From NCBI GenBank assembly GCA_000182565.2, contig KQ257471.1: a stretch of 64,000 nucleotides of DNA. One strand, given 5' to 3'. Positions 1 through 64,000 of the stretch are shown here, piece by piece (position 1 is the first letter of the stretch; each line of letters starts with the position of its first letter). The DNA comes from Spizellomyces punctatus DAOM BR117 (lineage: Eukaryota). Both the position numbers and the translations under genes were made by a program. The notes below the pieces were generated by a model. It saw only the letters and a program-made list of their open reading frames with translations. It searched no databases and was not told where the DNA came from.

Positions 1-369
1 CCAGAGCCCAAACTGCCTTTTCAATGCTTTTTCAATTCTACCCCTGTTACCCCCCACTAAATATGTTGTTACTCCTCATCGTCGAAAAGTGTCGCATTAT
101 CCCAACATTCATCACTAACAGTTGATCATGTATCCACAGAAAAAGTCTGTAAATTTCTTGTCCTTTTGTGTCCCATCCACATTCCACTCGTCAATTTTCA
201 GTCGAGATTCCTTGACATAATTGTCAAGGTAGACTTTCAATCGCTCCACAAGATGACCTTTTTTACCTTTGAAGTATTCCTGGATTTCTCGATCCATTTT
301 TCCTCGGATCTCTGCTGTAGTAACAAAGCAGTCGAGATCATCAACCTTTTCAATGTGTTCATTGATCCA
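1..369. repeat. Inner part of left inverted repeat (reverse complement of 20802-21171)
   Basis: Base-by-base match; I saw only one substitution (FFCGY vs FFRGY) and one C/G-run indel. Confidence 0.95.
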
Positions 370-477
370 ACATTCGAAGATATGGAGGAACAGTGGAGTT
401 GTTGCTTGTTCACCTGTGTACAACTTAGGTTGATGGTTGAGGATGAAATGCAGGACATCGACTCAATTGAAAGCCAT
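115..477 (-). pseudogene. Chimeric ORF: short unique N-terminus fused to the last ~85 aa of the primase-helicase
   Basis: ATG at 477, in-frame TGA at 463-465, then in frame with WINEHIEKVDD...YMINC, matching the C-terminus of 18381-21056. Confidence 0.5.
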
Positions 478-770
478 GTTAAATTACTGGCATTTTTAGA
501 GCTTTTATTAGGAGCATGTGAGGGCTTATCAGCGTCAATGGGAATAAAACTGTTATCTTAGTCGAGTGTTATGTAATAGACCCGTGCATCGCTGCACAAA
601 AAGCTGTGTTGGCATCTGTGTTTCAGATGCGTGTGGTTTCTTTTTCGTTTCTTTTTGTGGTCAGTCCAACGAAAGAAGCCATGAAAAGGAAAGGACTGTA
701 TGACCCAATGGGGATACAGTTCTCCATCTGCATCACCATCTTTTTATAGAGAAAAAAAGGGAAGCCGTGT

Positions 771-1082
771 TCACGTTTCCATCCGCATTTCTAGAACAAA
801 GAGCCTTTCATTATGATTGTGTCCTAAGAGAACGCAATCCTGCAAGATGGCTAAGTAGCCGGAATTTCGAAAGCAGATTTCATCCAGTTTCTTCAAGTGG
901 ACGATTGACATAATCTCTTTGAAGATGTGTTCGTTCTGGTCTGTTTTCGGAAGAAACAATATGATACATTTTTTATCTCCTGTCATCATACCTTGACAGT
1001 ACCTCCAGAAGTTACACATGTCGCCCTTCACGGCGTCCTTGATGTTCAATACTGAATGACCTTCAATATCTGCGTGTCGCAT
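771..1082 (-). CDS. Hypothetical viral protein (103 aa)
   Basis: ATG ORF co-oriented directly downstream of the fibre gene; no recognisable motif. Confidence 0.45.
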   Translation of the reverse strand: MRHADIEGHSVLNIKDAVKGDMCNFWRYCQGMMTGDKKCIILFLPKTDQNEHIFKEIMSIVHLKKLDEICFRNSGYLAILQDCVLLGHNHNERLFVLEMRMET

Positions 1083-1131
1083 TCTTATCTTGCATAGCTT
1101 CTTTTTTAAATGATGGCAGTGCGCGCGTCAT

Positions 1132-4100
1132 CTATTGTCCGAGTTCAGTGATTTTAATGAGGGTAACATCAGTTGTGTTATCGGGAGCAGCCTGACTGAT
1201 ACTAAAATTTGTGAAGTAAGCAATGTTATCGGACATCCCTGTAACAACAAAGGCTGCTGTGATTGTACGATTGACTCCCGAATTAAAGTTAAAGTCGCTC
1301 GAGTACACAAGAGGCATCGACCCAGCGCTTTGTCCGAGAAATATTGACAATGTACCATTTGAGTTTGCTGTGCCATGGAGGTTAAGCATCCACTCCATAA
1401 GTACCTTGCCAGGTGTCGAAACATAGAAGACCTTCGAGGCATTGTTGGATTGCCACACGTCTTTAGTCAAAAGTTTGATAACTTGAACATTTCTTAGAAA
1501 TGTTTGACTGGCAACCCATGGTTGAGTAGCACAAACCTGACCATTGCTATAGACAGCACCGTTCGAATACAGATTCCCTCCTGCAACAACATGTGCAGCA
1601 ACCGCGACACCTCCTGAAACGACCAATGCTCCTGTGGAAGAACTCAATGCTGGTGTTGTAGAATCAATTGTGACATTTCCGGTATTTGCCTGTATCGTTA
1701 GTCCTTTAGCGGTCTGTGCTTGGAGCCGAAGATTTCCAATATCGTTTCTCAACGTCATTGTGTTAACGCCTCCATCCAAACTCCGGTTGTTTCCGTTCAA
1801 AAACATAACAGCAGAACCTGCTGCATTCTGGAAGTATTGGATGGCACAACTATTGCTCCCAGAGTCGAGGTTTTTAAGAATAATAGCCCGTAGCCCGTTA
1901 AGTGGCGAACCGATAGTTAGATTACCGGACGAGATGAGGTCTCCGGTGTAGGTGTTAACCGAGAATCGGCTATTCCATGTTCCAAAGGTATCACTGGAAT
2001 AATGACCGAATTCATAACGACGTTGGTCTATGCTATCAGACGAGCCGGCGAGGTGGACATGAAGGGCGTCTCCGGAGTTGTTGTAGGAGATAGTGTAGTC
2101 ACCTTTCGTAGAGGGAGTGTCACTTCTCAACTTGAAATATCCACCTGTAGAGGCGGCTATGAGAACTTTTCCTGTAATGTTTCCACCTGAGAAGATACTT
2201 TTAGAAACCCCTATTCCTCCTTTAACCTGTAGAGCGCCACTTGATACGGTTGTTGCCTCGGATGTATCATTAGCAAGAATTGTATTTGCCAACAGATTAC
2301 TAGAAGATGTTATAACATCTTGTTTCGATGTTTGCAGTGCTGATATGCTGGGGGCATAGTCGACAATGTTTAAAATACTTCGAACGGAAATATCATTCAC
2401 AAGGGTAAATCCTTGGACATCATCTCCCATGACAAACATGTTTGACATTGGACTCATCGATGCAAGGGAATCGAGTAAAGGACTTGCATTTTGCTTCCCT
2501 GAGATGTCGACATTGGTAATGCCTAATATTGTCTTCACCTCTTCAGGAGTTTTCACCGAGAATGATGTAGCAGAACTCCCAACAATAAATGAATTTGCTG
2601 ATAATGCAAGACTGCTTATAGACGATAATAGTGGACTCGATGCCTGTTTATTAGCAATGGCTGTCCCTACATAACTCTCGGTTGCAAGTTTGAGATTATT
2701 GGAGAAAATGTCTCCACCAACGTACAGCATTTTAGCGACACCTAAACCTCCTGATACCTGCAATGCGCCCGTTATAGTCGACAATGAGTCTGTAGTCGAA
2801 GTGATGGCAATGGTTCCATTGGCTTTGAGAATGAATTGATGGGCGCTAGTTCCATAGTTATAAAACCCGAGGCTCCCATTGGTAAGTATACCTGTTCCAT
2901 TAGTTGCAGCGTGGTATATACCCCAAGAATTACTCGAAGCAGCATTGTTACTAATCAGAACGGCGGTAGACGCTGTGGCACTTGAAGGCGCATTGATGAC
3001 TATGGCAGCCGGCTGCAATCCTCCTCCACCTGCTCCTAGGGTTAGAGTTTTTCCTATGCCGACTCCACCTGATACCTGGAAAGCACCTGTTGTCACACTA
3101 GTTGAATCGGTTGTGTTTGGTATCTGCGTTACGCCTGTATTGGAAACTCTCAGAACGAAGCCTGTATTGTTATAAGAACTATTTAGACCGAATCCACCTG
3201 CTGATAATGTTCCATCTCCTGTGCTTCCGGCAACTCTCATGCCCCATGTAACATTACTCCCAGTATTTACTAAGGACAATGTTGTAGATGCTGCGCCATT
3301 TTGAATGGTTATACCCCTGCCAACAGTGGCACTGTTAAATGATAGCGCAGTCGATGAGGTAATAAGAGGTTGATATGAGGAAAGTATATTCGATGTAGGA
3401 ACAACTGAGAACCCTGTGGGTGTTCCCATGATGAAAGTGTTAGCCGCCGGCGTTAAACCGCTGATAGAATCGAGTAACGCAGACGCACTTTGTTTAGTAG
3501 CAAGTGCTGTATCTGCAGCGGCCTTGTTATTCTGAACAAGTGTTTGAAGCGAAGTCAAGGATTGACTAAGAGGACTTGTCATGCCGGTCATTGTAGCGAC
3601 ACTCCATTGTTGCATAGCCACTTCGACTCCATTTTGAATGATCAGTCCTTCAACATTTAGATCATGTTCAACAAGTAAGCCACCTGTCAAGAGTCCATTG
3701 CCTACATTATCTACTCGAAACACTATATCTGAGGTGCCTTGGACAAATATTCCACCACTCGTTGTTAGAGAATTAACATTCAATGCAGACGATGTAGTAA
3801 GAAGAGGTTGGAGTCCCCCTAGAATTGTAGAGACAGGTGATACTGTAAAGCCCCCAGCAGTTCCCATGACGAAGGAATTTGGTGTCGTTGTTAAACCACT
3901 GATTGCATCGAGTAAAGGACTGGCATTTTGCTTCGTAGCAATGGATGTTGTTAGAGAACTTTCAGTAGCCAATTTCACTCCATTTGTGTATACATCCCCT
4001 CCAACGTACAGTGATTTAGCGATGCCAACTCCACCTTTCACCTGGAATGAGCCGGATGTTGAGGAAGTAGCATCAGTTGTCGTATTGATAATAACATTCC

Positions 4101-7100
4101 CAGATGAGAGAATATCCAAATTCAAAGCCGTTGCATTATTTGTACCAATACGCAAATTACTAGCGGAGGCTCGAATGATGTAGTCTCCAGCAACGGTATT
4201 TGTTACCCATTGACCTGCTGTTGCTGTATATCCGAATGATGCATTGTTTATTTGAAAGGCAGCAGCGGCTGTAGTAGATATAATAGCATACTTTCCCATG
4301 TACACTGTGCCTTGCACTCCTAATCCACCGGGAATTTGTAATGCACCTGTTGTTGTAGAGGATGCATCATTTGTAGCATCCAGCGTAACGATTCCAGTGT
4401 TTGCCTGTATTGTTAGTCCTCTAGCGGTCTGTGCTTGAAGCTGAAGGTTACCAATATCGTTTCTCAACGTCATTGCGTTAATCCCACCATCCGAACTCCG
4501 GTTGTTTCCATTCGAAAACATCACTCCAGAACCCCCTGAAGCCGTTAGATAAAGAATGCTGCATCCGTTTGTCCCTGTACTCGGATTGCTTACGATAAGG
4601 GAACGTAAACCGTTTACAGAAGAGGCTCCGACAGTTAGGTCACTACCAACAAGGCATGAACCATTTGTGTCCACTCTTAGACCCAGAGATACTGCACTAG
4701 ATGTCCGTCCGTAAATGTAAATCGGCTTGTCTTGTGCTCCTAACCACGTAGCAGCATCACTAGCGTACCCTAAAAAACCAGAACCATCCAGACCCAGCCA
4801 AGACGATTTTGTACCGTCAAAACTATTTGAAATAAAGACAGACGAGCCTCCTGCTACAGAGGTGGTCGTTTGAACTCTGCTTCCTGTAATGACTTTCCCT
4901 GAGATATTGCCACCAAATGTAACATTATTTGAAGTTAGATTAGTTATCTGGCTTCCGACCCAAGGTTTGATAACATCATTGTCGTAATCTCTTAACATCG
5001 AGAGATTGATTGCTTGCTGAGGGTATTCGTATTTGATGCCTCGATAACATGAAGGCGTATCAAACAAGAGACGAGTACAACCTCCTATTGGATCAGAAGC
5101 AATTGCAACATTGCTCCCGGGTTCAAGTGGTGGCATGAAGGTAACAGGGTCTATTGGTTCGTAAACGGGGTTTCCATCGCCATCGAGTATAGGTTGTCCT
5201 TCCGCATCTTGTTGAACCTTACGTTTGCGTGACCCTCCGAAAATCATAGCCCATGGAAATGCACTTGTAATAGGAAGAATTGAATTGACAGCCATGGGAA
5301 CTGTAAGAGGAGGACTAACATTTGCAGGAAACGGAATTGTGGTCAACGGAGTCACTCCGGACAAAACAATTACGTTGCCCCCAGGAACATCCGTTTTCAA
5401 CACTTCTGCGGTATCAGACTGTTCAGTATTATCGGTATCCCTTTGTTTCGATAGTGGCATAGGGTCAATGAGTGTAAAGTTGTAGAGCGGGTACGAACCT
5501 GTTATTATAAGGTTTGGACTGTTACTTACGAATTGTGGCGGAATCATGTTATACTGAATGGTATTGCCGACAACGACCACACTCCCGTATGAATTGGTCG
5601 ATCCGATGTAATTGCCTTTCAAAGTATCCCCCACCCGAAGAACGGTATCGCTTCCTGTAAGAGAACATGAAATCAGATCTCCCGAAACTTGCACTCCATT
5701 GATACCTCTTAGGTTCGTTGACAAAATCGCACCATTTTTTTGCAGTCCAATTCCCGCAGCGATGTTTGAACTCAGAACACCATTGTTTAGAGTCAGATCG
5801 GGTGACTGTGCAGTAAGAGATAACCTGAACTCGTTGCCCACCCTGCTTACCCCTTGGGAGGCTGTAAAGGTATCCCGTATGGTACCTCTGTTGACCATAG
5901 CCAAACCGCTGTTAGCATCAACTTTTAGATCGAGTTGAAGGTCATTCTGTACTCTCTCGATACCATTGCTGCAAGTCAGTACGTCTTTAATGGTATCTGC
6001 TTTGACCATTTGGAGACAACTGCCAGCCTCACATTTGAGAGAGAGCATAATATCGTTTGTAGTGCCAGGACGAACCGCCACTCCATTAAAGTCCTGGAAA
6101 ATGTACCCACCTGTGAGTGCATTTCCAACAATTCTGATGGTCTGATTATCGACCAAACAGCCTATCTCTCGACGTCCAGCAGCCTCCGGACTCACGGTGA
6201 TCGCTCCAGTTTGAGAGCCTTGATAAAATTGCGAAAGATAGTCTTTACTTACAGCATACGAGCCACCTCCAATCGCAGGCAATGTTCCGCTTAACTTTAC
6301 ATTGGGTACACGCAACTCCTGAAGCGTGGATGAATAAGTGAATGAAGAACTTCCCGAGTAGCCATAAGTAAGGTTCCCATACATGATTTGTTCATATCCG
6401 GGTGATTTCAGGGACAATCTCGAACCCGCTTGACTGAATGTGGAACTATCTACCATAAGGCGAATGGCTGTGGTGTCTACCTCTCCTAAAACATTAGTCA
6501 TTTCAGTCAAACTATCGAATCCAAAGTCGAGCCATGAAGACCCGATGTCTAACAGCGTATCCGCACCGCTGGATGTCTTTATAGCCCCAAATGCTTTGAA
6601 CAGTTGGCTTGAGTTTGTTTCGAGTTCATCTGAACTATTCACCTTCAAACTCTTGTGAAGTTTGACACCAATTCCATTATCCCGATATAGAGGTTTCTTC
6701 AGTGTTTCTAGAGGCGGCGGTGGTGGAAAGTTCACTGAAAGTCCGTTTTCGTTAATGGATAATGTCTCATCCACTCGAATACCAACCGTCCGCGATTCAT
6801 CATCACGGTACATTGGGAACTCATAATTTTCGGGAATCACTTTCAGTTTTTCTTGTTCTACAGATAAAGATGAATCATCAAACTGAAGTTGGATATCATG
6901 ACCCTCTTTTGAGTAGACAAGAGGTTGATACGCAGATACGTCGATTGTGGTCAACCGACTCTCCTCATCAATTTCAAACCTCTTGTTATCAACATTTAAT
7001 TCAATGGATACGACGCCATGTTCATTCGTACAAGGTAAGCATTCAGAGGTGGTTTCAACCTCGTTGACTTTAAGTTCACCATTTTCATTAGATAAATGCT

Positions 7101-7239
7101 TAAATTCTCCAACATCGAACCCCTTTATCTTGGCTCCAGCATCGAAGCCAACCATTTCGCCTGTCACATATGGAGATAAGAGATTTGTGTTATCTACGGT
7201 ACGTAACCCCGTAGAATTTCTACTATTAATTCCAGACAT
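1132..7239 (-). CDS. Large fibre/spike-like virion protein (2035 aa)
   Basis: Short Gly/hydrophobic shaft-like repeats in the N-half; repeated TTDSTSxTTGA(L/F)QVxGGVGI and KQxASPLLDxIS modules in the C-half; lies in the capsid module. Confidence 0.75.
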   Translation of the reverse strand: MSGINSRNSTGLRTVDNTNLLSPYVTGEMVGFDAGAKIKGFDVGEFKHLSNENGELKVNEVETTSECLPCTNEHGVVSIELNVDNKRFEIDEESRLTTIDVSAYQPLVYSKEGHDIQLQFDDSSLSVEQEKLKVIPENYEFPMYRDDESRTVGIRVDETLSINENGLSVNFPPPPPLETLKKPLYRDNGIGVKLHKSLKVNSSDELETNSSQLFKAFGAIKTSSGADTLLDIGSSWLDFGFDSLTEMTNVLGEVDTTAIRLMVDSSTFSQAGSRLSLKSPGYEQIMYGNLTYGYSGSSSFTYSSTLQELRVPNVKLSGTLPAIGGGSYAVSKDYLSQFYQGSQTGAITVSPEAAGRREIGCLVDNQTIRIVGNALTGGYIFQDFNGVAVRPGTTNDIMLSLKCEAGSCLQMVKADTIKDVLTCSNGIERVQNDLQLDLKVDANSGLAMVNRGTIRDTFTASQGVSRVGNEFRLSLTAQSPDLTLNNGVLSSNIAAGIGLQKNGAILSTNLRGINGVQVSGDLISCSLTGSDTVLRVGDTLKGNYIGSTNSYGSVVVVGNTIQYNMIPPQFVSNSPNLIITGSYPLYNFTLIDPMPLSKQRDTDNTEQSDTAEVLKTDVPGGNVIVLSGVTPLTTIPFPANVSPPLTVPMAVNSILPITSAFPWAMIFGGSRKRKVQQDAEGQPILDGDGNPVYEPIDPVTFMPPLEPGSNVAIASDPIGGCTRLLFDTPSCYRGIKYEYPQQAINLSMLRDYDNDVIKPWVGSQITNLTSNNVTFGGNISGKVITGSRVQTTTSVAGGSSVFISNSFDGTKSSWLGLDGSGFLGYASDAATWLGAQDKPIYIYGRTSSAVSLGLRVDTNGSCLVGSDLTVGASSVNGLRSLIVSNPSTGTNGCSILYLTASGGSGVMFSNGNNRSSDGGINAMTLRNDIGNLQLQAQTARGLTIQANTGIVTLDATNDASSTTTGALQIPGGLGVQGTVYMGKYAIISTTAAAAFQINNASFGYTATAGQWVTNTVAGDYIIRASASNLRIGTNNATALNLDILSSGNVIINTTTDATSSTSGSFQVKGGVGIAKSLYVGGDVYTNGVKLATESSLTTSIATKQNASPLLDAISGLTTTPNSFVMGTAGGFTVSPVSTILGGLQPLLTTSSALNVNSLTTSGGIFVQGTSDIVFRVDNVGNGLLTGGLLVEHDLNVEGLIIQNGVEVAMQQWSVATMTGMTSPLSQSLTSLQTLVQNNKAAADTALATKQSASALLDSISGLTPAANTFIMGTPTGFSVVPTSNILSSYQPLITSSTALSFNSATVGRGITIQNGAASTTLSLVNTGSNVTWGMRVAGSTGDGTLSAGGFGLNSSYNNTGFVLRVSNTGVTQIPNTTDSTSVTTGAFQVSGGVGIGKTLTLGAGGGGLQPAAIVINAPSSATASTAVLISNNAASSNSWGIYHAATNGTGILTNGSLGFYNYGTSAHQFILKANGTIAITSTTDSLSTITGALQVSGGLGVAKMLYVGGDIFSNNLKLATESYVGTAIANKQASSPLLSSISSLALSANSFIVGSSATSFSVKTPEEVKTILGITNVDISGKQNASPLLDSLASMSPMSNMFVMGDDVQGFTLVNDISVRSILNIVDYAPSISALQTSKQDVITSSSNLLANTILANDTSEATTVSSGALQVKGGIGVSKSIFSGGNITGKVLIAASTGGYFKLRSDTPSTKGDYTISYNNSGDALHVHLAGSSDSIDQRRYEFGHYSSDTFGTWNSRFSVNTYTGDLISSGNLTIGSPLNGLRAIILKNLDSGSNSCAIQYFQNAAGSAVMFLNGNNRSLDGGVNTMTLRNDIGNLRLQAQTAKGLTIQANTGNVTIDSTTPALSSSTGALVVSGGVAVAAHVVAGGNLYSNGAVYSNGQVCATQPWVASQTFLRNVQVIKLLTKDVWQSNNASKVFYVSTPGKVLMEWMLNLHGTANSNGTLSIFLGQSAGSMPLVYSSDFNFNSGVNRTITAAFVVTGMSDNIAYFTNFSISQAAPDNTTDVTLIKITELGQ

Positions 7240-7311
7240 GTTATATTGTAGCTAGGAAGTAAAATTTGAGGAGCTTGGCAAAAGACGAAGTGCTCGACGG
7301 GCGATAAAACT

Positions 7312-8772
7312 TTACGCTATCCTCTGTTTCTTCCTCGGTGGAAGTGTGACATCTGCTCCTTTTCTCCTTCTACTTCGAACTGTAGGTTCGACATGAACTG
7401 TTTGTGTTGGAACCAGTGGTACAACATATTCCGCTTCACGTTGTCCTCGCAATCTTGTGAGTGGACGTACTTCACTTCCTAAGTCCGCGGTTAGCGGTAC
7501 TAACGTTGGAGGATTGACAGCAACATTCGGAGGTGCTGGTGCAAAATTGACTTTTCTCCTATTTTTGGCTCGTATATGTTTTTCAACTTCTTCAGGGGAT
7601 GTTAATCTAATTTCCTCTACTTCCTCTCGTTCGGGTATAGAAGAATCTATTCTTTGTCTTTTTACCGTGGTCTGCTTATCATCTGGTTGTTTGTACTGTC
7701 TTCTTTTGGTTCCATGAGGAGCAACTCCAGCAAAAATCACATCCGGAGGACGTGGAGGAGCAACAGGTGATGGGGTTGATGGTGGAGTTACTGGCTCTGT
7801 TTTTTGCTTCTTTTTATTCAACCGAGGAATCGGCGGGGGTGCATTTGCTTTCCTTTTGGAACCTGCTAATATGGTTGCTTCCTTACCTTTGAAGTGAAAT
7901 GGAGTTCTAGCAGGAACCGGGATAAATTTTTCATTGACGGAGTTTCTCTCTAAAACATCCGCTACACCAGACGGATCATGGCGGTCATTCAGGAGTACTG
8001 TATCATGTGGAATTGGTGCGGCACTACGAGGCATTGTTTCCACGGAGGCATTGATTTGAGGAGATTCCACATGAACCTCTGGAGTCAAGCCAGGGAAACT
8101 GCCTGGAATCAGTGGAATATAAGCATCGGACATTGTCATCGCATCCAATGGAACAGCAGCGCCAGTCCCATGATTGACACGGTCATTTCCAACTGCATCT
8201 CGTCTAATTTCCGTCTCCCTTGTTAGAATTACAGGTTCTAGGGGAGTAGAATTTACATTACATGGCTGTGCTGGAATCTCATTTCCATTAGGTGGTGCTT
8301 CAAACATTAAGCCCGTTTGGGAAGTCACTGATGCGGGATAGGAAAACACATGCCCAGATTCATCAGGAATCGGTAGTCCTGAAAGGGAATTTTGCATTCC
8401 AATGGTCAATGCATTCCCTTGTCTACTTGGAGTAATCGAATCAAGATACTTCTGTTTCTTCCTGTAATCTTCCTCTGCTTTAACATATTCAAGACCATCC
8501 CTGTAAGCCTTGGTAGTTCGTTGGGCAGCCGAAAATTTCAGAACATCAGAAGATGAGAGCCTCGGTTCATATTTCGGTGCTGCATAGTTCGTCTTTGTTG
8601 CTAGGTCTTTCTCATGGACATTGCGGTTCCACGAATAGACAACTTGTGGTCGTCCGAGGATATCAATCTTTGAATAGTCTAGTGCGACACCCACTTGACG
8701 TTTTTGCAGATTTGGAATCGGTGGCGAAATAGCATATGTATCACTCAAGTAATTGGCTCGGTAATATGCCAT
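7312..8772 (-). CDS. Basic Pro-rich protein, possible core/DNA-condensing protein (486 aa)
   Basis: Long ORF with several NLS-like basic clusters (KRKANAPPP, NKKKQK, PPRKKQR). Confidence 0.6.
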   Translation of the reverse strand: MAYYRANYLSDTYAISPPIPNLQKRQVGVALDYSKIDILGRPQVVYSWNRNVHEKDLATKTNYAAPKYEPRLSSSDVLKFSAAQRTTKAYRDGLEYVKAEEDYRKKQKYLDSITPSRQGNALTIGMQNSLSGLPIPDESGHVFSYPASVTSQTGLMFEAPPNGNEIPAQPCNVNSTPLEPVILTRETEIRRDAVGNDRVNHGTGAAVPLDAMTMSDAYIPLIPGSFPGLTPEVHVESPQINASVETMPRSAAPIPHDTVLLNDRHDPSGVADVLERNSVNEKFIPVPARTPFHFKGKEATILAGSKRKANAPPPIPRLNKKKQKTEPVTPPSTPSPVAPPRPPDVIFAGVAPHGTKRRQYKQPDDKQTTVKRQRIDSSIPEREEVEEIRLTSPEEVEKHIRAKNRRKVNFAPAPPNVAVNPPTLVPLTADLGSEVRPLTRLRGQREAEYVVPLVPTQTVHVEPTVRSRRRKGADVTLPPRKKQRIA

Positions 8773-8837
8773 ACTAGGTTTTTTCCTTTGCTATGTAGAG
8801 CTGAAAAAATAATATCTCTTCTGTTCTATAAATCAAG

Positions 8838-9137
8838 ATGCCTAATTGGTTTTCTAAAGCGAAAGCAAAGGCAAATGTTCTGTGGAATAACACGCCTAAC
8901 TATGTAGCAAAAGCAAGGAACTTTGCCAATCAAGCAGTCCGGCATGCCACTACGTTTAATAAGCATATACAGCACGTAAACCGCCAAGTACAAGAATCTC
9001 CTTTATTTTCACAGGGTATTCGGGAAAAGTCACAGAAGATTTCCAGTCATGGAGACACTGGGCTGAGGAAACTTACAGAACTTCACAAGAACGCTGACAA
9101 CTTTGTTGAGAGGGTGGCAGGTGGTAGAATCAAGTGA
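8838..9137 (+). CDS. Small basic amphipathic protein (99 aa)
   Basis: ATG ORF; N-terminus MPNWFSKAKAKANVLW has an amphipathic helical pattern. Confidence 0.6.
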   Translation: MPNWFSKAKAKANVLWNNTPNYVAKARNFANQAVRHATTFNKHIQHVNRQVQESPLFSQGIREKSQKISSHGDTGLRKLTELHKNADNFVERVAGGRIK

Positions 9138-9144
9138 TCTAATC

Positions 9145-9286
9145 CAGTGAACTACTGCTATTTGGGTGGCGAGGGTGATTGACCCCGATCTCGGGTTCTA
9201 TGTATAACATGTTACTGGACTTCGGGGTCATTTACCCTCAACCTACATCCAACCCCATAATCAAACAGGTAGCGTGTGGTTGTCTA
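9145..9286. repeat. Non-coding stem-loop element; diverged inverted copy at 21648-21797
   Basis: 18-bp stem 9171-9188/9222-9239 (GAGGGTGATTGACCCCGA / TCGGGGTCATTTACCCTC); flanks also align with the second copy. Confidence 0.8.
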
Positions 9287-9372
9287 AGGGAAGCTTGAAA
9301 GAGAAAGAGCCAAACGGCGGACAATGTTCACTGCGCTCTTGGCGCCCCAGGCGGGCTATCAATTTTAACCCT

Positions 9373-10626
9373 TCAAACCACGGTAACAACAGCACCAATG
9401 GAAAGCGTAACATTCTCGAAATAGTTGGTGACCATGCGCACCTTTTGCGTAGGTGCCATTGCATGAGTTGTGTGCACACGAAGCAAACCGTCACTGCCTG
9501 TAAAACTCAATGCCGCCTGACTGCCTTCATCCTTGCTGGCAAAACTCCATCCAAATGAAAAGGCTTTTGAATCATAATCTGCGAATGACATATCCATCTC
9601 CCCGAGTTGGTCAAAGTTGTTATTTGATAACTGTGTGACCAGTAACGTTTGATTATCAGATGGGCTATGGCTGAACCCTTGCGTTCCACTTGGAATGGTA
9701 AGATTTGGCCCCAGTTGAATACGCCACTCGCGTAGCCCTTGTGAAGAGTACATTAGCGCCTTATCTTTCGTCTGGTCATTGAGAACATCATCGTCCACAA
9801 ACGACATTTCGATCCCTTGAAGTGACCTTACACCACTCATATGAAGCAAAAATGTATTCCGGTTTCCGCCACTACATGCGTTTTCCATTTGGGTTGAGCG
9901 CACATAGTCATAGAATATTGGCTTTCCATCACTTATAGCACGTGTTGAATTGATGACGCTGCTTGGTGGTGGTGTAACATACGAAATTAAAGTTCTGATA
10001 TTCGATACTCTTATCTCTCCAACTCCAGCCGATGTAAAGACGGTTGAAGGATCCGCAAGCGTGATTATGATTTCGAGTGCTTGATTTGGAAGTGCCCAAA
10101 CAGGGAAGAACTGGTCATTTGTCGGATGAAAGAAACCCACAAAAGGGTGATGGTTGATGGAGATGGTACTCGATGTTGCAAAGATATTGGTGTTTCCATA
10201 TCCGGAAAGTTGGCTCAACAATTTCTTACTACCGGCAGATAGATTGCGGTATGTTTGTACTAGATAAAGAGGATAGTTTGGTATGTTAACAACTGTTTCA
10301 CCTCCTGCTTTGATGGTCAATGATTGAATAATGGATTCCAAGCCAAGATACATGTTTTTAACACCTGTACCAGGAGTTATCAGGTTCCCTGCATTATCGT
10401 ATGCAGAAACATCCATTGACAGAATTAGTTTCTGCAAAATGAAAGAGACCGAATTCGAGTCGCAAGTGATCTTAATCGGAGTCAGGTTTCTTGACTTTGT
10501 CGTATATGTACTTTGACCTATCGGAGAATAGATTGACACCCCCTCACCGCAAGGATCGGAGTAACTTTTGGCGAAGGAATTGGTTGAGAAGATCCAGTTA
10601 CGTGGTACAGCAACTTCTTCTGACAT
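9373..10626 (-). CDS. Major capsid protein (double jelly-roll, PLV type)
   Basis: 417 aa, beta-rich; ESIIQSLTIKAGGETVVNIPNY resembles the PLV/virophage MCP N-terminal motif; near penton and ATPase. Confidence 0.8.
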   Translation of the reverse strand: MSEEVAVPRNWIFSTNSFAKSYSDPCGEGVSIYSPIGQSTYTTKSRNLTPIKITCDSNSVSFILQKLILSMDVSAYDNAGNLITPGTGVKNMYLGLESIIQSLTIKAGGETVVNIPNYPLYLVQTYRNLSAGSKKLLSQLSGYGNTNIFATSSTISINHHPFVGFFHPTNDQFFPVWALPNQALEIIITLADPSTVFTSAGVGEIRVSNIRTLISYVTPPPSSVINSTRAISDGKPIFYDYVRSTQMENACSGGNRNTFLLHMSGVRSLQGIEMSFVDDDVLNDQTKDKALMYSSQGLREWRIQLGPNLTIPSGTQGFSHSPSDNQTLLVTQLSNNNFDQLGEMDMSFADYDSKAFSFGWSFASKDEGSQAALSFTGSDGLLRVHTTHAMAPTQKVRMVTNYFENVTLSIGAVVTVV

Positions 10627-10684
10627 CTTTGTTTACTGATTGCAGGAAAAAAAAAATGGAAGATTTTTCAGCCAAAATACCACC

Positions 10685-11197
10685 ATAGTTGTCCTCCTCA
10701 ACATTGTCCTCCTCAAAGAACGGTGATCTAGAGTCAAAGAATGGTTCATCATCACCGAATTTCAAAATTATGCTCTTTTTTTTAGATGGATGTATTGCTG
10801 CTGGCTGCGCCTTTGCTGCTGGTTTGGATCTCTTGCTCCTAGTTGGTGTTGCCTTCTTTCCTCGCTTTGTGTTTCGTCATTCTTCCCTCGCCAACTGCTT
10901 CTGTTCCTTCTCCTCTTCAAGGATGCGTTTGGCCTCATCGATCCTCCTTTGTTTATCCTGCTCCTTCCGTTCCTTCTCGCATTTTGCTTGCATTAGGCGC
11001 AATTGTTCAGCCCTCGCTTTCTGCGCCTTCTCCAATGCAGCCCGTTGCTTGTCCGTCATCGGGCGTTTCACCTTTTGCTTTGGAGGCTGTTCTGGTATAA
11101 TTTCTGCTTTTTGAACAGGTGCTTGTTCAGCGGATGTTTCTACATTCTCTTGTGGGACGGCACTCGATTCTTGATGATTTTGATTTTGCTCTTCCAT
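10685..11197 (-). pseudogene. Small basic coiled-coil protein, interrupted by TGA at 10877-10879 (3' end approximate)
   Basis: KRPMTDKQRAALEKAQKAR motif; the frame continues past the stop (RNTKRGKKATPTRSKRSK...FFEEDNVEEDNYG). Confidence 0.55.
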
Positions 11198-11223
11198 TGT
11201 TTTCTTACTCTAAGAAAAAAAAA

Positions 11224-11943
11224 TTAAACATCCACAACATCATCTGTAAATGCAAACTGAACGGTTAACGGACTGTTGAGTGAAACTTCCAAACCGGTCA
11301 TCGAGTCAATAAGATAGAATTCGATTTTGGAGATAGTATCATCAACAGGGAGCCATTCACCACCATCGTTAGTCCATGTGACTACATCACCGAAACTATC
11401 AGGGACAACCGCAGCAATTACGGATTGGGCGGAATCATTGAAGTCACTGAGGAAACGGCTTCCTTGGACTTGGATGTTGCTTGTGACAAGCATTGGATAC
11501 GAACCGGACAAATTGACAGCATTCTTCAGTGTGATAGTCTTGTAATATCCCGTTTCACTCCATCTTGACATTCCTGTTAGAAGATAAGAGGATGTTCCTC
11601 TCGAAGCAGCAAGAACTTTGTAGTTCTTGCTACCAGATGTGGAAAGTGTCAATCTCCTCGTAACAGAGTCATATGTGGCATTGTAGGCTTGCGTCCCGGC
11701 TGAACTCAATGCTTGAGCAACTGCATTTGGAAAATTAGCGATGCTGTAATTACCATTAGGTATTTTCGCAGATAAGATGGTTGGATCGCCTTCTTCAACA
11801 AAATTAATCGTGTTATTAGAATCGTTGACCAGATCCCAATCTTGAAGGAAAGAAACCAAGAGAACCTTCATCATTTCCATCCTCCAAGGAGGTATTGAGA
11901 ATGATCGAGATTTTAAGGAGCAGTATGTCACTTCGTTAATCAT
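11224..11943 (-). CDS. Minor capsid protein (penton)
   Basis: 239 aa; VNDSNNTINF...IPNGNYSIANF...YDSVTRRLTL pattern typical of PLV pentons. Confidence 0.75.
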   Translation of the reverse strand: MINEVTYCSLKSRSFSIPPWRMEMMKVLLVSFLQDWDLVNDSNNTINFVEEGDPTILSAKIPNGNYSIANFPNAVAQALSSAGTQAYNATYDSVTRRLTLSTSGSKNYKVLAASRGTSSYLLTGMSRWSETGYYKTITLKNAVNLSGSYPMLVTSNIQVQGSRFLSDFNDSAQSVIAAVVPDSFGDVVTWTNDGGEWLPVDDTISKIEFYLIDSMTGLEVSLNSPLTVQFAFTDDVVDV

Positions 11944-11984
11944 GATATTTCCTTACCTTTATGTAAAGACAAAGGAAAATTTAA

Positions 11985-12689
11985 ATGTCCTATAAACCAC
12001 GCCCAATCTTTCCCGTAGGGAAAAAGAAGAGAGATCCTCGTGTTCCACATGACCTGGCATCACTGCCTCTATGTACAACTCTTGTCGCTCTGAGGAAAAG
12101 TGGTAAAAGTGCATTAGTCTGCGGTCTGATTGAGGATGTCTATGCTAAATTACACGATCGAGTCATTATCATGTCCGACACAGTCGAATACGATGCTTCT
12201 GTGAAGGTACTGGCTGAAACCACAAAACATAAAAATATCTACTTTACAGATGAGGTTTCCAATGCATCCATTGCTAAAATTGTAGAAGAACAGAAGAAAA
12301 TGCCTGAGAAGTCACTTCTATTATTCATTGACGACGCTGGTGATTCTGCGCAAAGTAAAGAACTCAACAAGGAGTTATCGAAACTCTATACAAAAGGGAG
12401 GCATTTCAATATAGGAAATATTGTAGCCATCCAGAGTGTAACCGGACAACTTTCACGTAAAATGAAGAACTGCACCACCGAGTGGGTGGTGTTTAAAAAC
12501 AATGCAGAAGACATGAAACTTTTAGCAAAGTTACTTGCTTCCGCCTACAAAGATGATAAAGAAGTTCTAACATTTCTCACCGAGTGCACCAAAGAACCTT
12601 ATTCGTTTGCCTACATCAATAGAGATGCTAGTGATGCTAAAGGAATGTATCGTTACTGTGACTCCAGCGGGTTTCATGATTACTTTTAG
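11985..12689 (+). CDS. A32-like FtsK/HerA genome-packaging ATPase
   Basis: Walker A ALRKSGKS, Walker B LLFIDD, GRHFNIGNIVAIQ motif. Confidence 0.92.
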   Translation: MSYKPRPIFPVGKKKRDPRVPHDLASLPLCTTLVALRKSGKSALVCGLIEDVYAKLHDRVIIMSDTVEYDASVKVLAETTKHKNIYFTDEVSNASIAKIVEEQKKMPEKSLLLFIDDAGDSAQSKELNKELSKLYTKGRHFNIGNIVAIQSVTGQLSRKMKNCTTEWVVFKNNAEDMKLLAKLLASAYKDDKEVLTFLTECTKEPYSFAYINRDASDAKGMYRYCDSSGFHDYF

Positions 12690-12790
12690 TTGCTGGCATT
12701 GGCACTCCGTACCGGGTGCTCGAAGAGCACTGTTAACGCACGTGGAGCGTGCTTTACCGGCATGTTTTTAAAGCTGATCTTATCGATAAG

Positions 12791-14077
12791 ATGGAGGAAA
12801 GGAAGCCTAACTGGAAAGATATAACATGAGAAGATGAGCAGCATTTAAAGCAGCTCTACTATAGAGAGCATGCTTACATGGGCAGAGATCGTTTGTACGC
12901 GCTTTACAAAGCAAAGTACCCAGAGAGCGAGATTTCCCAAAGGACCTTGTTAGCATGGTTGAAGACCAACCAATTTGGCAGCGTTGGAGTCGTCCCTTGA
13001 CCANNNNNNNNNNNNNNNNNNNNNNNNNNNNNNNNNNNNNNNNNNNNNNNNNNNNNNNNNNNNNNNNNNNNNNNNNNNNNNNNNNNNNNNNNNNNNNNNN
13101 NNNNNNNNNNNNNNNNNNNNNNNNNNNNNNNNNNNNNNNNNNNNNNNNNNNNNNNNNNNNNNNNNNNNNNNNNNNNNNNNNNNNNNNNNNNNNNNNNNNN
13201 NNNNNNNNNNNNNNNNNNNNNNNNNNNNNNNNNNNNNNNNNNNNNNNNNNNNNNNNNNNNNNNNNNNNNNNNNNNNNNNNNNNNNNNNNNNNNNNNNNNN
13301 NNNNNNNNNNNNNNNNNNNNNNNNNNNNNNNNNNNNNNNNNNNNNNNCAGGAGCCCTCAAACCAATGGACAGGTAGAAAGGATGAATGGCATGATAAAGC
13401 GAGCGCTATTCATGGGGATGCGTTTAGGAAATAGAGACTGGGTGAGTATGTTGCCACAGATTGTAGAGAACATTAATTCCACAGTAAGTTTTGGCAGTGG
13501 TAAGAAACTTCGGATGGTACAAGAGATGGAGGCAGATGTTCAAGGAGCGGCTCAAGCCCAACGTGCGCTTAGGACTAAAGGAAAGGGTGTGAAGGTACTA
13601 CCTCCATTCAATGTAGGTGATGTTGTCAGAAAGTACATATCAGGTCAAGGGACGGATATAAAAAGGCGTGCTAAAATGGGTTACTTTTCTGAAGAGAAGT
13701 ATGAGATAACAGCCGTTGTTCCTAATCCTCACCCTAACTACATGAACTCTTATAAAATCAAATCTGTCAATACTAATCACATACTGCCAGGTCTATATCC
13801 GGCTTGGCAATTGCGTCTAATTCCTAAAGAGGATGCCGCTGGGGAGGCTCCGCAAGTTGAACCTGAGATTGAAGATGATGAAGAGGAAGTACCAGAAGGT
13901 GAGTATGAAGTTGAAGCATTGTTAGATAAAAGAACACGTCGAGTCGGTGGAAGACAAGTAGTAGAATATGAAGTATTATGGAGAGGATATGACCGTGATC
14001 AGTCAACTTGGGAGCCGAGAAGTGAACTTATACGTAATGCAAGAGATGCAGTAAATGATTATGAAAATAGTCACTAA
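12791..14077 (+). pseudogene. Retroviral-type (rve) integrase with C-terminal chromodomain; disrupted, core in an N gap
   Basis: ATG 12791, early TGA, HAYMGRDRLY N-domain, apparent frameshift near 12965; after the gap SPQTNGQVERMN, FNVGDVVR and chromodomain EYEVEALLD...YEVLWRGY...STWEP. Confidence 0.85.
13004..13347. other. Assembly gap (N run)
   Basis: Run of n. Confidence 1.
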
Positions 14078-15075
14078 TTCCTAGGCTGTTCTACAAATGA
14101 CTTGAACAGATTGTAATAGCGCTGATGAACAGCATAGGTATGACCCATCCTACGTTCGATTTCCTTCTGATAAGCGTGATCTCCATTATCCCTTTCAGAA
14201 AGATGCATCCCCACTGAAATTCGAAGGCGTTTCTGTGTTACACGCTTTCCAAACATTCGTTCCATAGCATTACTAAATTCGTCGCTATACCAGGCATCGG
14301 TTGGAATACTTCCATCAGGTTTTAGAAAAAGACGATCCTGTCCATTGCCCTTTCTGACATTTGCTAACATGTTAACATATGGTTGAATGGTGTTTCCCAT
14401 CTGAATGAGGACATTCTTTTCACCAGTCTTATTGCATTTTCGGATGAAGACAGTTTTCCCTTCATTGTTCACCATAACATTAGCGTCTTCACTAATCATC
14501 GCTTTGAAAATATCGCATCTACGAATTTTATCTGCATCCAGGTTCATCCCAAGAGCAATTAGAAATTGATGCTCCACTATATTTCCCTCATTGATGAATG
14601 TCAAAGCGACTTTCAATCCTGCTAAGAGTTCGCTGTAAGGGACATAATTGGCGATATCTTCCTGGGTCATCTCTTGGGATGCTGCTTCATTTTTTGACTG
14701 TTTGAACCTTTCGAATGTCACATTCTTGAAGTGAGAGTGGAATGTGTCTGTAAAATGACTGTCAAGGTCGTCCATTGCATCCTCTGCTAGATGAAGGATC
14801 ATTGCCTTTTCAGCCCTCGTAGCATTGCGTGCTATTTTTGACACCAATTTGATATAATTGTAATATGTATGCTCGTTTGTCCATTTTTCCTTGATCCTGC
14901 TAATGAGTATCTCAGGTGTTTGGAACAAGGAAAGAAGATTGTTGCCTTTGAGTTGATTTAGACGCGATTTATCCTGTTTCTTGGTGTTGGGTGACTGCTG
15001 AATCCTGTCAAGGATGGCATGTAGCGTTTCATATAGAGCCGACTCGGCATCAATGGGTTGGTGGTCTTGTTCCAT
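14074..15075 (-). CDS. Tyrosine recombinase (PLV/NCLDV type)
   Basis: IRRCD (R), NKTG (K), FGKRVTQKRLRIS (xxxR), MGHTYAVHQRYY (H...Y) in correct order. Confidence 0.82.
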   Translation of the reverse strand: MEQDHQPIDAESALYETLHAILDRIQQSPNTKKQDKSRLNQLKGNNLLSLFQTPEILISRIKEKWTNEHTYYNYIKLVSKIARNATRAEKAMILHLAEDAMDDLDSHFTDTFHSHFKNVTFERFKQSKNEAASQEMTQEDIANYVPYSELLAGLKVALTFINEGNIVEHQFLIALGMNLDADKIRRCDIFKAMISEDANVMVNNEGKTVFIRKCNKTGEKNVLIQMGNTIQPYVNMLANVRKGNGQDRLFLKPDGSIPTDAWYSDEFSNAMERMFGKRVTQKRLRISVGMHLSERDNGDHAYQKEIERRMGHTYAVHQRYYNLFKSFVEQPRN

Positions 15076-15176
15076 TTTCAGGGCTGATCTGTATTCTAAG
15101 GATAGAAGCCGGTTTACCTCTTATATAGACATTTTATTTCATGTTTTATCGATAGATTTTCTCCATCTATCGACCT

Positions 15177-15713
15177 ATGCCAGAACATGTTGTCCTTGAC
15201 ACTGAATCATCTATTGTAGATAAGATTTTCCCTCTAGTCGAACAACTGTACCGAATTCTTGCCAATGCTTCTGGGAAACCACCCACACCACCACCTGATG
15301 GTAAGACGATCAATATAATGTTAGCGGAAGATGAATCCATTTTAAGATGAATGTTTACGAGGTTCTGGAAGAGAGAACCTAATGTTACGGTATTCACAGC
15401 ATCTGATGGTATTGAGGCCATTGAACTCTTTAAAAAGCAACGATTTAATATCATTTTTGTTGATATCGACATGCCTTACAAAAATGGAGTGGAAGTAGCA
15501 CGTGAAATAAGACAGTATGAGAGGGAACACAATCTAGATCAAACGCCTATAATAGGAGTGTCTGGATTCACGGAGCGTCAGTACAAGGAACAGGCTTTTG
15601 CTGCCGGTATGAACAAATTTGTATCAAAAGGAACAGGGTATCAATTGAAAGATATTTACAGAATCGTTGTAGAATACTGTGGAGATCCACTTCGAGGCAA
15701 AACAGATCGATAA
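15177..15713 (+). pseudogene. Response-regulator receiver (REC) domain protein; one in-frame TGA at 15348-15350
   Basis: ATG 15177 in frame; IMLAEDE acidic pocket, ASDGIEA, IFVDIDMP phospho-acceptor Asp, PIIGVSG, AGMNKFVSK. Confidence 0.88.
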
Positions 15714-15736
15714 AAAAAAAGTATATAGTTTTTCCA

Positions 15737-15970
15737 TCAAGTATTTTTCGCTTGGATCATACATCCGTCCCAAGCTATAATGCTATCCTTCTTTGCTAAT
15801 GCTTTTGACCTCGTTATCATATATTCCCAGCAATAAAAGATGCGTTCCCCGATAGCGGGCTTGTCGTGAAGAAGTTTGACTTTGTTGCAATACGTTACAT
15901 ATGCTTCTTCACCCACTGTGGTACACCCGTGCTTCTCGCGGCTTTCTGCAAATTCATAGGCGCATTTCAT
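15737..15970 (-). CDS. Hypothetical small viral protein
   Basis: 77-aa ATG ORF, no motif. Confidence 0.3.
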   Translation of the reverse strand: MKCAYEFAESREKHGCTTVGEEAYVTYCNKVKLLHDKPAIGERIFYCWEYMITRSKALAKKDSIIAWDGCMIQAKNT

Positions 15971-16063
15971 TCGCAGATTATGTCCACGCGCAGCTATCCT
16001 TTGTGTACAGGCAACGATTTCTTTGAATTCATCAACAGTAGTAGCCCTTTTTGTCCACTCTTC

Positions 16064-17301
16064 TCATATCGTCTGCATCCGCATTTCATTCCGGTTCGAT
16101 TCTGTGCCGCCGTGCATCGAATTCAGAGGAGTTTCTTGCATTCGTGCCTCCACCGCGTCGCTGTAGATGAGCGCACTAAGGTCTCTCAAACGCGTTTGTT
16201 CAGCTTCCACCTGTGCATCACTGCGCTTGTTCGAGTGAGCTGAGGCATCCGGTGCAGGCGGTTGTGTTACGGGGGTTTGTTGTTCTTCTGGCGACGTCTC
16301 AGCGTTCCCCCTTTGGGGGGACGCGCTGGGGCGAAGCCCATCGGCGCGCTCCTTCGAGCGCTGTGAGCTGTGGTCTGTAGCCGTTGTGGGTTTCCTTGGG
16401 GGTGCTGTAGCTGTTGTGGGTTTCGTTGTGGTGCTGTAGCTGTTGTGGGTTTTCGTTGGGGGTGCTGTAGCTTGTGTGGGTTTCCGTTGGGGNNNNNNNN
16501 NNNNNNNNNNNNNNNNNNNNNNNNNNNNNNNNNNNNNNNNNNNNNNNNNNNNNNNNNNNNNNNNNNNNNNNNNNNNNNNNNNNNNNNNNNNNTGGGTGCT
16601 GTAGCCGTTGTGGATTCTGTTGCGGGTTGGTGGGCACGTCCACATTCAACACTGTTTTTCCACTGCCTGTTTCTCCTTTCGATCCATCTACCAATCAGAT
16701 CGTGCCAATTATTGATGGCCTGTGTCCACTCCGTTCGCCATTGCTGTTGTTGTTGGTCCCCCTTGTCCGGATGATAGTGTCGAAGGACATTCCTATGCGC
16801 GCGGCTTAATTCCTCCCGTGTGTTGGCTTTCATCTGGAAAAACCGAGCCAAGAAGTCCATGTTGGCATCGGTGATCTTTTTGCTTGACAATAGCGGCGGA
16901 TTGGCATCGTATTGCACTGGTGTTTGTTGGTGAGGAATAGCAAATTCTTCAGTGCCTCGACCAGCAGAAGACTGTCCACCACGCTGCTCGGTCGTCCTCT
17001 GTCGTTTCTTGGATCTCGTCCCCGGATCTGGTTGGACATCCGGTTCCTTGCGACGCTTGCCGTTTTGAGCACGACCAGTGGTGAGCTTGAACAGATGGTC
17101 GTAATGGGCAAAGAGGAGATCGTAGAGTGTGTTGTAAGAAGCACTCGGCACGGAGATGTCGCCTACATGGATGAGGTGGAATTTCTCTCGACACGTTTGG
17201 TGAACAGCATCTTCTACAAGGTTTGTGCTTTTCAGGGACGTCCGCACAGCCGTCGTTAGCTCATCGATCAGGGTCATTTTTTGTGGCGTTAGTATCCCCA
17301 T
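16064..17301 (-). CDS. J-domain (DnaJ, HPD) protein with Thr/Ala/Pro tandem-repeat linker; spans an N gap
   Basis: ELSRAHRNVLRHYHPDKGD...WTQAINNW; ATG at 17301; the C-terminal part is probably ORF 16064-16645, frame across the gap uncertain. Confidence 0.72.
16372..16620. repeat. ~30-bp tandem repeat inside the J-domain gene, with 100-N gap at 16493-16592
   Basis: Recurring GTGCTGTAGCTGTTGTGGGTTT units on both sides of the gap. Confidence 0.85.
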
Positions 17302-17613
17302 CGTGCGACAGGGGCTATATAAGCTAAAATTTTCGAATCGATCGATTGATGGGCACCACGCCACACCTCTGCGAACCTAAAAATGCAAAATTTTCGTGTT
17401 GCGTGACATGACGCATCTGTAAGCCACAAACCAATGAACCAGTACCATACGACCCTACCACCAGTAGGGTTGACTTTATGATCTATCTGTCTAGATTTTC
17501 GTGCACCAATGCACGGATTTTTATGGGTCTTTACATAAGCAGCTCTTTTTACTTTGATCTATCTGGAACGAAAGACGTCACATTTAAAAGCTGATTTAAT
17601 GTCAATATACAAC

Positions 17614-18030
17614 ATGTCCGGAAATCCCAGAGAAAGACCGTGTCGTGACTGCTTAGAGGTGATCCCTTGGGTGGCTCGACATATCAGATGTTTACATTGC
17701 TACATCAAGTACAAGGAACTGAAGTTAGCAGAAGCCATTGATCACTTCATGCGTCAAGATGATTCTGATTCTGAGTGACACCTTAACAACGCAGTGAAAA
17801 ATCACATTCCTGTCATCTTCGATTGTGGGCATCATGTCTGCGCAGAGTGTTTTGTCAACTGCTACAACTCAAACGAAGAGAATAGCCGCAGGTGTCCTTC
17901 CGAGCAAATGATTTCAACTTGTGGCATCGATCACCTGGCAATTCATCAATGGATTCACCCCTCCTCTAAAGTTACACCGGTAACCGAGGAGCATCATTGC
18001 CATGATAAAATCACCATTCATCATATATAG
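17614..18030 (+). pseudogene. Zn-finger/RING-like protein split by TGA at 17776-17778
   Basis: CRDC, CLHC, then in the same frame after the stop CGHHVCAEC...RCP. Confidence 0.5.
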
Positions 18031-18411
18031 TCCAGTCCTTTCTTCTAAGACATGCTTCAAACCATAGGATGTGCTTTTTGACATACTTCGGTGTACCCGA
18101 AACACCTTTGGAATTAGTTGTATCCCCCTTTCAATGTTAGATATATTGAACATCTTCACATTATCTTCTAAAGTCGGTCTTTCTTTTGACGGCTTTCTCA
18201 ACGATGTCCCAGCAAGTTCATTCCCAAATTGAGTTAATAATACATTAGAAGGAAGCCTCGACAGTACATTCTTGATTTCATCTAAGGTTACCATTTCGAT
18301 GCTTTTTTGTATGTTTATAAAAGCTCCCAGAAAAAAAACATTTTGTGCGTTTATTGCATTTTTCTCAATAACTGCAATTATTGCATTTAGGAACAGCGAT
18401 AAAAATCTCAA
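17914..18411 (-). CDS. Hypothetical protein with SYGLKH motif (true start probably the internal MVTLDE)
   Basis: STSYGLKHVLEERTGLYMMNGDFIMAMMLLGY, a motif I recall from uncharacterised viral/phage proteins. Confidence 0.6.
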   Translation of the reverse strand: MRFLSLFLNAIIAVIEKNAINAQNVFFLGAFINIQKSIEMVTLDEIKNVLSRLPSNVLLTQFGNELAGTSLRKPSKERPTLEDNVKMFNISNIERGIQLIPKVFRVHRSMSKSTSYGLKHVLEERTGLYMMNGDFIMAMMLLGYRCNFRGGVNPLMNCQVIDATS

Positions 18412-21056
18412 CTGACTATCAACAAACCATGACTGTAGAAATCACCAAACATAAGCAACCAGAATCTGAAGGAACCTTCGTTACTATGGACAAGAAACTG
18501 AAACTCGACCAAAAGCCAAAGATGTTATTCCGTAAAGACTATTTTGGAATTGATAATATTATCAAGTGGGATGTTGAAGAGTATGTCAATAATCACAAGA
18601 AGTATCCCTACTTGACAGAGTTCATTGGTGCTCTACCGGATGACCATGAGATAAATGCCTTTGTGGATTTCGACCTTTCTTATGCCACAGAAGAAGATTT
18701 ACCCTCGGATGAGGAAGAAGATGCTATTCAAATTTTTGTTCTGCAAACTTTTGAATCCTTATTTTTAAATGATCTTTTTTCTTACCGATGTGCATTTTGC
18801 AGGAAAGGCTTTGCGTCTAAGAAAGAGAAGAGTGAAGAGACAGGAGAATATGTAGAGAAGGGCAAGTGGAAAGTATCGTTCCGCATCTTTGCTGACCTGC
18901 GCACCACTCATAAAGAGATGCGAAACCGCTTGCTTCACTACTTTCCCGACATGAGCAAAGCGCCTGCTTGTATTCGTGATAAGACTTTTGAGCATGATTC
19001 GTTTTTTGACCCTTCCGTCTATGAAAAAAATCGCAAGATTTGCTGCGTGGGGAAGAGAAAGAGCCAATATGACTCGCGGGTTCTAGAACATCTTGATACC
19101 GCCGACCCATTAGAAGCCTTCTTGATTCAACACATCGACAAGTATGCAGAATGTGCGGAGTGGGCTATTCAAATGGCAGATCAAAAAGAAGCCCCAAAAA
19201 AGCAAAAGACCTCTACAAAGTCCACGAAGAAATCCAATGATTCTTTTGAGCAAATGGCAAAGGAAGTTATTCTGGAATCATTTCCTAATGTGTACCTGCT
19301 TCGAGATCTCGGGAAAGCCGATCAATTAGATCATGGAATCAATGTCTTTGTCAAGACAAAACACTGCTTTCTCATCGACGCCAATCATGATGTATCTGTG
19401 GCTACTATGTACTTCTCCATCACGAAGTCAGGAATCAAGTTTACATGTAAGCAATGCGATGAGGAGACCGATGCAAAGCCTCACAAGCATACTGGCATCA
19501 AAAAATTGTTCACTCGGATTAACAGTCCTATCCAATCAGATGATGCTCTTTTACATGCATTAACTTCTCCTAGCCATCTCGGTATTGCCCGGGCACTAGC
19601 GGCGAAAAGCGAGGGTGACATTCTCTTCGATGGTAGCAACTTTTGGATGTTTCGGAAGCAGTGGGTTATCATAGCCGATCAAGTTGTCCGGCTATTTATG
19701 AAGAACACGTTGAACCCCCAGTGTGAGCAGTACGTAACAGAACTTTATGATCGTCTATCTGAAGAAGAGGATAAAGACAAGAAAGCCGACATCTTGGAAC
19801 AAATAAGGAAAGTCGAACGCGGGCACAAACTTTTAACTACTAACACCGACATAAAATCCATCATCTCTTGCCTCAAAACGGAGGTGTACAACGAGGGCTT
19901 CCTGAAATGCCGAGATAACAACCCTAATATTATTGGATGCAATAACGGGTACTTTGATCTGCGGGATTATACTTTCAAGCAGTACACAAAGGACATCTTC
20001 ATCACGCATACTGTTGGCTATGACTACTTTGAACGGGATGAAGATTTTGACCCAGACACATATCAGCAAGTATTAGGTGTCGTGGCACAATACTTCCCAG
20101 AGGATGACGAACGAGAGATCGCTCAAATATTCTCAGGATACTGTCTACGTGGTGATCATAAGGAGAAGATCTTTTGCGTTTTCACCGACAAGAGCGACGG
20201 CTTCAATGGTAAGACAAAGTTTGCTCAGATGATCACCATTGCTATGGGAACTTATGCGACCGAAGGTAACAACGATCATCTATATGTAAGTACCAGGTTC
20301 TCGAACCAAAATGGTCATAATGCAGCAATGTTTGCCCACGAAGGAGACCGACTGGCAATCTATGATGAGATGGATGAAAAGAAGACTATAGACACGAAAG
20401 AGATGAAAAGACGCAATGGAGGCGCTACTAGAGGCAAAGGTTGTAGACCATCTTCAAAGGAGTTTGAGTTTGTCGATTTCATGACAAAAATGATCATGAT
20501 TTTTAACAATGGAAACCAACCGAAATACGATACCAGTGATAATCCTTTCCTGGAGCGGATGCTTGTATTGCCTTTTCGAGCCAAGTTCCTTAGTCCCGCT
20601 GAGTACGAAAAATCGGAATATCAATACAAATTCTTAGCAAATCCTCACATCGACGAACGTTTCTCTGTGTGGCGTCCTTACATACTCAAGTGGATGATTG
20701 AAGGGCACAAGAAGTACATGGAAAAAGGATTTAATGACATCCCGGCTGAATGCCGTAAGTGGAAGGAAGATGTCACCAAAGACGTTGATAACATAGAAGA
20801 ATGGATCAATGAACACATTGAAAAGGTTGATGATCTCGACTGCTTTGTTACTACAGCAGAGATCCGAGGAAAAATGGATCGAGAAATCCAGGAATACTTC
20901 AAAGGTAAAAAAGGTCATCTTGTGGAGCGATTGAAAGTCTACCTTGACAATTATGTCAAGGAATCTCGACTGAAAATTGACGAGTGGAATGTGGATGGGA
21001 CACAAAAGGACAAGAAATTTACAGACTTTTTCCGTGGATACATGATCAACTGTTAG
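18381..21056 (+). CDS. AEP primase-polymerase fused to D5-like superfamily 3 helicase
   Basis: AFVDFD (motif I), KVSFRIF (motif II variant), FDPSVYEKNR (motif III), C/H cluster, D5_N IGCNNGYFDL, Walker A GFNGKT, LAIYDE; first ATG ~18429. Confidence 0.92.
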   Translation: MHLGTAIKISTDYQQTMTVEITKHKQPESEGTFVTMDKKLKLDQKPKMLFRKDYFGIDNIIKWDVEEYVNNHKKYPYLTEFIGALPDDHEINAFVDFDLSYATEEDLPSDEEEDAIQIFVLQTFESLFLNDLFSYRCAFCRKGFASKKEKSEETGEYVEKGKWKVSFRIFADLRTTHKEMRNRLLHYFPDMSKAPACIRDKTFEHDSFFDPSVYEKNRKICCVGKRKSQYDSRVLEHLDTADPLEAFLIQHIDKYAECAEWAIQMADQKEAPKKQKTSTKSTKKSNDSFEQMAKEVILESFPNVYLLRDLGKADQLDHGINVFVKTKHCFLIDANHDVSVATMYFSITKSGIKFTCKQCDEETDAKPHKHTGIKKLFTRINSPIQSDDALLHALTSPSHLGIARALAAKSEGDILFDGSNFWMFRKQWVIIADQVVRLFMKNTLNPQCEQYVTELYDRLSEEEDKDKKADILEQIRKVERGHKLLTTNTDIKSIISCLKTEVYNEGFLKCRDNNPNIIGCNNGYFDLRDYTFKQYTKDIFITHTVGYDYFERDEDFDPDTYQQVLGVVAQYFPEDDEREIAQIFSGYCLRGDHKEKIFCVFTDKSDGFNGKTKFAQMITIAMGTYATEGNNDHLYVSTRFSNQNGHNAAMFAHEGDRLAIYDEMDEKKTIDTKEMKRRNGGATRGKGCRPSSKEFEFVDFMTKMIMIFNNGNQPKYDTSDNPFLERMLVLPFRAKFLSPAEYEKSEYQYKFLANPHIDERFSVWRPYILKWMIEGHKKYMEKGFNDIPAECRKWKEDVTKDVDNIEEWINEHIEKVDDLDCFVTTAEIRGKMDREIQEYFKGKKGHLVERLKVYLDNYVKESRLKIDEWNVDGTQKDKKFTDFFRGYMINC

Positions 21057-21114
21057 TGATGAATGTTGGGATAATGCGACACTTTTCGACGATGAGGAGT
21101 AACAACATATTTAG

Positions 21115-21450
21115 TGGGGGGTAACAGGGGGTAGAATTGAAAAAGCATTGAAAAGGCAGTTTGGGCTCTGGATGAAGCATGTAGGGAAAAGAGAGAAGAG
21201 CTCAACCCCCTGTCACTTTTGACTCCATACATGTAGAGACGTACCCCTGTAACCCCCTGTTTTTCATATACGGAACAAAAAAATATATAGAGAGAACCTT
21301 CTCTCTTTTAGAAAACAAAACTAAATATGTAAAAAGATAGGGGTTATAGGGGGTAGCCCTTGATGCTATGTAGAGTGGAAGGACAGGGGTTGGACAGGGG
21401 GTATGGAGGGAAAACCGGCTCTACATACCCCCTGTAAAAGAGGGGGTAAG
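21115..21450. promoter_or_regulatory. Candidate replication origin: CCCCTGT/ACAGGGG iterons around an AT-rich core
   Basis: Multiple copies in both orientations; inverted pair ~21242-21260 / ~21338-21355 flanks an A/T-rich tract. Confidence 0.5.
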
Positions 21451-21552
21451 GACTAAAGAAAAAAGAAGCAAAAGCGGGGACTTAGTCATCCTGCATGCTG
21501 GCTACATAAGGAAACTAATGTCGAGTTAGAACCAGTGTTGAGTTTGAAGTAG

Positions 21553-21600
21553 GTCGAGTTTGGACACGTGAAATATTAGACGCGTAAAATTTTACGTGTA
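21553..21600. repeat. 48-bp direct repeat copy 1 (loxP-like architecture)
   Basis: Matches 22597-22644 with 2 differences; 14-bp arms around an 8-bp spacer. Confidence 0.85.
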
Positions 21601-21647
21601 AGTGCGCTATGTCTGGTGTGAGGTGGCTCGGCTCTCCAAAGGTACTC

Positions 21648-21797
21648 TAGATAACCACGTGCTACCTGTGTTGATTATTGGGTGGTGTAGGTTGAGGGTG
21701 AATGACCCCGAAGTCAACTTGTATGTTATACATGGAAACTGAGATTGGGGTCATTTACCCTCGCTACCCAGATAGCAAGGGAAACCTGGTTCACTGC
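21648..21797. repeat. Second, inverted copy of the 9145-9286 stem-loop element
   Basis: Stem 21694-21711/21745-21762. Confidence 0.8.
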
Positions 21798-22034
21798 GAC
21801 TTATTTGCATGAGTTACAATGCTTAGGTAAGCAAAAGATGGCATCCCACTTTGTCGATGAGAGATCGAACATGTTATATCGATAGGATGAGAGGCCATCT
21901 ATTGGACCATCTTATCGATAAGATGGGAGAGTTCCTTTTCCGCTTATAAAAGAGGGTCGCCGGTCTCCCCAGCTCGAAGCCTTCTTTTCAAAAACGATTC
22001 CATATACAACATTCGAATACAGCTGCAATTAACA

Positions 22035-22433
22035 ATGGAGAAAATGATGAGGCGAGCAAGTGAAGAAGAGCTAAATGAGATGAAGAGGTTCTACCAACTC
22101 ACAGTTGACAATGAGATGCACCAAGCAGTCGTAACAACGAATCGCCGTAGAAAGGAGGCAATTGAAAGGAAAATGGTTAAGAAGGATGTGAGGACAATCA
22201 TAGGCGAAGATGGTTCAAATATGTATGTGGCATCACTAGTAGAGGAGAAGCTAAATGCTTTGGTGGATGACGTCAAGCAGGGGCTAATGGAGGCAGGATA
22301 TACAGAAGACCAAGTGATGGAGATTATCACAATCTACCACAAACAACAAAAAGTGTTGAGACTGAAGGTCTCCCGAGTACCATCAGTAAAGGAAGGTGGA
22401 GAGATGGAGTCCCAAGCTAAAGTGATTTCATAA
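22035..22433 (+). CDS. Hypothetical helical protein near the right end (132 aa)
   Basis: ATG in AACAATG context, TATAAAA at ~21945. Confidence 0.6.
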   Translation: MEKMMRRASEEELNEMKRFYQLTVDNEMHQAVVTTNRRRKEAIERKMVKKDVRTIIGEDGSNMYVASLVEEKLNALVDDVKQGLMEAGYTEDQVMEIITIYHKQQKVLRLKVSRVPSVKEGGEMESQAKVIS

Positions 22434-22596
22434 AGTGTGGCATTTGAACCTAGTGGCAAGATAAAGTGATTTCATAAAGTGTGGCGTTTGAACCTAGTAG
22501 CAAGAATTTGCTCGAGTAAAATCACCAAATGAACTGCCCAAGGGAAACGAACCGCCCAAGGGGAAACGAACCATGGAGTCTTGAGAAGAAGCAAAT

Positions 22597-22644
22597 GTCA
22601 AGTTTGGACACGTGAAATATTAGATGCGTAAAATTTTACGTGTA
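22597..22644. repeat. 48-bp direct repeat copy 2
   Basis: Matches 21553-21600. Confidence 0.85.
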
Positions 22645-22862
22645 TGTCAGAGAAAATTTTCGGCATAGATGCACACATCCCTTCATCAATAGTCCTGGAC
22701 TTGGACAAACACCTTGGAAGACTCGAAACACTTTGAAACACTTTGAAACACTTTGAAACACTCCAATGCATTGGGCAAACACTTCAATACAGCTTATTAT
22801 ATAGAATATTATAAGCCGGGTATATCATATTATACACCGGGTATATCATATTATAAGCCGGC

Positions 22863-22912
22863 TGATACAGTGCATCAGATAAGCCATTCGGCTTATCTGA
22901 TGCACTGTATCA
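22863..22912. repeat. Perfect terminal hairpin: 23-bp stem, ATTC loop
   Basis: TGATACAGTGCATCAGATAAGCC-ATTC-GGCTTATCTGATGCACTGTATCA. Confidence 0.97.
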
Positions 22913-23102
22913 CCTGCGTGCTCAGCTTCTTCACCAAAGAACCAAAGCGAGGTGCCAGGCACCTTGGGAATGACCCCTAAACAGTTACATGGAGTTCCCA
23001 CCACCTCTACATTGCTGCTGCAGCCGAAGTGGACAAGGATTGAATCCTGCAAAAAGTCCGAGAAGATGGTACCCCTCGTTTGATTCTCCTTGCCTGGATA
23101 AG
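22913..23102 (+). pseudogene. Decayed internal fragment of LTR family C
   Basis: Reverse-complement homologue of ~43900-44095 (LSFFxKEPKRGAxHLGNDP...LILLAWI), with many CpG>TpG/CpA changes. Confidence 0.88.
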
Positions 23103-23593
23103 TGTGACAGAATTCTTCTGTCAGTGCTAGGGTTATACTGGTTAGATGTGGTTCCAAACTAGTAGTCACATGACTTTGCTGATGGTGTCAGCATTCATTT
23201 GACCAGAATTAGATAAATAAGCAGATTTAGCCATTTCTGGCTAAATTAGATGAGTATTCTGACACACTGGCATCTGCCCCTTTCAATCATGTGGCACAGT
23301 GTATTTAGGATGACTTGTCTCACTTCTGATTGGCTATAAGTGGTGCAATAGGCTGACAAATAGTTTAGGATGACATGTATGAGTTCTGATTGGTTGCAAA
23401 TGGTGCAATAGGCTGACAAAGAGTTTAGGATGATGTGGGTGAGATCTGATTGGGTAGTTAGGATATAGCATTTGTCAGCCCCTTTGTCTATAAAAAGAGG
23501 ACCTCTCTGAGGCCCCTCAAAAGGAAAATAACAAGTAGTAACCAAGTCTTCCCTAGTTTTCTGTTGTCTTCTTGTCCCTGCTAGCCTGTTACA
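23103..23593 (+). repeat. 5' LTR of element A
   Basis: TGTGACAG...TGTTACA; near-identical to 27384-27996 apart from 60-bp unit number. Confidence 0.95.
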
Positions 23594-23659
23594 TGGCAGC
23601 ACCACCTTAGACAACAACCCCAGACTCTTAGACCTTCTGTGAGAGATCAGAAGGTAAGA

Positions 23660-23830
23660 TCCCCAGAGAACCCCAGAAACCCAGAGAATCCCAGAACCCC
23701 AGAGAACCCCAGAACTCCAGAGAACCCCAGAACTCCAGAGAACCCAAGAACCCCAGAGAACCCCAGAACCCCAGAGAACCCAAGAACCCCAGAAAACCCA
23801 GGAACCCCAGAGAACCCCAGAACCCCAGAC
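23660..23830. repeat. 18-bp tandem repeat (CCAGAGAACCCCAGAACY, ~9 units)
   Basis: Translates as (PENPRT)n. Confidence 0.95.
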
Positions 23831-23873
23831 CACCCAGGCTGCCTACCAAGAAAGCAAGATCCATGTAGTAGAG

Positions 23874-26800
23874 GTGGCTCCATACTCTTTAAGTACCCCC
23901 AAAGGGCCAAGGATTCCCCAGAGTCACTTGCTGACTGTGCAAGGTAGAATCCAAGGAATCCCAGTAACCATTCTCCTGGATAATGGGGCAAACCAACTCT
24001 ATGTGTCACAGTCCTTTGTCAAGAAGGCACAACTGGTGACTCATTCTCTCTCTGGAGCAGAAATCTCTATGGCTGATGACAGAAAGCACCAAGAAATAGG
24101 CTTTGTCAAAGGTCTTCAGTACTCAGTAGGAACCTACACAGAACAGTCAGACTTTATAGTAGCCCCAATCAAGTTTGACTTGATCCTGGGTATACCTTGG
24201 TTTGCCTGGAGGAATCCCAGTATCAACTACAACAAGAACACTGTGACCTTCACCACCTCCCAGCACCCCAGAGTCAGATGGTTTGTTAAGCAGGCCAGCT
24301 CTTCCAACAAATCCCAGAAGTCCAATCTTATCACCATGGTATCAGCAAAGATGTTGGCCAGAACACTGAAGAAGAGGACAGCAACAGCTTTTGCTGTGTA
24401 TCTCAAGAACCCTCAAGATACCAGCACCCCTCCAGACACCATGGATTCCAAAGTCACCAAGCTTCTTGAAAACTATCAAGATGTCTTTGCTGAAGAGCTT
24501 CCCCCAGGACTTCCCCCTGAGAGATCAGTAGATCACAGAATTGAACTCAGTGACCCCAACCAGACCCCCTGGAGACCAACCTACCACCTCTCTTCTTTGG
24601 AGTTAGAAGAACTGAGGAAGCAGCTTTCAGAGCTTCTGGAGGCAGGCCACATCAGACCATCCAAGAGCCCATTTGGAGCACCTATCCTCTTTGTTAAGAA
24701 GAAAGAAGGTTCTTTGAGGATGTGTGTGGACTACAGGGCTCTGAATAAAATCACCATCAAGAACAGATATCCCCTCCCTAGGATTGATGAGCTGATGGAT
24801 AGGCTGAATGGAGCCCAGGTGTTTACAAAGCTAGATCTGAAGTCAGGCTATTACCAGATCAGAGTCCACCCAGAAGACATCCCCAAGACAGCCTTCAGAA
24901 CCAGATATGGTCACTTTGAGTTCCTGGTCATGTCCTTTGGAATGACCAATGCCCCAGCCACTTTCATGACTTTGATGAATGATGTCCTTAGATCCTTCTT
25001 GGACATCTTTGTTATTGTCTACCTAGATGACATCCTCATCTACTCCAAGACCCCAGAAGATCACCTGCACCACCTCAAGCAGGTTCTGCAAGCCCTCAGG
25101 CAGAACAAGCTGTATGCCAACCCCAGCAAGTGCCAGTTCTTCAAGCAAGAAGTAGAGTTTCTTGGCCAAGGTACTCTCACATGAAGGAGTCAAGCTTGAC
25201 CCCAAGAAAGTGCAGACTGTTCAAGAATGGCCCACCCCTCAGAGTGTCACTGAAGTCAGACAGTTCATGGGCCTGGTGAACTACTTCCATAGCTTTCTGA
25301 AGGACCTGGCAGAGCAAGCTGCACCATTGACAGACCTGTTGAGAAATGACAAGCCCTGGACCTGGTCTGAACCTCAGGAGAAAGCTTTTCAGGAGCTGAA
25401 GGATATGGTCACCAAAGCCCCTGTACTCAGACCCTTTGACCCAGCCTTGCCTACCACTGTCTTCCCTGATGCCTCAGGCTATGCAGTCGGTGCATGGCTT
25501 GGACAGGATGATGGGAAAGGCCATGAGACCAGTTGCCTACCACTCCAGGAAGATGGCCCCAGCAGAGACCAGATATGACACCAGAGAACAAGAGCTGTTA
25601 GCCATCCATGATGCCCTCAGAGTTTGGAGGCCCTACCTGGAAGGAACCCCCTTCAAAGTTATCTCAGACCACCAGTCCCTCAAGTGGCTACAGAACCAGC
25701 CCTTCTTGACCAGAAGACAAGCCAGATGGGTCATGAATTTCCAATCTTTTGACTTTGAGATTGGCTATGGCCCAGGAAGACTCCACACAGTGGCAGACAT
25801 CCTGTCTAGAAGACCAGACCTGGCCCCAAGATGCATCAAGTGCAAGGCCTTGGTGACAGCAGAGTTGAATGCTGTGACCCACACCACCAGCACCCTTCAA
25901 GAGAGATTGAAGACCAGTACCACAGAAGACCCAGAACTTCAAGAGCTCCTCCAAGCTTTGGATGACCCCAGGAGACCAGAAGACCAGCAACAAAGGCTCA
26001 AGTACCTCAGCCATCAAGATGGGTTACTCTATTTCCAGGACAGGATCTTTGTTCCTAGTGACCCAGACCTAAGGTTGAGCCTACTCCAAGAAACTCATGA
26101 CACTCAGTATGCTGGACACTTTGGCATCACCAAGACCCATGATGCCCTAGCAAGGCATTACTACTGGCCAAGGATGTACAAGGACATTAAGAAGTATGTC
26201 AAGTCTTGTGATTCCTGCCAGAGAAGCAAACCTAGTCAGCAACCACCAGCAGGCTTGCTGCAGCCCCTCCCAGTACCCAAGACCAGATGGAGCCAGATCT
26301 CCATTGACCTGATCCCTGACCTACCTATGACTTCCTCTGATCACAATGCCATCTTTGTCATTGTTGACAGATTGTCAAAGAGAGGCCACTTCATCCCTAC
26401 CACCAGCAGAGCCTCAGCCAAGAACCTGGCCCTGCTCTTCTTGAAGCACATCTTCAAGCACCATGGCCTCCCAGAAGTGATTGTATCAGACAGAGACACC
26501 AAGTTCACCAGTTCATTCTGGTCCAACTTGATGCAACTCTTAGGCTGCAACACCCTCCTAGCCACTGCAAGGCACCAGCAGACCAATGGACAGGCAGAGA
26601 GAACCATCAAGACTTTGAAGATCTACCTCAGAGCTTTCCTGGAGTACAACATGAAGAATTGGGAAGATCTTCTCCCCTTTGCTGAGTTTGCCTACAACAA
26701 CAGTGTCTCAGAAACCACAGGCTTTACCCCATTCTACTTGGAGAATGGCCAGCATCCCAGGACCCCAGCAACACCACCAGGAGAAAGCCATGATCCTGAA

Positions 26801-27367
26801 GCAACAGACTTCCACCAGTATATTCAGCAACTGCTTCAAGTAGCCAAGGCCAACATGGTCCTGGCCCAAGAAAGACAAGTTCAGCAAGCCAACAAGTCTC
26901 TCAGCAAGGCCCCAAGCTACCCCCTAGGCTCCAAAGTTTGGCTATCTAGAGAAGGTATCACCCCAGAAGACGAAGCCCAGAGGCCAGCCCAGAAACTTCT
27001 TCACCCCTGGCTTGGACCTTACAGAATCAAGGCCAAGGATGAATTTCAGAATTACACCCTGGAGCTCCCCAGCACCATGAAGATTCATCCAGTGTTCCAT
27101 GTGAGACTCCTCAAGCCTTACCTGGACCCCACAGAGGACTTCCCTACCAGACCGGTACCCCCTGAGCCTGAGCCAATTATCCAGCAAGGAGAAGAGTTTT
27201 GGGAAGTTGAGAAGATTCTGGACCACAAGATCAGAAGGAAGAAGAATCTCTACCTCCTCAAGTGGAAAGGCTATCCCTCCTCTCAGAACACCTGGGAACC
27301 AGAAGAAAACCTCCTACCCCATAGCAGAGAAATCTTGAAGGAGTTCCTAGCCCAGAAGGGAGCTTAA
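23874..27367 (+). CDS. pol: pol of element A (PR, RT, RNase H, integrase, chromodomain), two +1 frameshifts near 25170 and 25521
   Basis: [32 protein letters not shown]...[23 protein letters not shown]...TWEP. Confidence 0.93.
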
Positions 27368-27383
27368 TCTTAAAGTGGGGGAG

Positions 27384-27996
27384 TGTGACAGAATTCTTCT
27401 GTCAGTGCTAGGGTTATACTGGTTAGATGTGGTTCCAAACTAGTAGTCACATGACTTTGCTGATGGTGTCAGCATTCATTTGACCAGAATTAGATAAATA
27501 AGCAGATTTAGCCATTTCTGGCTAAATTAGATGAGTATTCTGACACACTGGCATCTGCCCCTTTCAATCATGTGGCACAGTGTATTTAGGATGACTTGTC
27601 TCACTTCTGATTGGCTATAAGTGGTGCAATAGGCTGACAAATAGTTTAGGATGACATGTATGAGTTCTGATTGGTTGCAAATGGTGCAATAGGCTGACAA
27701 ATAGTTTAGGATGACATGTATGAGTTCTGATTGGTTGCAAATGGTGCAATAGGCTGACAAATAGTTTAGGATGACATGTATGAGTTCTGATTGGTTGCAA
27801 ATGGTGCAATAGGCTGACAAAGAGTTTAGGATGATGTGGGTGAGATCTGATTGGGTAGTTAGGATATAGCATTTGTCAGCCCCTTTGTCTATAAAAAGAG
27901 GACCTCTCTGAGGCCCCTCAAAGGAGAAAAATAACAAGTAGTAACCAAGTCTTCCCTAGTTTTCTGTTGTCTTCTTGTCCCTGCTAGCCTGTTACA
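27384..27996 (+). repeat. 3' LTR of element A
   Basis: Two additional 60-bp units relative to the 5' LTR. Confidence 0.95.
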
Positions 27997-28123
27997 GGAC
28001 GTAACCTTCCACAGTAGTGGAGAAGTCTCTCTCACGAAAAATGGGTGACAAATTGCGAGCAGCATATGCTGGAACAATGCATATTACCTGGAAGGAACCC
28101 TGAAACCCCAGGGCTTTCCAGAT

Positions 28124-30917
28124 ATGGAAGTCTGTGCAACAGAGGTATTACCTGCCCTTGCACATGCCAGACTCAGACACGTAGGACAACATGTCCTAGG
28201 AAAGATGGCATCGGCTATGCTTGGCTGGCCCATAGTGGGGGCTCACAGTCATATGGACTGTGAGGCATGCATACTCAGAAAATCATCCCATACACCATTT
28301 CCAGCAGCCAACAAGGAACCAAGAGAACTTTGTGAGCTGATTCACTCCAATCTACAAGGACCCTTCCGAATTACAGGCCTGACTGGAGAATGCTATGCTC
28401 TCACATACATTGAACACACCTCGAGGTATGGCATTATCTACTGCATCCCAAACAAGGAAGCAGAAACCATCCTCTCCAAATTCAAGGAGTATAAGGCATG
28501 GATTGAATGCACCATGGACAAGAAAATATGCACTGTGCATACGGACCGAGGAGGTGAATATAATGGTGTCTTCCACAAGTACCTCACGGACTGTGGGATC
28601 CAGCACCAACAAACTATGGCATACTCAAGTCAACAGAATGGTATCGCTGAGCGCTGGAACCATACCAGCTTAGGGTGAGTATGCACCATCTTTGTGGACA
28701 TGAAACTGCCATGGAAACTGTGGGCCATCCTAATACAAATGGTGACCTACCTCCACAACCTTACCCCCAACTCCTTGGGCGATAAAACTCCCCATGAGCT
28801 GCTGTTCCAATGCCACCCCAACGTCATGCACCTGAGGCGCATCAGCTGCGTTGCCTATGCCCACGTCCCATCTGCTGGTAGGGACAAGATGGCCAACAGA
28901 GCTAGGAAAACATACCTAGTGGGGTATGCCCAACAAGATGGCACCAAGGCCTACCTTGTCTGGGATCCGGTACGCAACACCATCGTGACCTCCAGGGACA
29001 TCAAATTTAATGAAGATGCCCCTCTTGAACTCAAATATCAGCAGGACCCTAGCACTATGGATCTGCTGGATGAGACCACTTCCAATGACGATCAGGAGTA
29101 TCAAATTGACTACATCATGGATGAATGCTGGACTCGCGTGCACAAGCCCGAATACCTTGTGAAATGGCTATAAGGACCCTACCTGGGAACCCCGAGTCAC
29201 TGTCGATGACACACAAGCACTGGACACATGGGAAAACCGCATCCAAGCATACACCGTCGACGCACATACAGGGAAAGTAAACCCTGAGTCCCTCACCTTC
29301 AAACAGGCGATGGCTACCCCTGATACCAATGATTACCTGATAGCCTGCCAACAGGAAATTGAATCCCTGAAGGCACACAGCACATACGTCACTGTACCGC
29401 ATCCGCCCCATAAGCGCATAATTGGCACAAAGTGGGTTTGCTGCAAAGTATTCAACCCTGACAGCACATTCAAGAAATACAAAGCCAGAGCAGTATGCCA
29501 AGGCTTCACCCAAAGGCCAGGAATCGACTTCAATGATATGTATTCCCCAACCTTACCACTTCCAATCCTCTGCCTCTTCCTCATGTACATGGTCCAACAT
29601 GGATTGGACATACACTCAATGGATGCCATCACTGCTTTTCTCAACAGCAAAATGGACAAGGAAGTCTTCATTGAGCAATTTGAGGGCTTTGAACTACCCA
29701 ACAAGCCAAGGAAAAGCTGGGTACTGATGCTGAAAAAGGTGCTATATGGCCTGAAGCAGTCACCCCTCCTCTGGTACCAAACCCTTAGAACTGCCCTGGA
29801 AGAACTCGGCTACCGCATGGTGGAAATAAGCCCCTGTGTGTTCTACAAGTATGCCGCGCCAGGGCGCACCAACTCCGACATTCAGCCATCCCTGTCAATG
29901 CTCATAATCATAATGATCTTCATGGATGATCTACTGATCCTCACCAAGGATCCTGAACAAATGAACAAGTCAAAGAAGGAGCTTCATAGTAAGTTTTCCT
30001 TTATGGACCAAGGTCACATAACCAACCATCTAGGACTGGCATATGAGTATGACATCTCCGCGGACATAAGGACCCTCAAGTTCTCCAACCTGATGTATAT
30101 TGACAACCTGCTTGACCATTTCAAATTAATGAACTGCCACGCAATTGCCACACCATATGCTGTGTCCACACACAGTCAACAGATGCAAGAATCAGCACAT
30201 TTCCCTAACCCCAAGATATACCAAGAAGCAGTGGGGGCCCTTACTTGGGCTTCCATCTCATGGCGATGGGATATTGCCACTGCGGTCGGATATGTTGTGC
30301 ACAACGTCAGCACACCTACCCAATGTGATTGGGAGGCAGTCAAGTGTATCTTCAAATATCTGAAAGGAACAAGGGACTTTGCCATTACCTACACATCCCT
30401 GGAGAAAGATCCCTGCGGTCTCAGGGTGTATATGGATGCGGACTATGAAGGCAACCTCTCGGATTGCAAATCTACGTCTGGCTTGCTAGCTACCTGGAAT
30501 GGCTACCCCATCCATTGGAAAAGCAGCAAGCAAACCTGTGTTGCCCATAGCACCACAGAAGCAGAGTACATCGCAGCAAGTGTGGGATTCAGAGAGATCC
30601 TCTGGATATGCCAAATCCTCGCGGATGTGTTTAGGCCCATTGCTGGCTTCCAGCTCCTACCCACCCCTCTCCATATTGACAATGAGAGTGCTGCCACTTT
30701 AGCCCAAACCAAGGCCATAAACCAACACATGAAACATATTGATGTGCATTACCATGGTATACGTGGAGGCATTGCGGATAAACAAATTGCAATTCTGGAC
30801 ACGGATACGAAGGAGCAGATGGCTGATTACTTCACCAAGCCATTAACCCAGGAGGATCATAATCGATTGAGACAGAGAATCCTGAGTGGACTGGATAATA
30901 TTCAAATGTGCGCGTGA
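28124..30917 (+). pseudogene. pol: Copia pol (integrase, chromodomain, RT, RNase H) with stops and frameshift
   Basis: ORF pieces 28124-28678, 28694-29173, 29310-30917. Confidence 0.9.
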
Positions 30918-31000
30918 CCCACGTACGTGGCAGCAAACTTTGTGGAAGTGCAACTGGATGATAATGGTGGAATGCAAAAAATGAATATGAATAATATTAT

Positions 31001-31870
31001 CTACACAGCAACACCCAAACCACCCAAACCACCAAGTCCGCCTGCTCAGCCTGCACCACCAAATCCACCAAAGGGACCAAAAGGACCATCCCAACCCTCC
31101 AAATCTTCACCCTCCAACTCCTCCTCTGTCTCCTCCTCCTCCTCCCCTCTCATCACCTCTGCAAACTCCTCCCCCTCATCCGTCACCACCTCTTCCAAGA
31201 GCCTGGTCAGCTTCGCGATCTCATCACGTACTGCCCCAGCAGCCTTCTTCTTTGCTCTGTGGGCTTTCTCACGCTGGACTTCACTGGGAGGGAAGGCAGG
31301 CAGCCTTCCTCTTCTCCAAGATCTATTAAGGGCCAGATCTTGGAGACCACAATATGTGCCCAGCACCCCCAAACAGATGGGACTGTGTACGGGGAGTGAC
31401 CGCATAACATCTCATTCAGTCCTGGCCAGGCCCAAATGCCTTTGCAACACCTCTTCCCGGTCTTTCCAGTGCTGCAAAAAGGTGCACCAATGAGCTGCCT
31501 CTACAAACTCCTCCTCCACTGCACTCAGCTCGCACGCAGGCTTGGGTACCTTCCCCACCGCTGTGGCCACCTTTCTCTTGGCTGTCAACACCACAGCCTC
31601 AAAAACCCCTCTCCTGCGTCTCTCCTCCAAAACAGGAGTCTCCCTTGCTCTGCCTGATCGTCCCGCACTCGACCCCACACTTGGCGTGGTGGTCTTGGCC
31701 TCTGAAGGAGGAGGGGCTTGGAAAAGCCCCGGTTGCTCCGTAGGGACCAAAGGGACATTGGAACTGGCCACGGAGCTCTCCGCCGTCATCTTGCACAACC
31801 GCCGCAAGAACAAGGTACGCAAAGTTTCACTGGGAACTTTGCCTTTCCCCTTCTCTTCCTTGGGGGCCAT
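31001..31870 (-). pseudogene. Antisense ORF 3' of copia pol (~290 aa, interrupted by TGA)
   Basis: 31412-31870 and 31046-31405 are in one frame; MAPKEEKGKGK start, acidic and Gly-rich tail. Confidence 0.55.
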
Positions 31871-32200
31871 AATACAAAAAAAAAAAAAACTGGAAACACC
31901 ATTAGCAGCTAGCCAAATGAGCTCTGCAAGTCCACAATGCTGTTGTGGCAGGTCTTACAGTTGATAGAAGTCTGTGTGAAAGTGTAGAAAGTTGGTGGGC
32001 GATGGGTTCTTGTCTTGTAAAGAAAAATAGCAGTTCAGACTTTTGACAGGTCTGAGTGGGGGTGTTAGCAATCACAGGTAGCAGACCTCTAAGCCACTTA
32101 ACCGCTATGCCATGCGGGCGCATCTTCACTGCGCCACGCGCATCGCTAGATTTCTTTTGCGTTGCTAGCTAGTATATTCAATAGTGACTTCTTAGCATAC

Positions 32201-32739
32201 TGTAAGGTAGACCTGTCCTTTGGTATTCGCACGCAAGTGCAAACTTAGATTTTTGCAACGCGTCTCTCATATCCCCATATATAGCTATAGTGATCATGTA
32301 GCCATGTATGGCCAAAGTATGGCACAGCACGTAACAGTAGTTAGATTATGTAAGCCCCGCCGCACCAATGACCTGTCAAAGTCGTTCGGTTCTGCGGCAG
32401 CCCCGTAGTTGGAAGATCATTTGTCCCTTTATTTTGCTAGTGCCAATCACTTCCGATTGGTGCAAGAGGGACTGCACTGGCAGAGGTGGGAAATCTCATG
32501 CCGACACCCTGCCGAAGGAGGGAGCAAGCATAAAAGAGCGCTGCTCCAAAGCCCCTCAAGGAGGAGGGCAGGAAGCAAGGAAAAAACTAGAAGAACAACT
32601 AGCCTAGTTAGCACGCAAGGAACTATCAATAGTTCCCTTTCTCTTGTATTAACAACAAAGTCTTTATACAGCCCTCTCGCAGGGCCCAACAATTTGCAAG
32701 AAAACGTTGACTGAAGCAATCTGGTCGATTGACATTACA
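32201..32739 (+). repeat. 5' LTR of element B
   Basis: TGTAAGGTAG...CATTACA; diverged copy at 48114-48654. Confidence 0.93.
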
Positions 32740-35700
32740 TGGTAGCACCACCTGAGACTACCACACATGATACGGAATCAGAAGACATTCGACCCTCTAT
32801 CATCTTCGACCCATTCGCCTCTGATAAAAACTCAGAAGCTTCTACCTTCAGCCCAGAGCCCCGTGAACAATCCAAAATGTCCAAAGATGATCACCCGTTC
32901 ATCACCATCAAGGAAGAGGGAGAGGACCCAGTCTTCCAATTCGAGGCTGTACCATGGAACAACCAGCCGCCGCAAGAACCAGGGCCCGCACCGATGCCAC
33001 CCCCACCACAGCTGCCAATCCCTCCAGGCACTGGTCATCTAGACAGGCTCCTGGTAACCCTCACCAACCTAGCGCAACAGCAAGCATTCGGGAACGTGAT
33101 CACGCAACAAGCTGCGGCCAATGCTGCAGCTGCCCGCCGCATTGAGCGCCAGCAAGAAATGATGATTAATGCAATGCTCAGCACACTCAGGGCATGGTTG
33201 CATATGTACAATGGCACACCAGATGCTCGTCAACTAGAAGAGTTCCTAGGAGCCCATAGGAGCTACCTTTGTGTTGCACATGCTAATGAAGGAAGAAGAT
33301 CGGATGTGGAGGCACATATCCAAACCTATCTCACAGGTCCAGCTTTAGATTGGTGGCACAACTGGGCTAGCTTCAACCATCATGCCAATACCCTTGAGGA
33401 GCTGGAAACTGCCTTTGTTCACAGGTTCATCCCCCATGACTCTCGAAATAATCTCCACCAGCGGTTCTGGAACTTAATCATGGGCCAGAGTGTCACAGAG
33501 TACACCCAGGCCTTTAATGCCCTTGTGGGAGAGGATATCTTAGGCCATCGACTTACAGGCTGACCTAGAATACCAGATGCCAACATTCTGTGATACTATA
33601 TGGAGGGCATATGCTGAAACCGTGGAGTAGGAGAAGCATTATATAATCATCTCATCTCAATGAAAACAATGCTGTCACTAATGAATGATGAAGAAGATAT
33701 ATTGGTCCCCCTACAGCAGAGCCTTCATATGGCATATAATGATCAGGGACTCATCAATCGAATTGGTGCGCCCGCACCATCCTCAACCACACCAAGTCGC
33801 CTGTCCACTTGTGGACGAGGATCCTTCTGTGGCTGCATGACATCCACAGTAACCCGAGGTGCCACTTGGCCAGTAACGAGAGCAAGCTCTGGCATTGTTT
33901 GCAATAACTGCAGAGGAAGAGGGCATTATGCTCGTCAATGCCCATCCACTCCAGTACAAGCTGCCCCGTACCCCACGCAGTCGCCACGAGGTCCAGGAAG
34001 TCCTCGTGGACCCGGACAACCCTCTACCAGAGGTACAGGACCAGGAAGGGGATGTGGGGTCAGAATGTCCCAATCCCAGGTTCAATCAACAACAACTGAA
34101 CACCCTCCAATTGAGTACCAATCCATGGAGGTTGACGAGCCCACCTGGGCAGAGCAAGAGGAACCATCCTCAATTGAAGAAATCTTTGAGGATGAATGAA
34201 CGGAGGATTTTTAGCAAAGCCGCTGACTGCCCTGATCCCTTCAATGGCTATGGTACACATGCACGAGGTCATTGTACCATGACTACCAGATCAGGACCAG
34301 AAGGAAGAACCATTACATTGCAATGACCCCAAGATCAAAAGTCCTGAGATTGAGGAACCCTTCATTATCCATGGATGTATTGGCGATAAGTTTGCTAGAA
34401 TATTATTCGACACTGGATGTACAAGCTACCTCATCAACAAGAAGTTTGCAAACTGACATCATTTCGAACAGTATGCTCCAGAGCAACCCCTTCGGATAAA
34501 ATGGGGCGAAGAAGGTTCTCAGAGCCTATCAAACTTGATGATAACCTCTTCACTAGTCTTGTCCAATTCACAACCTCGAGGATTCATAAACCTCGGGAAG
34601 ATCCCTTTCGTTGTAGCAAACATTGGCATTGATGCAGTGATAGGGTTACCTCTATTAAAACTCCTTAAGCAAGTCTCCATCGATTGGACAGCACAACAAC
34701 CAACCCTTCGGTTTAACTTTAACAATGTGAGCCATAACATCGAAGTGCAATGGACCAGCAGAGCATGGAAGCCACTGCCTCATATAATGCCGCCCATCTG
34801 AGAGGATTCGGCAAACATCCCTCATGGTTTATTCAACCCAAGATGATATGGGATGAATGCTCCTCCAAGCGATTCGACAAAGATATCAAATGTAACAGAT
34901 ACCTGACAGCATGGAGGATCCAACCAGAGGAAGTCGATGATCGCTATGTGAGTTTCCATGTAGCAAGGCTCTACGCAAAAGGCAAGAAAAGAAAAGGAGA
35001 GTTTGACACAGCCGATAATGGATGCACAGGATTCCTTAGGGTTACACTCAATAAATAAAACAACACGCTTTTTACCGAGAATGGCGAGTTCCCCCCAGAC
35101 AGAGGGGAAGACAATTTTAGCATTGAACTCCTTCCTGGAGCTAAACCACTCACATACCCCTTACGGCATATGAGTACCAATGAGTTAGAGGAGCTTCATC
35201 GACAGCTCAATGACCTCCTAGCAAAAGGACGAATATGACACTCCACTAGCCCCTGGGGAGCCCAGATAGTGTTTGCCAAGAAGAAGGATGGGGGATTATG
35301 AGTATGTTTAGACTATCGAGGACTAAACGCCATAACCAAAAAGGACTGGACCCTGCTACCAAATCTACAAGAGATGCAAGATTGTGTAGCTGGTGCAAAG
35401 TTCTTCACAAGTATCAACATCAAAGACACTTACCATCGCATTAGAATAAACCCATGCGATGTGGAAAAGACCGCCATTCATACACGATTTGGACACTTTG
35501 AGTATCTGGTAATGCCTTTCGGATTAACTAATGCTCCAGCTGCATTTCAGCGCCTCATCAACAAGATCCTTGGCCTGCATTATGATGACCTAGTCCTCGC
35601 CTACCTCAATGACATCCTGGTATTCTCCAGGACAATGGAGGAACACCAGAAGCATGTAGATATTGTGCTTCAAGTCCTAACTGAACACAAACTCTATGTG

Positions 35701-37562
35701 AACCCAGCCAAGTGTATGTGGGGACAACCTGAGGTTGAGTTCTGTGGACATATTATCAGATGAAATGGAATACGGATTGCTCCTAGCAAGATCCTAGCTG
35801 TCCAAGACTGGCCACAGTTGCGAAACCATCATGATGTCCAATGATTCTTAGGATTAACTAATTACTTCATTGACTTCATCAACCGATATGCAGAAATTGT
35901 GATGCCCCTCTCACAACTACAATCTGGAAAGAAAACATGGCAATGGAAAGAAGAAGAAAAAGCGGCATTCGAAAAGATCAAAAATGCTATTACCACTGCA
36001 CCTGTCCTGGTGACCTTCGACCTGACTAAAGACACTTTCATCTTCACTGACTCATCAGGATTTGCGATCGGCAGATGGCTAGCCCAGACCACAGACCCGG
36101 AAGATGAGATACCATCTCCGCTGCTGAAAACCATTCAAGAACTTAAAGTGCTACCCCATCTATGACCAGTCTCATTTTACTCCCGTAAGATGAAACCTGC
36201 TGAGATGCAGTATCCAGTTCATGAACAGGAACTTTTAGCCCTAGTCAAGTTCTTGAAACATAACTGCCCATATCTGATCGGTATCTTCTTCCACACCTTC
36301 ACTGACCATAAAAGTCTGATCTACCTCCAGATGCAGCCACATCTTTCCTGACGACAAGCAGGATGGGTTGAAACATTACAACAATTTGACATGATGATCA
36401 AATACATGCCCGGACAAGTTAACCATGTTGCGGACATTCTTTTGCAGAACCCACACTATGCACCCCAATGTACAGAGTGTCAACAATGAATCCAGTTGCA
36501 AGCCATATTAGTTGCCAGCACCGAGACCATGCTAATGCCATTTAATCACAAAGAATGGATTCAGCCACTGAACCAAGACAATTATGCCCTTACAATAATC
36601 AAGATGTTGAAGACAACACCAGCCCATGCCTTAGGATCAAGGCTACAATGCTATGCAATACAAAATGACCTCCTAACTTATGAGAAGGACTGGCTATATG
36701 TACCAGAAATGGAGCATACTAGAATCTTACAGCAATATCATGACAGCCTAATAGATGGCTCACACAAAGGCCAACAACACACATTAGCTAAAATTCTATG
36801 AAAATTCTACTGGCCTCACCTCGAACGTGACGTCTATGCATACATTCGGACTTGTCCTGAATGCCAACAATACAAGAACCCTTTATGAAAGCATGGGTTT
36901 TTGCGACCATTACCAATCCCTAATAGTCGATGGCATACAATCAGGTTTGATATGACTTATATGCCTCCGGGCAATAGCACCCATGGATTCCAACCCGACA
37001 CCATTCTTTGTTTTGTCAACTACTTGACTAACTGGACCATCCTCGTACCAACACTCCAAGCTTCCAACACTTGTGATCTTGCACAGACATATTTGTCCCA
37101 AGTCTACAAGAATGTAGGAGCATCCAGGATCTTTATTACTGACCACAACCTGAAAGCCCTTTCCAATTTTTTTGAGGCCTTCTGTAAAGTCCTTGGTACG
37201 AAACACCAATTTGCTAGCACCCGACACCAACAAACTGATGGCAAATGCGAATGGATGATACAGACAGTAAAGTCCATATATCAGCTGTACCTCAACTATG
37301 CAGCAGATAATTGGCCACAGTATCTTCCTCTCCTCAAGTTCACATTGAACAACACCCCGAATCAACATGGACTGACACCATTCAAGGCAGATATTGGGCA
37401 AATGCCCTTACAAGTGGATGGAGTCATTACTTCCACAGAACTCCAAATGATGAAACCTATCGACCGAAATGAGATTAAGGACATCAAAAAAGCAATGGAT
37501 GAAATAGCTGTAATTGTTCAACACCACATGAAAGAACTACAGGATAAATATGCAGAACACTA
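32739..37562 (+). pseudogene. gag-pol of element B (many TGA stops; YLDD mutated to YLND)
   Basis: Fragmented ORFs 32739-33563, 33660-34199, 35374-35763, 35899-36165, 36496-36801, 36901 onward. Confidence 0.88.
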
Positions 37563-38161
37563 TGTAACGGATTTTTTGTTGGTAGACTACAGTAAAGACA
37601 ACTTGGGTCTCCTAGCAGGTTGTGTGGGTGTCCGTACTAGGAATCGTAGTCTCCAAATCCTTTCTTTGGGCGTCGGTAGCGACTTGAGGGCGAGAGGCAA
37701 GGAGAGTCGGTTAGTTGTGAACCGAGCAGGATTTAGAGGCTTCGGTACGGGTGATCAGGCCGTTGAAGCGCTCTGTTAGGTTCCTGTTAACCTAAGATTG
37801 GAGTTGAGAAGCGAGTTATGGGGATTTTTGTCGCTACGGCTTCTGCCCCCGACTTATTTTATTGAATACATCCTTTTTATACAAGATTCTTGGATAAACT
37901 GTTAAACTAAACTAAACTAATGGGTGTCGCTGCACCGCAACTGATTTATTGGTGGCGGTACCGATCTCTTCCTTTTCCGCACTGGCTCGGGCCTCCACAG
38001 GTTGTACGAGGCACGCTGAAATCTAATGCGCCAATTGCCATTCTCCGAACCGGTTTTTTCGGTCGCGGTAACCCAATCGGTGGAGTTGGTCACGCGATTC
38101 GTGCTTCCCGCGTCCGATTTGGGCTTACTCGCGATCTCTCGAAGACGTCCTCGTCGTTACA
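37563..38161 (-). repeat. 3' LTR of element C
   Basis: TGTAAC...GTTACA, near-identical to 46456-47055. Confidence 0.95.
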
Positions 38162-38218
38162 TCCCCCCTTTGAAGAGCCAACGCACCGGCGCTCCGAGCG
38201 GGGGTGTTGGGACGTCAA

Positions 38219-41200
38219 TTACCAGGTCGGTACCGGATCTGTGGGGTCCGCTTCATCTGCATCTTGGTTCACGACCCAGATGATACTGGCACGGCCACCG
38301 ACGTTGCAACAAAACCAGATTTGATCTGTTGCGGTACGAACGATGGTACCCGGGGTCACGTCGGGGCCAGTTCTGGTTACGTAGAGGGCCGTAAAGGTCT
38401 CCGCGGCCCTTTTCAGGTTTGTCGCGCGGAAATGGTACTCCGCGTGCTCGTGATGTCGGGGTCTGGTGAGCCTTGCAGAGGCTTCCGCTGCGTTCGCCGT
38501 CCTTAGGAGCACCGTCCTAGCTGCTTCAATGACGGCGGACGCAAACTCGTGGGCGTCGTCGTTCGGCCAATCGGTGAACGGAGCCGTTTTTCGGCTTCCC
38601 GCCTCGTGTTGGGGAACCCCGCGGTCGAGCCAAGCGGCGCACGGAGCTGGGCGCCCTCTTTTTCCGGGTTTTTTCGCGTCAGCAACTATTCCGACCGCTG
38701 CTTCACCACCATCGGTGGCCTTGCTGTAGGGGTCCGCGATGTGGTTTGTGAGGGGCTGGCCCACCGCGTAAGGTTTCGGAGCGTCGACTCCCAGCCAAAA
38801 CTCATGCCCTGGAGTCTGCAGCGGCGCGTTGGGGTTGGTCCGAAGCTGATGAACCCAGGAGTGAACCCAGGTAGCGATCGCAACCCCAAGGCGATCCAGC
38901 ACGCCCTCGGCCTCGAAGTCGCCCGAGTCTTCCTCCCAAGGGTAGCCGGACATGTACGTGGAGGGTACGCTCACTCCTGCTTGTCCTCTGAGATCGGTGT
39001 TCATTGTGTTAGAAATGGAAGTTTTAGTTTCGGTGTCGATAGAAGGGGTTTGCGAAGCAGAGTGAGTGTGTAAGGGAAGTAGGTCGTGGGCGGTTGAAGA
39101 AGAAAAAAGAGGGGGAGCGTGCAGGGGCGTCCTTTTAAGGTCGTCGCCGGCTGATTTTGACAGCTCGGACGCGCGTAAGCGTGATCGGGAGGCTTGGTGT
39201 GGCGTTCTCGACTGGTGAGGTAAGCCACGCGAAACTGGTTTTCTTTCTGGTGAGAGGGCGTGATTATCACGTGAGCTATCGTCCGGATAAACCGCGAAGC
39301 ATTGGTGGTCGGAAGCATAAGCCGTATCTTCCGGGGCGTCGCCTGCAAGGCTGACTACCAAAGAGTCCTCTACTAGCGCGCTAGTGGGAGCTCTGGATCT
39401 CCAGTACTCTTCTAAGGCTTCGGAAGCCTCTGTTAGGGCTTCCTCTGGTTCCCAGGTATCCTCATGGGGTGGGTATCCGGACCAACGTATTCGAAATTGA
39501 CGTTTTCCGCGCCTGGTTCGATGGTCTACTATCGCTTCCACTTCAAACTCGCCATCTGAAGCGTCGGAATCCTCCGCTTGTGCTTCCGCGACCTTTTCCT
39601 CAGTTTCGGCGTCGACAGGCTTCTGGTACGGACGTAATTTCGATATGTGAAACCATGGATGAAGTCGTCTCATCTTGTCTGGCAGTTTTAACTCGTAGTT
39701 GTCGCGGAGAGGGTTACAGTCGGTCACCGTGACTGGTCCCAGCCATTTCGGAGCGATCTTGGACTCATACCCTGCTAGGTTTTTCGTGCTCAGAAGCACC
39801 TTATCTCCTCTCCGGAACTCCAAATGTCGTCGCGATAAATCGTAATATCTTTTCTGCGAATCCTGGGCTTCGATCATCAGATCTCGGATAAGGATGTTTA
39901 GGTCGCCGAGGTGTTTACAGAGCTCTTCCGCATCTGCATTTCTGGTTTCTGACGGCCTTTCAACGATGTCCGCCAGTGGATTGTGGGGCTCATAGCCTAG
40001 GTCCATTCTGAATCGCGTCATTTTTGTCGCCTCGTGTACCGTATCGTTGATAATGAATTCCGCAACCGGAAGAAAGGTGTCCCAGTCGTCTAATCGGGTG
40101 TTGACCATTGTGGTAAGGACCTGCAAGACCGTTGCGTTGTCTCTTTCTGATTGTCCATCACCTTGAGGGTGGTAGGCTGTGGTGAGCTCTTGATTAATCT
40201 TTAGGTTTTTGCAGACCTCCTGCCAAAATCGACTCGTAAATTTGGAGTCGCGGTCCGAGATAATGGTCTCCGGGATGCCGTGCAATGGGACGTAGCGCTC
40301 TATAAAGAGTTCCGCGACCTGAATAGCTGTCGCAGTGCTCTTGAGGGGCCATACGTGGATCCTCTTTGAGCATTTACATGCTATTAACCAAAAGGCGTCG
40401 TACCCTCTGGAAGTAAGTGGGAGCTTGGTTACGAAGTCAGTCGTGATGACTGTCCAGCGTCCCGGAGCTGGTGGTATGGGTTTCAGCAACCCCGGAATCA
40501 GTTGCGGTACCCTTTTTGAGCGTTGACAGGTTTCACATCCTGCGCAGTGTTTTCTGAAATCTTGTGCCATTTTCGGCCACCAGACTTGCGCTGCAGCTCT
40601 AGCGTAGGTTCTTTCGAATCCGAAGTGTCCTCCCCCCTCGTGAAAAAGCTTGCGCACCTCAGGGGTGCAAGCAGGGGGCACGTAAAGGCGCCAAAGGTCT
40701 TCGGAGACTGAAAAACGGTGCCACAGCAGGTTATCTGCACGTTGCCAGTCCTGAAGAAAGCGCGTGTCGGCGGTAGTGTACGTGTCGGGGCTGGTCTCCC
40801 ATAGGAGCGTGCGGGCCTGTTGGGCTATGGGGTGGAGCTGGCCGGTGAGGCCAGCGCGGATGGCGGCAATGAGTGCAGGCTGTAAGGCCAGACGAAAGAC
40901 GGCATCTGCCAGTGTCGAGGAAGGTGCGAGAGCAGCTGGTGTGGTGCGCAGCCGTCGTCTTCCGCGTTTCGACACCCATATTTGGGTCGCGGTGGAGCAG
41001 AGTAGAGTTCCGCGCCAAGTAGCCCGCGAAAGTGTATCAGCGACTATGTGGCAGCGTCCTGGTTTGTGTACGATTGTCATCCATTCGGACCAGTAACTAA
41101 GATCGAGGGCCCAGCGGAGGAGCTTTCGGTTCTCGCCTTTGTATTTGGCGAGCCACAAAAGAGCTCGGTGATCGGTAATGACCGTGAAAGGCAGGCCTTC

Positions 41201-44200
41201 GAGGTATGGGCGGAGTTTTCCGAGGCCCCAAATGAGGCATCCGGCCTCGAGTTCGACAGGTGGGGCCTTCTTTTCCGAGGTGGTGGTGCCTCGGGAATGG
41301 TAGCACAGCGGGCGTTTAGAAGCATCCGGCTGTAACTGTTCGAGCGTGACATTAAACGCTGTGTAGGAAGCGTCACTGTGAAGGGTGTAGGGGAACCCTT
41401 TTCTGGGTGCCGCAAGCACTGGAGCTGTTGTCAGAGCCTGCTTGGCGGCTGCGAAGGCAGAGTTTCGGGAATCGGTCCATGAAACTTCACGCTTCGCGAT
41501 AAATCTGCGCAGACCTTGGTCGGGGCGCTTGCGAGCAAGGCGTCCGACACAAAAGGGGTCAATGGGCAAGTCCGCCAACGATGAGTGGCGTAGATTGACC
41601 GCCGGTAGGTCTGAGGAGCTAGATTTCGGATGTTGCGAAACCTCAAATCGGGCTCCAGTGGCTGTGATTGTAGGGGCCACCGCCGTGTCGAGCATGGATG
41701 GTGAATTGAGCTTTTCAGCGCCTTTCTTTGGGTCAGCGCGACCCTTTTTAAGGTCTCGGTATTCGCGAACGCCCTCTTGGATAGCGTCTTGCAGGGGTCG
41801 GACGAGTTCCGCGTAGCGAGAAATGAATTGGGCGTAGAACCCTAGGAGACCCACGAATGACCATAGGTCACCTATGAATTTGGGTCGTGGCCAATCGACT
41901 ATGGTTGCGACCTTGTCTGGATCGGTAGCGAGACCCTGAGAGGAGGCAACGAAACCGAGGGCCGTGAGCTGGTGAAAGAGCCATTGACACTTGTCGAGTC
42001 TTAGGGTGAGTTTGGCTCTGGAAAAGCGGTCGAGCCAGTCCGCGATGGCGTCTAGGGCTTCCGCGGCTGTCTCCGCTCGTGTGTGGATATCGTCGACGAA
42101 GTTGTTGATATTTCGCCATTTGGAGGGACCCAAGGTGTCGTCCATCACCCGACAGAAGTGCGAGGGGGCAGTCTTGGGTCCGAAGGGCATAAAGAGTGGT
42201 TCGTAGATGCCGTCATGGAGTCTGAGCGCGAGCCATTTGCGTACCGACGCATCGGTGATGGCGATTTGGTAGAATCCTTTGTTTGCGTCACCTCCCGATA
42301 TGTATCGGAATGGGACTGCGACGATCCAGTTCAGGATGTCGAGCATGATGGGAAAGGGATATGGATCCCAGGCCATGCAGTCGTTGGCTCGGCGATAGTC
42401 GAAGGCTACGCGCGGGGGTTTGTCTGCATAGCGAATGATAACAGGATCGCTGGCGAAGGTTACTTCGGTGGTTCGTTTCCACCTCTGAAGCCCCATCATG
42501 GTGTCTCGCTCCGTCTCGAGGGCTGTCCGCTCCAACGGAGAGTACGACCGTGGCCTCGAAAGGGGTGGCGGAGCCGAGATAAATCGAGGCGCATAAGGAA
42601 TCTTGGTGTAGTTCCCTATGAGATGACCCTCATAGCTGAAGGCTTGATGGAAGTGTCGTAGAATGTTGATTAGGGCCCAGACCACGGGTTTGGGTCGCTT
42701 GAGATCGACGTGGAAACGTTCCGCGTCTTTTAATTGGGCTTCGAAGGCCCCTGGAGCCCTCTCCGTAGAGTCGAGGTTCCATTTGTTCCGAAGTGTCTGC
42801 CATTCTTCTTTGGAAATGTTCTCTTCGGGGTCCGCAACCGAATTATGGGTCGCGGTGGACAGTTTGAGGCCTAACGGGACCGTTGAGCTAGCAGCGGTGG
42901 CCTCAAGAGGGTTTTCGATGAGAAAAGTTTGGGCTGCCACGCGCGTCTGTCCCGTGATTAACATGGTTAATCTAGACTTCTGAGCTTTGGCTTTGGTCAG
43001 CCGTGGCATTGACACATCCTTCATGAATTCACCCTGCTTGGTCTTGTATGGCGTGCCGCGCATGTGATCGGTGTCCAGCTCATCCGTTATGGAGCAGGGG
43101 ATAAGGATGTCTGGATTCTTGAGCGTCACCGCGAAACTGGGTAACGGGGGTTCCTGAACCAAGGTTTGGAGTTTCAAATGTCCCAAAACGTCGTTGGCTA
43201 GGATGATGAGAGGTTTCCCGTACGCGATGACCCGAAAGTAGGCGCGGAAAGTCAGGTATTCTCCGCCGCGGCCTCTGAGGGAAGTTTCGAGGCATACTGT
43301 CTTGGTAGATGAGATACGTCCACCAATGCCGTTGAAAGCCATCGTTTCCGCATCCTGCAAATCGGTTTCGGAGAACAGAAGGCCTTGGTACGTGTCGGAA
43401 ATCAGAGACTCGCAGGCCCCTGTGTCTAGTACCACAGGTGCCCAGAGCTGCGCGATGACGGCTAGCGTCCAGCAAGGCTGCGTTTGGGTCTTAGTCTGGC
43501 TTTTGAGTACATCGCCTAAATCTACTGAGTAGAAGGCGTTGATAGAAGGCACCGCGATCTCGAAATGGGGCGCGATGTCGTTAATTGTTGCTTCCGTAGC
43601 CTTGATCACACTCTCAAAGTGTTCTCTAGTTTTGTCGTTTTGTGGTTTTGTTGTTTTATTCTGGCGAGCAACTTGTTCGATAGCCAGCATGACTATACGC
43701 GTCCGTTCGCTCTCTTCGTGTCTTTGGAGACGTGGATGGTCTTTAACGTGCCGAAATTTGGGGTTTCCGCGACGATAATAATAGTCTGAGCGAACGATAT
43801 TGCCTGTCAGGAGAAATGCCACCAGTTGCAGGTTGGCGTACGCATCAAAGATAACAGGATCTTCAGAGCTCCACATCAAGAATTTCTCGCGCTCGTCGAG
43901 CTTTATCCAGGCAAGGAGAATCAAACGAGGGGTACCGTCTTCTCGGACCTTTCGCAGGATTCGATCCTTGTCAGCTTCGGCTGCGGCAGCGATGTAGAGG
44001 TGGTGGGAACTCCACGCGACTGCGTAGGGGTCGTTCCCGAGGTGCCCGGCGCCTCGCTTCGGTTCTTTGGCGAAGAAGCTGAGCGCGCGGGGGTTGTTGC
44101 CCATCATCAGAGCCACTTGCGGGGTGCCCCAGATGATGGCTATGTTGTCCCAGACTCGGTCCCAGCCCTGCGTGGGCGTGCGGGGGTCCTCTTCCTTGGT

Positions 44201-45697
44201 CACCGTGACCTTGGAAAGAGGTGCGGTCATCAAAATTGTTGATTCCGAGTGCTTGGGTGAATGAAAGAACCCGATGGTGTGGAATCCTTGATTAGCGGCT
44301 TCCGTTCTTTCCAGTTCCGAAGCCGAAAAAAGAGTCTCGGTGGTAGCGGACGTCGAGTCCAGCTCCACTATGTACGCCTTCTTCGATTCCTGTTTGGGTT
44401 TCCAACCTGAGGGCATGGGTGCTCCATATGGTCCTTTCTTTCCATCTTCAGGATCTTTTCGGTTCGGGTTCTGCCAGCAGAAAACATTCCAATGCTTTTT
44501 CTGACAGAATTTGCAGGGTGCCGGTGGTTCCTTGTTGGGGTCCGGAACCATCTTCTGAGGACCATCGCGACCCTTTTCGGGGTTTCCGGTTTTATGCGGA
44601 GCCGTCTGCTTAGGGCCTTTGTCGGTTCCGGTCTTTTGTGACTTCTTCTGAGCTTCTGCAGCACCGCTGTAGCAAGGGTCTCGTTTTCTGGTGTCATCAG
44701 AGCCGAAATAAAGGCGCAGGAAGTCTTTTAATTTGGTCAGGTTCGTGACGTTACAGGATTTGACCATGATTTGGATGTCGCTGGGCAATTGTTCGACTAT
44801 TAGGTCGAAATGCTGGTCAGCGGGACATTCTATGTTTGCCCGGTCGCCATAAGCGAGGCGCCGGAGATGAGTTTTGTGGTCGATGAACGCGAGAAAGCTG
44901 CGAAATTCTTTGGGGTTCGCATGGCAGCGCACATATTCGGTTTTGCGCTTGGACTCGGTTAGGGGATCTCGGAACTCTCGAAGCAGTTCCTCTTTCCACC
45001 TTTTCCAGGTCCATGAGCGAGTTTCCTGGGCTTCCAGAGTGTAAAACCAAGCGTCAGCAGGGGTTTTCTCGGCTATCATGGCTGGTAGGAGCTGTACCAT
45101 CCTGGCATCCGACGTTGCGCTAACGTTTTGAAGAAGTTGGACTTTGTTAAGCCATTCTTCAACGTCTTGGTTTCTTCTGCCCGTAAACTCGGGTACGTCC
45201 TTTGCTTTCAAGGAATCGACCTTGGTGTCGCTGGCCCACGGGGCCGCTGGCACTTGGATTGGAGGCACCGCACCTGAAAAACTTGGTTCGGTACGCTCCC
45301 TTGGTGTGTCCGCCGTTTCCCACGGGGTTGCGGACCGTTCTCTTGTAGCTCGTGCTATGGGAGGTTGTTCAGGCAGCGGGCGATGCGCTAGGGCTTCTAA
45401 GGCTCGTGCGAGGCGCTCATCCGCCGCTGTCTGACGTTCGGAAAGCCTATGAAGCTGTTCCGTAAGGTTTTGAGTTGCCAACTGCGTTGCAGCAGTCGAG
45501 CGGGCAATGTCTTCTTTTAACGCTGCCACTTCAGAGGCCATCGTGGCCAAGTTAGGGGCTTCCGGTTCGACGGAAGTGGTCCCTGAACGCCTTGGGCGTG
45601 TTGCGGGAGGGACTTCGACGTCCTCCGCAGGACCCTGACTACGAGTCTGGATCACAGGTGAGCGGCCTCGCGTTGGTGAGCGTTCGACCGGCATCAT
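38219..45697 (-). CDS. Single-ORF gag-pol of element C with chromodomain and long C-terminal extension
   Basis: CKFCQKKHWNVFC knuckle, VLDTGA, RT FVDD, SDASY, HEGGGH...CETC, SDRD, QGDGQSER, FEVEAIVD...TWEP; first ATG at 45697. Confidence 0.93.
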   Translation of the reverse strand: MMPVERSPTRGRSPVIQTRSQGPAEDVEVPPATRPRRSGTTSVEPEAPNLATMASEVAALKEDIARSTAATQLATQNLTEQLHRLSERQTAADERLARALEALAHRPLPEQPPIARATRERSATPWETADTPRERTEPSFSGAVPPIQVPAAPWASDTKVDSLKAKDVPEFTGRRNQDVEEWLNKVQLLQNVSATSDARMVQLLPAMIAEKTPADAWFYTLEAQETRSWTWKRWKEELLREFRDPLTESKRKTEYVRCHANPKEFRSFLAFIDHKTHLRRLAYGDRANIECPADQHFDLIVEQLPSDIQIMVKSCNVTNLTKLKDFLRLYFGSDDTRKRDPCYSGAAEAQKKSQKTGTDKGPKQTAPHKTGNPEKGRDGPQKMVPDPNKEPPAPCKFCQKKHWNVFCWQNPNRKDPEDGKKGPYGAPMPSGWKPKQESKKAYIVELDSTSATTETLFSASELERTEAANQGFHTIGFFHSPKHSESTILMTAPLSKVTVTKEEDPRTPTQGWDRVWDNIAIIWGTPQVALMMGNNPRALSFFAKEPKRGAGHLGNDPYAVAWSSHHLYIAAAAEADKDRILRKVREDGTPRLILLAWIKLDEREKFLMWSSEDPVIFDAYANLQLVAFLLTGNIVRSDYYYRRGNPKFRHVKDHPRLQRHEESERTRIVMLAIEQVARQNKTTKPQNDKTREHFESVIKATEATINDIAPHFEIAVPSINAFYSVDLGDVLKSQTKTQTQPCWTLAVIAQLWAPVVLDTGACESLISDTYQGLLFSETDLQDAETMAFNGIGGRISSTKTVCLETSLRGRGGEYLTFRAYFRVIAYGKPLIILANDVLGHLKLQTLVQEPPLPSFAVTLKNPDILIPCSITDELDTDHMRGTPYKTKQGEFMKDVSMPRLTKAKAQKSRLTMLITGQTRVAAQTFLIENPLEATAASSTVPLGLKLSTATHNSVADPEENISKEEWQTLRNKWNLDSTERAPGAFEAQLKDAERFHVDLKRPKPVVWALINILRHFHQAFSYEGHLIGNYTKIPYAPRFISAPPPLSRPRSYSPLERTALETERDTMMGLQRWKRTTEVTFASDPVIIRYADKPPRVAFDYRRANDCMAWDPYPFPIMLDILNWIVAVPFRYISGGDANKGFYQIAITDASVRKWLALRLHDGIYEPLFMPFGPKTAPSHFCRVMDDTLGPSKWRNINNFVDDIHTRAETAAEALDAIADWLDRFSRAKLTLRLDKCQWLFHQLTALGFVASSQGLATDPDKVATIVDWPRPKFIGDLWSFVGLLGFYAQFISRYAELVRPLQDAIQEGVREYRDLKKGRADPKKGAEKLNSPSMLDTAVAPTITATGARFEVSQHPKSSSSDLPAVNLRHSSLADLPIDPFCVGRLARKRPDQGLRRFIAKREVSWTDSRNSAFAAAKQALTTAPVLAAPRKGFPYTLHSDASYTAFNVTLEQLQPDASKRPLCYHSRGTTTSEKKAPPVELEAGCLIWGLGKLRPYLEGLPFTVITDHRALLWLAKYKGENRKLLRWALDLSYWSEWMTIVHKPGRCHIVADTLSRATWRGTLLCSTATQIWVSKRGRRRLRTTPAALAPSSTLADAVFRLALQPALIAAIRAGLTGQLHPIAQQARTLLWETSPDTYTTADTRFLQDWQRADNLLWHRFSVSEDLWRLYVPPACTPEVRKLFHEGGGHFGFERTYARAAAQVWWPKMAQDFRKHCAGCETCQRSKRVPQLIPGLLKPIPPAPGRWTVITTDFVTKLPLTSRGYDAFWLIACKCSKRIHVWPLKSTATAIQVAELFIERYVPLHGIPETIISDRDSKFTSRFWQEVCKNLKINQELTTAYHPQGDGQSERDNATVLQVLTTMVNTRLDDWDTFLPVAEFIINDTVHEATKMTRFRMDLGYEPHNPLADIVERPSETRNADAEELCKHLGDLNILIRDLMIEAQDSQKRYYDLSRRHLEFRRGDKVLLSTKNLAGYESKIAPKWLGPVTVTDCNPLRDNYELKLPDKMRRLHPWFHISKLRPYQKPVDAETEEKVAEAQAEDSDASDGEFEVEAIVDHRTRRGKRQFRIRWSGYPPHEDTWEPEEALTEASEALEEYWRSRAPTSALVEDSLVVSLAGDAPEDTAYASDHQCFAVYPDDSSRDNHALSPERKPVSRGLPHQSRTPHQASRSRLRASELSKSAGDDLKRTPLHAPPLFSSSTAHDLLPLHTHSASQTPSIDTETKTSISNTMNTDLRGQAGVSVPSTYMSGYPWEEDSGDFEAEGVLDRLGVAIATWVHSWVHQLRTNPNAPLQTPGHEFWLGVDAPKPYAVGQPLTNHIADPYSKATDGGEAAVGIVADAKKPGKRGRPAPCAAWLDRGVPQHEAGSRKTAPFTDWPNDDAHEFASAVIEAARTVLLRTANAAEASARLTRPRHHEHAEYHFRATNLKRAAETFTALYVTRTGPDVTPGTIVRTATDQIWFCCNVGGRASIIWVVNQDADEADPTDPVPTW

Positions 45698-46783
45698 TCT
45701 CGGTTTCGTGAAGTTCTGTCTCCGAAACGAGAGAAAAGGTTTCCGAGTAGCTACCTGAGCGGATCTCGGTTTGCGCAAGAGTTTCGGTACGACCGAATAA
45801 GGTTTTCAGCTGAATTTGAGAGGGGAAGGCGGTTCGTCGCGCTTCTCCACCATGTAACGGATTTTTTGTTGGTAGACTACAGTAAAGACAACTTGGGTCT
45901 CCTAGCAGGTTGTGTGGGTGTCCGTACTAGGAATCGTAGTCTCCAAATCCTTTCTTTGGGCGTCGGTAGCGACTTGGGGGCGAGAGGCAAGGAGAGTCGG
46001 TTAGTTGTGAACCGAGCAGGATTTAGAGGCTTCGGTACGGGTGATCAGGCCGTTGAAGCGCTCTGTTAGGTTCCTGTTAACCTAAGATTGGAGTTGAGAA
46101 GCGAGTTATGGGGATTTTGTGTCGCTACGGCTTCTGCCCCCGACTTATTTTATTGAATACATCCTTTTTATACAAGATTCGTTCCCTGAACGCCTTGGGC
46201 GTGTTGCGGGAGGGACTTCGACGTCCTCCGCAGGACCCTGACTACGAGTCTGGATCACAGGTGAGCGGCCTCGCGTTGGTGAGCGTTCGACCGGCATCAT
46301 TCTCGGTTTCGTGAAGTTCTGTCTCCGAAACGAGAGAAAAGGTTTCCGAGTAGCTACCTGAGCGGATCTCGGTTTGCGCAAGAGTTTCGGTACGACCGAA
46401 TAAGGTTTTCAGCTGAATTTGAGAGGGGAAGGCGGTTCGTCGCGCTTCTCCACCATGTAACGGATTTTTTGTTGGTAGACTACAGTAAAGACAACTTGGG
46501 TCTCCTAGCAGGTTGTGTGGGTGTCCGTACTAGGAATCGTAGTCTCCAAATCCTTTCTTTGGGCGTCGGTAGCGACTTGAGGGCGAGAGGCAAGGAGAGT
46601 CGGTTAGTTGTGAACCGAGCAGGATTTAGAGGCTTCGGTACGGGTGATCAGGCCGTTGAAGCGCTCTGTTAGGTTCCTGTTAACCTAAGATTGGAGTTGA
46701 GAAGCGAGTTATGGGGATTTTTTGTCGCTACGGCTTCTGCCCCCGACTTATTTTATTGAATACATCCTTTTTATACAAGATTC
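45579..46783. repeat. ~600-bp tandem duplication of gag start, PBS and part of the 5' LTR of element C
   Basis: Partial LTR 45853-46180 is followed by a repeat of 45579-45852, then the full LTR. Confidence 0.88.
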
Positions 46784-47055
46784 TTGGATAAACTGTTAAA
46801 CTAAACTAAACTAATGGGTGTCGCTGCACCGCAACTGATTTATTGGTGGCGGTACCGATCTCTTCCTTTTCCGCACTGGCTCGGGCCTCCACAGGTTGTA
46901 CGAGGCACGCTGAAATCTAATGCGCCAATTGCCATTCTCCGAACCGGTTTTTTCGGTCGCGGTAACCCAATCGGTGGAGTTGGTCACGCGATTCGTGCTT
47001 CCCGCGTCCGATTTGGGCTTACTCGCGATCTCTCGAAGACGTCCTCGTCGTTACA
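46456..47055 (-). repeat. 5' LTR of element C
   Basis: Adjacent to PBS; ends at the TSD. Confidence 0.95.
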
Positions 47056-47673
47056 ACTATGACAAAGGATGCACAGCTATTACCTTTGCCATAGGAGACC
47101 AGGTCCTACTCAATCACAAAGGGATTGAGGTAGACATTAGTTTGTGAAAACCAGCAAAGCTAGCTGCTAGCTGGATCGGTCCCTACACAATCAAAGCAAT
47201 AGGACCTTATCCAGACACCTACAAGCTCAAGTTACAGGATACTCGCTTATCCGCCTTATATCCTATCTTCCACATTAGTGTCCTAATGAAATATGAAGAC
47301 CCAGCATCTCACTGCTATAGGAACATAGTAGTACTGCCACCTCCTGTTCATATTGCAGGGATTCCCGAATATGAAGTCAAGGAGATTATTGACCAAGGCA
47401 TATTGTGATGTCCATGTGGAGAAAAGACATTCTTTGAAGAAAGATGTTATCAACAGTGGGTAGTAAGAATGATAGGGGGGAAAGTGAAATATGCTCCCAT
47501 CTAAAAGGACAAAGCAACTGGTTCTTTGTACATAAAAAGTGGCTTCCAAGTACACATGTATATTCAGTAGGGCTTTAGTACGTAGATGACACAACAAAAG
47601 TAGAAGGCTTGTCTAGCACCAAGATAGTGATAAGTGCACTTTTGTATAAAGTATATACATGACCAAAATGAGT

Positions 47674-47833
47674 GACGACTCAGCAAATGGTCCCTGTGGG
47701 CACCAGGTGAAGCTGCTCCAGGGGTCAGCCCCCAAATTGTATAAAGTATAAAAAGGGCCAGAAATGGAGCGACAACTCAGCAAACGGTCCCCATGGGCAC
47801 TGGGTGAAGCTGCTCCAGGGGTCAGCCCCCAAA
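47674..47833. repeat. Two ~62-bp direct repeats in the 3' non-coding region of element B
   Basis: ACTCAGCAAAYGGTCCC...GTGAAGCTGCTCCAGGGGTCAGCCCCCAAA twice. Confidence 0.8.
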
Positions 47834-48113
47834 CAATTACCTCATCATGATGAAAATCGTACATACATAAAGTGTTGCATGAGATGCAATTGCATGGGTC
47901 ACGCTGGGAAAGCCCAGTAGTCCCGGGGACAGCCCCACTGGCCGAGCCACAGAGCTCAACCGGTCTGGGCAAACTGAGGAGACACCCAGGGGATGAGGAA
48001 AACCCTAGGACCTCACTACATAGAAGTAGATAGAGCTCTTGTTTCCAGACCAAAAGAAAGGTCAAGAAGAGATTAAAGCCTTTGCTACTGCTGCAGGTAT
48101 AATCTGCGGGGGG

Positions 48114-48654
48114 TGTAAGGTAGACCTGTCCTTTGGTATTTGCACACAAGTGCAAACTTAGATTTTCGCGATGCATCTTGTCCTCATATCACCATATATA
48201 GCTATAGTGATCATGTAGCCATGTATGGCCAAATTATGGAGCAGTGCATAACAGTAGTTAGATTATGTAAGCCCTGCCGCGCCGATGACCTGTCAAAGTC
48301 GTTCGGTTCTGAGGCGGCCCCGTAGTTAGAAGATTATTGTCCCTTTATTTGCTAGTGCCAATCACTTCCAATTGGTGCAAGAGGGACTGCACCGGCGGAG
48401 GTGGGAAATCTCATGCTGATGCCCCGCCAAAGGAGGGAGCAAGCATAAAAGAGCGCTGCTCCAAAGCCCCTCAGAAAGGGAGGCAGCAAGCAAGGAAAAA
48501 CTAGAAGAACAACTAGCCTAGTTAGCAATGTGAGGAACTATCAATAGTTCCCTTTCTCTTGTATTAACAACAAAGTCTTTATACAGCCCTCTCACAGGGC
48601 CCAATGATTTGCCCGAAAATGTCGACTAGAGCAATCTGGTCGATTGACATTACA
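48114..48654 (+). repeat. 3' LTR of element B
   Basis: Homologous to 32201-32739. Confidence 0.93.
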
Positions 48655-48850
48655 TGATCACCTGCACTGAAGCCTCTAAATCCTGCTCAGTTCACAACTA
48701 ACTGACTCTCCTTGCCTCTCGCCCTCAAGTCGCTACCGACGCCCAAAGAAAGGATTCGGAGACTACGATTCCTAGTACAGACACCCACATAACCTGCTAG
48801 GAGACCCAAGTTGTCTTTACCATAGTCTACCAACAAAAAATCCCGTTACA
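48655..48850 (+). repeat. Decayed partial LTR of family C, opposite orientation to element C
   Basis: Reverse complement of ~37563-37757, ending in GTTACA. Confidence 0.9.
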
Positions 48851-49345
48851 ATTTTGTCATTCTGTCATCAGGTCATCTGGCTAACATGCAGTTTTTAGTC
48901 TCCAAGCCTTCGTTACTGAACATCCTCTGGCTTGTGATGCTGCCCAGTCGATTCGCTCCTGGATGCAAGAGTCTGGCTTCAATGCCATCAAGAGTTCCAG
49001 ATCAAGGCCTAGTAGGGACCGCGTGTAGTGATGGGCAGTTATCCGGTTAGAACCAACCGTTACGTATTGCATGTATAATTGCTTAGTAGTAGCTTAGTTG
49101 GCTTTTCCGAACCGGTTGTCGCCGGTTTATTCCCTGGTGTAGTAGCTAGTGCCAGTTTCTGTCACCTCTACACTATTTTACTGTACCCCCGAACGCCTCG
49201 CGTCGTGGAGATAATTAACCAGATTAATCACGTGATTCGTCATCCATGTATTGTATTACCGCCCTGCTAAGTAAGCAGCTTGCCAGCTCAACTCCGCCTC
49301 TCACAATACTGTACGTTCCACTCGAAATTTCAAAAAAAAAAGACA

Positions 49346-50712
49346 ATGGGTACTCTCGAAGACTTGCGCGAAATTTACGAGGCTTTCTGTGCTTTCGGCT
49401 CCAATCGCAATCTCAGCAATCCTCATGGATCGATGGAGTCCATTGCCGGGCCGACAATGGATGGTAACTCCTTGATAGAACTGTTATCAACTGGCAGAAG
49501 GACCTAATGCCGCAGCGACGCCATTTCCTCCAGGTGCAAAATTTGCGAAGTTTGCCCGCGATAACAGGCTGATTGATAACAAACGTGTGACCACCACGGA
49601 TGTCGACATAATCTTTAACAAGGTTTGTGGGTTGTTTGATCGACGGGCAGCGAACAGTGGGCGAAACTGATGATCACTGCTTACAGGTTAAAACCAAAGG
49701 TGCCCGCAAGCTCGACTGGAATACTTTCATCGATGGACTCACTGAGATCGCCGTGAAAAAGTATCCTGGTAAACAGGGTCGGCAGGCACTGGATGCGGTT
49801 ATTAGCACTATCATGAAAAAAGGAGGAGGTCCTATTGCCACTGGCACGGTGAGACAGCGCGGTATTCAGATGGCCATCTTTTGTTACAGTTTCACTGACA
49901 TGTTCATTTGCGGTATAAGACGCCAAAGTCAGACGGCATTGTTGACCGCCTGACCGATACGTCCAAGTATACAGGAACCCACAAACTTCGCTTTGACGAA
50001 GCGGGGCGCGGACGCGGTGCCGAAGGACGCGATCGCCCAAGTGCGACTGATCAGCTGTCGAAAATTACTAACCGAGAAGAGACCTCTGTTCGCGGACTTC
50101 CAGTGTCCATTGATCCCGAAGAAGGAGACAAACAAGAACTGACAAGCAGCGCTGGCAAAAGAGGTCACTCAAGTGTCGTTACCGCCAGCTCTGAAAGACT
50201 TGGTAAGTGGCCATAGAGCAAAGCTCGTCCTACTCAAGTTCCTGGAAACTTCGCCTCATCATCTTTCCTACTGCAAATGTGTGGGACTTGATGGAACAAG
50301 ATTTAGCGTCTAGCAAGCCCAAGAGCTCGAAATTGGGCTCAAACACGAATTTGGCCAACAAGCCCAAAACACCTCAGGCCAAAATTGACAAATCCTATGG
50401 CGCGGTAAGTCACCCATTTCCATACGGTTCAAGTGACACGTATTTACTTTGCAGCTAGAATGCCAAGGGTGGCTCCGTTTTTGACCGGCTTACCAATTCT
50501 GGCCAGGTGCGCAGCATCAAGTTATCCATTGGTCACCAGTACAGTTGCTAATATAGTTCTGCTGACAGTACACCGGAACTCACAAGCATAGATTCAATGC
50601 AGATGGCTCTGGGCGTGGCATTGCCGGGCGAGATTCCCCTGCAAAGGGGACGTCCCCAGGATCTTACAGGGGCGGTGACGTCAAGGATTTAAGTCAGATT
50701 CTACGCTCTTAA
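49346..50712 (+). CDS. TPPP: Fungal-type TPPP/p25alpha protein, multi-exon
   Basis: KFAKFARD...[38 protein letters not shown] and a second partial [29 protein letters not shown] introns. Confidence 0.9.
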
Positions 50713-50842
50713 TAGGGCACGTCCAGGCCAAGGATTTCTTCGTTCTTTGTCAACTACAAGTGAGCTAATTAAGCATATTCTACGTCTGCAAACTTTTGCT
50801 ACATGGGTGGCAGCTCGGCCTTTCTCAAGTCTAAATATCGGC

Positions 50843-52401
50843 TCATGATGACAAAACCAACGTAATAATTTCCAGCTCATTTGCATTTACAGCAACCTCG
50901 GTACCTTGTTCCGCTCGCTTGTACATTTCCCAGACAGAGTACCGTATGGCACCCTTCTCTTCCGGGCAATCTGTTTTTTGTTCATAAGCGATGATTGTGA
51001 ATAATTGCAGTACTGTATCCCAATCGCTAGGCTTAGAAGGTGTGGCGTGGCGATGATAATTCAGTTGAGGTAGACATAAGGATACTGCGTGTGCAGAGCA
51101 ACTCGTGGACCAATCACCAAGACTGGCTTTGCGGCTTGATCTTGAGGACGTTGGGTACACACACAATTGAGTCAAGATGAGGTCAGCAAGGGCTACCTTG
51201 AGATGGGAAAATGGAAGGTACTACGGGCGACCCAAGTTGCGGTCGCCTCGATTAGGAAAGAATGCGTTTTCAAAACCATGGAACTATAAAATACCTCCAG
51301 GAACTCATACAGACGTGGGCGATCCAAACTCCTGAGAGTAGGGGTGAACATTCGCAAAAAAGACTTCATTTCTATATGATCAGCAAATACAAGAAGCGAC
51401 AGCTGCCCGAAAGAACGTGAGTTAGTTAGGGACTCATTTCAAAAGAAAGCTCACACGTCGGAAATATGTCACCTCAGAGACCCATTGAGCAGCAGTCCGC
51501 AAGACCTCTGAATCTGCGAGCTCAAATTGAAGCATTGAAGAGATAACTTCCACCGCACTGGACATATTAATCTTGCGATGACGACCAAGGAGAGTAGCAA
51601 CGAGGGAAGTACCGATGCTGTCTAACCCACATCGAAGAATGAGAAGAATGGGCATATGCGTCGGGTAGAATGCTGTCTAGATGGGAGATACCTTTATGGA
51701 AAGCTAGGCCGATATCGGTACGGACAAGTTCCAGAAGAAAATTCATCACCATTCGGCCTTGCTGCACTTTGGCCAGTCCCGGCAGGCATTCGGTGATGCC
51801 TGTCTGCCAAAGGCCCCATGCATCCGCCGTGACGTCCCAGAGTACTTTCCCAGTCGCTGTTTGTTCATCATCACTCGTAGGTCCGGAAAACAGCTGGTAG
51901 AAAGGGGCACTGCCATGCACCTTGAGCACCTGTTGAAGTATGGCGACCGCAGCCTGCGGTATTCCTTCAGAAAGACATCGAGGCAATGTGGAAAGACTGA
52001 ACAGTGCAAACAAAATCGAGCTGCGTGGCACGATGTGGTGTTTGAATATCCAATGTACCGGCTAGATAAGTTGTAGGATCTTACGTTGGCGGGAAATATC
52101 TCGAGGAAGCAAATGCGTCTATTATACGAAGAGCGGACTCATCTACAAGTCCAGTGGTAAAATTACATCAGGAGAACTCTTGCGAAGATCACATTCCAAC
52201 AACAGGAATGTCAAACGCACATTGCTTGTCGTCGAGTACATCCTGCACCAAATCCGCGTACGCTGCGGGATATGGCCTTCCGTGAACCACATCAGATGTT
52301 GTACCTTGGAGGCTCCCGCACCGCACGCTTAGAATTTGATCCACTTCTTGTCTGAACGGTTCTATGGCGTCTGGCGAGCGGTGAATGGAACTTCCTCTCA
52401 T
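50843..52401 (-). CDS. Multi-exon hypothetical host protein (boundaries approximate)
   Basis: Chain of minus-strand ORFs with protein-like helical composition, separated by intron-sized gaps. Confidence 0.5.
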
Positions 52402-52497
52402 CGATTGTCACCGTGTACGGGAATGAACCTCGAAGACGCGTTCGCGTGGGCAAGGGTTTCTATCGGTGATTCTCCTATACCAGGCTTTATTCTCAAC

Positions 52498-54941
<2,444 letters not shown>

Positions 54942-55082
54942 ATCCAGCATCAAAGTAAGAGGCGAAGTGGAGGATTCAAGAGCGGTGACCCTCTCATGAT
55001 AGTCATGACTCCGAACTTTCAGCTGGCGGGTGGTATCTACTGTTCCTTCGGCGCGTGTATCCGGTAAATACCTTGTCCACCA

Positions 55083-56477
55083 TCAACCTAGGATTCTTGT
55101 TGCAATGGACTCAGCCCATTCCCGCATATCCAATCCATCTACAATAGCATTCGCACAGAAGGGCTCTGCTAGGAGAACCGATGGTGAGGGTCGTTGTGCC
55201 GGATCTTTGATCAGACTATGTGTTGTCAGAAAATATACTGCAATCAATTTTTTCTTGAGTTGAAGTTCTGTGACATACCAGAGATTGATAAATTGTTCGA
55301 AAGACTCCGAGAAACGTCCTGGAGGTAAGGAAGGGGTAGGACCTTCCTGGACGAATTCTATCAAGTCCAGAACCGATGTCAAAGGTGGATAAGGGAATTT
55401 TGCTAATGCAATCTCCATCAAGGTCACACCAAGACTCCATATATCAGAAATAACTGTTATGGGCATGCTAGCGCAAGACCTTTCTGGTGCCATATACCCT
55501 TGTGTCCCTGTGAACTGGTTTGGACGTTGTGTTCAGTACCCCGATCACAGGCCACCATAACCAGATCTTGACTCACTGTTAGTGCCGCTGATTCAACAAG
55601 GTCCTTGCTGACGCCAAAATCGGATATCTTCACCTCTCCCAGTCGATTCAGTAGGAGATTGGCAGGTTTGATATCTGCCGGGAATGGTCAACGCGACAAT
55701 AATCAGCCTAGTAGCAAAAGCTCCTGCGGCACGTATATACCTCTATGAACAATATGACACTCGTCATAGAGATAACATAAACCCCGTAAGACCTTCAAGC
55801 GGTGTTCATTTTTGGTCTTTTCAGTGTACGAACCACGAATGCTCATACCTGCACTGCGACTTTACCAACATATGCTTCTTCTATAGGTCCAGTCTTCAGG
55901 TAGACATTGCTTAATGACCCTAAATCCATATATTCCAACAGCATTACTATGTCCCCTTCATTGATGTATGCTCCGAGGAAGGTCACAACATATGGTGAAC
56001 GGAGCTTGCGCAATATTGAAAGTTCTCGCAATATCAAGTTCCTTTCTTTTGCTCTGGGCGTATTCTCACGTGTCGTTATCGGAAGAATCTTGCGGGCCAT
56101 GGTAATGCCACTCGGTTTGTGCAGCACTTTTGCAACCACTGAAGCAATACTTCGTCAAGAGCAAAACTGCAATATAACCTGTTGAACTTACTTCGCTCCA
56201 GAGGGGCAATGAACTCGAAATCGGCTGCGTCATAACGTACTTCCTGACTTCCCACTATATCCGTTTCAACCGCGGCAACTAATGCCGAGTCAGGGGTAAG
56301 GTCTCCGCTCCTCGGCTCACTCGACAACGATGCTAAACTTTCTAAGTGAGACGCAGATTCTGAACCTGCTAGTGATTTTCTTCGACCAATTGGGTAGAGA
56401 GAGAGAAGAGGCCTGATTTCTAACCCCGCGGGCTTCCGCCGTGATAATCCCGGGGAGTTGTTTGGGGTTATGCCCAT
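55083..56477 (-). CDS. MAP kinase kinase (Ste7/Mkk family), multi-exon
   Basis: ILRELSIL...[47 protein letters not shown]. Confidence 0.88.
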
Positions 56478-56583
56478 GTCATCTTACATGCCATAAAACG
56501 TCCCGGTCAAGTTGACGCTGACAGTTTACCTCAGGGACGCGTGCGCGTTGCACCCAGACTTAGTCTCGCTGTCCTCCCAGACC

Positions 56584-59500
56584 ATGGAGCGCACCAGTGG
56601 TGGACATGCGTCGGCACCTCCCGTCCAGGAGACCACCCCCGACCATGACAGTGTGCAGGTAGATACTCCCACCAGTACCAATAGATCCATGGCGGCTTCT
56701 CCTAGTACGATACAGATATACGCTCGGGTACGACCAACCCGCCCAAATACCAAACTCCACGTAACACCTGAACGTTATTGGTGCTCTCCTGCCGAGCAAG
56801 ACAAACCGCGAATTGGGTTCAGAGTCCCGCGAGACCAAGTCGCGGGGTTGGTGAATAATCAAAGGGAAGTGTATGAATTTGGTTTCGATAGAGTTTTCGA
56901 TGTCACGACGGGCCAAGACGAAGTGTTCGATATAGTAGCCAAACCGGTTGTCTTGAGGTAATTTAGCAATTTAGCATTTGAACCCTCGGGAGACTACATG
57001 CCGTACTCATAATATTCTACTTCTGCCAGCGTTATGGATGGATATAATGGTACCATATTCGCCTATGGCCAGGTACTATGTGCTGTAGGCCTCGGTCAGA
57101 GACCAGCCAGAAGAGTGCGGCTTGAAAGCTAACGTTTTCCTTTCACGAAGACCGGCTCAGGCAAAACATTCACAATAACCGGTGGTGCTGAGCGATATGC
57201 CGACCGCGGTCTTATTCCGCGGACCTTGCAATTCATTTTCAAGGAAATCCAAAAAGTACGATGCGCTGAGCCTGCCAATCCTTACCCTACACTGACGCGC
57301 AAATACGCTGGCAGAGGCATGATTTTCATTATGAAGTGAGCGTCTCATACTTGGAAATCTACAATGAAATTGGGTATGATCTTCTTGATAACACACGAGA
57401 CGCCAAAAAACTAGAGGATCTTCCGTGAGTGATGAACGAGCAATTTTCATATTTACGTTAGCGATATCGTCACCGACAATTGTAAAAGTAAAGTTACGCT
57501 ACAGGAGGATGAAGAGGGTAATATACATTTGCGGAACCTCGCCGCCATGCCCGCGAAGGATGAAGAGGACGCTTTAAATCATTTATTTATTGGCGATACA
57601 AATCGCATGATTGCCGAGACACCATCCAATCCGGCATCATCACGCAGCCATTGTTTGTTCATCATCAGCATGCTTGGGAGAAAGGAAGGTGAAGATAGAA
57701 TACGTAGAAGCAAACTACATTTAGTGGATCTTGCTGGGTGAGTGAAGGTGAAGGTTCCAACAAAAGATAGTCCTGTGGGGTGGGTATGCTAATCAAAGTC
57801 ATCAGATCCGAACGAGTTGCGCGAACAGGAATAGGAGGCAACCTCTTAAAGGAAGCAAAATATATCAATTTGTCACTGCACTATCTTGAACAAGTCATCA
57901 TAGCTCTGCATGAGAAGGCACTTGGAAGACGAACACACGTCCCGTATCGCAATTCAATGATGACTAGTGTGCTCCGGGATTCACTGGGAGGAAACTGTCG
58001 AACTACCATGGTTGCCACTGTTGCCGTTGAGGATGAATTAATCGATGTAAGCCAACTGGTACTGACACCAGAATAATTGACAATAAATAATCGCTACCCA
58101 CAAATGTAGGAATCAATTTCCACTTGCCGGTTTGCTCAACGCGTCGCATTGATTGCTAACCATGCGATCCTTAATGAAGAGCTGGATCCGCGATTGGCGA
58201 TTATTCGGCTGAAACGCGAAGTTGCCCGACTAAAGGCGGAGCTCGCCATTGCTCGCGGTGAAGCAGGACAATCAGATGGAGAAACCTTACCAGATTACGA
58301 AAAGGACAGGTGCACGCGGAATGAAATTCTAAAAGGAATCCCGCTCGATTTAAGCTCAATTTTTTCCCCTTTCTAGAGTCAAGGAAGCTGTTGATGACTT
58401 CATATGCGACCCTTCCCTTGACGCATCCCTTGTATTTAGTGACTTCCGCAAGATTGATGAAGCTTTCCGCGTCATGAAGGTTTGGAGCTGAAACTATCCT
58501 TGAAAATCGTATATTATAAGATTCCTCATTTTTTGTATACAGCGATATATCACAGTGGCCCGTTCCGCAGTCCATGACGGGGGAGCAGCTGCCGAGAAGC
58601 CTCCAGCTGAAGGAACCTATAGCCAGCCTGCTAACGATGTGCTTCAAGAGAATGAATTGATGAGATTAAGACAGCTACTAGCTCACCGGAACAACGAGAT
58701 CAGTAGGTGGATCATCCGTCTTTCTTCAAACTGACCGAATTGTAAACTTCCTCTGTCACAATTTGCGTAGACGTCCTCGTTAGCATGGTGAATAATTATA
58801 ACACTGAAGATAGGGCCAAAACAGTGGATCTACTACAAACGGTAAGTTGTAAACCGGTTTTGAAGTCCGTCGTCAGCACTGGCTCATGATGGTGAGTAAC
58901 CGAATAACGACAGCCTCGAGCTGAACGCATCATGGAGCAGCCGTTTCAACTCGGGGATGTTGGATCAGAGAGGATGCAAACAAACTGGGGCTCCAATGGT
59001 TAGTTTTGTGTCATTCAAAGTTCCAGAGATAATATATGAATCATATCGGATCTCGCTGTGTGGGGGGACACATCAGCCTTGCTGGGATTGACTGGACGGC
59101 TTGCAGCGAGCGTACCACAGCTCACCACGGAAAAGGCGAAGGCATTTGAGATTTTCAAGAGAGGATATCCATCAGGAGAGTGGATCGAGGGGCAAAAGAC
59201 ACTGCTGAAAAATAAATACGCGGAAGCTAAAGCACTGGGGGAACAAGCGAGCCAGCTGCGATCAGCCATCAGTACGTTAGAATGGATGCTTGCTTCAAAT
59301 AAAATCTGTCTTTGGGTAAACTCAAAACACGCTTTCACAGAGGCAATGAAGGCCACGCTGGCACAGACAGAGGTCGGTGACGCTGCTGCAGAGGAGCAGA
59401 GCGTAGATTTACGCAAGAGAGCGTTAGAGTCGTCTGCCAGGTAAGACACGGAGAAGACACGACCATCATGGCTTCTCCCTTAAATACGAGTATATATTTC

Positions 59501-60451
59501 GAAAGGTACAAAGCAGCGTACCAGCAACTTAAAGACTTGAAAATTGAGATCGAGCATCTGCAGCACCTGCTCGAGCAAGCCCGGCATCGGCTTACGCGCG
59601 ATTTTGAGTATTGGTACATACATGTGTACCTTGCCACGGAGGATCCCTTACTGCAGCAATCAGAAAATGATGAGGCTAGGTTGGAAAGAAGTTCGACGCT
59701 TGAGACCTCGCGTCCCAGGTGGTCTTCCATGCCTATAATATCATCCAGCAGAGCAGAAACATCTGCAAGTGCTCGGTACGATAGCACAAAGTCCGTTGAA
59801 GAGACGAGGACAGTGATATCGTCTAATTCTGCTTCGGCCTCAGTATGGGAGACGTATCAAATGACAGCGCCTACCGCGGGAGCATACGCGGCCAAGTTGG
59901 CCCAAGCATTTGAGATAGGAGGGCCGAACAATATGCATTCCGAACCAAATGACTACATGTCAGAACCACCACTGGCTAACTCCGCAGACAGGGGCCGACC
60001 AGGTTCAACGCGACAGCGAATTGTGAGTTCACGCTCTGAAAGGCGATGGTCTTCTTCCCTGGATGTATTCGTTCTGATATCAATTGTCTCGCCGCAGGCG
60101 CTGCCGAAATATGTATATCCTCCAAATGTTAGCTCTTCTACACCACAAATTACTTCCAACGTCCCGATATCCCATGTCTTTCACATCGATTCCAAGATAC
60201 CGTCACGCCATTCTTCACCATCAACATCCCGCGTCGAGAGATATGGCCCTGGAAACCCATCGAGACCAACAAGCGCACTGCACACCAGCCCGGGGGAGGG
60301 ATCTCGTTCGTGCCTCGACTGCTCAGAAAATGGACTGGTTCCATCAACACCAGCATTACAAGCAATTGGGAAGACTAGCATCAGCCAAGATGTCGAGGAA
60401 TTTTACCGAATACGTAACGGGCTATTAAATAAAGTCGCTACTGGGAGATGA
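56584..60451 (+). CDS. KIF6: Kinesin-9 (KIF6-like), multi-exon
   Basis: [78 protein letters not shown]. Confidence 0.88.
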
Positions 60452-60564
60452 TATCCGCTATTAGGCATTGGGCTGAATACACGCTGATAGTAGCCAAAAA
60501 AATTCCAATCGCTACCACATTGTAACCGACTTCAATTAATAGGACCATATCCGTTGCCCTTCGG

Positions 60565-63265
60565 CTATGGATTTAAAGGTGCCCGACTGAAATTCGCCAT
60601 AAGCGATTTTAGCATTGAAGATCCACTGATCATATTCGTGGTAGCTATAATGAATTCCCGGTGTCCTATTCGTCGGTATTATCCAATATATCAGAGTCTC
60701 GCCGAAGTCAGCTGATGCGCAGATGATCTCACCTTCGTCTTGCTGTGAAAGGAATCGAAGCGCAGACACTTCGGTAAACGTGCAGCCTCCCAGGAAAACG
60801 ATCAACGTTACCTTCTGTTTAGGTTTTACTGCTAACATGGCAGTGAAACAAGGAGACGCTGAGCACACATGTGGTACAGCTAAGTTCCATCATACCACGC
60901 ACCTTTCGCTACGACTCTGGTATCGCCGGTTCTCTGGACCTCTTCGAATGTCGGGCCTGGCAAAAGCCGCATTGGTTCTTCCCATCCCTTCCATCCAACA
61001 GGTGCCGGACCGGCAACTGACTTCTCCCAGGTGGTGCTCCCGCCGCCTACACCTTTCTGGCACGCCGCTTGAACCAATCGAACGGATATAGGTGCATATC
61101 CAGAGTATACGTATGATATATCGTTCGGTTGGTGCTCATTCACATCATCCACAATAAGTCGGAAGGCTTTCCGTATTTGTGGGTAAACATGCCGGGATGT
61201 GTCCTGCTTACGAAGTATGCCGACTCTGGCCAAATTTTGCAGAGTGAGGATATGTTCATGGCCGTAGGTCTAAAGTATTTATCGACATTTAATGTTACGT
61301 CACAGGCAGCGATCTACGAGTGCGGAGTCATACCTGAATAATATCGCGGCGAAAATTTTCGTACTGTTTTGTTTTGAGCCCACCATCTACGAGAGAATAC
61401 AGGCTGAGGAGACGCAAAGTCTGCACCAAGGGTGTCTGTTTATCGATGAGCTCCTCAATGTAATCGATGTGTGGTTTACTAATAATGCCGGCAACGAAAT
61501 CTGCAACAAGTCTCCTCAGTTTTTGGACTTGAGCCCTACTCTCTAGTGTTCACACACACATACTCTGTTGAACCTCAAGCATGCTGTTGAAATCCTTGTC
61601 TCTTGTATACTTCGTCACTTCTTCGGCAATTCCGGTGTCTGCATTAACATTCTAACACAGTCAGCAATCCTTTTCTTTGTTCACCATGATGGTCAACTTA
61701 CGCAGCTTCAAAGATTGATGTTCCGCCTGGAGATTCCCAAGCTTGCCGATGAAATCCTTGATCTGCGTGACTGTCCTGGCTTGGTGCCGTCCCTATACGA
61801 AAAGTATGTAAGACATGCTTTGCGGCATTAAAGGTGGGAGGAAGATCGAGGTACAAACCTCATAGTCCTCATGTATGCGTCGCGCAACTTGGCTCAGCAG
61901 ACCTCCAACCACGGCAAAATTAAGGTCTCTCAGCTGTGCAAATAGTCTATCGGAACTATTCAAAGGTACTTTCTTGGCTTTGGTGGCAGCAGCCGGCGTG
62001 TGAGCGGTTGACGAACCACCGGAGGGAACGGCGCTTGGACCACCAATCATTGACGGGTCCAATTCGACAAAGGCTATCAAGAATTCAAGTGATTACAGAG
62101 AAAGATAAGAGATTATTCACATTTGCTCACTCACTGCTCCGAATCCCGAACACTTCGTCTATGAGACCCTCGTATGTAAGCTGCGTGGACATGGGTGTTA
62201 TGAGATCCACCGTTCGATCGATAACGACCATTGCATCAATTTCCGAGAAGCCAGGGAAAATTTTAGCAGAAGCTTCCTCATCCTCCGCACTGGCGAGGAC
62301 TTCGTGCCGCATGCGTAAGAGAAGATCAGCAAGCGACTGTTGCCGAACCACTTAGCATACTCTCCATCTGGCGGAAAGAGATTGAACATACTCGTGCGTA
62401 CTGGCCCTTCCCAACAATACGCGGAATTAATCCAAACATGGTTTGCAGTTTCATCAGTGCTTTCGCCATGCAAAATATGGCTGTTGTATCCCCTTCCTGC
62501 AGGAGTCATCCATGAGACGCCTGACTCATTCCGCAGCTAGGCGAGCGATGGAGCCAACATACATAATACCCACCAAGTAAAGTTCACGAAACGCAGAATC
62601 CAGCTCAAGAGACAGCAAATCGTCTTCCAGAGGTAAAAGATCCAAATGGTATTCTCCCACGATGACATCTCCAAAGACACCCTCCTCTTCCAGGACCCGC
62701 TCGCAAATTAGCGAGCGACGTGGCACAAAAAAGATACTGTAGCTGATTTTCACGCCATGCTGACTATGTGTCTGAATATGGCCTACCGGAAGCGAGTGAA
62801 CAAACGGATCATGACAGTATGAATACCGGAAAAAAAAATATAGTACCTGCAATACATTTCACATGACCAACTTTAGGCCTGCAGATATAAATTAGACTTT
62901 TGCAGTCTGTATCCAGTTTTCCAGGTGCCAAATGATAGATCTTTTCCACGCCGTGCTCCTGCAAGAAGGTTGGTAGCTTTAGCACTCGAATGGTGTCCCC
63001 GGTCACCAGATTTTTAAACAGTAATCAATCAACTAACCTACGGACCTTTAACAATGTAAACTCTGCCACCAAACTCAAGGGCCCGCTCAAGGAAGGATCT
63101 ATGACCAATCCCTTTTTGCCTCGCACCTTGCACATTATGTCCTGTCGGATTGAGTTTATCTTCCAAAAAAATTATGGAAAGACCTACCGAGTCCAACAAG
63201 TCTATAAGCTCCTGCCTGGCATGGTCTTTGACCGCCCCTGTGCTAAATACTCCAGCCGCTTGCAT
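60565..63265 (-). CDS. VPS33: Vacuolar protein sorting 33 (Sec1/Munc18 family), multi-exon
   Basis: [72 protein letters not shown]. Confidence 0.93.
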
Positions 63266-63446
63266 CTTAATATTTGAATCTTACAAGATGCAAAGGAAAG
63301 ATTGCCCCTCCAGTCTTGGGGGAGGGGGTAACCTGTGCAAGCCTCATAACTGTCATTTATCCGAAATTAGCCAAATTGGCTAATCAAAAAAACTGTGACG
63401 AAGTGGATTTCGACACCCCAACGTAGAAAAAGGCAACAAGGACCAG

Positions 63447-64000
63447 ATGGAAAGTTTCCAAGTATCAAACGGCCTGAATGGCGAGGCGCCTAATCCTCGT
63501 ACGTTTTTGTTCTTTCTCGGTGGTGCAACAGCTCCTTCTGAGAAATGCTCTTTATTTGGAGCTGTCAACTGGAGGATGTACACTGATATCTCTAATTTGC
63601 AGTCGGTAACGTCACTACACACGGGCACGTCAAGACATCACAAGCCGCCAATTGTCATGGAAGCTTGGAGTTGGCAGTGGAAGGCGACGCGGCTTCAGAG
63701 GAGGAAGACGTGATTGAAGACTCTGCAACGGAGGCTGCAAAAAAGAAGAAGAAAAAGAAGAAGCCAAAGAAGAAGAAGCCAGCGTCCGAAAGCTCAGTGA
63801 CAGCTGCTGGAAACCCAGTCCAGACGGAGCCTCCATCGATTCCAGTATCCAAATTCTTCCCGGATGGTGTGTATCCAGAAGGCGAACTCGTCGAGTACAA
63901 GGATGAGTAAGTTTGAGTCGGAATATGTACCACAAAAGATGGTACAGTTTAATCGTTTCTGATGGTTCTCACGTTCATAGCAATGCGTATCGCACCACGA
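63447..64000 (+). CDS. MAP2: Methionine aminopeptidase 2, 5' part (continues past the window)
   Basis: Poly-Lys tract then [22 protein letters not shown]; likely exon 1 63447-63498, intron to 63602. Confidence 0.82.

Follow-up and report, generated by a model that had tools for sequence, protein, structure and literature searches.

A probable silenced and decaying Polinton-like provirus in the genome of the soil chytrid Spizellomyces punctatus

Positions 1-22914 of the 64,000-nucleotide stretch analysed here (the window), which comes from the genome of the soil chytrid Spizellomyces punctatus DAOM BR117, very probably hold most of one Polinton-like virus (PLV) integrated in that genome, probably a member of the S. 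punctatus group. We regard this copy as a young but decaying provirus because it was silent in RNA data, had gained CpG-to-TpG changes and carried TGA stops in its integrase and response-regulator receiver (REC) genes; it is best read as a recent insertion that was silenced and is decaying slowly. The gene set comprised a predicted major capsid protein (MCP), a penton, an A32-type ATPase, a fibre-like ORF and a D5-type SF3 primase-helicase, along with a putative rve-chromodomain integrase, a tyrosine-recombinase-like protein, the REC gene and a weakly matching J-domain gene; long terminal inverted repeats (TIRs) were also present. The original prediction of an integrated Polinton-like virus in a chytrid was borne out, and the features that it listed were all found at or near the positions expected.

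Extent, ends and insertion site

The inner part of the left TIR (1-369), cut by the window edge, mirrored positions 21171-20802 with one substitution and one single-base indel over 369 nt (about 99.5% identical), in agreement with the long inverted repeats predicted; the final ~255 nt of the helicase gene are therefore duplicated here in reverse. From the gene order of sister copies we infer that the terminal repeat continues past the left window edge. About 1.7 kb of the element would lie beyond that edge, and the total length, estimated because the left end falls off the window, would be around 24.6 kb, consistent with the 24-25 kb proposed earlier; PLVs have linear genomes of some 15-40 kb with TIRs at their ends. 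In the right terminal region (20802-22914), inverted repetition was shown for 20802-21171 and is probable for the remainder, whose mirror would fall off the window. This region contains a 132-aa ORF (22035-22433, plus strand) from a 90% protein cluster with five members in the genome, two of which flank one sister copy. The element ended on the right in a terminal palindrome with a perfect 23-bp stem (22862-22914; dG -27.7, z -12.8), which directly adjoined chromovirus-like sequence with homology starting at about 22916, so that the right end first placed at 22912 was accurate within some 5 bp. Another palindromic element, of 92 nt (9156-9247; dG -17.5, z -4.9), was located between two convergent genes, and a second copy of it (85% match) occurred at 21686-21777. 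TATA boxes were present upstream of most genes of the element, which suggests nuclear transcription by host RNA polymerase II.

Outside the virus, the flank began with a CpG-decayed chromovirus fragment recognised by homology (22916-23101), which a further LTR retrotransposon cut short at 23101 and which had a second copy within the window. The flank as a whole was a nest of LTR retrotransposons, and the insertion site looks like a chromovirus-rich region of heterochromatic appearance. Insertion into a chromovirus nest coincides with the presence of a chromodomain on the element's own integrase.

The search for sister copies showed a multi-copy family, with members on at least five other contigs of the same assembly; these are known through annotated proteins and read depth, and were annotated within contigs of 0.15-1.9 Mb. 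S. punctatus MCPs grouped with those of S. palustris in one clade, and relatives from S. palustris and Powellomyces were found on contigs of their own, which were small (14-25 kb).

Gene content

The 417-aa product of 9373-10626 (minus strand) is, on the basis of its predicted structure, a double jelly-roll MCP. Its AF2 model (pLDDT 68.8, pTM 0.73) gave 292 Foldseek matches in the PDB at E ≤ 0.001, and the top fold matches were PBCV-1 Vp54 (E 8e-14, TM around 0.6), SGIV MCP, Sputnik MCP and PRD1 P3; the protein was 97% identical to S. punctatus SPPG_02195, which indirectly favours membership of the S. punctatus group. For the 239-aa penton candidate (11224-11943, minus strand) the predicted model (pLDDT 77.5) was a single jelly roll with 14 matches at E ≤ 0.001, headed by the pentons of Sputnik (1.4e-8) and mavirus and by the adenovirus penton base; E-values of the top matches ranged from 1e-8 to 1e-4, with TM scores of only about 0.4. 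Structure prediction thus recovered both of the jelly-roll folds anticipated. The packaging ATPase of the A32 type (FtsK-HerA; 11985-12689, plus strand, 234 aa) matched PF04665 with 31.2 bits against a cut-off of 22.8, and phrog_2666 at 9.9e-9.

The fibre-like protein (1132-7239, minus strand) had 2035 aa, was rich in Ser, Gly, Thr and Asn and was built of repeated modules, including five occurrences of 'GALQVxGGxGV' and four of 'KQxASPLLDSIS'. Residues 100-134 gave a borderline match to Pfam Av_adeno_fibre, the adenovirus fibre N-terminus (22.0 bits, under the cut-off of 22.7), and no sequence match was obtained in PDB or PHROG. Also within the virion module, a Pro-rich, basic 486-aa ORF (7312-8772, minus strand) shared a 90% cluster with its sister SPPG_08968; it had no Pfam or PHROG match and a best Atlas score of 0.77, which is uninformative. 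A 99-aa ORF (8838-9137, plus strand) was arranged divergently to it, each of the two having a TATA box. Two other small ORFs were called on the minus strand, one of 106 aa rich in Lys, Glu and Gln (10877-11197) and one of 103 aa (771-1082), the latter with no match in Pfam or PHROG. Capsid, penton, ATPase and fibre were open and showed 50-97% identity across Spizellomycetales and environmental contigs. More generally, the ORFs of the virion module, the tyrosine recombinase and the helicase had open frames of full length relative to their homologues; the earlier view of an open set of genes holds for these, but not for every gene, because the integrase and REC carry an in-frame TGA.

The D5-like SF3 primase-helicase (18429-21056, plus strand, 875 aa) scored above the Pfam cut-off for D5_N and matched the PHROG 'DNA primase' at E 4e-38. 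Of the AEP-SF3 architecture originally proposed, the D5-type SF3 part was recovered, whereas no AEP domain was found by Pfam in residues 1-320. The protein was alone in its 90% cluster, with no sister copy there. In run X17, ChIP-DNA reads covered 3.2-15.2 kb at a depth of about 10-33 per read direction and 21.2-23.2 kb at 18-37, but 15.9-21.2 kb at only 3.8-9.6, and a second run (X16) displayed the same pattern; both are ChIP libraries, in which differential enrichment could mimic differences in copy number. The replication module therefore appears to be single-copy and particular to this element, and the virion module common to several genomic copies. Next to the helicase, a 126-aa ORF (17914-18294, minus strand) matched phrog_9576 at E 1.1e-5. 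Pfam scans with a lower ORF length limit of 50-100 aa detected no protein-primed PolB family, and Pfam and PHROG scans no adenain-like (Ulp1) protease family, although a very divergent protease could still be among the remaining ORFs.

Candidate genes for the two integration enzymes expected were both present. The rve-type integrase (12791-14077, plus strand) had a C-terminal chromodomain (E 3e-13), an in-frame TGA at 12827-12829 and a second closure of the same frame at 12996-12998, and the position of its catalytic core corresponded to an N gap (13004-13347). A metagenomic homologue (L001) was 57% identical to the integrase N-terminus in an alignment that spanned the TGA, and both parts flanking the gap aligned to it; the rve core of L001 itself scored 30.7 bits, under the cut-off of 32.6. 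The second enzyme, a 333-aa putative tyrosine recombinase in an open frame (14074-15075, minus strand), is assigned from conserved residue columns, in which R186, K216, R285, H312 and Y321 were invariant or nearly so among 27 homologues, and from the match of two of these 27 to PF00589; the family is characterised by a catalytic R-K-H-R-H/W-Y set in a C-terminal domain. The protein itself had no Pfam match, a profile search against the PDB was empty, and its nearest Atlas clusters were Preplasmiviricota.

The signalling and chaperone cassette described in the original prediction fared unequally in its two halves. The stand-alone REC gene (15177-15713, plus strand, 178 codons; PF00072) was broken in this copy by an in-frame TGA at 15348-15350; when the TGA was read through as X, positions 1-100 of the 111 in the profile were matched at E 1e-20. 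The conserved D, S and K columns were present in the alignment, and the gene was kept in a second genomic copy and in an environmental relative. Conversely, the chaperone half rests on a sub-threshold match: the ORF at 16267-17301 (minus strand) had a J-domain-like segment including the HPD motif, which, for a domain that normally has about 63 residues, covered only profile positions 12-37 of Pfam DnaJ (PF00226) with E 0.0031 and 18 bits against a cut-off of 27.8, and its C-terminus is uncertain because of an N gap at 16493-16592. As a guess, REC and the J-like protein would be accessory genes acting on the host His-Asp phosphorelay and on Hsp70.

Silence, decay and alternative explanations

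In one RNA run (X15), 24 reads out of 26,394,413 records mapped to the element with at least 98% likeness, a count taken from about 6% of the run and from second mates only, with no host gene as comparator. The element therefore looks transcriptionally silent in this single data set and condition.

Transitions accounted for 190 of the 217 variant places in run X17. Among the 38 best-supported places inside the element, 28 had a window letter of A or T where most reads had G or C, and the other copies had CpG at 24 of these 28, whereas the background is about 25% (binomial p 2e-11); the count covers the 38 places listed, with 189 others outside it. Differences private to this copy thus appear to be mostly CpG-to-TpG changes. 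Such a bias is typical of silenced, methylated repeats, and is read here from sequence alone. The TGA stops in the integrase and REC, at places where homologues read on, are among the changes gained.

An intact latent provirus, able to reactivate and form particles, with silence reflecting latency and the TGAs being assembly errors or tolerated, is improbable. The open, full-length virion, recombinase and helicase genes would suit it, as would the near-identical TIR arms, the small number of private changes and the small separate contigs of the S. palustris and Powellomyces relatives. However, TGA breaks two conserved genes where the homologues continue; ChIP reads of at least 98% likeness showed no alternative letter or indel at either TGA, among the places listed; and RNA was nearly absent, along with a mutational bias of the kind found in silenced methylated repeats. 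The earlier suggestion that the virus may still make particles was overstated in view of the interrupted integrase and REC, the 24 RNA reads and the CpG-to-TpG decay.

RNA silence in an uninfected culture would also fit an element of the virophage kind, comparable to mavirus in Cafeteria, that is roused from silence only when the chytrid is infected by a giant virus, with Mycodnaviridae as candidate helpers. The penton was most similar to those of Sputnik and mavirus, and giant viruses of zoosporic fungi exist, some with PLV-like integrases (PMC13533422). We consider this quite improbable, since the canonical TATA boxes on most genes point to host polymerase II, Spizellomyces and Powellomyces are unmentioned in the passages of PMC13533422 considered, and no tie to a giant virus was found anywhere in the window.

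A Polinton/Maverick-type transposon, spreading inside the genome with no extracellular phase, would account for the multiple genomic copies clustered by host genus, for the integrases and TIRs and for a position among transposons. It is nevertheless very improbable, because open capsid, penton, ATPase and 2035-aa fibre genes, conserved as described above among Spizellomycetales and environmental sequences, are hard to explain without virions, and neither pPolB nor an adenain-like protease was found. Finally, a contaminant or mis-assembly outside the fungal chromosome, to which the two N gaps and the lower GC of the element (0.36-0.47, vs. 0.47-0.49 in the host flank) might point, can be dismissed as extremely unlikely, as independent 2026 ChIP libraries labelled as the same species covered 30 of 30 bins including the right end, sister copies sit inside large contigs, and the element ends exactly at a chromovirus fragment with a second copy in the window.

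For the silenced provirus that we favour, the gene set suggests that the D5-type primase-helicase would start replication with host polymerases, and that the A32 ATPase would fill an icosahedral shell of double jelly-roll MCP and pentons, with a very long fibre at the vertices, with the linear genome. Integration may proceed through the rve-chromodomain integrase, the tyrosine recombinase or both, and host RNA polymerase II would transcribe the genes with TATA promoters in the nucleus. This copy would then have been inserted into a chromovirus-rich, heterochromatic-looking region and silenced, accruing CpG-to-TpG changes that include the TGA stops in the integrase and REC. The several genomic copies would share a virion module, the copy at 1-22914 having its own replication module.

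Relation to known viruses and significance

This kind of PLV is already known. An integrated PLV of S. punctatus has been in print since 2021, together with a PLV group of 27 members that is named after this species (Bellas & Sommaruga 2021; PMC7805220), and close relatives were described in the same year as MELD viruses of Powellomyces, six in number, which have a fibre, YRec and replicases of several types (Starrett et al. 2021; PMC8502044). To speak of a little-described lineage was hence too strong, at least from the parts of these two papers considered. According to the same parts of PMC7805220, the S. punctatus PLV comes from the same host species, is integrated in a large contig and has its own MCP type, and the integrated elements as a set have TIRs together with a tyrosine recombinase or an rve integrase; the single S. 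punctatus element reported there may or may not be the present locus. Chitinase occurs in 52% of that group, vs. none found by Pfam in our element, and the main text of PMC7805220 had no mention of 'response regulator' or 'DnaJ'.

Hexon and penton of Powellomyces MELD virus 5 were 68 and 67% identical, respectively, to those of the element. As described in the sections of PMC8502044 considered, MELD viruses combine adenovirus-like fibres, YRec, S3H helicases and varied replicases on a common virion module, a variety that matches the single-copy replication module found here. They were assembled from reads with Powellomyces as host genus, whereas the present copy is integrated, interrupted and CpG-decayed. 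Polintons/Mavericks sensu stricto and adintoviruses have in common with it the double jelly-roll MCP, the penton, the A32 ATPase and the TIRs as well as, probably, an rve integrase, and the chromodomain on the element's integrase has a counterpart in adintoviruses according to PMC8502044. In contrast, Polintons/Mavericks possess PolB and an adenain-like protease, neither of which was detected here, where a D5-type helicase is the replicase. Mavirus-type provirophages are closest in penton fold and are likewise integrated, silent proviruses with integrase and TIRs; unlike them, the element has an MCP that matches those of PBCV-1 and iridoviruses at least as well as that of Sputnik, and TATA-type promoters.

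The added value of the present analysis is descriptive: the exact hairpin right end, the insertion in a chromovirus nest, the apparently unique replication module, the conserved receiver-domain gene, and the evidence of silencing and CpG-to-TpG erosion of the copies by the host. A bolder reading, which we hold to be rather unlikely, is that REC, and perhaps the J-like gene too, is a conserved functional accessory gene of a Spizellomycetales-specific PLV lineage, by which the virus would act on the host His-Asp phosphorelay, either as a sink for phosphate or as a decoy, and that the family is still infectious by way of sister copies in which the virion module is fixed and replication modules are exchanged; if true, a transformable chytrid would have its first dsDNA virus open to experiment. 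With dsDNA viruses being rare in fungi and S. punctatus being a chytrid amenable to genetics, a well-annotated provirus family in it is useful material for virus-host biology in early-diverging fungi.

Virion genes and their relatives

The first ~23 kb of the window were densely packed with uninterrupted ORFs separated by short intergenic stretches; this block corresponds to the Polinton-like provirus (PLV; 1-22914) and includes two assembly gaps (13004-13347 and 16493-16592). Not all of its genes are open: the integrase and the response-regulator receiver (REC) genes carry in-frame TGA codons.

Structures of the major capsid protein (MCP) and penton candidates were predicted from alignments of their homologues. 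The model of the 417-aa MCP candidate (9373-10626, minus strand; pLDDT 68.8, pTM 0.73) gave 292 PDB matches at E ≤ 0.001; the best was PBCV-1 Vp54 (E 8e-14, TM ~0.6), and SGIV MCP, Sputnik MCP, PRD1 P3 and faustovirus MCP were among the best. As judged from the predicted model, the product of this ORF is a double jelly-roll (DJR) capsid protein, as anticipated. The model of the 239-aa penton candidate (11224-11943, minus strand; pLDDT 77.5) gave 14 matches at E ≤ 0.001, the top ones all being pentons (Sputnik penton, 1.4e-8; mavirus penton; adenovirus penton base), with a TM of only ~0.4 because the target structures carry additional domains; the penton assignment was thus upheld. The A32 packaging ATPase was likewise recovered, with a Pox_A32 match (11985-12689, plus strand) above the Pfam cut-off (31.2 vs. 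22.8 bits). The proposed fibre, a 2035-aa ORF (1132-7239, minus strand), proved to be rich in Ser, Gly, Thr and Asn and to contain two repeat motifs in five and four copies, but its match to the adenovirus fibre N-terminus was borderline, just under the cut-off (22.0 vs. 22.7 bits), and neither the PDB sequence search nor PHROGs gave any match; the label is plausible but weakly tested.

At E ≤ 0.001, 25 relatives of the MCP and 20 of the penton were obtained, and all those with names belonged to the Spizellomycetales (Spizellomyces, Powellomyces, Phlyctochytrium, Gaertneriomyces, Geranomyces and Thoreauomyces). Among them, the proteins called "hexon" and "penton" in Powellomyces chytrid fungus MELD virus 5 shared 68 and 67% identity with the MCP and penton of the window, respectively. 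In the FastTree phylogeny of the MCP (24 sequences; two of the 25 relatives, both short fragments, were omitted), a single clade with a local support of 99 united the four copies from S. punctatus with S. palustris. Scans of IMG/VR with the MCP and penton alignments detected no relatives, and the scan of JGI metagenomes retrieved a single contig of 1530 bp. The lineage had been presumed to be little described. Nevertheless, Bellas and Sommaruga (2021; PMC7805220) report a single PLV integrated in S. punctatus, which gave its name to a group of 27 viruses, and Starrett et al. (2021; PMC8502044) report six MELD viruses of Powellomyces that have fibres, YRec and replicases of various types, so that this kind of element is already published for S. 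punctatus. A 2026 preprint (10.64898/2026.06.19.733378) puts the A32 ATPases of chytrids within the "Aquintoviruses".

Replication, integration and accessory genes

The putative AEP-SF3 helicase was confirmed in its helicase part. The 875-aa product (18429-21056, plus strand) passed the Pfam D5_N cut-off and matched the PHROG "DNA primase" family over residues 299-813 (E 4e-38), but no AEP or primase family of Pfam was found in residues 1-320 (E ≤ 10), which leaves the AEP part unconfirmed; a PDB sequence search with the helicase returned no match.

Candidates for both predicted integration enzymes were traced, although the frame of the rve-type integrase is broken. Its C-terminal part (ORF 13382-14077, plus strand) ended in a chromodomain (E 3e-13), and directly 3' of the N gap it encoded QTNGQVER, a segment conserved in rve integrases. 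In L001, a metagenomic relative in which the MCP C-terminus is followed by an integrase, the core of the latter scored 30.7 bits against Pfam rve, slightly below the cut-off of 32.6. The integrase N-terminus of the window (from 12791) was 57% identical to that of L001 in an alignment running through an in-frame TGA at 12827-12829; the frame closes a second time at 12996-12998, and the position of the catalytic core falls inside the assembly gap 13004-13347. A frameshift near 12955-12998 was considered and dropped, as the alignment evidence was weak. The C-terminal half shared only 22-28% identity with the integrases of the window's two chromoviruses, and the integrase is therefore the virus's own gene.

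For the second enzyme, a 333-aa protein (14074-15075, minus strand) with conserved catalytic-type residues, a search of 1.84 billion representatives yielded 39 relatives (E ≤ 1e-3), and the Atlas clusters closest to this protein were Preplasmiviricota. In the alignment of 27 relatives, R186, K216, R285, H312 and Y321 were invariant or almost so, the pattern of a putative tyrosine-recombinase catalytic set. PF00589 was matched by only two of these 27 sequences, and PDB searches gave nothing with either the single sequence or the profile; on its residue pattern we call the protein tyrosine-recombinase-like.

The predicted signalling and chaperone genes were substantiated only in part. The REC gene (15177-15713, plus strand) matched positions 1-100 of the 111-position profile when the stop was read as X (E 1e-20), but its frame is interrupted by a TGA (15348-15350) that falls after strand 1 of the domain and before helix 1. 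SPPG_07595, a second REC copy 94% identical over the aligned columns, is encoded on the same 579-kb contig as the penton homologue SPPG_07591, and its gene model omits the stretch holding the stop. Moreover, a 959-bp environmental contig encoded a protein 61% identical to REC with Gln at the stop position. Given this second copy and the environmental relative, REC is a conserved gene of the virus lineage, though broken in this copy. Among the papers of the library searched, gene-content supplements excepted, none paired "polinton-like" with "response regulator". The chaperone candidate retained the HPD motif, but its partial J-domain match (18 bits) was under the cut-off of 27.8.

Between the J-like gene and ORF126, a 59-aa ORF (17599-17778, plus strand) contained two CxxC pairs and weakly resembled a RING/U-box-like zinc-binding domain (E 0.0055, under the cut-off). 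The small ORFs of the element had no PHROG match, the best Atlas score of the 486-aa ORF was an uninformative 0.77, and no tRNA genes were found. Two protein models of sister copies were fusions: SPPG_01933 (1046 aa) joins a recombinase-like protein to a cytosine-5 DNA methyltransferase, and SPPG_07203 (601 aa) joins an MCP to an AP2/ERF domain. These could be mis-joined models or genuine cargo of the sister copies.

Termini and insertion site

The long inverted repeats of the original prediction were evident: 1-369 and 21171-20802 are inverted copies of each other that differ by one substitution and an indel of one base. The left end lies outside the window, since its first base falls within the repeat. 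The 132-aa ORF at 22035-22433 belonged to a 90% cluster of five members, of which SPPG_01931 and SPPG_01937 lie on either side of one sister copy, and SPPG_02192 is three gene models ahead of the MCP SPPG_02195, which is the element's order ORF132, fibre, 486-aa ORF, MCP. Because of this placement, the repeat probably extends to the terminus, giving a terminal inverted repeat (TIR) of ~2.1 kb and a total of ~24.6 kb.

Several small repeats were observed within the virus. A 92-nt palindromic element occurred in two copies 85% identical, one lying where the ORF99 and MCP genes converge (9156-9247) and the other in the terminal region (21686-21777); a bidirectional terminator and a small mobile hairpin are both conceivable readings of this element. 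Direct repeats of 51 nt (21553-21603 and 22597-22647, 94% identical) flanked the 132-aa ORF, a 44-nt tandem duplication (22408-22495) was located at its stop codon, and ChIP reads indicated that other copies have a variant near 22782 with a duplication of ~70 bp.

At the right terminus there was a hairpin (22862-22914) with a perfect 23-bp stem (dG -27.7, z -12.8). From ~22916 onwards, the sequence matched 43903-44106, an internal part of the full-length chromovirus at 37558-47013, in reverse complement (86-87% identity), and this fragment was cut at 23101 by a second chromovirus (23101-27996). The virus thus lies in a nest of chromodomain-bearing retrotransposons, a site that would fit chromodomain-guided integration. 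Continuation of the virus beyond the LTR insertion at 23101, where 128 reads had a loose end, was rejected, these reads being from other chromovirus copies.

The chromovirus at 37558-47013 (Ty3/gypsy, with chromodomain) contained a single 2528-aa ORF (38219-45805, minus strand) covering RT, RNase H, integrase and chromodomain; with a GC content of ~0.55 this element was well above the rest of the window, and the LTR at one end was tandemly duplicated (45580-46482, period 603). The chromovirus at 23101-27996 had LTRs of ~500-600 bp and a tandem repeat with an 18-nt period (23631-23864), and beside it lay a Ty1/copia fragment (28049-30917; gag-pre-integrase, rve, RVT_2) whose frame was split into several ORFs. 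The 49-64 kb region has no long ORFs but includes a host kinesin KIF9-like domain at 59381-60451, as would be expected of host genes split by introns; the viral block, by contrast, is intronless.

Copy number, probable silencing and decay of the provirus

Four sequencing runs were mapped on 3201-23200 at ≥98% likeness. The S. punctatus genome is ~24 Mb, and an even spread of the letters searched in the RNA-seq run carrying the same species label (26,394,413 records, 1,029 million letters, ~6% of the run) would give ~40x, whereas only 24 reads mapped, ~0.07x over 20 kb. These few reads, together with the broken integrase and REC frames, spoke against the suggestion that this copy may still make particles. 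In the two ChIP-DNA runs all 30 bins were covered, and in both the depth at 15.9-21.2 kb (J-like gene, ORF126 and helicase) was 3-5x below that of the virion module and terminal region. This lower depth, along with the helicase being the sole member of its 90% protein cluster, indicated that a single-copy replication module is joined to a multi-copy virion module, with ChIP enrichment bias as a possible contribution.

In one ChIP-DNA run (X17), 190 of the 217 variant places were transitions. The CpG analysis covered 38 variant places inside the element, from a list with 189 more; at 28 of them the window has A or T where the majority of reads have G or C, and 24 of these 28 corresponded to CpG in the other copies (background ~25%, p 2e-11). 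The sole TIR substitution was likewise CpG to CpA, the in-frame stops found were TGA in every case, and the differences of the flanking chromovirus fragment from its full-length relative were mostly of the same type. The CpG observed/expected ratio was lowest in the retrotransposon nest (0.64), followed by the element (0.79), and reached 0.92 at 49-64 kb. This variant pattern is the signature that deamination of presumably methylated cytosines would leave in silenced repeats.

The tool results provide a parts list from which the working steps may be proposed. Viral genes would be transcribed in the nucleus from TATA promoters, the D5-type helicase would start replication with host polymerases, and the A32 ATPase would package the genome into a DJR/penton capsid bearing vertex fibres. 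Insertion into heterochromatin would fall to the rve-chromodomain integrase or to the tyrosine recombinase, and the host would silence the provirus once integrated. More speculatively, REC might act as a phosphorelay decoy and the J-like protein might recruit Hsp70.

The integrated Polinton-like virus of this chytrid is real and well observed, and this copy is a provirus that is young, silent and in part broken. The kind of element was known; the most novel of the possible readings concerns the conserved REC gene and sister copies that might still be infectious.

What the first reader, a model, noticed from the sequence alone, without database searches (positions are those of the whole stretch)
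15177..15713. Virus-encoded two-component receiver domain: possible phosphorelay decoy
Seen: a complete REC domain once the single TGA at 15348 is read through, with LAEDE, phospho-acceptor D in FVDIDMP, S in IGVSG and K in FVSKG; intronless and inside the virus. Known: the EHNLDQTPIIG...AGMNxF style resembles receivers of hybrid histidine kinases and Ssk1-type regulators in fungal His-Asp phosphorelays. Inferred: a captured stand-alone receiver that drains or senses host phosphotransfer, tying virus activation to stress signalling. I know of no such gene in small DNA viruses of eukaryotes.
Basis: partly seen in the sequence, partly recalled or inferred. Interest (0 to 1): 0.87.

Follow-up and report, generated by a model that had tools for sequence, protein, structure and literature searches.

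The report
Host-derived receiver gene in chytrid virus
A 21-kb virus-like element integrated in a chytrid fungus genome carries a signalling "receiver" gene copied from a fungal gene family, but this copy is broken by a stop codon and its proposed decoy role is untested.

Summary
Read through the TGA at 15348-15350, ORF 15177-15713 gives a complete Response_reg domain (Pfam 74.3 bits, E 1e-20) with all five catalytic residues (E51/D52, D96, S129, K151). It lies inside an element of at least 21.2 kb bounded by inverted repeats, with capsid, A32 ATPase, chromo-integrase and D5 primase-helicase genes. This belongs to the published Polinton-like virus group of Spizellomyces punctatus.

The receiver is not Ssk1- or Skn7-like. 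It nests within a family of intronless ~450-aa proteins that look like degenerate hybrid histidine kinases with an intact C-terminal receiver. The two named members are chytrids. The virus kept only the receiver plus an unrelated 41-residue leader.

TGA is a true stop here, because the capsid gene ends in TGA. In DNA reads 4 of 9 show TCA (Ser) at this codon, and another copy has a different stop (R89*). Copies differ at pN/pS of about 0.8, and RNA reads are almost absent. This copy is therefore a decaying pseudogene of a once-intact viral accessory gene.

GenBank annotates it as host gene SPPG_08459, with a 99-nt "intron" that hides the stop. Giant viruses and phages already encode receiver domains; I found none reported in Polinton-like viruses. 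The decoy or sensor function is inference only.

The parts
1..21171 (.). Integrated Polinton-like virus (S. punctatus group). The left end coincides with the window start, so it may extend further left.
   Evidence: Terminal inverted repeats. Capsid, A32 ATPase, chromodomain integrase and D5_N primase-helicase genes. Ty3 and copia retrotransposons begin at about 23.9 kb.
1..383 (.). Left terminal inverted repeat
   Evidence: arms 41-383 / 20788-21130, 343 nt at 98%; arms 1-55 / 21117-21171 at 91%.
20788..21171 (.). Right terminal inverted repeat, overlapping the 3' end of the D5-like ORF
15177..15713 (+). Receiver (REC) gene, 178 codons with one in-frame stop; annotated publicly as SPPG_08459
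15348..15350 (+). In-frame TGA at codon 58, in helix alpha1. Other copies read TCA (Ser).
   Evidence: at 15349, 4 of 9 DNA reads of run X17 and one contig of run X2 carry C; the capsid gene ends in TGA, so TGA is a stop in this element.
15300..15686 (+). Receiver domain proper (residues 42-170), the part homologous to the cellular ~450-aa family
   Evidence: 94 of 129 residues identical (73%) to the C-terminus of the L001 450-aa ORF, from residue 42 on. AlphaFold2 model, mean pLDDT 85.5, with five strand-helix units.
15177..15299 (+). 41-residue leader with no detectable homologue; predicted helix 11-30 followed by a Pro-rich linker
   Evidence: The alignment to P0015 over this part is weak.
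15462..15464 (+). Codon of the predicted phospho-acceptor Asp96
   Evidence: Alignment to 3c97; invariant column in 25 sequences
15301..15399 (+). 99-nt GT..AG 'intron' of the public gene model. It removes residues 42-74 (strand beta1, E51/D52, the stop).
   Evidence: P0280 equals the window translation minus residues 42-74. The stretch is coding by homology. No read joints were seen (table 5).
15149..15173 (.). 9-bp inverted repeat (TCGATAGAT, 7-nt spacer) just upstream of the ATG. A related contig departs from the window at 15171.
   Evidence: 2 matches in the window, expected 0.29. table 7.
9373..10626 (-). Major capsid protein, 417 aa
   Evidence: Atlas score 0.98 to viral clusters, some carrying DJR-like, Capsid_N or Capsid_NCLDV families at 10-18% of members. 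68% identical to a protein named 'hexon [Powellomyces chytrid fungus MELD virus 5]'.
11985..12689 (+). A32-like packaging ATPase
   Evidence: Pfam Pox_A32, 31.2 bits, cut-off 22.8
13382..14077 (+). C-terminal part of an integrase with a chromodomain. The upstream part lies in an assembly gap, N 13004-13347.
   Evidence: Chromo E 3.2e-13; N runs
14074..15075 (-). 333-aa ORF, divergent neighbour of REC, unassigned
   Evidence: 0 Pfam families and 0 PHROGs families
18381..21056 (+). D5-like primase-helicase, 891 aa
   Evidence: Pfam D5_N, 28.4 bits, cut-off 22.4

Best explanation
The ORF is an accessory gene of an endogenous Polinton-like virus of the chytrid Spizellomyces punctatus. An ancestor of this virus copied the C-terminal receiver domain of a cellular gene. 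That gene encodes a ~450-aa degenerate hybrid-histidine-kinase-like protein. The virus joined the receiver to a new 41-residue leader with its own start codon.

The ancestral viral protein was an intact, phosphorylatable single-domain response regulator. The copy in this window has since been disabled by a nonsense change at codon 58, where other copies read TCA (Ser). It now drifts neutrally, as expected for an integrated, silent copy.

Shown: the domain, its catalytic residues, its viral location, its cellular ancestry, and the stops and variation among copies. Inferred: the intact protein, having no output domain, took phosphoryl groups on Asp96 from the host His-Asp relay (an HPt protein or hybrid kinases). 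By doing so it acted as a phosphate sink or as a mimic of the host protein's receiver.
For: Domain. Pfam gives 74.3 bits on the read-through. The AlphaFold2 model has mean pLDDT 85.5 and five strand-helix units. The catalytic residues align with solved receivers.

Viral location. The gene lies between inverted repeats 1-383 and 20788-21171, together with capsid, ATPase and D5-like genes. A second genomic copy has the same arrangement: capsid SPPG_07589 and receiver SPPG_07595 share one 579,104-bp contig. A Polinton-like virus in S. punctatus is published (PMC7805220, passages read).

Ancestry. A search of 1.84 billion representatives finds the closest relatives to be 404-467-aa proteins with a C-terminal receiver, up to 76% identical. 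A family profile scores the window protein at 214.5 bits; the best protein outside the family scores 121.2 (249 proteins scored). In a tree of 38 receivers the family is one side of a branch (99/95). The window protein sits in a 100/98 clade of 8, sister to P0006+P0007 (88/87).

Cellular status of the source family. Three metagenome loci carry single uninterrupted ORFs of 450, 475 and 466 aa. Two of them share an upstream neighbour that is 64% identical.

The source is kinase-like. hhalign against 12 true hybrid kinases gives probability 99.9 with 313 aligned columns. The alignment runs from the kinase dimerisation helix through the ATPase domain to the receiver. ShkA aligns over model residues 97-447.

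Past constraint. In the receiver, 32 of 32 columns conserved at 90% or more in 24 other members are kept. The terminal branch (0.19) is no longer than its sisters' (0.12, 0.27).

Decay now. TGA is a true stop, because the capsid gene ends in TGA. At 15349, 4 of 9 DNA reads show C. At 15441, 2 of 10 reads and two contigs show T, which turns CGA into TGA (R89*).
Against: No intact copy was shown. The window copy has TGA at codon 58. A paralogous contig has R89* plus changes at invariant G78 and G144. The codon-58 state of the second annotated copy is hidden by its gene model.

The differences among copies give 6 synonymous and 17 non-synonymous codons, pN/pS about 0.8. That shows no current constraint. 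The list is incomplete: 12 further differences were not shown.

Expression is almost absent. Only 14 RNA reads lay on 3 kb, and 12 of them were only 90-95% alike.

The gene is not universal. Only 2 receiver models are annotated against at least 6 capsid loci in the genome. One related contig leaves the window sequence at 15171. No close short receiver was returned from other Spizellomycetales (4 hits among 46 candidates).

The conservation argument is weakened by missing data. The host's own full-length homologue was not available, so the capture could be recent.

No result bears on phosphotransfer or on any effect on the host.
Confidence: 0.55

Rival explanations
1. Passenger fragment. The virus picked up the 3' end of a host gene by chance recombination, and the fragment never had a function. 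It spread with the element and is simply decaying.
For: pN/pS among copies is about 0.8, and two different stops are seen. RNA reads are almost absent. The gene is patchy: 2 annotated receivers against at least 6 capsid loci, and one related contig diverges at 15171. No relative was found in IMG/VR viral contigs.
Against: The captured piece begins and ends at the domain boundaries (residues 42-170). It has its own ATG and leader, with a TATATA at 15122-15127. There is no frameshift. All 32 of 32 highly conserved receiver positions are retained despite 24-27% divergence from the nearest cellular relatives. The element carrying it made at least two or three copies.
Confidence: 0.27
2. Ordinary host gene as annotated (SPPG_08459), with a real 99-nt intron, which merely lies within or beside viral DNA.
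For: Public gene models for both copies use the same GT..AG in-frame intron. The donor reads G|GTAAG.
Against: The gene lies 15 kb inside a repeat-bounded element. A second copy has the same position relative to the capsid gene. The 'intron' encodes strand beta1 and helix alpha1 at 73% identity to cellular homologues, which are uninterrupted ORFs there. Splicing would delete the metal-binding E51/D52. No read joint was seen, though RNA depth was near zero.
Confidence: 0.05
3. The window copy is really intact. On this reading the TGA is an assembly error, or an allele present in only some cells.
For: 4 of 9 DNA reads of run X17 show C (TCA) at 15349.
Against: 5 of 9 reads show G. One contig of run X1 carries the window's letters at 15336-15349. 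The C-bearing contig differs from the window at 27 of 569 positions, so it is another copy. The public gene model avoids this codon.
Confidence: 0.08

Closest known systems
~450-aa degenerate hybrid-histidine-kinase-like proteins with a C-terminal receiver (unnamed family; named members only in Gaertneriomyces semiglobifer and Blyttiomyces helicus)
   Same: The receiver is 45-77% identical and carries the same distinctive tail (KGxGYQxKDIYxIVVxYCG). The window protein nests inside this family.
   Different: The viral protein lacks the N-terminal coiled coil and the ATPase-like domain, and has an unrelated 41-residue leader. It also carries an in-frame stop.
Hybrid histidine kinases of phaeoviruses (EsV-1, FirrV-1)
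   Same: Two-component domains encoded by a latent, integrating dsDNA virus of a eukaryote. They have been proposed to link viral activation to cues (PMC12993054 and PMC6324907, passages read). They are the top BFVD structural matches.
   Different: Those are 300-kb-class giant viruses carrying whole kinases of 447-933 aa. This is a 21-kb Polinton-like virus carrying a receiver only.
Receiver-sized proteins of other giant viruses and phages (Hokovirus 122 aa, Tupanvirus 174 aa, Klosneuvirus 192 aa, Fadolivirus 206 aa; phage CheY-like proteins)
   Same: Stand-alone or nearly stand-alone receiver fold in a virus. Among 31 matches with E <= 0.001, 19 are from giant viruses, 8 from phages and 4 are unnamed.
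   Different: A different virus realm or class. None of the 27 named matches is a Polinton-like virus, virophage or polinton. Sequence identity is 12-25%.
Receivers of fungal hybrid kinases and of Ssk1 that exchange phosphate with Ypd1 (PDB 8phn, 8pdc, 8phx, 2r25/1oxb, 5kbx, 3c97)
   Same: The same fold and catalytic residues. The model of the cellular homologue matches 8phn and 5kbx at Z 21.0. By sequence the window protein matches 3c97 at E 2.9e-14 and 5kbx at 4.9e-9.
   Different: Identity is only 27-30%. The lysine is followed by Gly, not the usual Pro (FVSKG). There is no Ssk1 or Skn7 architecture.
Unclassified fungal response regulators made of a receiver only (survey PMC8510515, passages read)
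   Same: A receiver without an output domain. That survey suggests output by protein-protein contact or participation in a phosphorelay.
   Different: Those are treated as host genes. This one is carried by a virus. In the passages found by my term search, that paper does not mention Spizellomyces.

Membership tests
Response regulator receiver domain (Pfam PF00072) | Profile match above the curated cut-off | tested here: met
   74.3 bits against a cut-off of 30.2, profile positions 1-100 of 111
Response regulator receiver domain (Pfam PF00072) | Five alternating strand-helix units (CheY-like fold) | tested here: met
   AlphaFold2 mean pLDDT 85.5. Strands 45-50, 70-75, 92-96, 125-129 and 147-150 alternate with helices. 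BFVD matches are receivers.
Response regulator receiver domain (Pfam PF00072) | Catalytic set: acidic pair, acceptor Asp, Ser/Thr, Lys | tested here: met
   E51/D52, D96, S129 and K151 align with 3c97. They are invariant or nearly invariant in 25 sequences.
Response regulator receiver domain (Pfam PF00072) | Uninterrupted reading frame in this copy | tested here: not met
   TGA at 15348-15350. TGA is a genuine stop in the element.
Response regulator receiver domain (Pfam PF00072) | Phosphorylation on the acceptor Asp | not testable with these tools
   Needs biochemistry
~450-aa degenerate hybrid-kinase-like family | Receiver of the family type | tested here: met
   214.5 bits with the family profile, against 121.2 for the best outsider. 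Nested in the tree.
~450-aa degenerate hybrid-kinase-like family | N-terminal coiled coil plus ATPase-like domain | tested here: not met
   Homology starts at residue 42, and the leader has no match. The protein is derived from the family but is not a full member.
Ssk1 / Skn7 fungal response regulators | Family architecture (Skn7: HSF-type DNA-binding domain; Ssk1: long N-terminal region before the receiver; both recalled, from no call) | tested here: not met
   Pfam finds only the receiver in 178 residues
Ssk1 / Skn7 fungal response regulators | Phylogenetic grouping with Ssk1 or Skn7 receivers | tested here: inconclusive
   No Ssk1 or Skn7 sequence was placed in the tree. Ssk1 (5kbx, E 4.9e-9) scores below hybrid-kinase receivers (3c97, E 2.9e-14).
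Polinton-like virus (context of the gene) | Double jelly-roll major capsid protein | tested here: inconclusive
   Atlas score 0.98 to viral clusters, with capsid families on 10-18% of members. A homologue is named 'hexon' of a chytrid MELD virus. No fold was computed for it.
Polinton-like virus (context of the gene) | A32-type packaging ATPase | tested here: met
   Pox_A32, 31.2 bits, cut-off 22.8
Polinton-like virus (context of the gene) | Terminal inverted repeats | tested here: met
   343 nt at 98% plus 55 nt at 91%
Polinton-like virus (context of the gene) | Replication gene (primase-helicase or protein-primed polymerase) and an integrase | tested here: met
   D5_N, 28.4 bits, cut-off 22.4. 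Chromodomain at the integrase end; the catalytic core falls in an N gap.

The most novel reading that the evidence does not exclude
An intact allele exists, either in the second genomic copy or in a still-infectious relative. It encodes the first two-component signalling protein of a Polinton-like virus: a host-derived receiver that takes phosphate from the chytrid His-Asp relay. It thereby either resets host stress signalling or tells the latent virus when to reactivate.
Probability: 0.2. Interest if true: 0.7.

Novelty: new member of a known kind. Interest (0 to 1): 0.42.

Why it matters
Polinton-like viruses are small, and little is known about how they talk to their hosts. A receiver gene taken from the host would be a concrete and testable link between such a virus and fungal His-Asp signalling, in a chytrid that can be grown in the laboratory.

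There is also a practical point. Two S. punctatus genes (SPPG_08459 and SPPG_07595) that count as host response regulators in public proteomes are viral. Their gene models hide part of the domain, and surveys of fungal two-component systems should take that into account.

The ~450-aa degenerate hybrid-kinase-like family from which the gene came appears to be undescribed in the papers I searched.

Tried and rejected
- **TGA read as a sense codon.** Rejected. The capsid gene ends in TGA at full length like its homologues, and 7 of 28 long ORFs end in TGA.
- **Whole genome.** Not held. The second copy, the host's own homologue and other element copies could not be read.
- **IMG/VR viral contigs.** No relatives were found with the receiver, the 486-aa ORF, the ATPase or a capsid alignment. 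These scans are pattern-limited.
- **RNA evidence.** No RNA holder was listed. RNA run X16 laid only 14 reads and showed no joints.
- **Broad family alignment A1.** A narrower alignment, A2, was then used.
- **N-terminal part of the cellular family.** Pfam gives nothing below E 0.19. The kinase likeness rests on hhalign and one structural row.
- **Neighbouring 333-aa ORF.** No Pfam or PHROGs family. My impression of a tyrosine-recombinase motif is untested.
- **Composition.** The receiver's GC (0.395) and GC3 (0.318) lie within the range of the element's genes and of the cellular homologues, so they say nothing about the age of capture.
- **Loose-end 30-mers.** The two from related contigs are not in the window.
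- **Earlier scan notes.** Nothing.
- **Complex prediction.** Not run, because no host HPt sequence was at hand.
- **Supplements.** The supplementary tables of PMC7805220 (S4, S6) may list this gene but could not be read.

Full report
**1. The observation**

The stretch 15177-15713 (+) reads as one frame of 178 codons with a single in-frame TGA at 15348-15350 and no frameshift.
- Pfam scores the 120-aa ORF after the stop at 64.9 bits for Response_reg, covering profile positions 20-100 only.
- The 57-aa ORF before the stop matches 0 families.
- Read through with X at the stop, the match rises to 74.3 bits (E 1.1e-20, cut-off 30.2) and covers profile positions 1-100 of 111. The stop therefore cuts one domain in two.
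They align with the matching residues of a solved fungal kinase receiver, 3c97.
- They are invariant or nearly invariant in a 25-sequence family alignment.
- An AlphaFold2 model of the read-through protein has mean pLDDT 85.5. It shows five strand-helix units from residue 45 to 168, preceded by a helix at 11-30 and a Pro-rich linker.

**2. The setting**

*The element.* Inverted repeats pair 41-383 with 20788-21130 (343 nt, 98%) and 1-55 with 21117-21171 (91%). The element is at least 21,171 bp long. Its left end coincides with the window start. Between the repeats lie:
- a 2035-aa ORF;
- a 417-aa capsid protein at 9373-10626 (-). Its atlas score is 0.98 to viral clusters, some with DJR-like or Capsid_N families on 10-18% of members. 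It is 68% identical to a protein named 'hexon [Powellomyces chytrid fungus MELD virus 5]';
- an A32-type ATPase (31.2 bits, cut-off 22.8), an integrase end with a chromodomain, and a D5-like primase-helicase (28.4 bits, cut-off 22.4).

Two assembly gaps (N 13004-13347 and 16493-16592) interrupt the integrase and a J-domain-like gene. From about 23.9 kb onward the window holds Ty3 and copia retrotransposons.

*The organism and the public annotation.*
- The capsid protein's relatives are all in Spizellomycetales genomes. Among them are S. punctatus loci SPPG_02195, 05090 and 08707 and SPPG_07203 and 07589.
- The window's own 417-aa capsid protein is listed without a name on a 321,667-bp contig. 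The same contig carries SPPG_08459, a 145-aa protein.
- That protein equals the window's receiver minus residues 42-74. So the window is S. punctatus DAOM BR117, and the gene is already annotated as a host 'response regulatory domain-containing protein'.
- A second annotated copy, SPPG_07595 (140 aa), shares a 579,104-bp contig with capsid SPPG_07589.

*Literature.* One integrated Polinton-like virus in S. punctatus, and a metagenomic 'S. punctatus group' of 27 viruses, are published (PMC7805220; passages read). The term 'response regulator' does not occur in that main text. Its supplementary gene tables could not be read.

**3. Where the gene came from**

*The nearest relatives.*
- A search of 1.84 billion representatives gave 173,709 receivers at E <= 0.001, but only 22 at E <= 1e-30.
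- Besides the second S. punctatus copy, the best are proteins of 404-467 aa whose C-terminal ~130 residues are 45-76% identical to the window protein.
- Pfam sees only the receiver in them.
- A profile of the family's receiver scores the window protein at 214.5 bits. The 32 top rows lie at 142-219 bits, and the best other receiver scores 121.2 (249 proteins scored).

*The tree.* An IQ-TREE tree was built from 26 family receivers and 12 outgroup receivers. I left out fragments and duplicates such as P0002, P0003, P0009 and P0158.
- The family is separated from the outgroup at 99/95.
- The window protein sits in a 100/98 clade of 8, sister to P0006 (446 aa) plus P0007 (404 aa) at 88/87. That bootstrap had not fully settled.
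- Because the long architecture fills the family and the short viral form is nested within it, the virus took the domain from a cell, not the reverse.

*Extent of homology and taxa.* Homology to a 450-aa metagenomic member (L001) runs from residue 42 to residue 170, with 94 of 129 residues identical. The first 41 residues match nothing. The only named members are chytrids: Gaertneriomyces semiglobifer and Blyttiomyces helicus.

**4. What the source family is**

- Three metagenome loci carry the long form as single uninterrupted ORFs of 450, 475 and 466 aa.
- Two of them share a 64%-identical upstream neighbour. The third is followed by a C2H2 zinc-finger gene. This looks like chromosomal context, not viral.
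- hhalign of 22 long members against 12 true hybrid histidine kinases gives probability 99.9 over 313 columns. The alignment runs without a break from the second helix of the dimerisation domain through the ATPase domain into the receiver.
- In that alignment the kinase's ATP-binding motifs (NAIKFT, DTGIGI, GGTGLGL) have no counterpart in the family consensus. By my reading, the position of the phospho-accepting His is not conserved either.
- The AlphaFold2 model of L001 (mean pLDDT 77.8) has two long helices and then an alpha/beta domain at 109-251.
- Full-length ShkA (6qrj) aligns over model residues 97-447. The receiver alone matches fungal kinase and Ssk1 receivers at Z 21.0.
- I therefore call the source a degenerate hybrid-kinase-like protein with an intact receiver. 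Pfam itself gives no kinase hit, so this label is supported but not proven.

**5. State of the gene**

*The stop is genuine.* The capsid gene ends in TGA at the same length as its homologues.

*Reads from coded public runs, laid on 13400-16450.*
- At 15349, 4 of 9 DNA reads of run X17 carry C, which gives TCA (Ser). A contig of run X2 that differs from the window at 27 of 569 positions also carries C.
- At 15441, 2 of 10 reads and two contigs carry T, turning CGA into TGA (R89*).

*Classifying the 25 listed differences.* They fall in 6 synonymous and 17 non-synonymous codons, over 117 synonymous and 417 non-synonymous sites. That gives pN/pS of about 0.8. The changes include invariant G78 and G144. 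Twelve further differences were not displayed.

*Comparison with the family.* The window copy keeps 32 of 32 receiver columns that are at least 90% conserved in 24 other members. Its branch is no longer than its sisters'.

*Reading.* The gene was under constraint for a long time, at least partly as a viral gene. The integrated copies now drift. The caveat is that the host's own long homologue was not available, because the genome is not held. Some of that conserved history may therefore predate capture.

*Other points.*
- RNA run X16 laid only 14 reads on 3 kb, 12 of them 90-95% alike, with no joints.
- The public gene models of both annotated copies remove 15301-15399 as a GT..AG intron.
- That stretch encodes strand beta1 and helix alpha1 at high identity to uninterrupted cellular ORFs. 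Its removal deletes E51/D52. I take it to be an annotation device around the stop.
- One related contig follows the window to 15171 and then continues with unrelated sequence. The paralogous contig departs after 15689. The receiver therefore sits in a variable slot of the element.

**6. Mechanism**

*Shown:* a captured receiver with a complete catalytic set and no output domain, inside a latent virus.

*Inferred:* an intact version would accept phosphate on D96 from the host relay.
- S. punctatus has hybrid kinases, including ethylene- and cytokinin-receptor homologues (PMC5285503, passages read).
- Receiver-only fungal regulators are thought to act through protein contacts or within a phosphorelay (PMC8510515, passages read).
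- The viral protein could act as a phosphate sink, as a mimic of the host protein's receiver, or as a sensor for the virus.

None of this was tested. I put 0.55 on the whole reading (a captured, once-functional receiver that is now a pseudogene here) and roughly 0.2-0.3 on the decoy or sensor function specifically.

**7. Comparison and novelty**

- Two-component genes in eukaryotic viruses are known. Phaeoviruses encode several hybrid kinases, which have been suggested to act in reactivation (PMC12993054 and PMC6324907, passages read).
- A structural search of BFVD with the viral model gave 31 matches at E <= 0.001. Of these, 19 were from giant viruses (8 of them phaeoviral), 8 from phages and 4 unnamed. 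None was named as a Polinton-like virus, virophage or polinton.
- Full-text searches found 0 papers with 'polinton-like' and 'response regulator'.
- They found 7 papers with 'virophage' and 'response regulator'; the 5 listed look unrelated by title.
- A four-term search was also run: polinton, receiver domain, CheY, two-component system. None of its 12 listed papers held the word 'polinton'.
- The adintovirus/MELD paper has none of 'response regulator', 'CheY' or 'receiver' in its main text.

The finding is thus a new member of a known kind: a virus-borne receiver domain, seen in a virus class where I found no report of one. Interest is tempered by the gene being broken, silent and patchy among copies.

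Noticed in passing
window 17554-18030 (+): Two zinc-finger or RING-like ORFs (74 and 78 aa; weak RING Pfam hits, all below cut-off) lie in the same frame with a single TGA between them at 17776-17778. This may be a second gene of the element broken by a nonsense change, or two small adjacent genes.
   Followed up: partly
window 9156-9247 and 21686-21777: A 92-nt, internally palindromic repeat occurs once inside the element, between the 486-aa ORF and the capsid gene, and once just outside the right inverted repeat. The two copies are 85% complementary and 74% identical as direct copies over 69 nt. It looks like a small hairpin-forming mobile repeat.
   Followed up: no
window 20788-21056 and 61-561: The right inverted repeat overlaps the 3' end of the D5-like primase-helicase ORF. 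The left repeat therefore carries a mirrored fragment of that gene.
   Followed up: no
protein P0281 (SPPG_07203, 601 aa; not in the window): One S. punctatus capsid copy is annotated as a 601-aa protein that UniProt names 'AP2/ERF domain-containing'. This is either a fused gene model or a capsid copy next to an AP2-type gene.
   Followed up: no
L001 582-1934, L002 955-2382, L003 133-1533: A family of ~450-aa proteins looks like hybrid histidine kinases that have lost their ATP-binding motifs but kept an intact receiver. Pfam recognises only the receiver, and I found no description of the family in the papers searched.
   Followed up: partly
window 16267-17364 (-): An ORF with a weak J-domain match (HPD motif region; 17.8 bits, below cut-off) and a run of about 30-nt Pro/Thr-rich tandem repeats, interrupted by an assembly gap (N 16493-16592).
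   Followed up: no
window 13400-16450, DNA reads of run X17: Read depth falls from about 7-10 over the integrase and 333-aa ORF, to about 5-7 over the receiver, to about 2-5 beyond 15650. Different parts of the element may be present in different numbers of copies. This is rough, because the library is ChIP.
   Followed up: no

Follow-up and report, generated by a model that had tools for sequence, protein, structure and literature searches.

A perfect 50-nt palindrome at the host junction of an integrated chytrid polinton-like virus: a possible integrase end and snap-back telomere

The window, by which we mean the whole stretch of 64,000 nucleotides analysed here (contig KQ257471.1 of Spizellomyces punctatus DAOM BR117, assembly GCA_000182565.2), carries a viral element on its left side, and the right end of this element abuts a fragment of a Ty3/gypsy retroelement (Table 1). 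The sequence-only reading had assigned the left side to a polinton-like virus (PLV), and the gene content bears this out with a double-jelly-roll (DJR) capsid protein, an A32 ATPase and a D5_N helicase domain. The AlphaFold model of the capsid protein (pLDDT 86.5, pTM 0.83) matched in Foldseek Vp54 of PBCV-1 (E 3.1e-15, TM 0.63), the Sputnik MCP (E 9.3e-14) and the mavirus MCP (E 2.2e-11). In the D5-like protein D5_N matched, and no primase domain was detected. The 2035-aa ORF is probably a fibre or spike protein, judging from its N-terminal match, and this is consistent with the adenovirus-fibre-like proteins described in the text of PMC8502044 for the Powellomyces MELD viruses.

Table 1. Features of the viral element and its right-hand junction, with X7 read depths (positions are those of the window)
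Feature	Position	Strand	Evidence or remark
Left terminal inverted repeat, inner part	1-369	.	Reverse complement of 21171-20802
Probable fibre or spike protein, 2035-aa ORF	1132-7239	-	Weak adenovirus-fibre N-terminal match, E 1.5e-4, 22 bits vs cut-off 22.7
Double-jelly-roll major capsid protein, 417 aa	9373-10626	-	AF2 model and Foldseek
A32-like DNA-packaging ATPase	11985-12689	+	Pox_A32 E 1.9e-7, 31.2 bits vs cut-off 22.8
Integrase with C-terminal chromodomain	12830-14077	+	Chromo E 3.2e-13; visible part 13382-14077
333-aa ORF	14074-15075	-	Tail-to-tail with integrase gene; stop codons share bases 14074-14077
D5-like helicase, 875 aa	18429-21056	+	D5_N E 2.1e-6, 28.5 bits vs cut-off 22.4
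Right terminal inverted repeat	20802-22912	.	2111 bp if extending to the palindrome; inner 370 bp matched to left copy
180-codon open frame, stop to stop	21891-22433	+	Inside the inverted repeat
10-bp tandem repeat AAACACTTTG, 5.7 copies	22707-22762	+	Outer part of right inverted repeat
Three subterminal 21-bp direct repeats	22800-22861	+	Abut the palindrome; repeats 1 and 3 contain ATAAGCCGG
Terminal palindrome	22863-22912	.	Inner arm 22863-22885, loop 22886-22889 (ATTC), outer arm 22890-22912
Candidate right copy of target-site duplication (putative)	22913-22918	.	CCTGCG, first six host bases, part of gypsy relic
Ty3/gypsy pol relic, the insertion target	22913-23101	-	189 bp, matches intact pol ORF
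X7 depth, unique interior	20500-20781		8-14
X7 depth, inner repeat	20782-21533		15-30
X7 depth, outer repeat	21534-21909		58-78
X7 depth, outer repeat	21910-22849		77-122
X7 depth, bin with palindrome	22850-22943		56

Two runs of N, at 13004-13347 (344 bases) and 16493-16592 (100 bases), mask 444 bp of the element in the gene-content scans. The first of them hides the N-terminal part and most of the catalytic core of the integrase, which was assessed on its C-terminal half. An rve_3 match to this protein had an E-value of 0.048, below the curated cut-off, and in BLASTP the visible half was collinear with a gypsy integrase (E 1e-8), the aligned part beginning just past the gypsy rve stretch. 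Across 22 viral frames, including all 11 ATG ORFs of at least 150 aa, Pfam revealed no polymerase (pPolB), HUH nickase or resolvase family. Of the features by which PLVs are recognised, a DJR capsid, an A32-type ATPase and a D5-type replicase with no pPolB detected are found here, and the terminal inverted repeats are seen over 370 aligned columns. Also present is the pairing of an RVE integrase, as judged from its C-terminal half, with a non-pPolB replicase, which marks the palindrome-ended class of elements discussed below.

Two further frames of the element deserve a comment. The only homologue of the 333-aa ORF beside the integrase comes from Powellomyces hirtus (36% overall), and the C-terminus is almost invariant between both proteins. 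This C-terminus resembles the R..K..R..H..Y catalytic pattern of tyrosine recombinases, a likeness that we take as a lead only. The tyrosine-recombinase reading found no support, with Pfam, NCBIfam, PHROGs and PDB searches all negative and an AF2 pLDDT of 46.9. The other frame, a 120-aa ORF at 15351-15713 (+), matches the receiver domain of response regulators (Response_reg E 8.8e-18, 64.9 bits vs a cut-off of 30.2), which is an unusual cargo in a small capsid-encoding virus.

The virus lineage is already in print. One integrated PLV of S. punctatus, placed in the 'SP' group, was reported by Bellas and Sommaruga in 2021 (PMC7805220), and from Powellomyces data six 'MELD virus' genomes have been described that encode adenovirus-fibre-like proteins and non-PolB replicases (PMC8502044); the present element belongs to the same virus lineage and shares with these viruses the fibre-like giant ORF. 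The words 'hairpin' and 'palindrom' do not occur in the main text of PMC7805220, nor does 'hairpin' in the text of PMC8502044. In a library of 1.84 billion proteins, 55 relatives of the capsid protein reach E ≤0.001. The nearest named ones are proteins of S. punctatus DAOM BR117 itself, in the same 90% cluster (SPPG_02195, 97% identity), followed by those of Powellomyces hirtus (68%) and Thoreauomyces humboldtii (52%). The 23 relatives of the ATPase at E ≤1e-5 come from Powellomyces, Spizellomyces sp., Phlyctochytrium, Thoreauomyces, Geranomyces and Gaertneriomyces; the one from 'Powellomyces chytrid fungus MELD virus 2' shares 70% identity with the present ATPase. For the helicase a single relative was found, in Rhizophlyctis rosea. 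Searches for DNA of viral relatives in IMG/VR with the helicase, the MCP, a 4-sequence MCP alignment and the ATPase alignment, and in metagenomes with the ATPase alignment, confirmed none; a 26-sequence MCP alignment was too divergent for a pattern search.

The sequence-only reading had described, at the right end of the element, a stem of 23 perfectly paired bp around a 4-nt loop, with TG at its start and CA at its end (22912), and re-reading of the letters gave an exact match. The two arms of 23 nt each are 100% complementary around the loop ATTC, both when read directly and when computed, and make up 50 nt in total; TG opens the palindrome, CA closes it at 22911-22912, and the GC content of the stem is 43%. 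The whole window was scanned for hairpins with a stem of at least 12 and a loop of at most 10, with 30 block shuffles as the control. Of the five rows returned, four are the palindrome itself, read with loops of 4, 6, 8 and 10, and the remaining one is a 12-bp stem at 31313-31346. Stems in the shuffles reached 11 at most, so that the palindrome is by far the longest perfect hairpin of the 64-kb window. Folded as ssDNA, it reached -26.8 kcal/mol for the centroid and -29.1 for the MFE, compared with a mean of -8.87 (sd 2.14) for shuffled controls (z = -9.45; 0 of 200 shuffles as good). The palindrome is perfect, far beyond chance. In the databases, a search of IMG/VR for the exact 23-nt outer arm and a search of JGI metagenomes for a 21-nt part of it found 0 occurrences each.

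The palindrome lies directly at the border of the host DNA. In a pairwise alignment, gypsy homology opens at 22913, with CCTGCG against CCCGCG in the intact copy, and the 58 bases to the left of 22913 have no match in that copy; hence the last base of the palindrome is the last non-host base, within about 1 base. This agrees with the virus-host junction as originally claimed, in which the hairpin ends in CA at 22912 and a gypsy relic is entered mid-ORF from 22913. The relic is 88.9% identical over 189 bp to 44091-43903, which sits within a 2492-aa gypsy pol ORF on the minus strand (38219-45697) encoding RT, RNase H, integrase and chromodomain. This piece is the sole fragment of that gypsy relic within the window, its right side being truncated by a younger gypsy, whose LTR is recognised from the identity of 23101-23400 with 27382-27681. 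The virus is located in a nest of gypsy and copia elements. Insertion among retroelements, together with a viral chromodomain like that of the neighbouring chromoviral gypsy integrases, fits heterochromatin-targeted integration.

The position of the palindrome relative to the element follows from a long inverted repeat. The first 369 bases of the window match the reverse complement of 21171-20802 with 99.46% identity over 370 columns, which means that the element has a terminal inverted repeat, with ~1741 bp on the outside of the left copy falling upstream of the window. If the right repeat extends to the palindrome, the left tip would be found about 1.74 kb before the window starts, and the whole element would measure about 24.6 kb. 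The distance of 1.7-1.8 kb that had been predicted for the left tip agrees with this geometry, which itself would place 22912 at the tip of the element. The inner boundary of the repeat falls within the helicase ORF (shared part 20802-21056), so that the last 85 helicase codons are duplicated, inverted, at the left end. Likewise, the 180-codon open frame lies inside the repeat and is therefore expected in two copies per element. A 130-bp stretch of the repeat (21648-21777), which contains an imperfect palindrome with 33-nt arms (21694-21762), recurs inverted at 9156-9286 with 83% identity, in an intergenic position upstream of the capsid gene, and may be a shared regulatory or mobile piece.

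Short repeats crowd the outermost part of the inverted repeat. The motif ATAAGCC forms the loop-side end of each palindrome arm and is also contained in the first and third of the 21-bp repeats, and four of its seven occurrences within the window fall in 22811-22896. At the middle 21-bp repeat, 59 of 101 reads have AAGCC at 22835. The array looks like a set of putative binding sites, but it is only a modest clue because its units are not independent.

Read depth gives a view of other copies of this end. Four short-read runs with the same species label, all ChIP libraries with reads of 38-51 nt, were mapped to 20500-23300; the X7 depths in Table 1 are means with both strands summed. Their steps indicate that the outer ~1.4 kb of the inverted repeat is present in more copies than the rest of the element, and Logan contigs carry a different sequence left of ~21610. 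It seems that the end module (21534-22849) is common to other elements or present as solo or truncated copies. For PLVs associated with entomopoxviruses, the text of PMC11296320 argues independently for an 'end module' of replicase, recombinase and inverted repeat that is related to poxvirus repeats. At the palindrome itself the depth is about 4-7 times that of the unique interior, yet roughly half that of the adjoining repeat, with a drop from 115 at 22849 to 65 at 22862, and some copies may lack the palindrome or differ there, given this drop. No Logan contig of X1 or X2 covers 22850-22943. With reads of 38-51 nt, no variant inside 22863-22912, including the loop at 22886-22889, no inversion of the loop (flip/flop) and no read bridging 22912/22913 was among the rows listed, and the same holds for an excess of molecule ends at 22863 or 22912 and for a loose end at 22912. 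The X7 depth weakly supports a shared, conserved, multi-copy tip rather than a one-off structure.

A close parallel to this end has been described for the endogenous virophages and PLVs of Halocafeteria seosinensis (bioRxiv 10.64898/2026.07.28.741278, 30 July 2026). According to that preprint, 52-nt palindromes flank the inverted repeats of one virophage subtype, and palindromes stand at inverted-repeat tips, beside target-site duplications, in several element subtypes. They favour elements with non-pPolB replicases and certain RVE integrases, and the authors propose hairpin-primed replication or, alternatively, accidental annealing at single-strand breaks. The present element shares with these a palindrome of ~50 nt (52 there, 50 here) at the inverted-repeat extremity on the side of the host junction, a non-pPolB replicase, an RVE integrase and the hypothesis of hairpin priming. 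It differs in its host, a chytrid fungus instead of a stramenopile, and in its capsid lineage, and it is seen here at the right end only. At that end it fits the description of the Halocafeteria class in every feature. The sequence-only reading had regarded fold-back ends that also serve an integrase as a distinctive strategy; this claim is weakened, as the same architecture and the hairpin-priming idea already stand in the preprint. We conclude that the element is a fungal member of the recently described palindrome-ended, integrase-bearing, non-pPolB PLVs and virophages.

The palindrome is best explained as the outermost 50 bp of the long terminal inverted repeat of an integrated chytrid PLV of the Spizellomycetales lineage. 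Integrases of the rve type join TG...CA ends. According to our model, the palindrome would be the true viral terminus, in which the extended duplex presents a blunt end finishing in CA-3', and the virus's own rve-type chromo-integrase would have joined this end to the gypsy relic; an identical left end would be expected. When the free linear genome replicates, the end may melt and the 50 nt snap back into a 23-bp hairpin with a base-paired 3'-OH, so that the ends could be copied with no need for a protein primer. As to function, we infer that the integrase end could double as a snap-back telomere. In favour of the model stand the X7 depth at the palindrome, the ATAAGCC motif common to its arms and the 21-bp repeats, the Halocafeteria parallel and the Pfam scans, in which no protein-primed polymerase was detected. 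The genome carries a D5-like helicase; the D5-like protein itself may be able to prime, in which case hairpin priming would not be strictly required. Against this model stands the nickase for terminal resolution, which was undetected by Pfam in the 22 viral frames. For the combined reading, with terminus, integrase substrate and snap-back primer in one, we would put the probability at roughly 45%.

The main rival takes the same letters for a duplex binding site only. The palindrome would then be two inverted copies of a terminal recognition sequence that, together with the ATAAGCC(GG) repeats, assembles the integrase, or the helicase at an origin, on dsDNA, and no hairpin would form. Many DNA transposons have subterminal arrays of binding sites, and the direct and inverted copies of one 7-mer in the last 86 bp before the tip resemble them; reads that show the motif in the middle 21-bp repeat of other copies add to this. 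Equally, a perfect palindrome can serve as a site where proteins bind the duplex, and the Pfam result for the nickase, which counts against hairpin priming, suits a duplex site. However, the perfect 23-bp symmetry exceeds what a 7-bp motif needs, and to our knowledge integrases of the rve/chromo class do not require palindromic ends. Moreover, the association with non-pPolB replicases, as reported in bioRxiv 10.64898/2026.07.28.741278, points to replication and not to integration. Hence we consider a duplex site without a hairpin unlikely, though it keeps a real chance of being right.

A variant of the hairpin model would dispense with the HUH nickase. In such a rolling-hairpin scheme the integrase would double as the terminal-resolution nuclease, so that replication, end repair and integration would all rely on a single cis element and a single enzyme. 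Since each arm ends in CA, 3'-processing of both strands of a head-to-head replicative junction by the integrase would set free two genomes, both carrying a self-complementary 3' tail that could fold into a hairpin. The pairing of a long repeat with a hairpin might additionally imitate the telomeres of a helper giant virus that infects zoosporic fungi. We regard this scheme as rather improbable.

Alternatively, the palindrome may be the target of a recombinase or resolvase, cut and rejoined for the resolution of telomeres or of concatemers and dimers by the 333-aa ORF or by an enzyme of a helper giant virus, which would give covalently closed ends. Substrates of protelomerases are perfect palindromes of ~50 bp, as is this one, and the ORF beside the integrase has the conserved C-terminus reminiscent of R..K..R..H..Y mentioned above. 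The long inverted repeats with a D5-like helicase mirror genomes of the poxvirus and chlorovirus type, and giant viruses of zoosporic fungi exist, as described in the text of PMC13533422. But the assignment of the ORF as a recombinase failed in Pfam, NCBIfam, PHROGs and PDB, with a poor AF2 model. In addition, a resolution site should separate two viral arms, whereas here the outer arm adjoins host DNA, so that cutting at the dyad would break the chromosome. A resolvase target is thus improbable.

The palindrome might also be a one-off by-product, formed if a viral end with a break or nick annealed to itself and was extended by fill-in synthesis prior to this integration, or an artefact of assembly. 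The fold-back alternative is raised by the authors of bioRxiv 10.64898/2026.07.28.741278 themselves, and the halving of read depth across the palindrome is in its favour. Nevertheless, the depth there still stands at several times that of the unique interior, none of the listed variants falls inside, and the region is covered by independent reads. Moreover, a CA-3' end would have to arise by chance at the point of fold-back (1 in 16), and in the preprint the palindrome recurs across several Halocafeteria element subtypes. An accident of this kind is very improbable.

Helitron 3' ends follow the rule CTRR-3' next to T. An independent small fold-back element between virus and relic, either a MITE or the 3' end of a Helitron, is scarcely credible, since only the hairpin shape speaks for it, while the palindrome is present in a single copy within the window, its depth is not above that of the adjoining repeat, it has no flanking duplication of its own and it ends in TATCA followed by CC; the Helitron/MITE reading was rejected on these grounds. 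Occurrence of the hairpin independently of the virus, the case that the original proposal had named against itself, found no support, as a search of the window with the arm sequence at up to 3 mismatches returned two matches, which are the two arms (expected 0.00 from 100 shuffles).

Compared with other known systems, the proposed snap-back telomere combines familiar parts. Like the rolling-hairpin telomeres of parvoviruses, it is a palindrome at a genome end, able to fold back so that its 3' end primes synthesis, and the integrated copy displays what corresponds to the 'extended' duplex form. It differs from them in belonging to a dsDNA virus of ~24.6 kb with another kind of capsid, in having a simple stem instead of a Y or T shape, and in the results given above for the HUH nickase (none by Pfam in 22 frames) and for flip/flop (none among the rows listed, with reads of 38-51 nt). 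Like the ends of poxviruses, asfarviruses and chloroviruses, it has a hairpin-forming tip on a long terminal inverted repeat, in a genome that encodes a D5-like replicative helicase. The hairpins of these viruses are covalently closed, AT-rich and imperfectly paired, whereas here the stem is perfect with 43% GC and the open end is joined to host DNA by an integrase, as we propose. With Polintons/Mavericks and LTR elements the present virus has in common an rve integrase with a chromodomain, as well as TG...CA as in LTR elements and a probable 6-bp target-site duplication, of which a candidate copy is seen, as in Polintons. Classical Polintons encode pPolB, and their replication is considered protein-primed; the Polinton/Maverick definition includes no terminal palindrome.

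These observations bear on how the ends of linear genomes are copied in PLVs and virophages without a protein-primed polymerase. A palindrome at a putatively integrase-joined end is now seen in a second, unrelated host lineage, fungi here and a stramenopile in bioRxiv 10.64898/2026.07.28.741278, and in both lineages it accompanies a non-pPolB replicase and an RVE integrase. The second instance strengthens the case for a functional and widespread feature over a local accident, although it does not by itself establish the mechanism. Being phylogenetically distant from Halocafeteria, it lies in a host lineage rich in related elements for comparison, and it offers a culturable chytrid host in which snap-back ends could be sought.

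Follow-up and report, generated by a model that had tools for sequence, protein, structure and literature searches.

How can an LTR retrotransposon lose nearly every CpG and keep conserved proteins? The question is raised by element A, which occupies positions 23103 to 27996 (4894 bp, GC content of 47.8%) in a 64,000-nucleotide stretch of DNA from contig KQ257471.1 of the soil chytrid Spizellomyces punctatus DAOM BR117 (the window; GC content of 46.7%). A first-pass annotation, made by a model from the letters alone, had counted about three CG dinucleotides here, near 25488, 26971, and 27153, and there are exactly three, at those sites. Element A is probably a recent, non-autonomous copy of a chromovirus family that was recoded to almost no CpG, driven by CG methylation of transposons.

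Anatomy and flanks of element A

Element A is a Ty3/gypsy LTR retrotransposon of the chromovirus type, with all features on the plus strand. It has two direct LTRs with TG...CA ends (5′ LTR, 23103 to 23593, 491 bp; 3′ LTR, 27384 to 27996, 613 bp). The 5′ LTR contains 60-bp repeats from about 23304, each with an ATTGG motif (CCAAT in reverse), and the sequence TATAAAAAG at 23489 to 23497. A primer-binding site that begins with TGG (23594 to 23611), directly 3′ of the 5′ LTR, and a polypurine tract, AAAGTGGGGGAG (27372 to 27383), adjoining the 3′ LTR, were read from the sequence; an Rfam scan of the window gave no matches and hence no tRNA for assignment of the primer-binding site. Across 491 aligned bases, the LTRs show a single mismatch; a 2-base indel and two additional 60-bp repeat units in the 3′ LTR (a 120-bp expansion) are the only other differences. 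Compared with the 47 differences in 546 bases between the LTRs of neighboring element B, this degree of identity indicates that the copy was made recently. There is no second copy of element A in the window, the sole extra match being 75 bp of reverse transcriptase similarity to element B.

Pfam matches to RVP_2, RVT_1, RT_RNaseH(_2), Integrase_H2C2, and rve follow one another in the order PR-RT-RNaseH-IN, with SH3_Tf2-1 and then a chromodomain (PF00385, Chromo; E value of 5.5e-19; residues 601 to 650 of a 655-aa open reading frame [ORF]) at the integrase C terminus; E values across these domains range from 1e-5 to 1e-43. Frame 0 (23658 to 25169) encodes the protease (LLDNGA) and reverse transcriptase (YLDD), frame +1 (25171 to 25520) the reverse transcriptase connection and the first half of RNase H, and frame +2 (25523 to 27367) the second half of RNase H, the integrase (HHCC zinc finger, DDE core, and SH3-like domain), the chromodomain, and the stop. 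The first frameshift, at about 25170, involves 1 extra base and 2 substitutions in the window copy (25169 to 25174); the second is 1 extra C at 25521, which is missing from the contigs of sequencing runs X1 and X9. There is no in-frame stop in about 1230 codons, and pol is collinear with protein P0001 over about 1100 residues at 63 to 67% amino acid identity.

The annotation had described the motifs as intact. That description holds for pol, in which all domains are present, and fails for the two frameshifts, gag, and the start codon. No Pfam match to gag was found in element A; only a 64-bp leader and an 18-bp tandem repeat (23658 to 23835; about 10 units, with a PQRTPE-like peptide), which sits at the expected gag position, lie upstream of the protease, and no ATG occurs between the 5′ LTR and the protease. 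Because it has no gag, no upstream ATG, and two frameshifts, the window copy cannot be autonomous, and it appears to be a deletion derivative of its family. The departure of run X1 contigs from the window sequence at 23667 and 23694 suggests that gag was deleted internally in the window copy. This divergence also hints at sequence at this place in other family members, and a loose end of X1 at 23594 represents another insertion context.

No 4- to 6-bp target-site duplication surrounds element A (ATAAG on the left versus GGACG on the right), and its flanks derive from two different elements. On the left is an old fragment of a retrotransposon like element C of the window (22891 to 23102, plus strand; 74% amino acid identity to residues 565 to 638 of the C ORF; CpG observed/expected ratio [o/e] of 0.37). 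On the right is a degraded copia-like element (27997 to 32265, plus strand), with GAG-pre-integrase, rve, SH3, and RVT_2 in at least three frames. Together, flanks from two elements and the missing duplication point to inter-copy recombination or to an assembly join through a repeat. Contig depth in X1 was about 18 to 24 over element A, about 3 over the copia flank, and 40 over the C-like flank, values that might point to multiple copies, although contig depth does not equal copy number.

CpG depletion and codon choice

The three CpGs of element A compare with 277.9 expected from its C and G content (o/e of 0.011); the o/e of the whole window is 0.755. Two CpGs lie at codon boundaries (25488 to 25489, GTC-G; 26971 to 26972, GAC-G), where runs X1 and X16 have T and A, respectively, and the third lies within a CCG codon (27153 to 27154), where G is replaced by A in runs X1 and X9. 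An element that evades CG methylation would have almost no CG in either promoter or body, and element A has 3 CpGs in 4894 bp and none in either LTR, for which 20.1 and 24.0 were expected. The borders of the CG-poor zone coincide with the LTR tips: outside element A, the nearest CG lies 26 bp upstream of the 5′ LTR, at 23077, and 4 bp downstream of the 3′ LTR, at 28000. Of all stretches without CG in the window, the three longest, of 2411, 1483, and 847 bp, are inside element A, and the next longest, 409 bp, spans an N run. Element A has an excess of TpG (1.42) and CpA (1.25), and its UpA is also low (0.59).

As the annotation had stated, arginine is encoded by AGA (53 codons) and AGG (21 codons), with no CGN codon among the 74. 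NCG accounts for 1 of the 338 Ala, Pro, Thr, and Ser (TCN plus AGY) codons. C is the third base in 44 to 47% of codons that precede A, C, or T but in only 2 of the 318 that precede G, and codon boundaries carry 2 CpGs, compared with 100.8 ± 6.1 (minimum, 81) in 2000 synonymous-codon shuffles. When 17 relatives were compared, 20 columns had arginine in at least 70% of them; element A retains it in 16 of these columns and has no Cys, Trp, His, or Gln in the other four. Its overall arginine content is 6.5%, versus a mean of 6.7% in relatives. The CpG-less state was reached by synonymous choices without loss of conserved arginines, and it is well supported that the purge occurred while Pol stayed under purifying selection. 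Four-fold degenerate sites before G have A 80 times and T 33 times; elsewhere, they have T 71 times and A 55 times (chi-square test, P = 4e-5). Before G, the main replacement is therefore A and not T, the deamination product.

A sister version of the family was present in the contigs of X1, an independent run. It is about 99% identical to element A (divergence of 0.5 to 1.8%), is the only other family version found, and lacks both frameshift bases; without the extra base at 25170, its pol frame would remain open. It differs from element A at 36 positions, 23 listed and 13 unlisted. It is non-CpG at all three window CpG sites, and none of the 20 further listed differences creates a CpG. All differences between 23800 and 26628 are listed, so the X1 version is CpG-free for 2829 bp. 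An active, CpG-rich family member would have marked the window copy as simply decayed; instead, the only other version found has fewer CpGs. The 21 listed coding differences comprise 8 synonymous and 13 nonsynonymous changes, a split close to neutral in which no selection is visible at that shallow level. Likewise, 3 of the 23 listed differences create a CpG in the window copy, matching the 16% predicted for random mutation, so short-term purging of new CpGs is not apparent. Runs X9, X16, and X19 cover element A only in part; three contigs of X19, an RNA-seq run, match at about 99% over 114 to 203 bp, a match that does not by itself amount to transcription. Soil, rhizosphere, and root metagenomes gave matches of small share.

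More distant relatives do not share the depletion. In the integrase region, the CpG o/e of 80 metagenome relatives ranged from 0.23 to 1.44 (median, 0.82), and that of element A was 0.017, more than 10 times below the lowest of them. A scan of metagenome contigs with the element A protein gave 55 pattern matches, none of which was confirmed as same-family DNA, and an alignment-based metagenome scan likewise found no same-family DNA, only relatives at 32 to 44%. The near-identical LTRs, the borders at the LTR tips, the exclusive use of AGR, the avoidance of C before G, the normal arginine content, and the CpG-free sister support the conclusion that the lack of CpG characterizes the lineage, was already present before this insertion, and does not reflect decay of the window copy. 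The same evidence sustains the proposal of the first-pass annotation that a lineage purged CpG under purifying selection.

CpG decay in the neighborhood and the origin of the purge

Other elements in the window have fared differently. The copia-like element and element B are broken and have CpG o/e values of 0.40 and 0.44, and element C, which is young and CpG-rich (1.08), has an uninterrupted 2528-aa ORF; the o/e of element A is 36 to 100 times below those of other window elements. Pfam searches of the first 1100 and last 392 residues of element C returned nothing significant to explain its CpG richness. Transitions in CpG context make up 30 of the 47 differences between the element B LTRs, and of 29 CpG sites only 6 are intact in both; the per-base rate of CpG decay in these LTRs was about 22 times (roughly 20-fold) that of other sites. 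Compared with the X1 consensus, the C-like left flank has 17 listed differences, 14 of which turned CpG into TpG or CpA. The annotated picture of three outcomes side by side, with B and copia decayed, C intact, and element A purged, was thus upheld. In the early-diverging fungal lineage of Spizellomyces, 5mC is scarce and 6mA is dominant. In S. punctatus, 5mC is reported to be confined to transposons and was mapped in CG context (PMC12695648). The host gene at 59381 to 60451 encodes a product with 92% identity to an S. punctatus protein.

These observations suggest the following scenario. The family would have lost CpG from its LTRs and leader as well as inside and between codons while Pol stayed conserved, the driver being CG-specific cytosine methylation of transposons by the host. 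Lineages bearing CpG would have been silenced or damaged by CpG mutation and left fewer descendants, and the surviving lineage would give the methyltransferase no substrate. The chromodomain integrase presumably targets integration to heterochromatic nests of transposons such as the present one, and there a CpG-free element would escape both CG methylation and decay by 5mC deamination. With CpG almost entirely gone, CG-directed methylation and CG decay would be without a target in element A, and we infer that the purge may have been selected as an escape from methylation. More tentatively, and with somewhat less than even confidence, we suggest that recoding of the whole element (promoter, leader, and about 1230 codons) is an evolved counter-defense against CG-only methylation, one that would permit transposition from methylated nests and confer immunity to the approximately 20-fold CpG hypermutation.

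Mutation by itself could have brought the family to an equilibrium, through a long stay under about 20-fold CpG hypermutability with ordinary selection on Pol, passively and with no benefit of escape. The rate of CpG decay in the element B LTRs, the excess of TpG and CpA, and the neutral rate at which new CpGs arise are all consistent with this explanation, which we nevertheless consider unlikely. The CpG number that it predicts for element A is very low already, about 10.6 (o/e of 0.04), a rough estimate, possibly off several-fold, that draws on a single LTR pair with 29 CpG sites and 10 transitions. The observed numbers are lower still: 3 in element A (P = 0.007) and none in the 2829 bp over which the X1 version was compared in full, for which 6.4 were expected (P = 0.002). 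The number of CpGs seen is only modestly under the mutation-only equilibrium of about 11. Conversion of CGN to AGR requires a transversion beyond deamination, yet all arginine codons are AGR, and C before G was replaced mostly by A. Further, once CpG is gone, methylation is gone and the pressure to finish the purge disappears. Finally, not one of the 80 relatives is under 0.23.

Horizontal arrival, in which the CpG-free state evolved in a more CpG-suppressed host and the family entered Spizellomyces recently, has a lower probability, about that of an outside chance. The family is isolated: among the matches listed, the closest protein, P0001, is 63% identical and all others are at most 48%, and no Spizellomyces-named relative is among the 120 best matches of either length class. 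P0001 is known as a protein only, so the duration of the CpG-free state can be judged from codon usage alone. The copies are young, and RSCU shows no correlation with host codon usage, as sampled in three exon-like ORFs (r = 0.02; 635 codons), a tiny sample with possible intron read-through. Against arrival from elsewhere, GC content equals that of the window, codon preference resembles that of element C, a chromovirus resident in the genome (r = 0.61), and neither a donor nor a near-identical copy in another host was found. The metagenome relatives never come near such depletion, and the host itself shows a CpG-directed pressure of the kind able to produce it.

Selection at the RNA level, with a CpG-sensing restriction factor analogous to vertebrate ZAP removing CpG-containing transcripts, would fit a transcribed unit that is CpG-free throughout, including U3 (in the 3′ end of the RNA), as well as the low UpA. 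It is very improbable, as element C thrives at an o/e of 1.08 in the same genome and CpG decay at the DNA level is directly visible in the window; we know of no ZAP-like CpG-sensing RNA factor in fungi. Post-insertion decay of the window copy in place, whether through 5mC deamination or RIP-like hypermutation, matches the fate of neighboring elements and the TpG and CpA excess but was rejected, with hardly any probability left to it, on the virtual identity of the LTRs, the persistence of CpGs 4 and 26 bp outside their tips, the lack of stops, the retention of conserved arginines with none changed to Cys, Trp, His, or Gln, and the equally CpG-free independent version. An assembly or contamination artifact was also rejected, given the presence of the sequence in independent runs of several studies, the LTR identity, the boundaries, and the sister version.

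Known systems and implications

Chromoviruses are the chromodomain-bearing Ty3/gypsy elements (Metaviridae) of fungi, plants, algae, and vertebrates. Element A resembles them in its LTR-PBS-(gag)-PR-RT-RNaseH-IN-chromodomain-PPT-LTR layout, in the Chromo and SH3_Tf2-1 domains at the integrase C terminus, and in amino acid identity of 32 to 48% to hundreds of them and 63% to one; it differs in its CpG o/e and in having neither gag nor a target-site duplication.

In vertebrates, the decay of L1 and ERV elements and the ZAP-linked CpG suppression of lentiviruses reach o/e values of roughly 0.1 to 0.3; old copies of CpG-poor transposons lose coding capacity, and in viruses the pressure is on RNA. 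Element A shares with them a CpG shortage ascribed to methylation-driven mutation or selection and the excess of TpG and CpA. However, its depletion is about 10 times deeper and includes both coding and non-coding sequence, and it has a conserved Pol, near-identical LTRs, and a fungal host with low global 5mC. The LTRs of ONSEN/ATCOPIA78 in Arabidopsis reportedly contain few CG and CHG sites; plants methylate CHH as well. Common to both elements is the idea that fewer methylatable sites would weaken maintenance methylation, but in ONSEN the shortage is limited to the LTR, whereas element A is CpG-free throughout and 5mC in its host is reported in CG context. [quoted passage not shown] The CpG-directed transitions in element B, the copia-like element, and the C-like fragment are similar, but RIP wrecks the copies that it targets; since element A has no such protein damage and its LTRs are identical, it looks like a survivor or escaper and not a product of such a process. 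At the level of titles and abstracts, the openly accessible literature searched described no LTR retrotransposon devoid of CpG throughout.

CpG depletion of a transposon is usually taken as a scar of silencing, in which old, dead copies decay. Element A shows the opposite pairing, near-total depletion with near-identical LTRs, a conserved Pol, and an open-frame sister. Dating by LTR divergence is biased in such genomes: CpG transitions account for 30 of the 47 differences between the element B LTRs, and this clock stands still in an element without CpG. If the purge was adaptive, synonymous recoding can defeat a defense based on CG-only methylation, which would also account for the survival of a heterochromatin-targeting element at its landing sites. 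Work by Medina et al. in 2020 is said to have made S. punctatus amenable to genetic transformation. If the counter-defense is real, element A would represent a naturally occurring "methylation-proof" mobile element and would offer a direct handle on the role of 5mC in early-diverging fungi.

CpG depletion and structure of element A

In element A (23103 to 27996; 4,894 bp, GC content of 47.8%), the CG dinucleotide occurs exactly three times, at 25488, 26971, and 27153, as the first-pass annotation had estimated by eye, while 277.9 are expected from base composition. The observed/expected (o/e) CpG ratio is 0.011 for A versus 0.755 for the entire window. The two long terminal repeats (LTRs) contain no CpG (20 and 24 expected), and the window's three longest CG-free intervals all lie within A. 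Since the nearest CGs outside the element are at 23077 on the left and at 28000 on the right, 4 bases beyond the 3′ LTR, the depleted zone coincides with A. GpC is mildly low (o/e, 0.79), and TpG (1.42) and CpA (1.25) are high. The CpG depletion of A is thus genuine, lies where it was described, and greatly exceeds what chance would produce. In the coding frames (23658 to 27364), the most overrepresented dinucleotide is ApG (o/e, 1.60).

The LTRs of A are direct repeats with TG…CA ends (5′ LTR, 23103 to 23593; 3′ LTR, 27384 to 27996), and a TATA box lies in the LTR at 23489 to 23497. A TGG-initiated primer-binding site (PBS) directly follows the first LTR, and a polypurine tract, AAAGTGGGGGAG, precedes the second. 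The encoded domains are an aspartic protease, reverse transcriptase (RT), RNase H, integrase (H2C2 zinc finger, core, and SH3-like domain), and a C-terminal chromodomain; A is therefore a Ty3/gypsy chromovirus. Its Pol is collinear with the closest database protein, a metagenome protein (P0001), at 63 to 67% identity over ~1,100 residues with no internal stop. Apart from two additional 60-bp repeat units in the 3′ LTR, the only differences between the LTRs are one mismatch and an indel of 2 bases. The repeat difference is enhancer-like copy number variation inside one element; the 60-bp units, each with ATTGG (reverse, CCAAT), occupy 23304 to 23460 in the 5′ LTR and 27585 to 27860 in the 3′ LTR.

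LTRs, PBS, polypurine tract, chromovirus domain order, and chromodomain are all present, but gag and a target site duplication are missing, so this copy is a deletion derivative of its family. The space between PBS and protease holds a 64-bp leader and ~10 copies of an 18-bp repeat, and no in-frame ATG occurs until past the protease active site. Two +1 frameshifts interrupt the coding sequence, one near 25170 and the other at 25521. The bases next to the LTRs do not match (ATAAG, 23098 to 23102; GGACG, 27997 to 28001), and the flanks derive from different elements, a fragment of an element C-like retrotransposon on the left and a copia-like integrase on the right. These features point either to a recombinant of two copies or to an assembly join of two loci through the repeat. 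Neither flank junction was confirmed among contigs of the compared sequencing runs.

CpG loss as a property of the lineage

The first-pass annotation had proposed a lineage-level purge of CpG under purifying selection. This proposal is well supported by the LTRs, codon pattern, retained arginines, a sister version, and relatives: the CpG loss is a trait of the lineage of A and not of this single copy. All 74 Arg codons of A are AGA or AGG (AGR), in agreement with the original reading; CGN codons account for 141 of 194 in the neighboring element C and 17 of 32 in a host open reading frame (ORF). Only 1 of 338 Ala, Pro, Thr, and Ser codons (TCN and AGY) is NCG. C is preferred at third positions (44 to 47%) when the next base is A, C, or T but is found in 2 of 318 codons before G, and codon boundaries contain 2 CpGs versus 100.8 ± 6.1 after shuffling of synonymous codons. 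At 20 columns where Arg is conserved in at least 70% of 17 relatives, A keeps Arg in 16; the four remaining columns hold K (two), L, and S, none a deamination product. The Arg content of the protein (6.5%) is close to the relatives' mean (6.7%). From these comparisons, CpG loss appears to have come at no cost to the protein.

Contigs from an independent sequencing run (X1) match A at ~98 to 99.5%; with a single base fewer at both 25170 and 25521, they are free of the two frameshifts. Contigs of a second run (X9) also lack the base at 25521. The sister version reads T, A, and A at the three CpGs of A. X1 differs from A at 36 positions; among the 23 differences listed, 3 remove the CpGs of A, and the remaining 20 introduce none. 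Because every difference between 23800 and 26628 was listed, the X1 version has no CpG over these 2,829 bp. One contig exits the LTR end of A at 23594 into unrelated sequence, indicating at least one other insertion context, and others that part from A at 23667 and 23694 hint at additional sequence, presumably gag, in other family members at the position of the repeat in A. In an RNA-Seq run (X19), three contigs match A at ~99% over 114 to 203 bp; such matches do not demonstrate transcription and are weak evidence for it.

The two family versions are 0.5 to 1.8% apart. Among the differences listed, coding changes are close to neutral (8 synonymous to 13 nonsynonymous), and the three CpGs of A account for 13% of the total, in line with the 16% expected under random mutation; over so short a time, these differences thus do not indicate any purging of CpG. 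For the age of the CpG-free state, codon usage is the only guide, because the 63% relative (P0001) is known as protein only. Among 80 chromovirus integrase regions from metagenome contigs (32 to 44% amino acid identity), CpG o/e ranges from 0.23 to 1.44 (median, 0.82), and each region has 14 or more CpGs; the homologous region of A has 2 CpGs and an o/e of 0.017.

CpG decay in the neighborhood and alternative origins

The per-element comparison suggested by the first-pass annotation separates A sharply from the copia-like element (CpG o/e, 0.40), element B (0.44), element C (1.08), and the host-gene side (0.91), where an exon-like ORF (59381 to 60451) has 92% identity to an S. punctatus DAOM BR117 kinesin and 81% to one from another Spizellomyces. 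By this comparison alone, the genome would belong to a Spizellomyces near that strain yet distinct from it. In the old element B (LTRs at 32266 to 32741 and 48183 to 48656), the LTR pair differs at 47 of 546 aligned bases; 30 of the 47 differences are transitions in a CpG context, and just 6 of 29 CpG sites are intact in both LTRs. Per base, CpG loss has therefore been ~22-fold faster than change at other sites. The element C-like fragment adjoining A on the left and its X1 counterpart differ at 20 of 186 bases; 17 of these differences were listed, and at 14 of them X1 has CpG where the window has TpG or CpA. Other transposons of this genome thus undergo strong CpG-specific decay. Since 64% of B LTR differences are CpG-context transitions, dating by LTR divergence here would make CpG-rich elements seem far older, in comparison with CpG-free ones, than they are.

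Element C, a 9.5-kb chromovirus (37558 to 47013; GC content of 54%) nested in B, is young and, as first described, CpG rich, although the genome erodes CpGs so fast. Its LTRs have 1 mismatch in 604 with all 44 CpGs intact, and an uninterrupted 2,528-amino-acid ORF (38219 to 45805, minus strand) had no Pfam match in ~1,100 residues before the RT or in 392 residues after the chromodomain. A 603-bp tandem duplication spans 45580 to 46482. In the copia-like neighbor, the SH3-like domain is directly followed by a weak, below-threshold chromodomain-like match (28679 to 29173; PF00385, E = 0.008, first 23 profile positions); copia-type elements do not usually carry a chromodomain. Adjoining the transposon nest, positions 1 to 21100 carry a run of long intronless ORFs (CpG o/e, 0.81) that looks like an endogenous giant virus (Nucleocytoviricota-like) insert in the chytrid genome. 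It includes a 2,039-amino-acid ORF (1132 to 7251, minus strand), a predicted Pox_A32-type packaging ATPase (11985 to 12689; E = 1.9e−7), and a D5_N primase-helicase-like ORF (18372 to 21056; E = 2.4e−6), with N runs at 13004 to 13347 and 16493 to 16592.

Decay at these rates could by itself have brought A to a mutational equilibrium, an explanation we consider unlikely. The estimate, a rough one with rates from the single B LTR pair, predicts ~10.6 CpGs in A (o/e, 0.04) versus 3 seen (P = 0.007) and 6.4 versus 0 in the part of the X1 version that was compared in full (P = 0.002), which favors selection against CpG. At four-fold sites before G, the base taking the place of C is mostly adenine (80) and less often thymine (33), whereas elsewhere thymine (71) exceeds adenine (55) (P = 4e−5). 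Simple C-to-T deamination does not predict this pattern, and conversion of CGN to AGR needs a transversion; both argue that more than raw deamination may have shaped the sequence.

A horizontal origin is a candidate because codon preferences of A are unlike those of three small host ORFs (r = 0.02, 635 codons) and a database protein search found no Spizellomyces-named protein close to its Pol. However, these preferences resemble those of the resident element C (r = 0.61), and we regard such an origin as improbable. Decay of A in place predicts diverged LTRs and depletion overrunning the LTR tips, neither of which was found.

CpG avoidance and host methylation

CpG-poor transposons and retroviruses are well known, either as methylation scars or, in vertebrate viruses, through avoidance of RNA sensors. 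In fungi, copies hit by RIP or CpG hypermutation are destroyed. The LTRs of ONSEN, reported to be scarce in CG and CHG sites, are a partial precedent for the site avoidance seen in A. Element A differs from known cases in that depletion is deeper (o/e of 0.01, zero in the LTRs) and complete across coding and noncoding parts, the protein is intact and copies are young, and the host is an early-diverging fungus with 5mC that is reported, for S. punctatus, to be restricted to transposons. Full-text literature searching, screened at the abstract level, found no description of such an element.

The data show a chromovirus family whose whole sequence avoids CpG through synonymous choices, with conserved Pol and very recent copies. 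Judged from sequence, escape from CG methylation is a plausible reason for the purge. CG methylation of transposons would silence CpG-bearing copies and mutate their CpGs, converting CGN Arg codons to Cys, Trp, stop, His, or Gln; a CpG-poorer lineage would therefore leave more functional descendants. The end point would be an element offering nothing to methylate, and escape of A would follow logically from its lack of CG sites. Through its chromodomain, A is probably guided to insert into heterochromatic transposon nests like the present one, the setting in which immunity would matter most.
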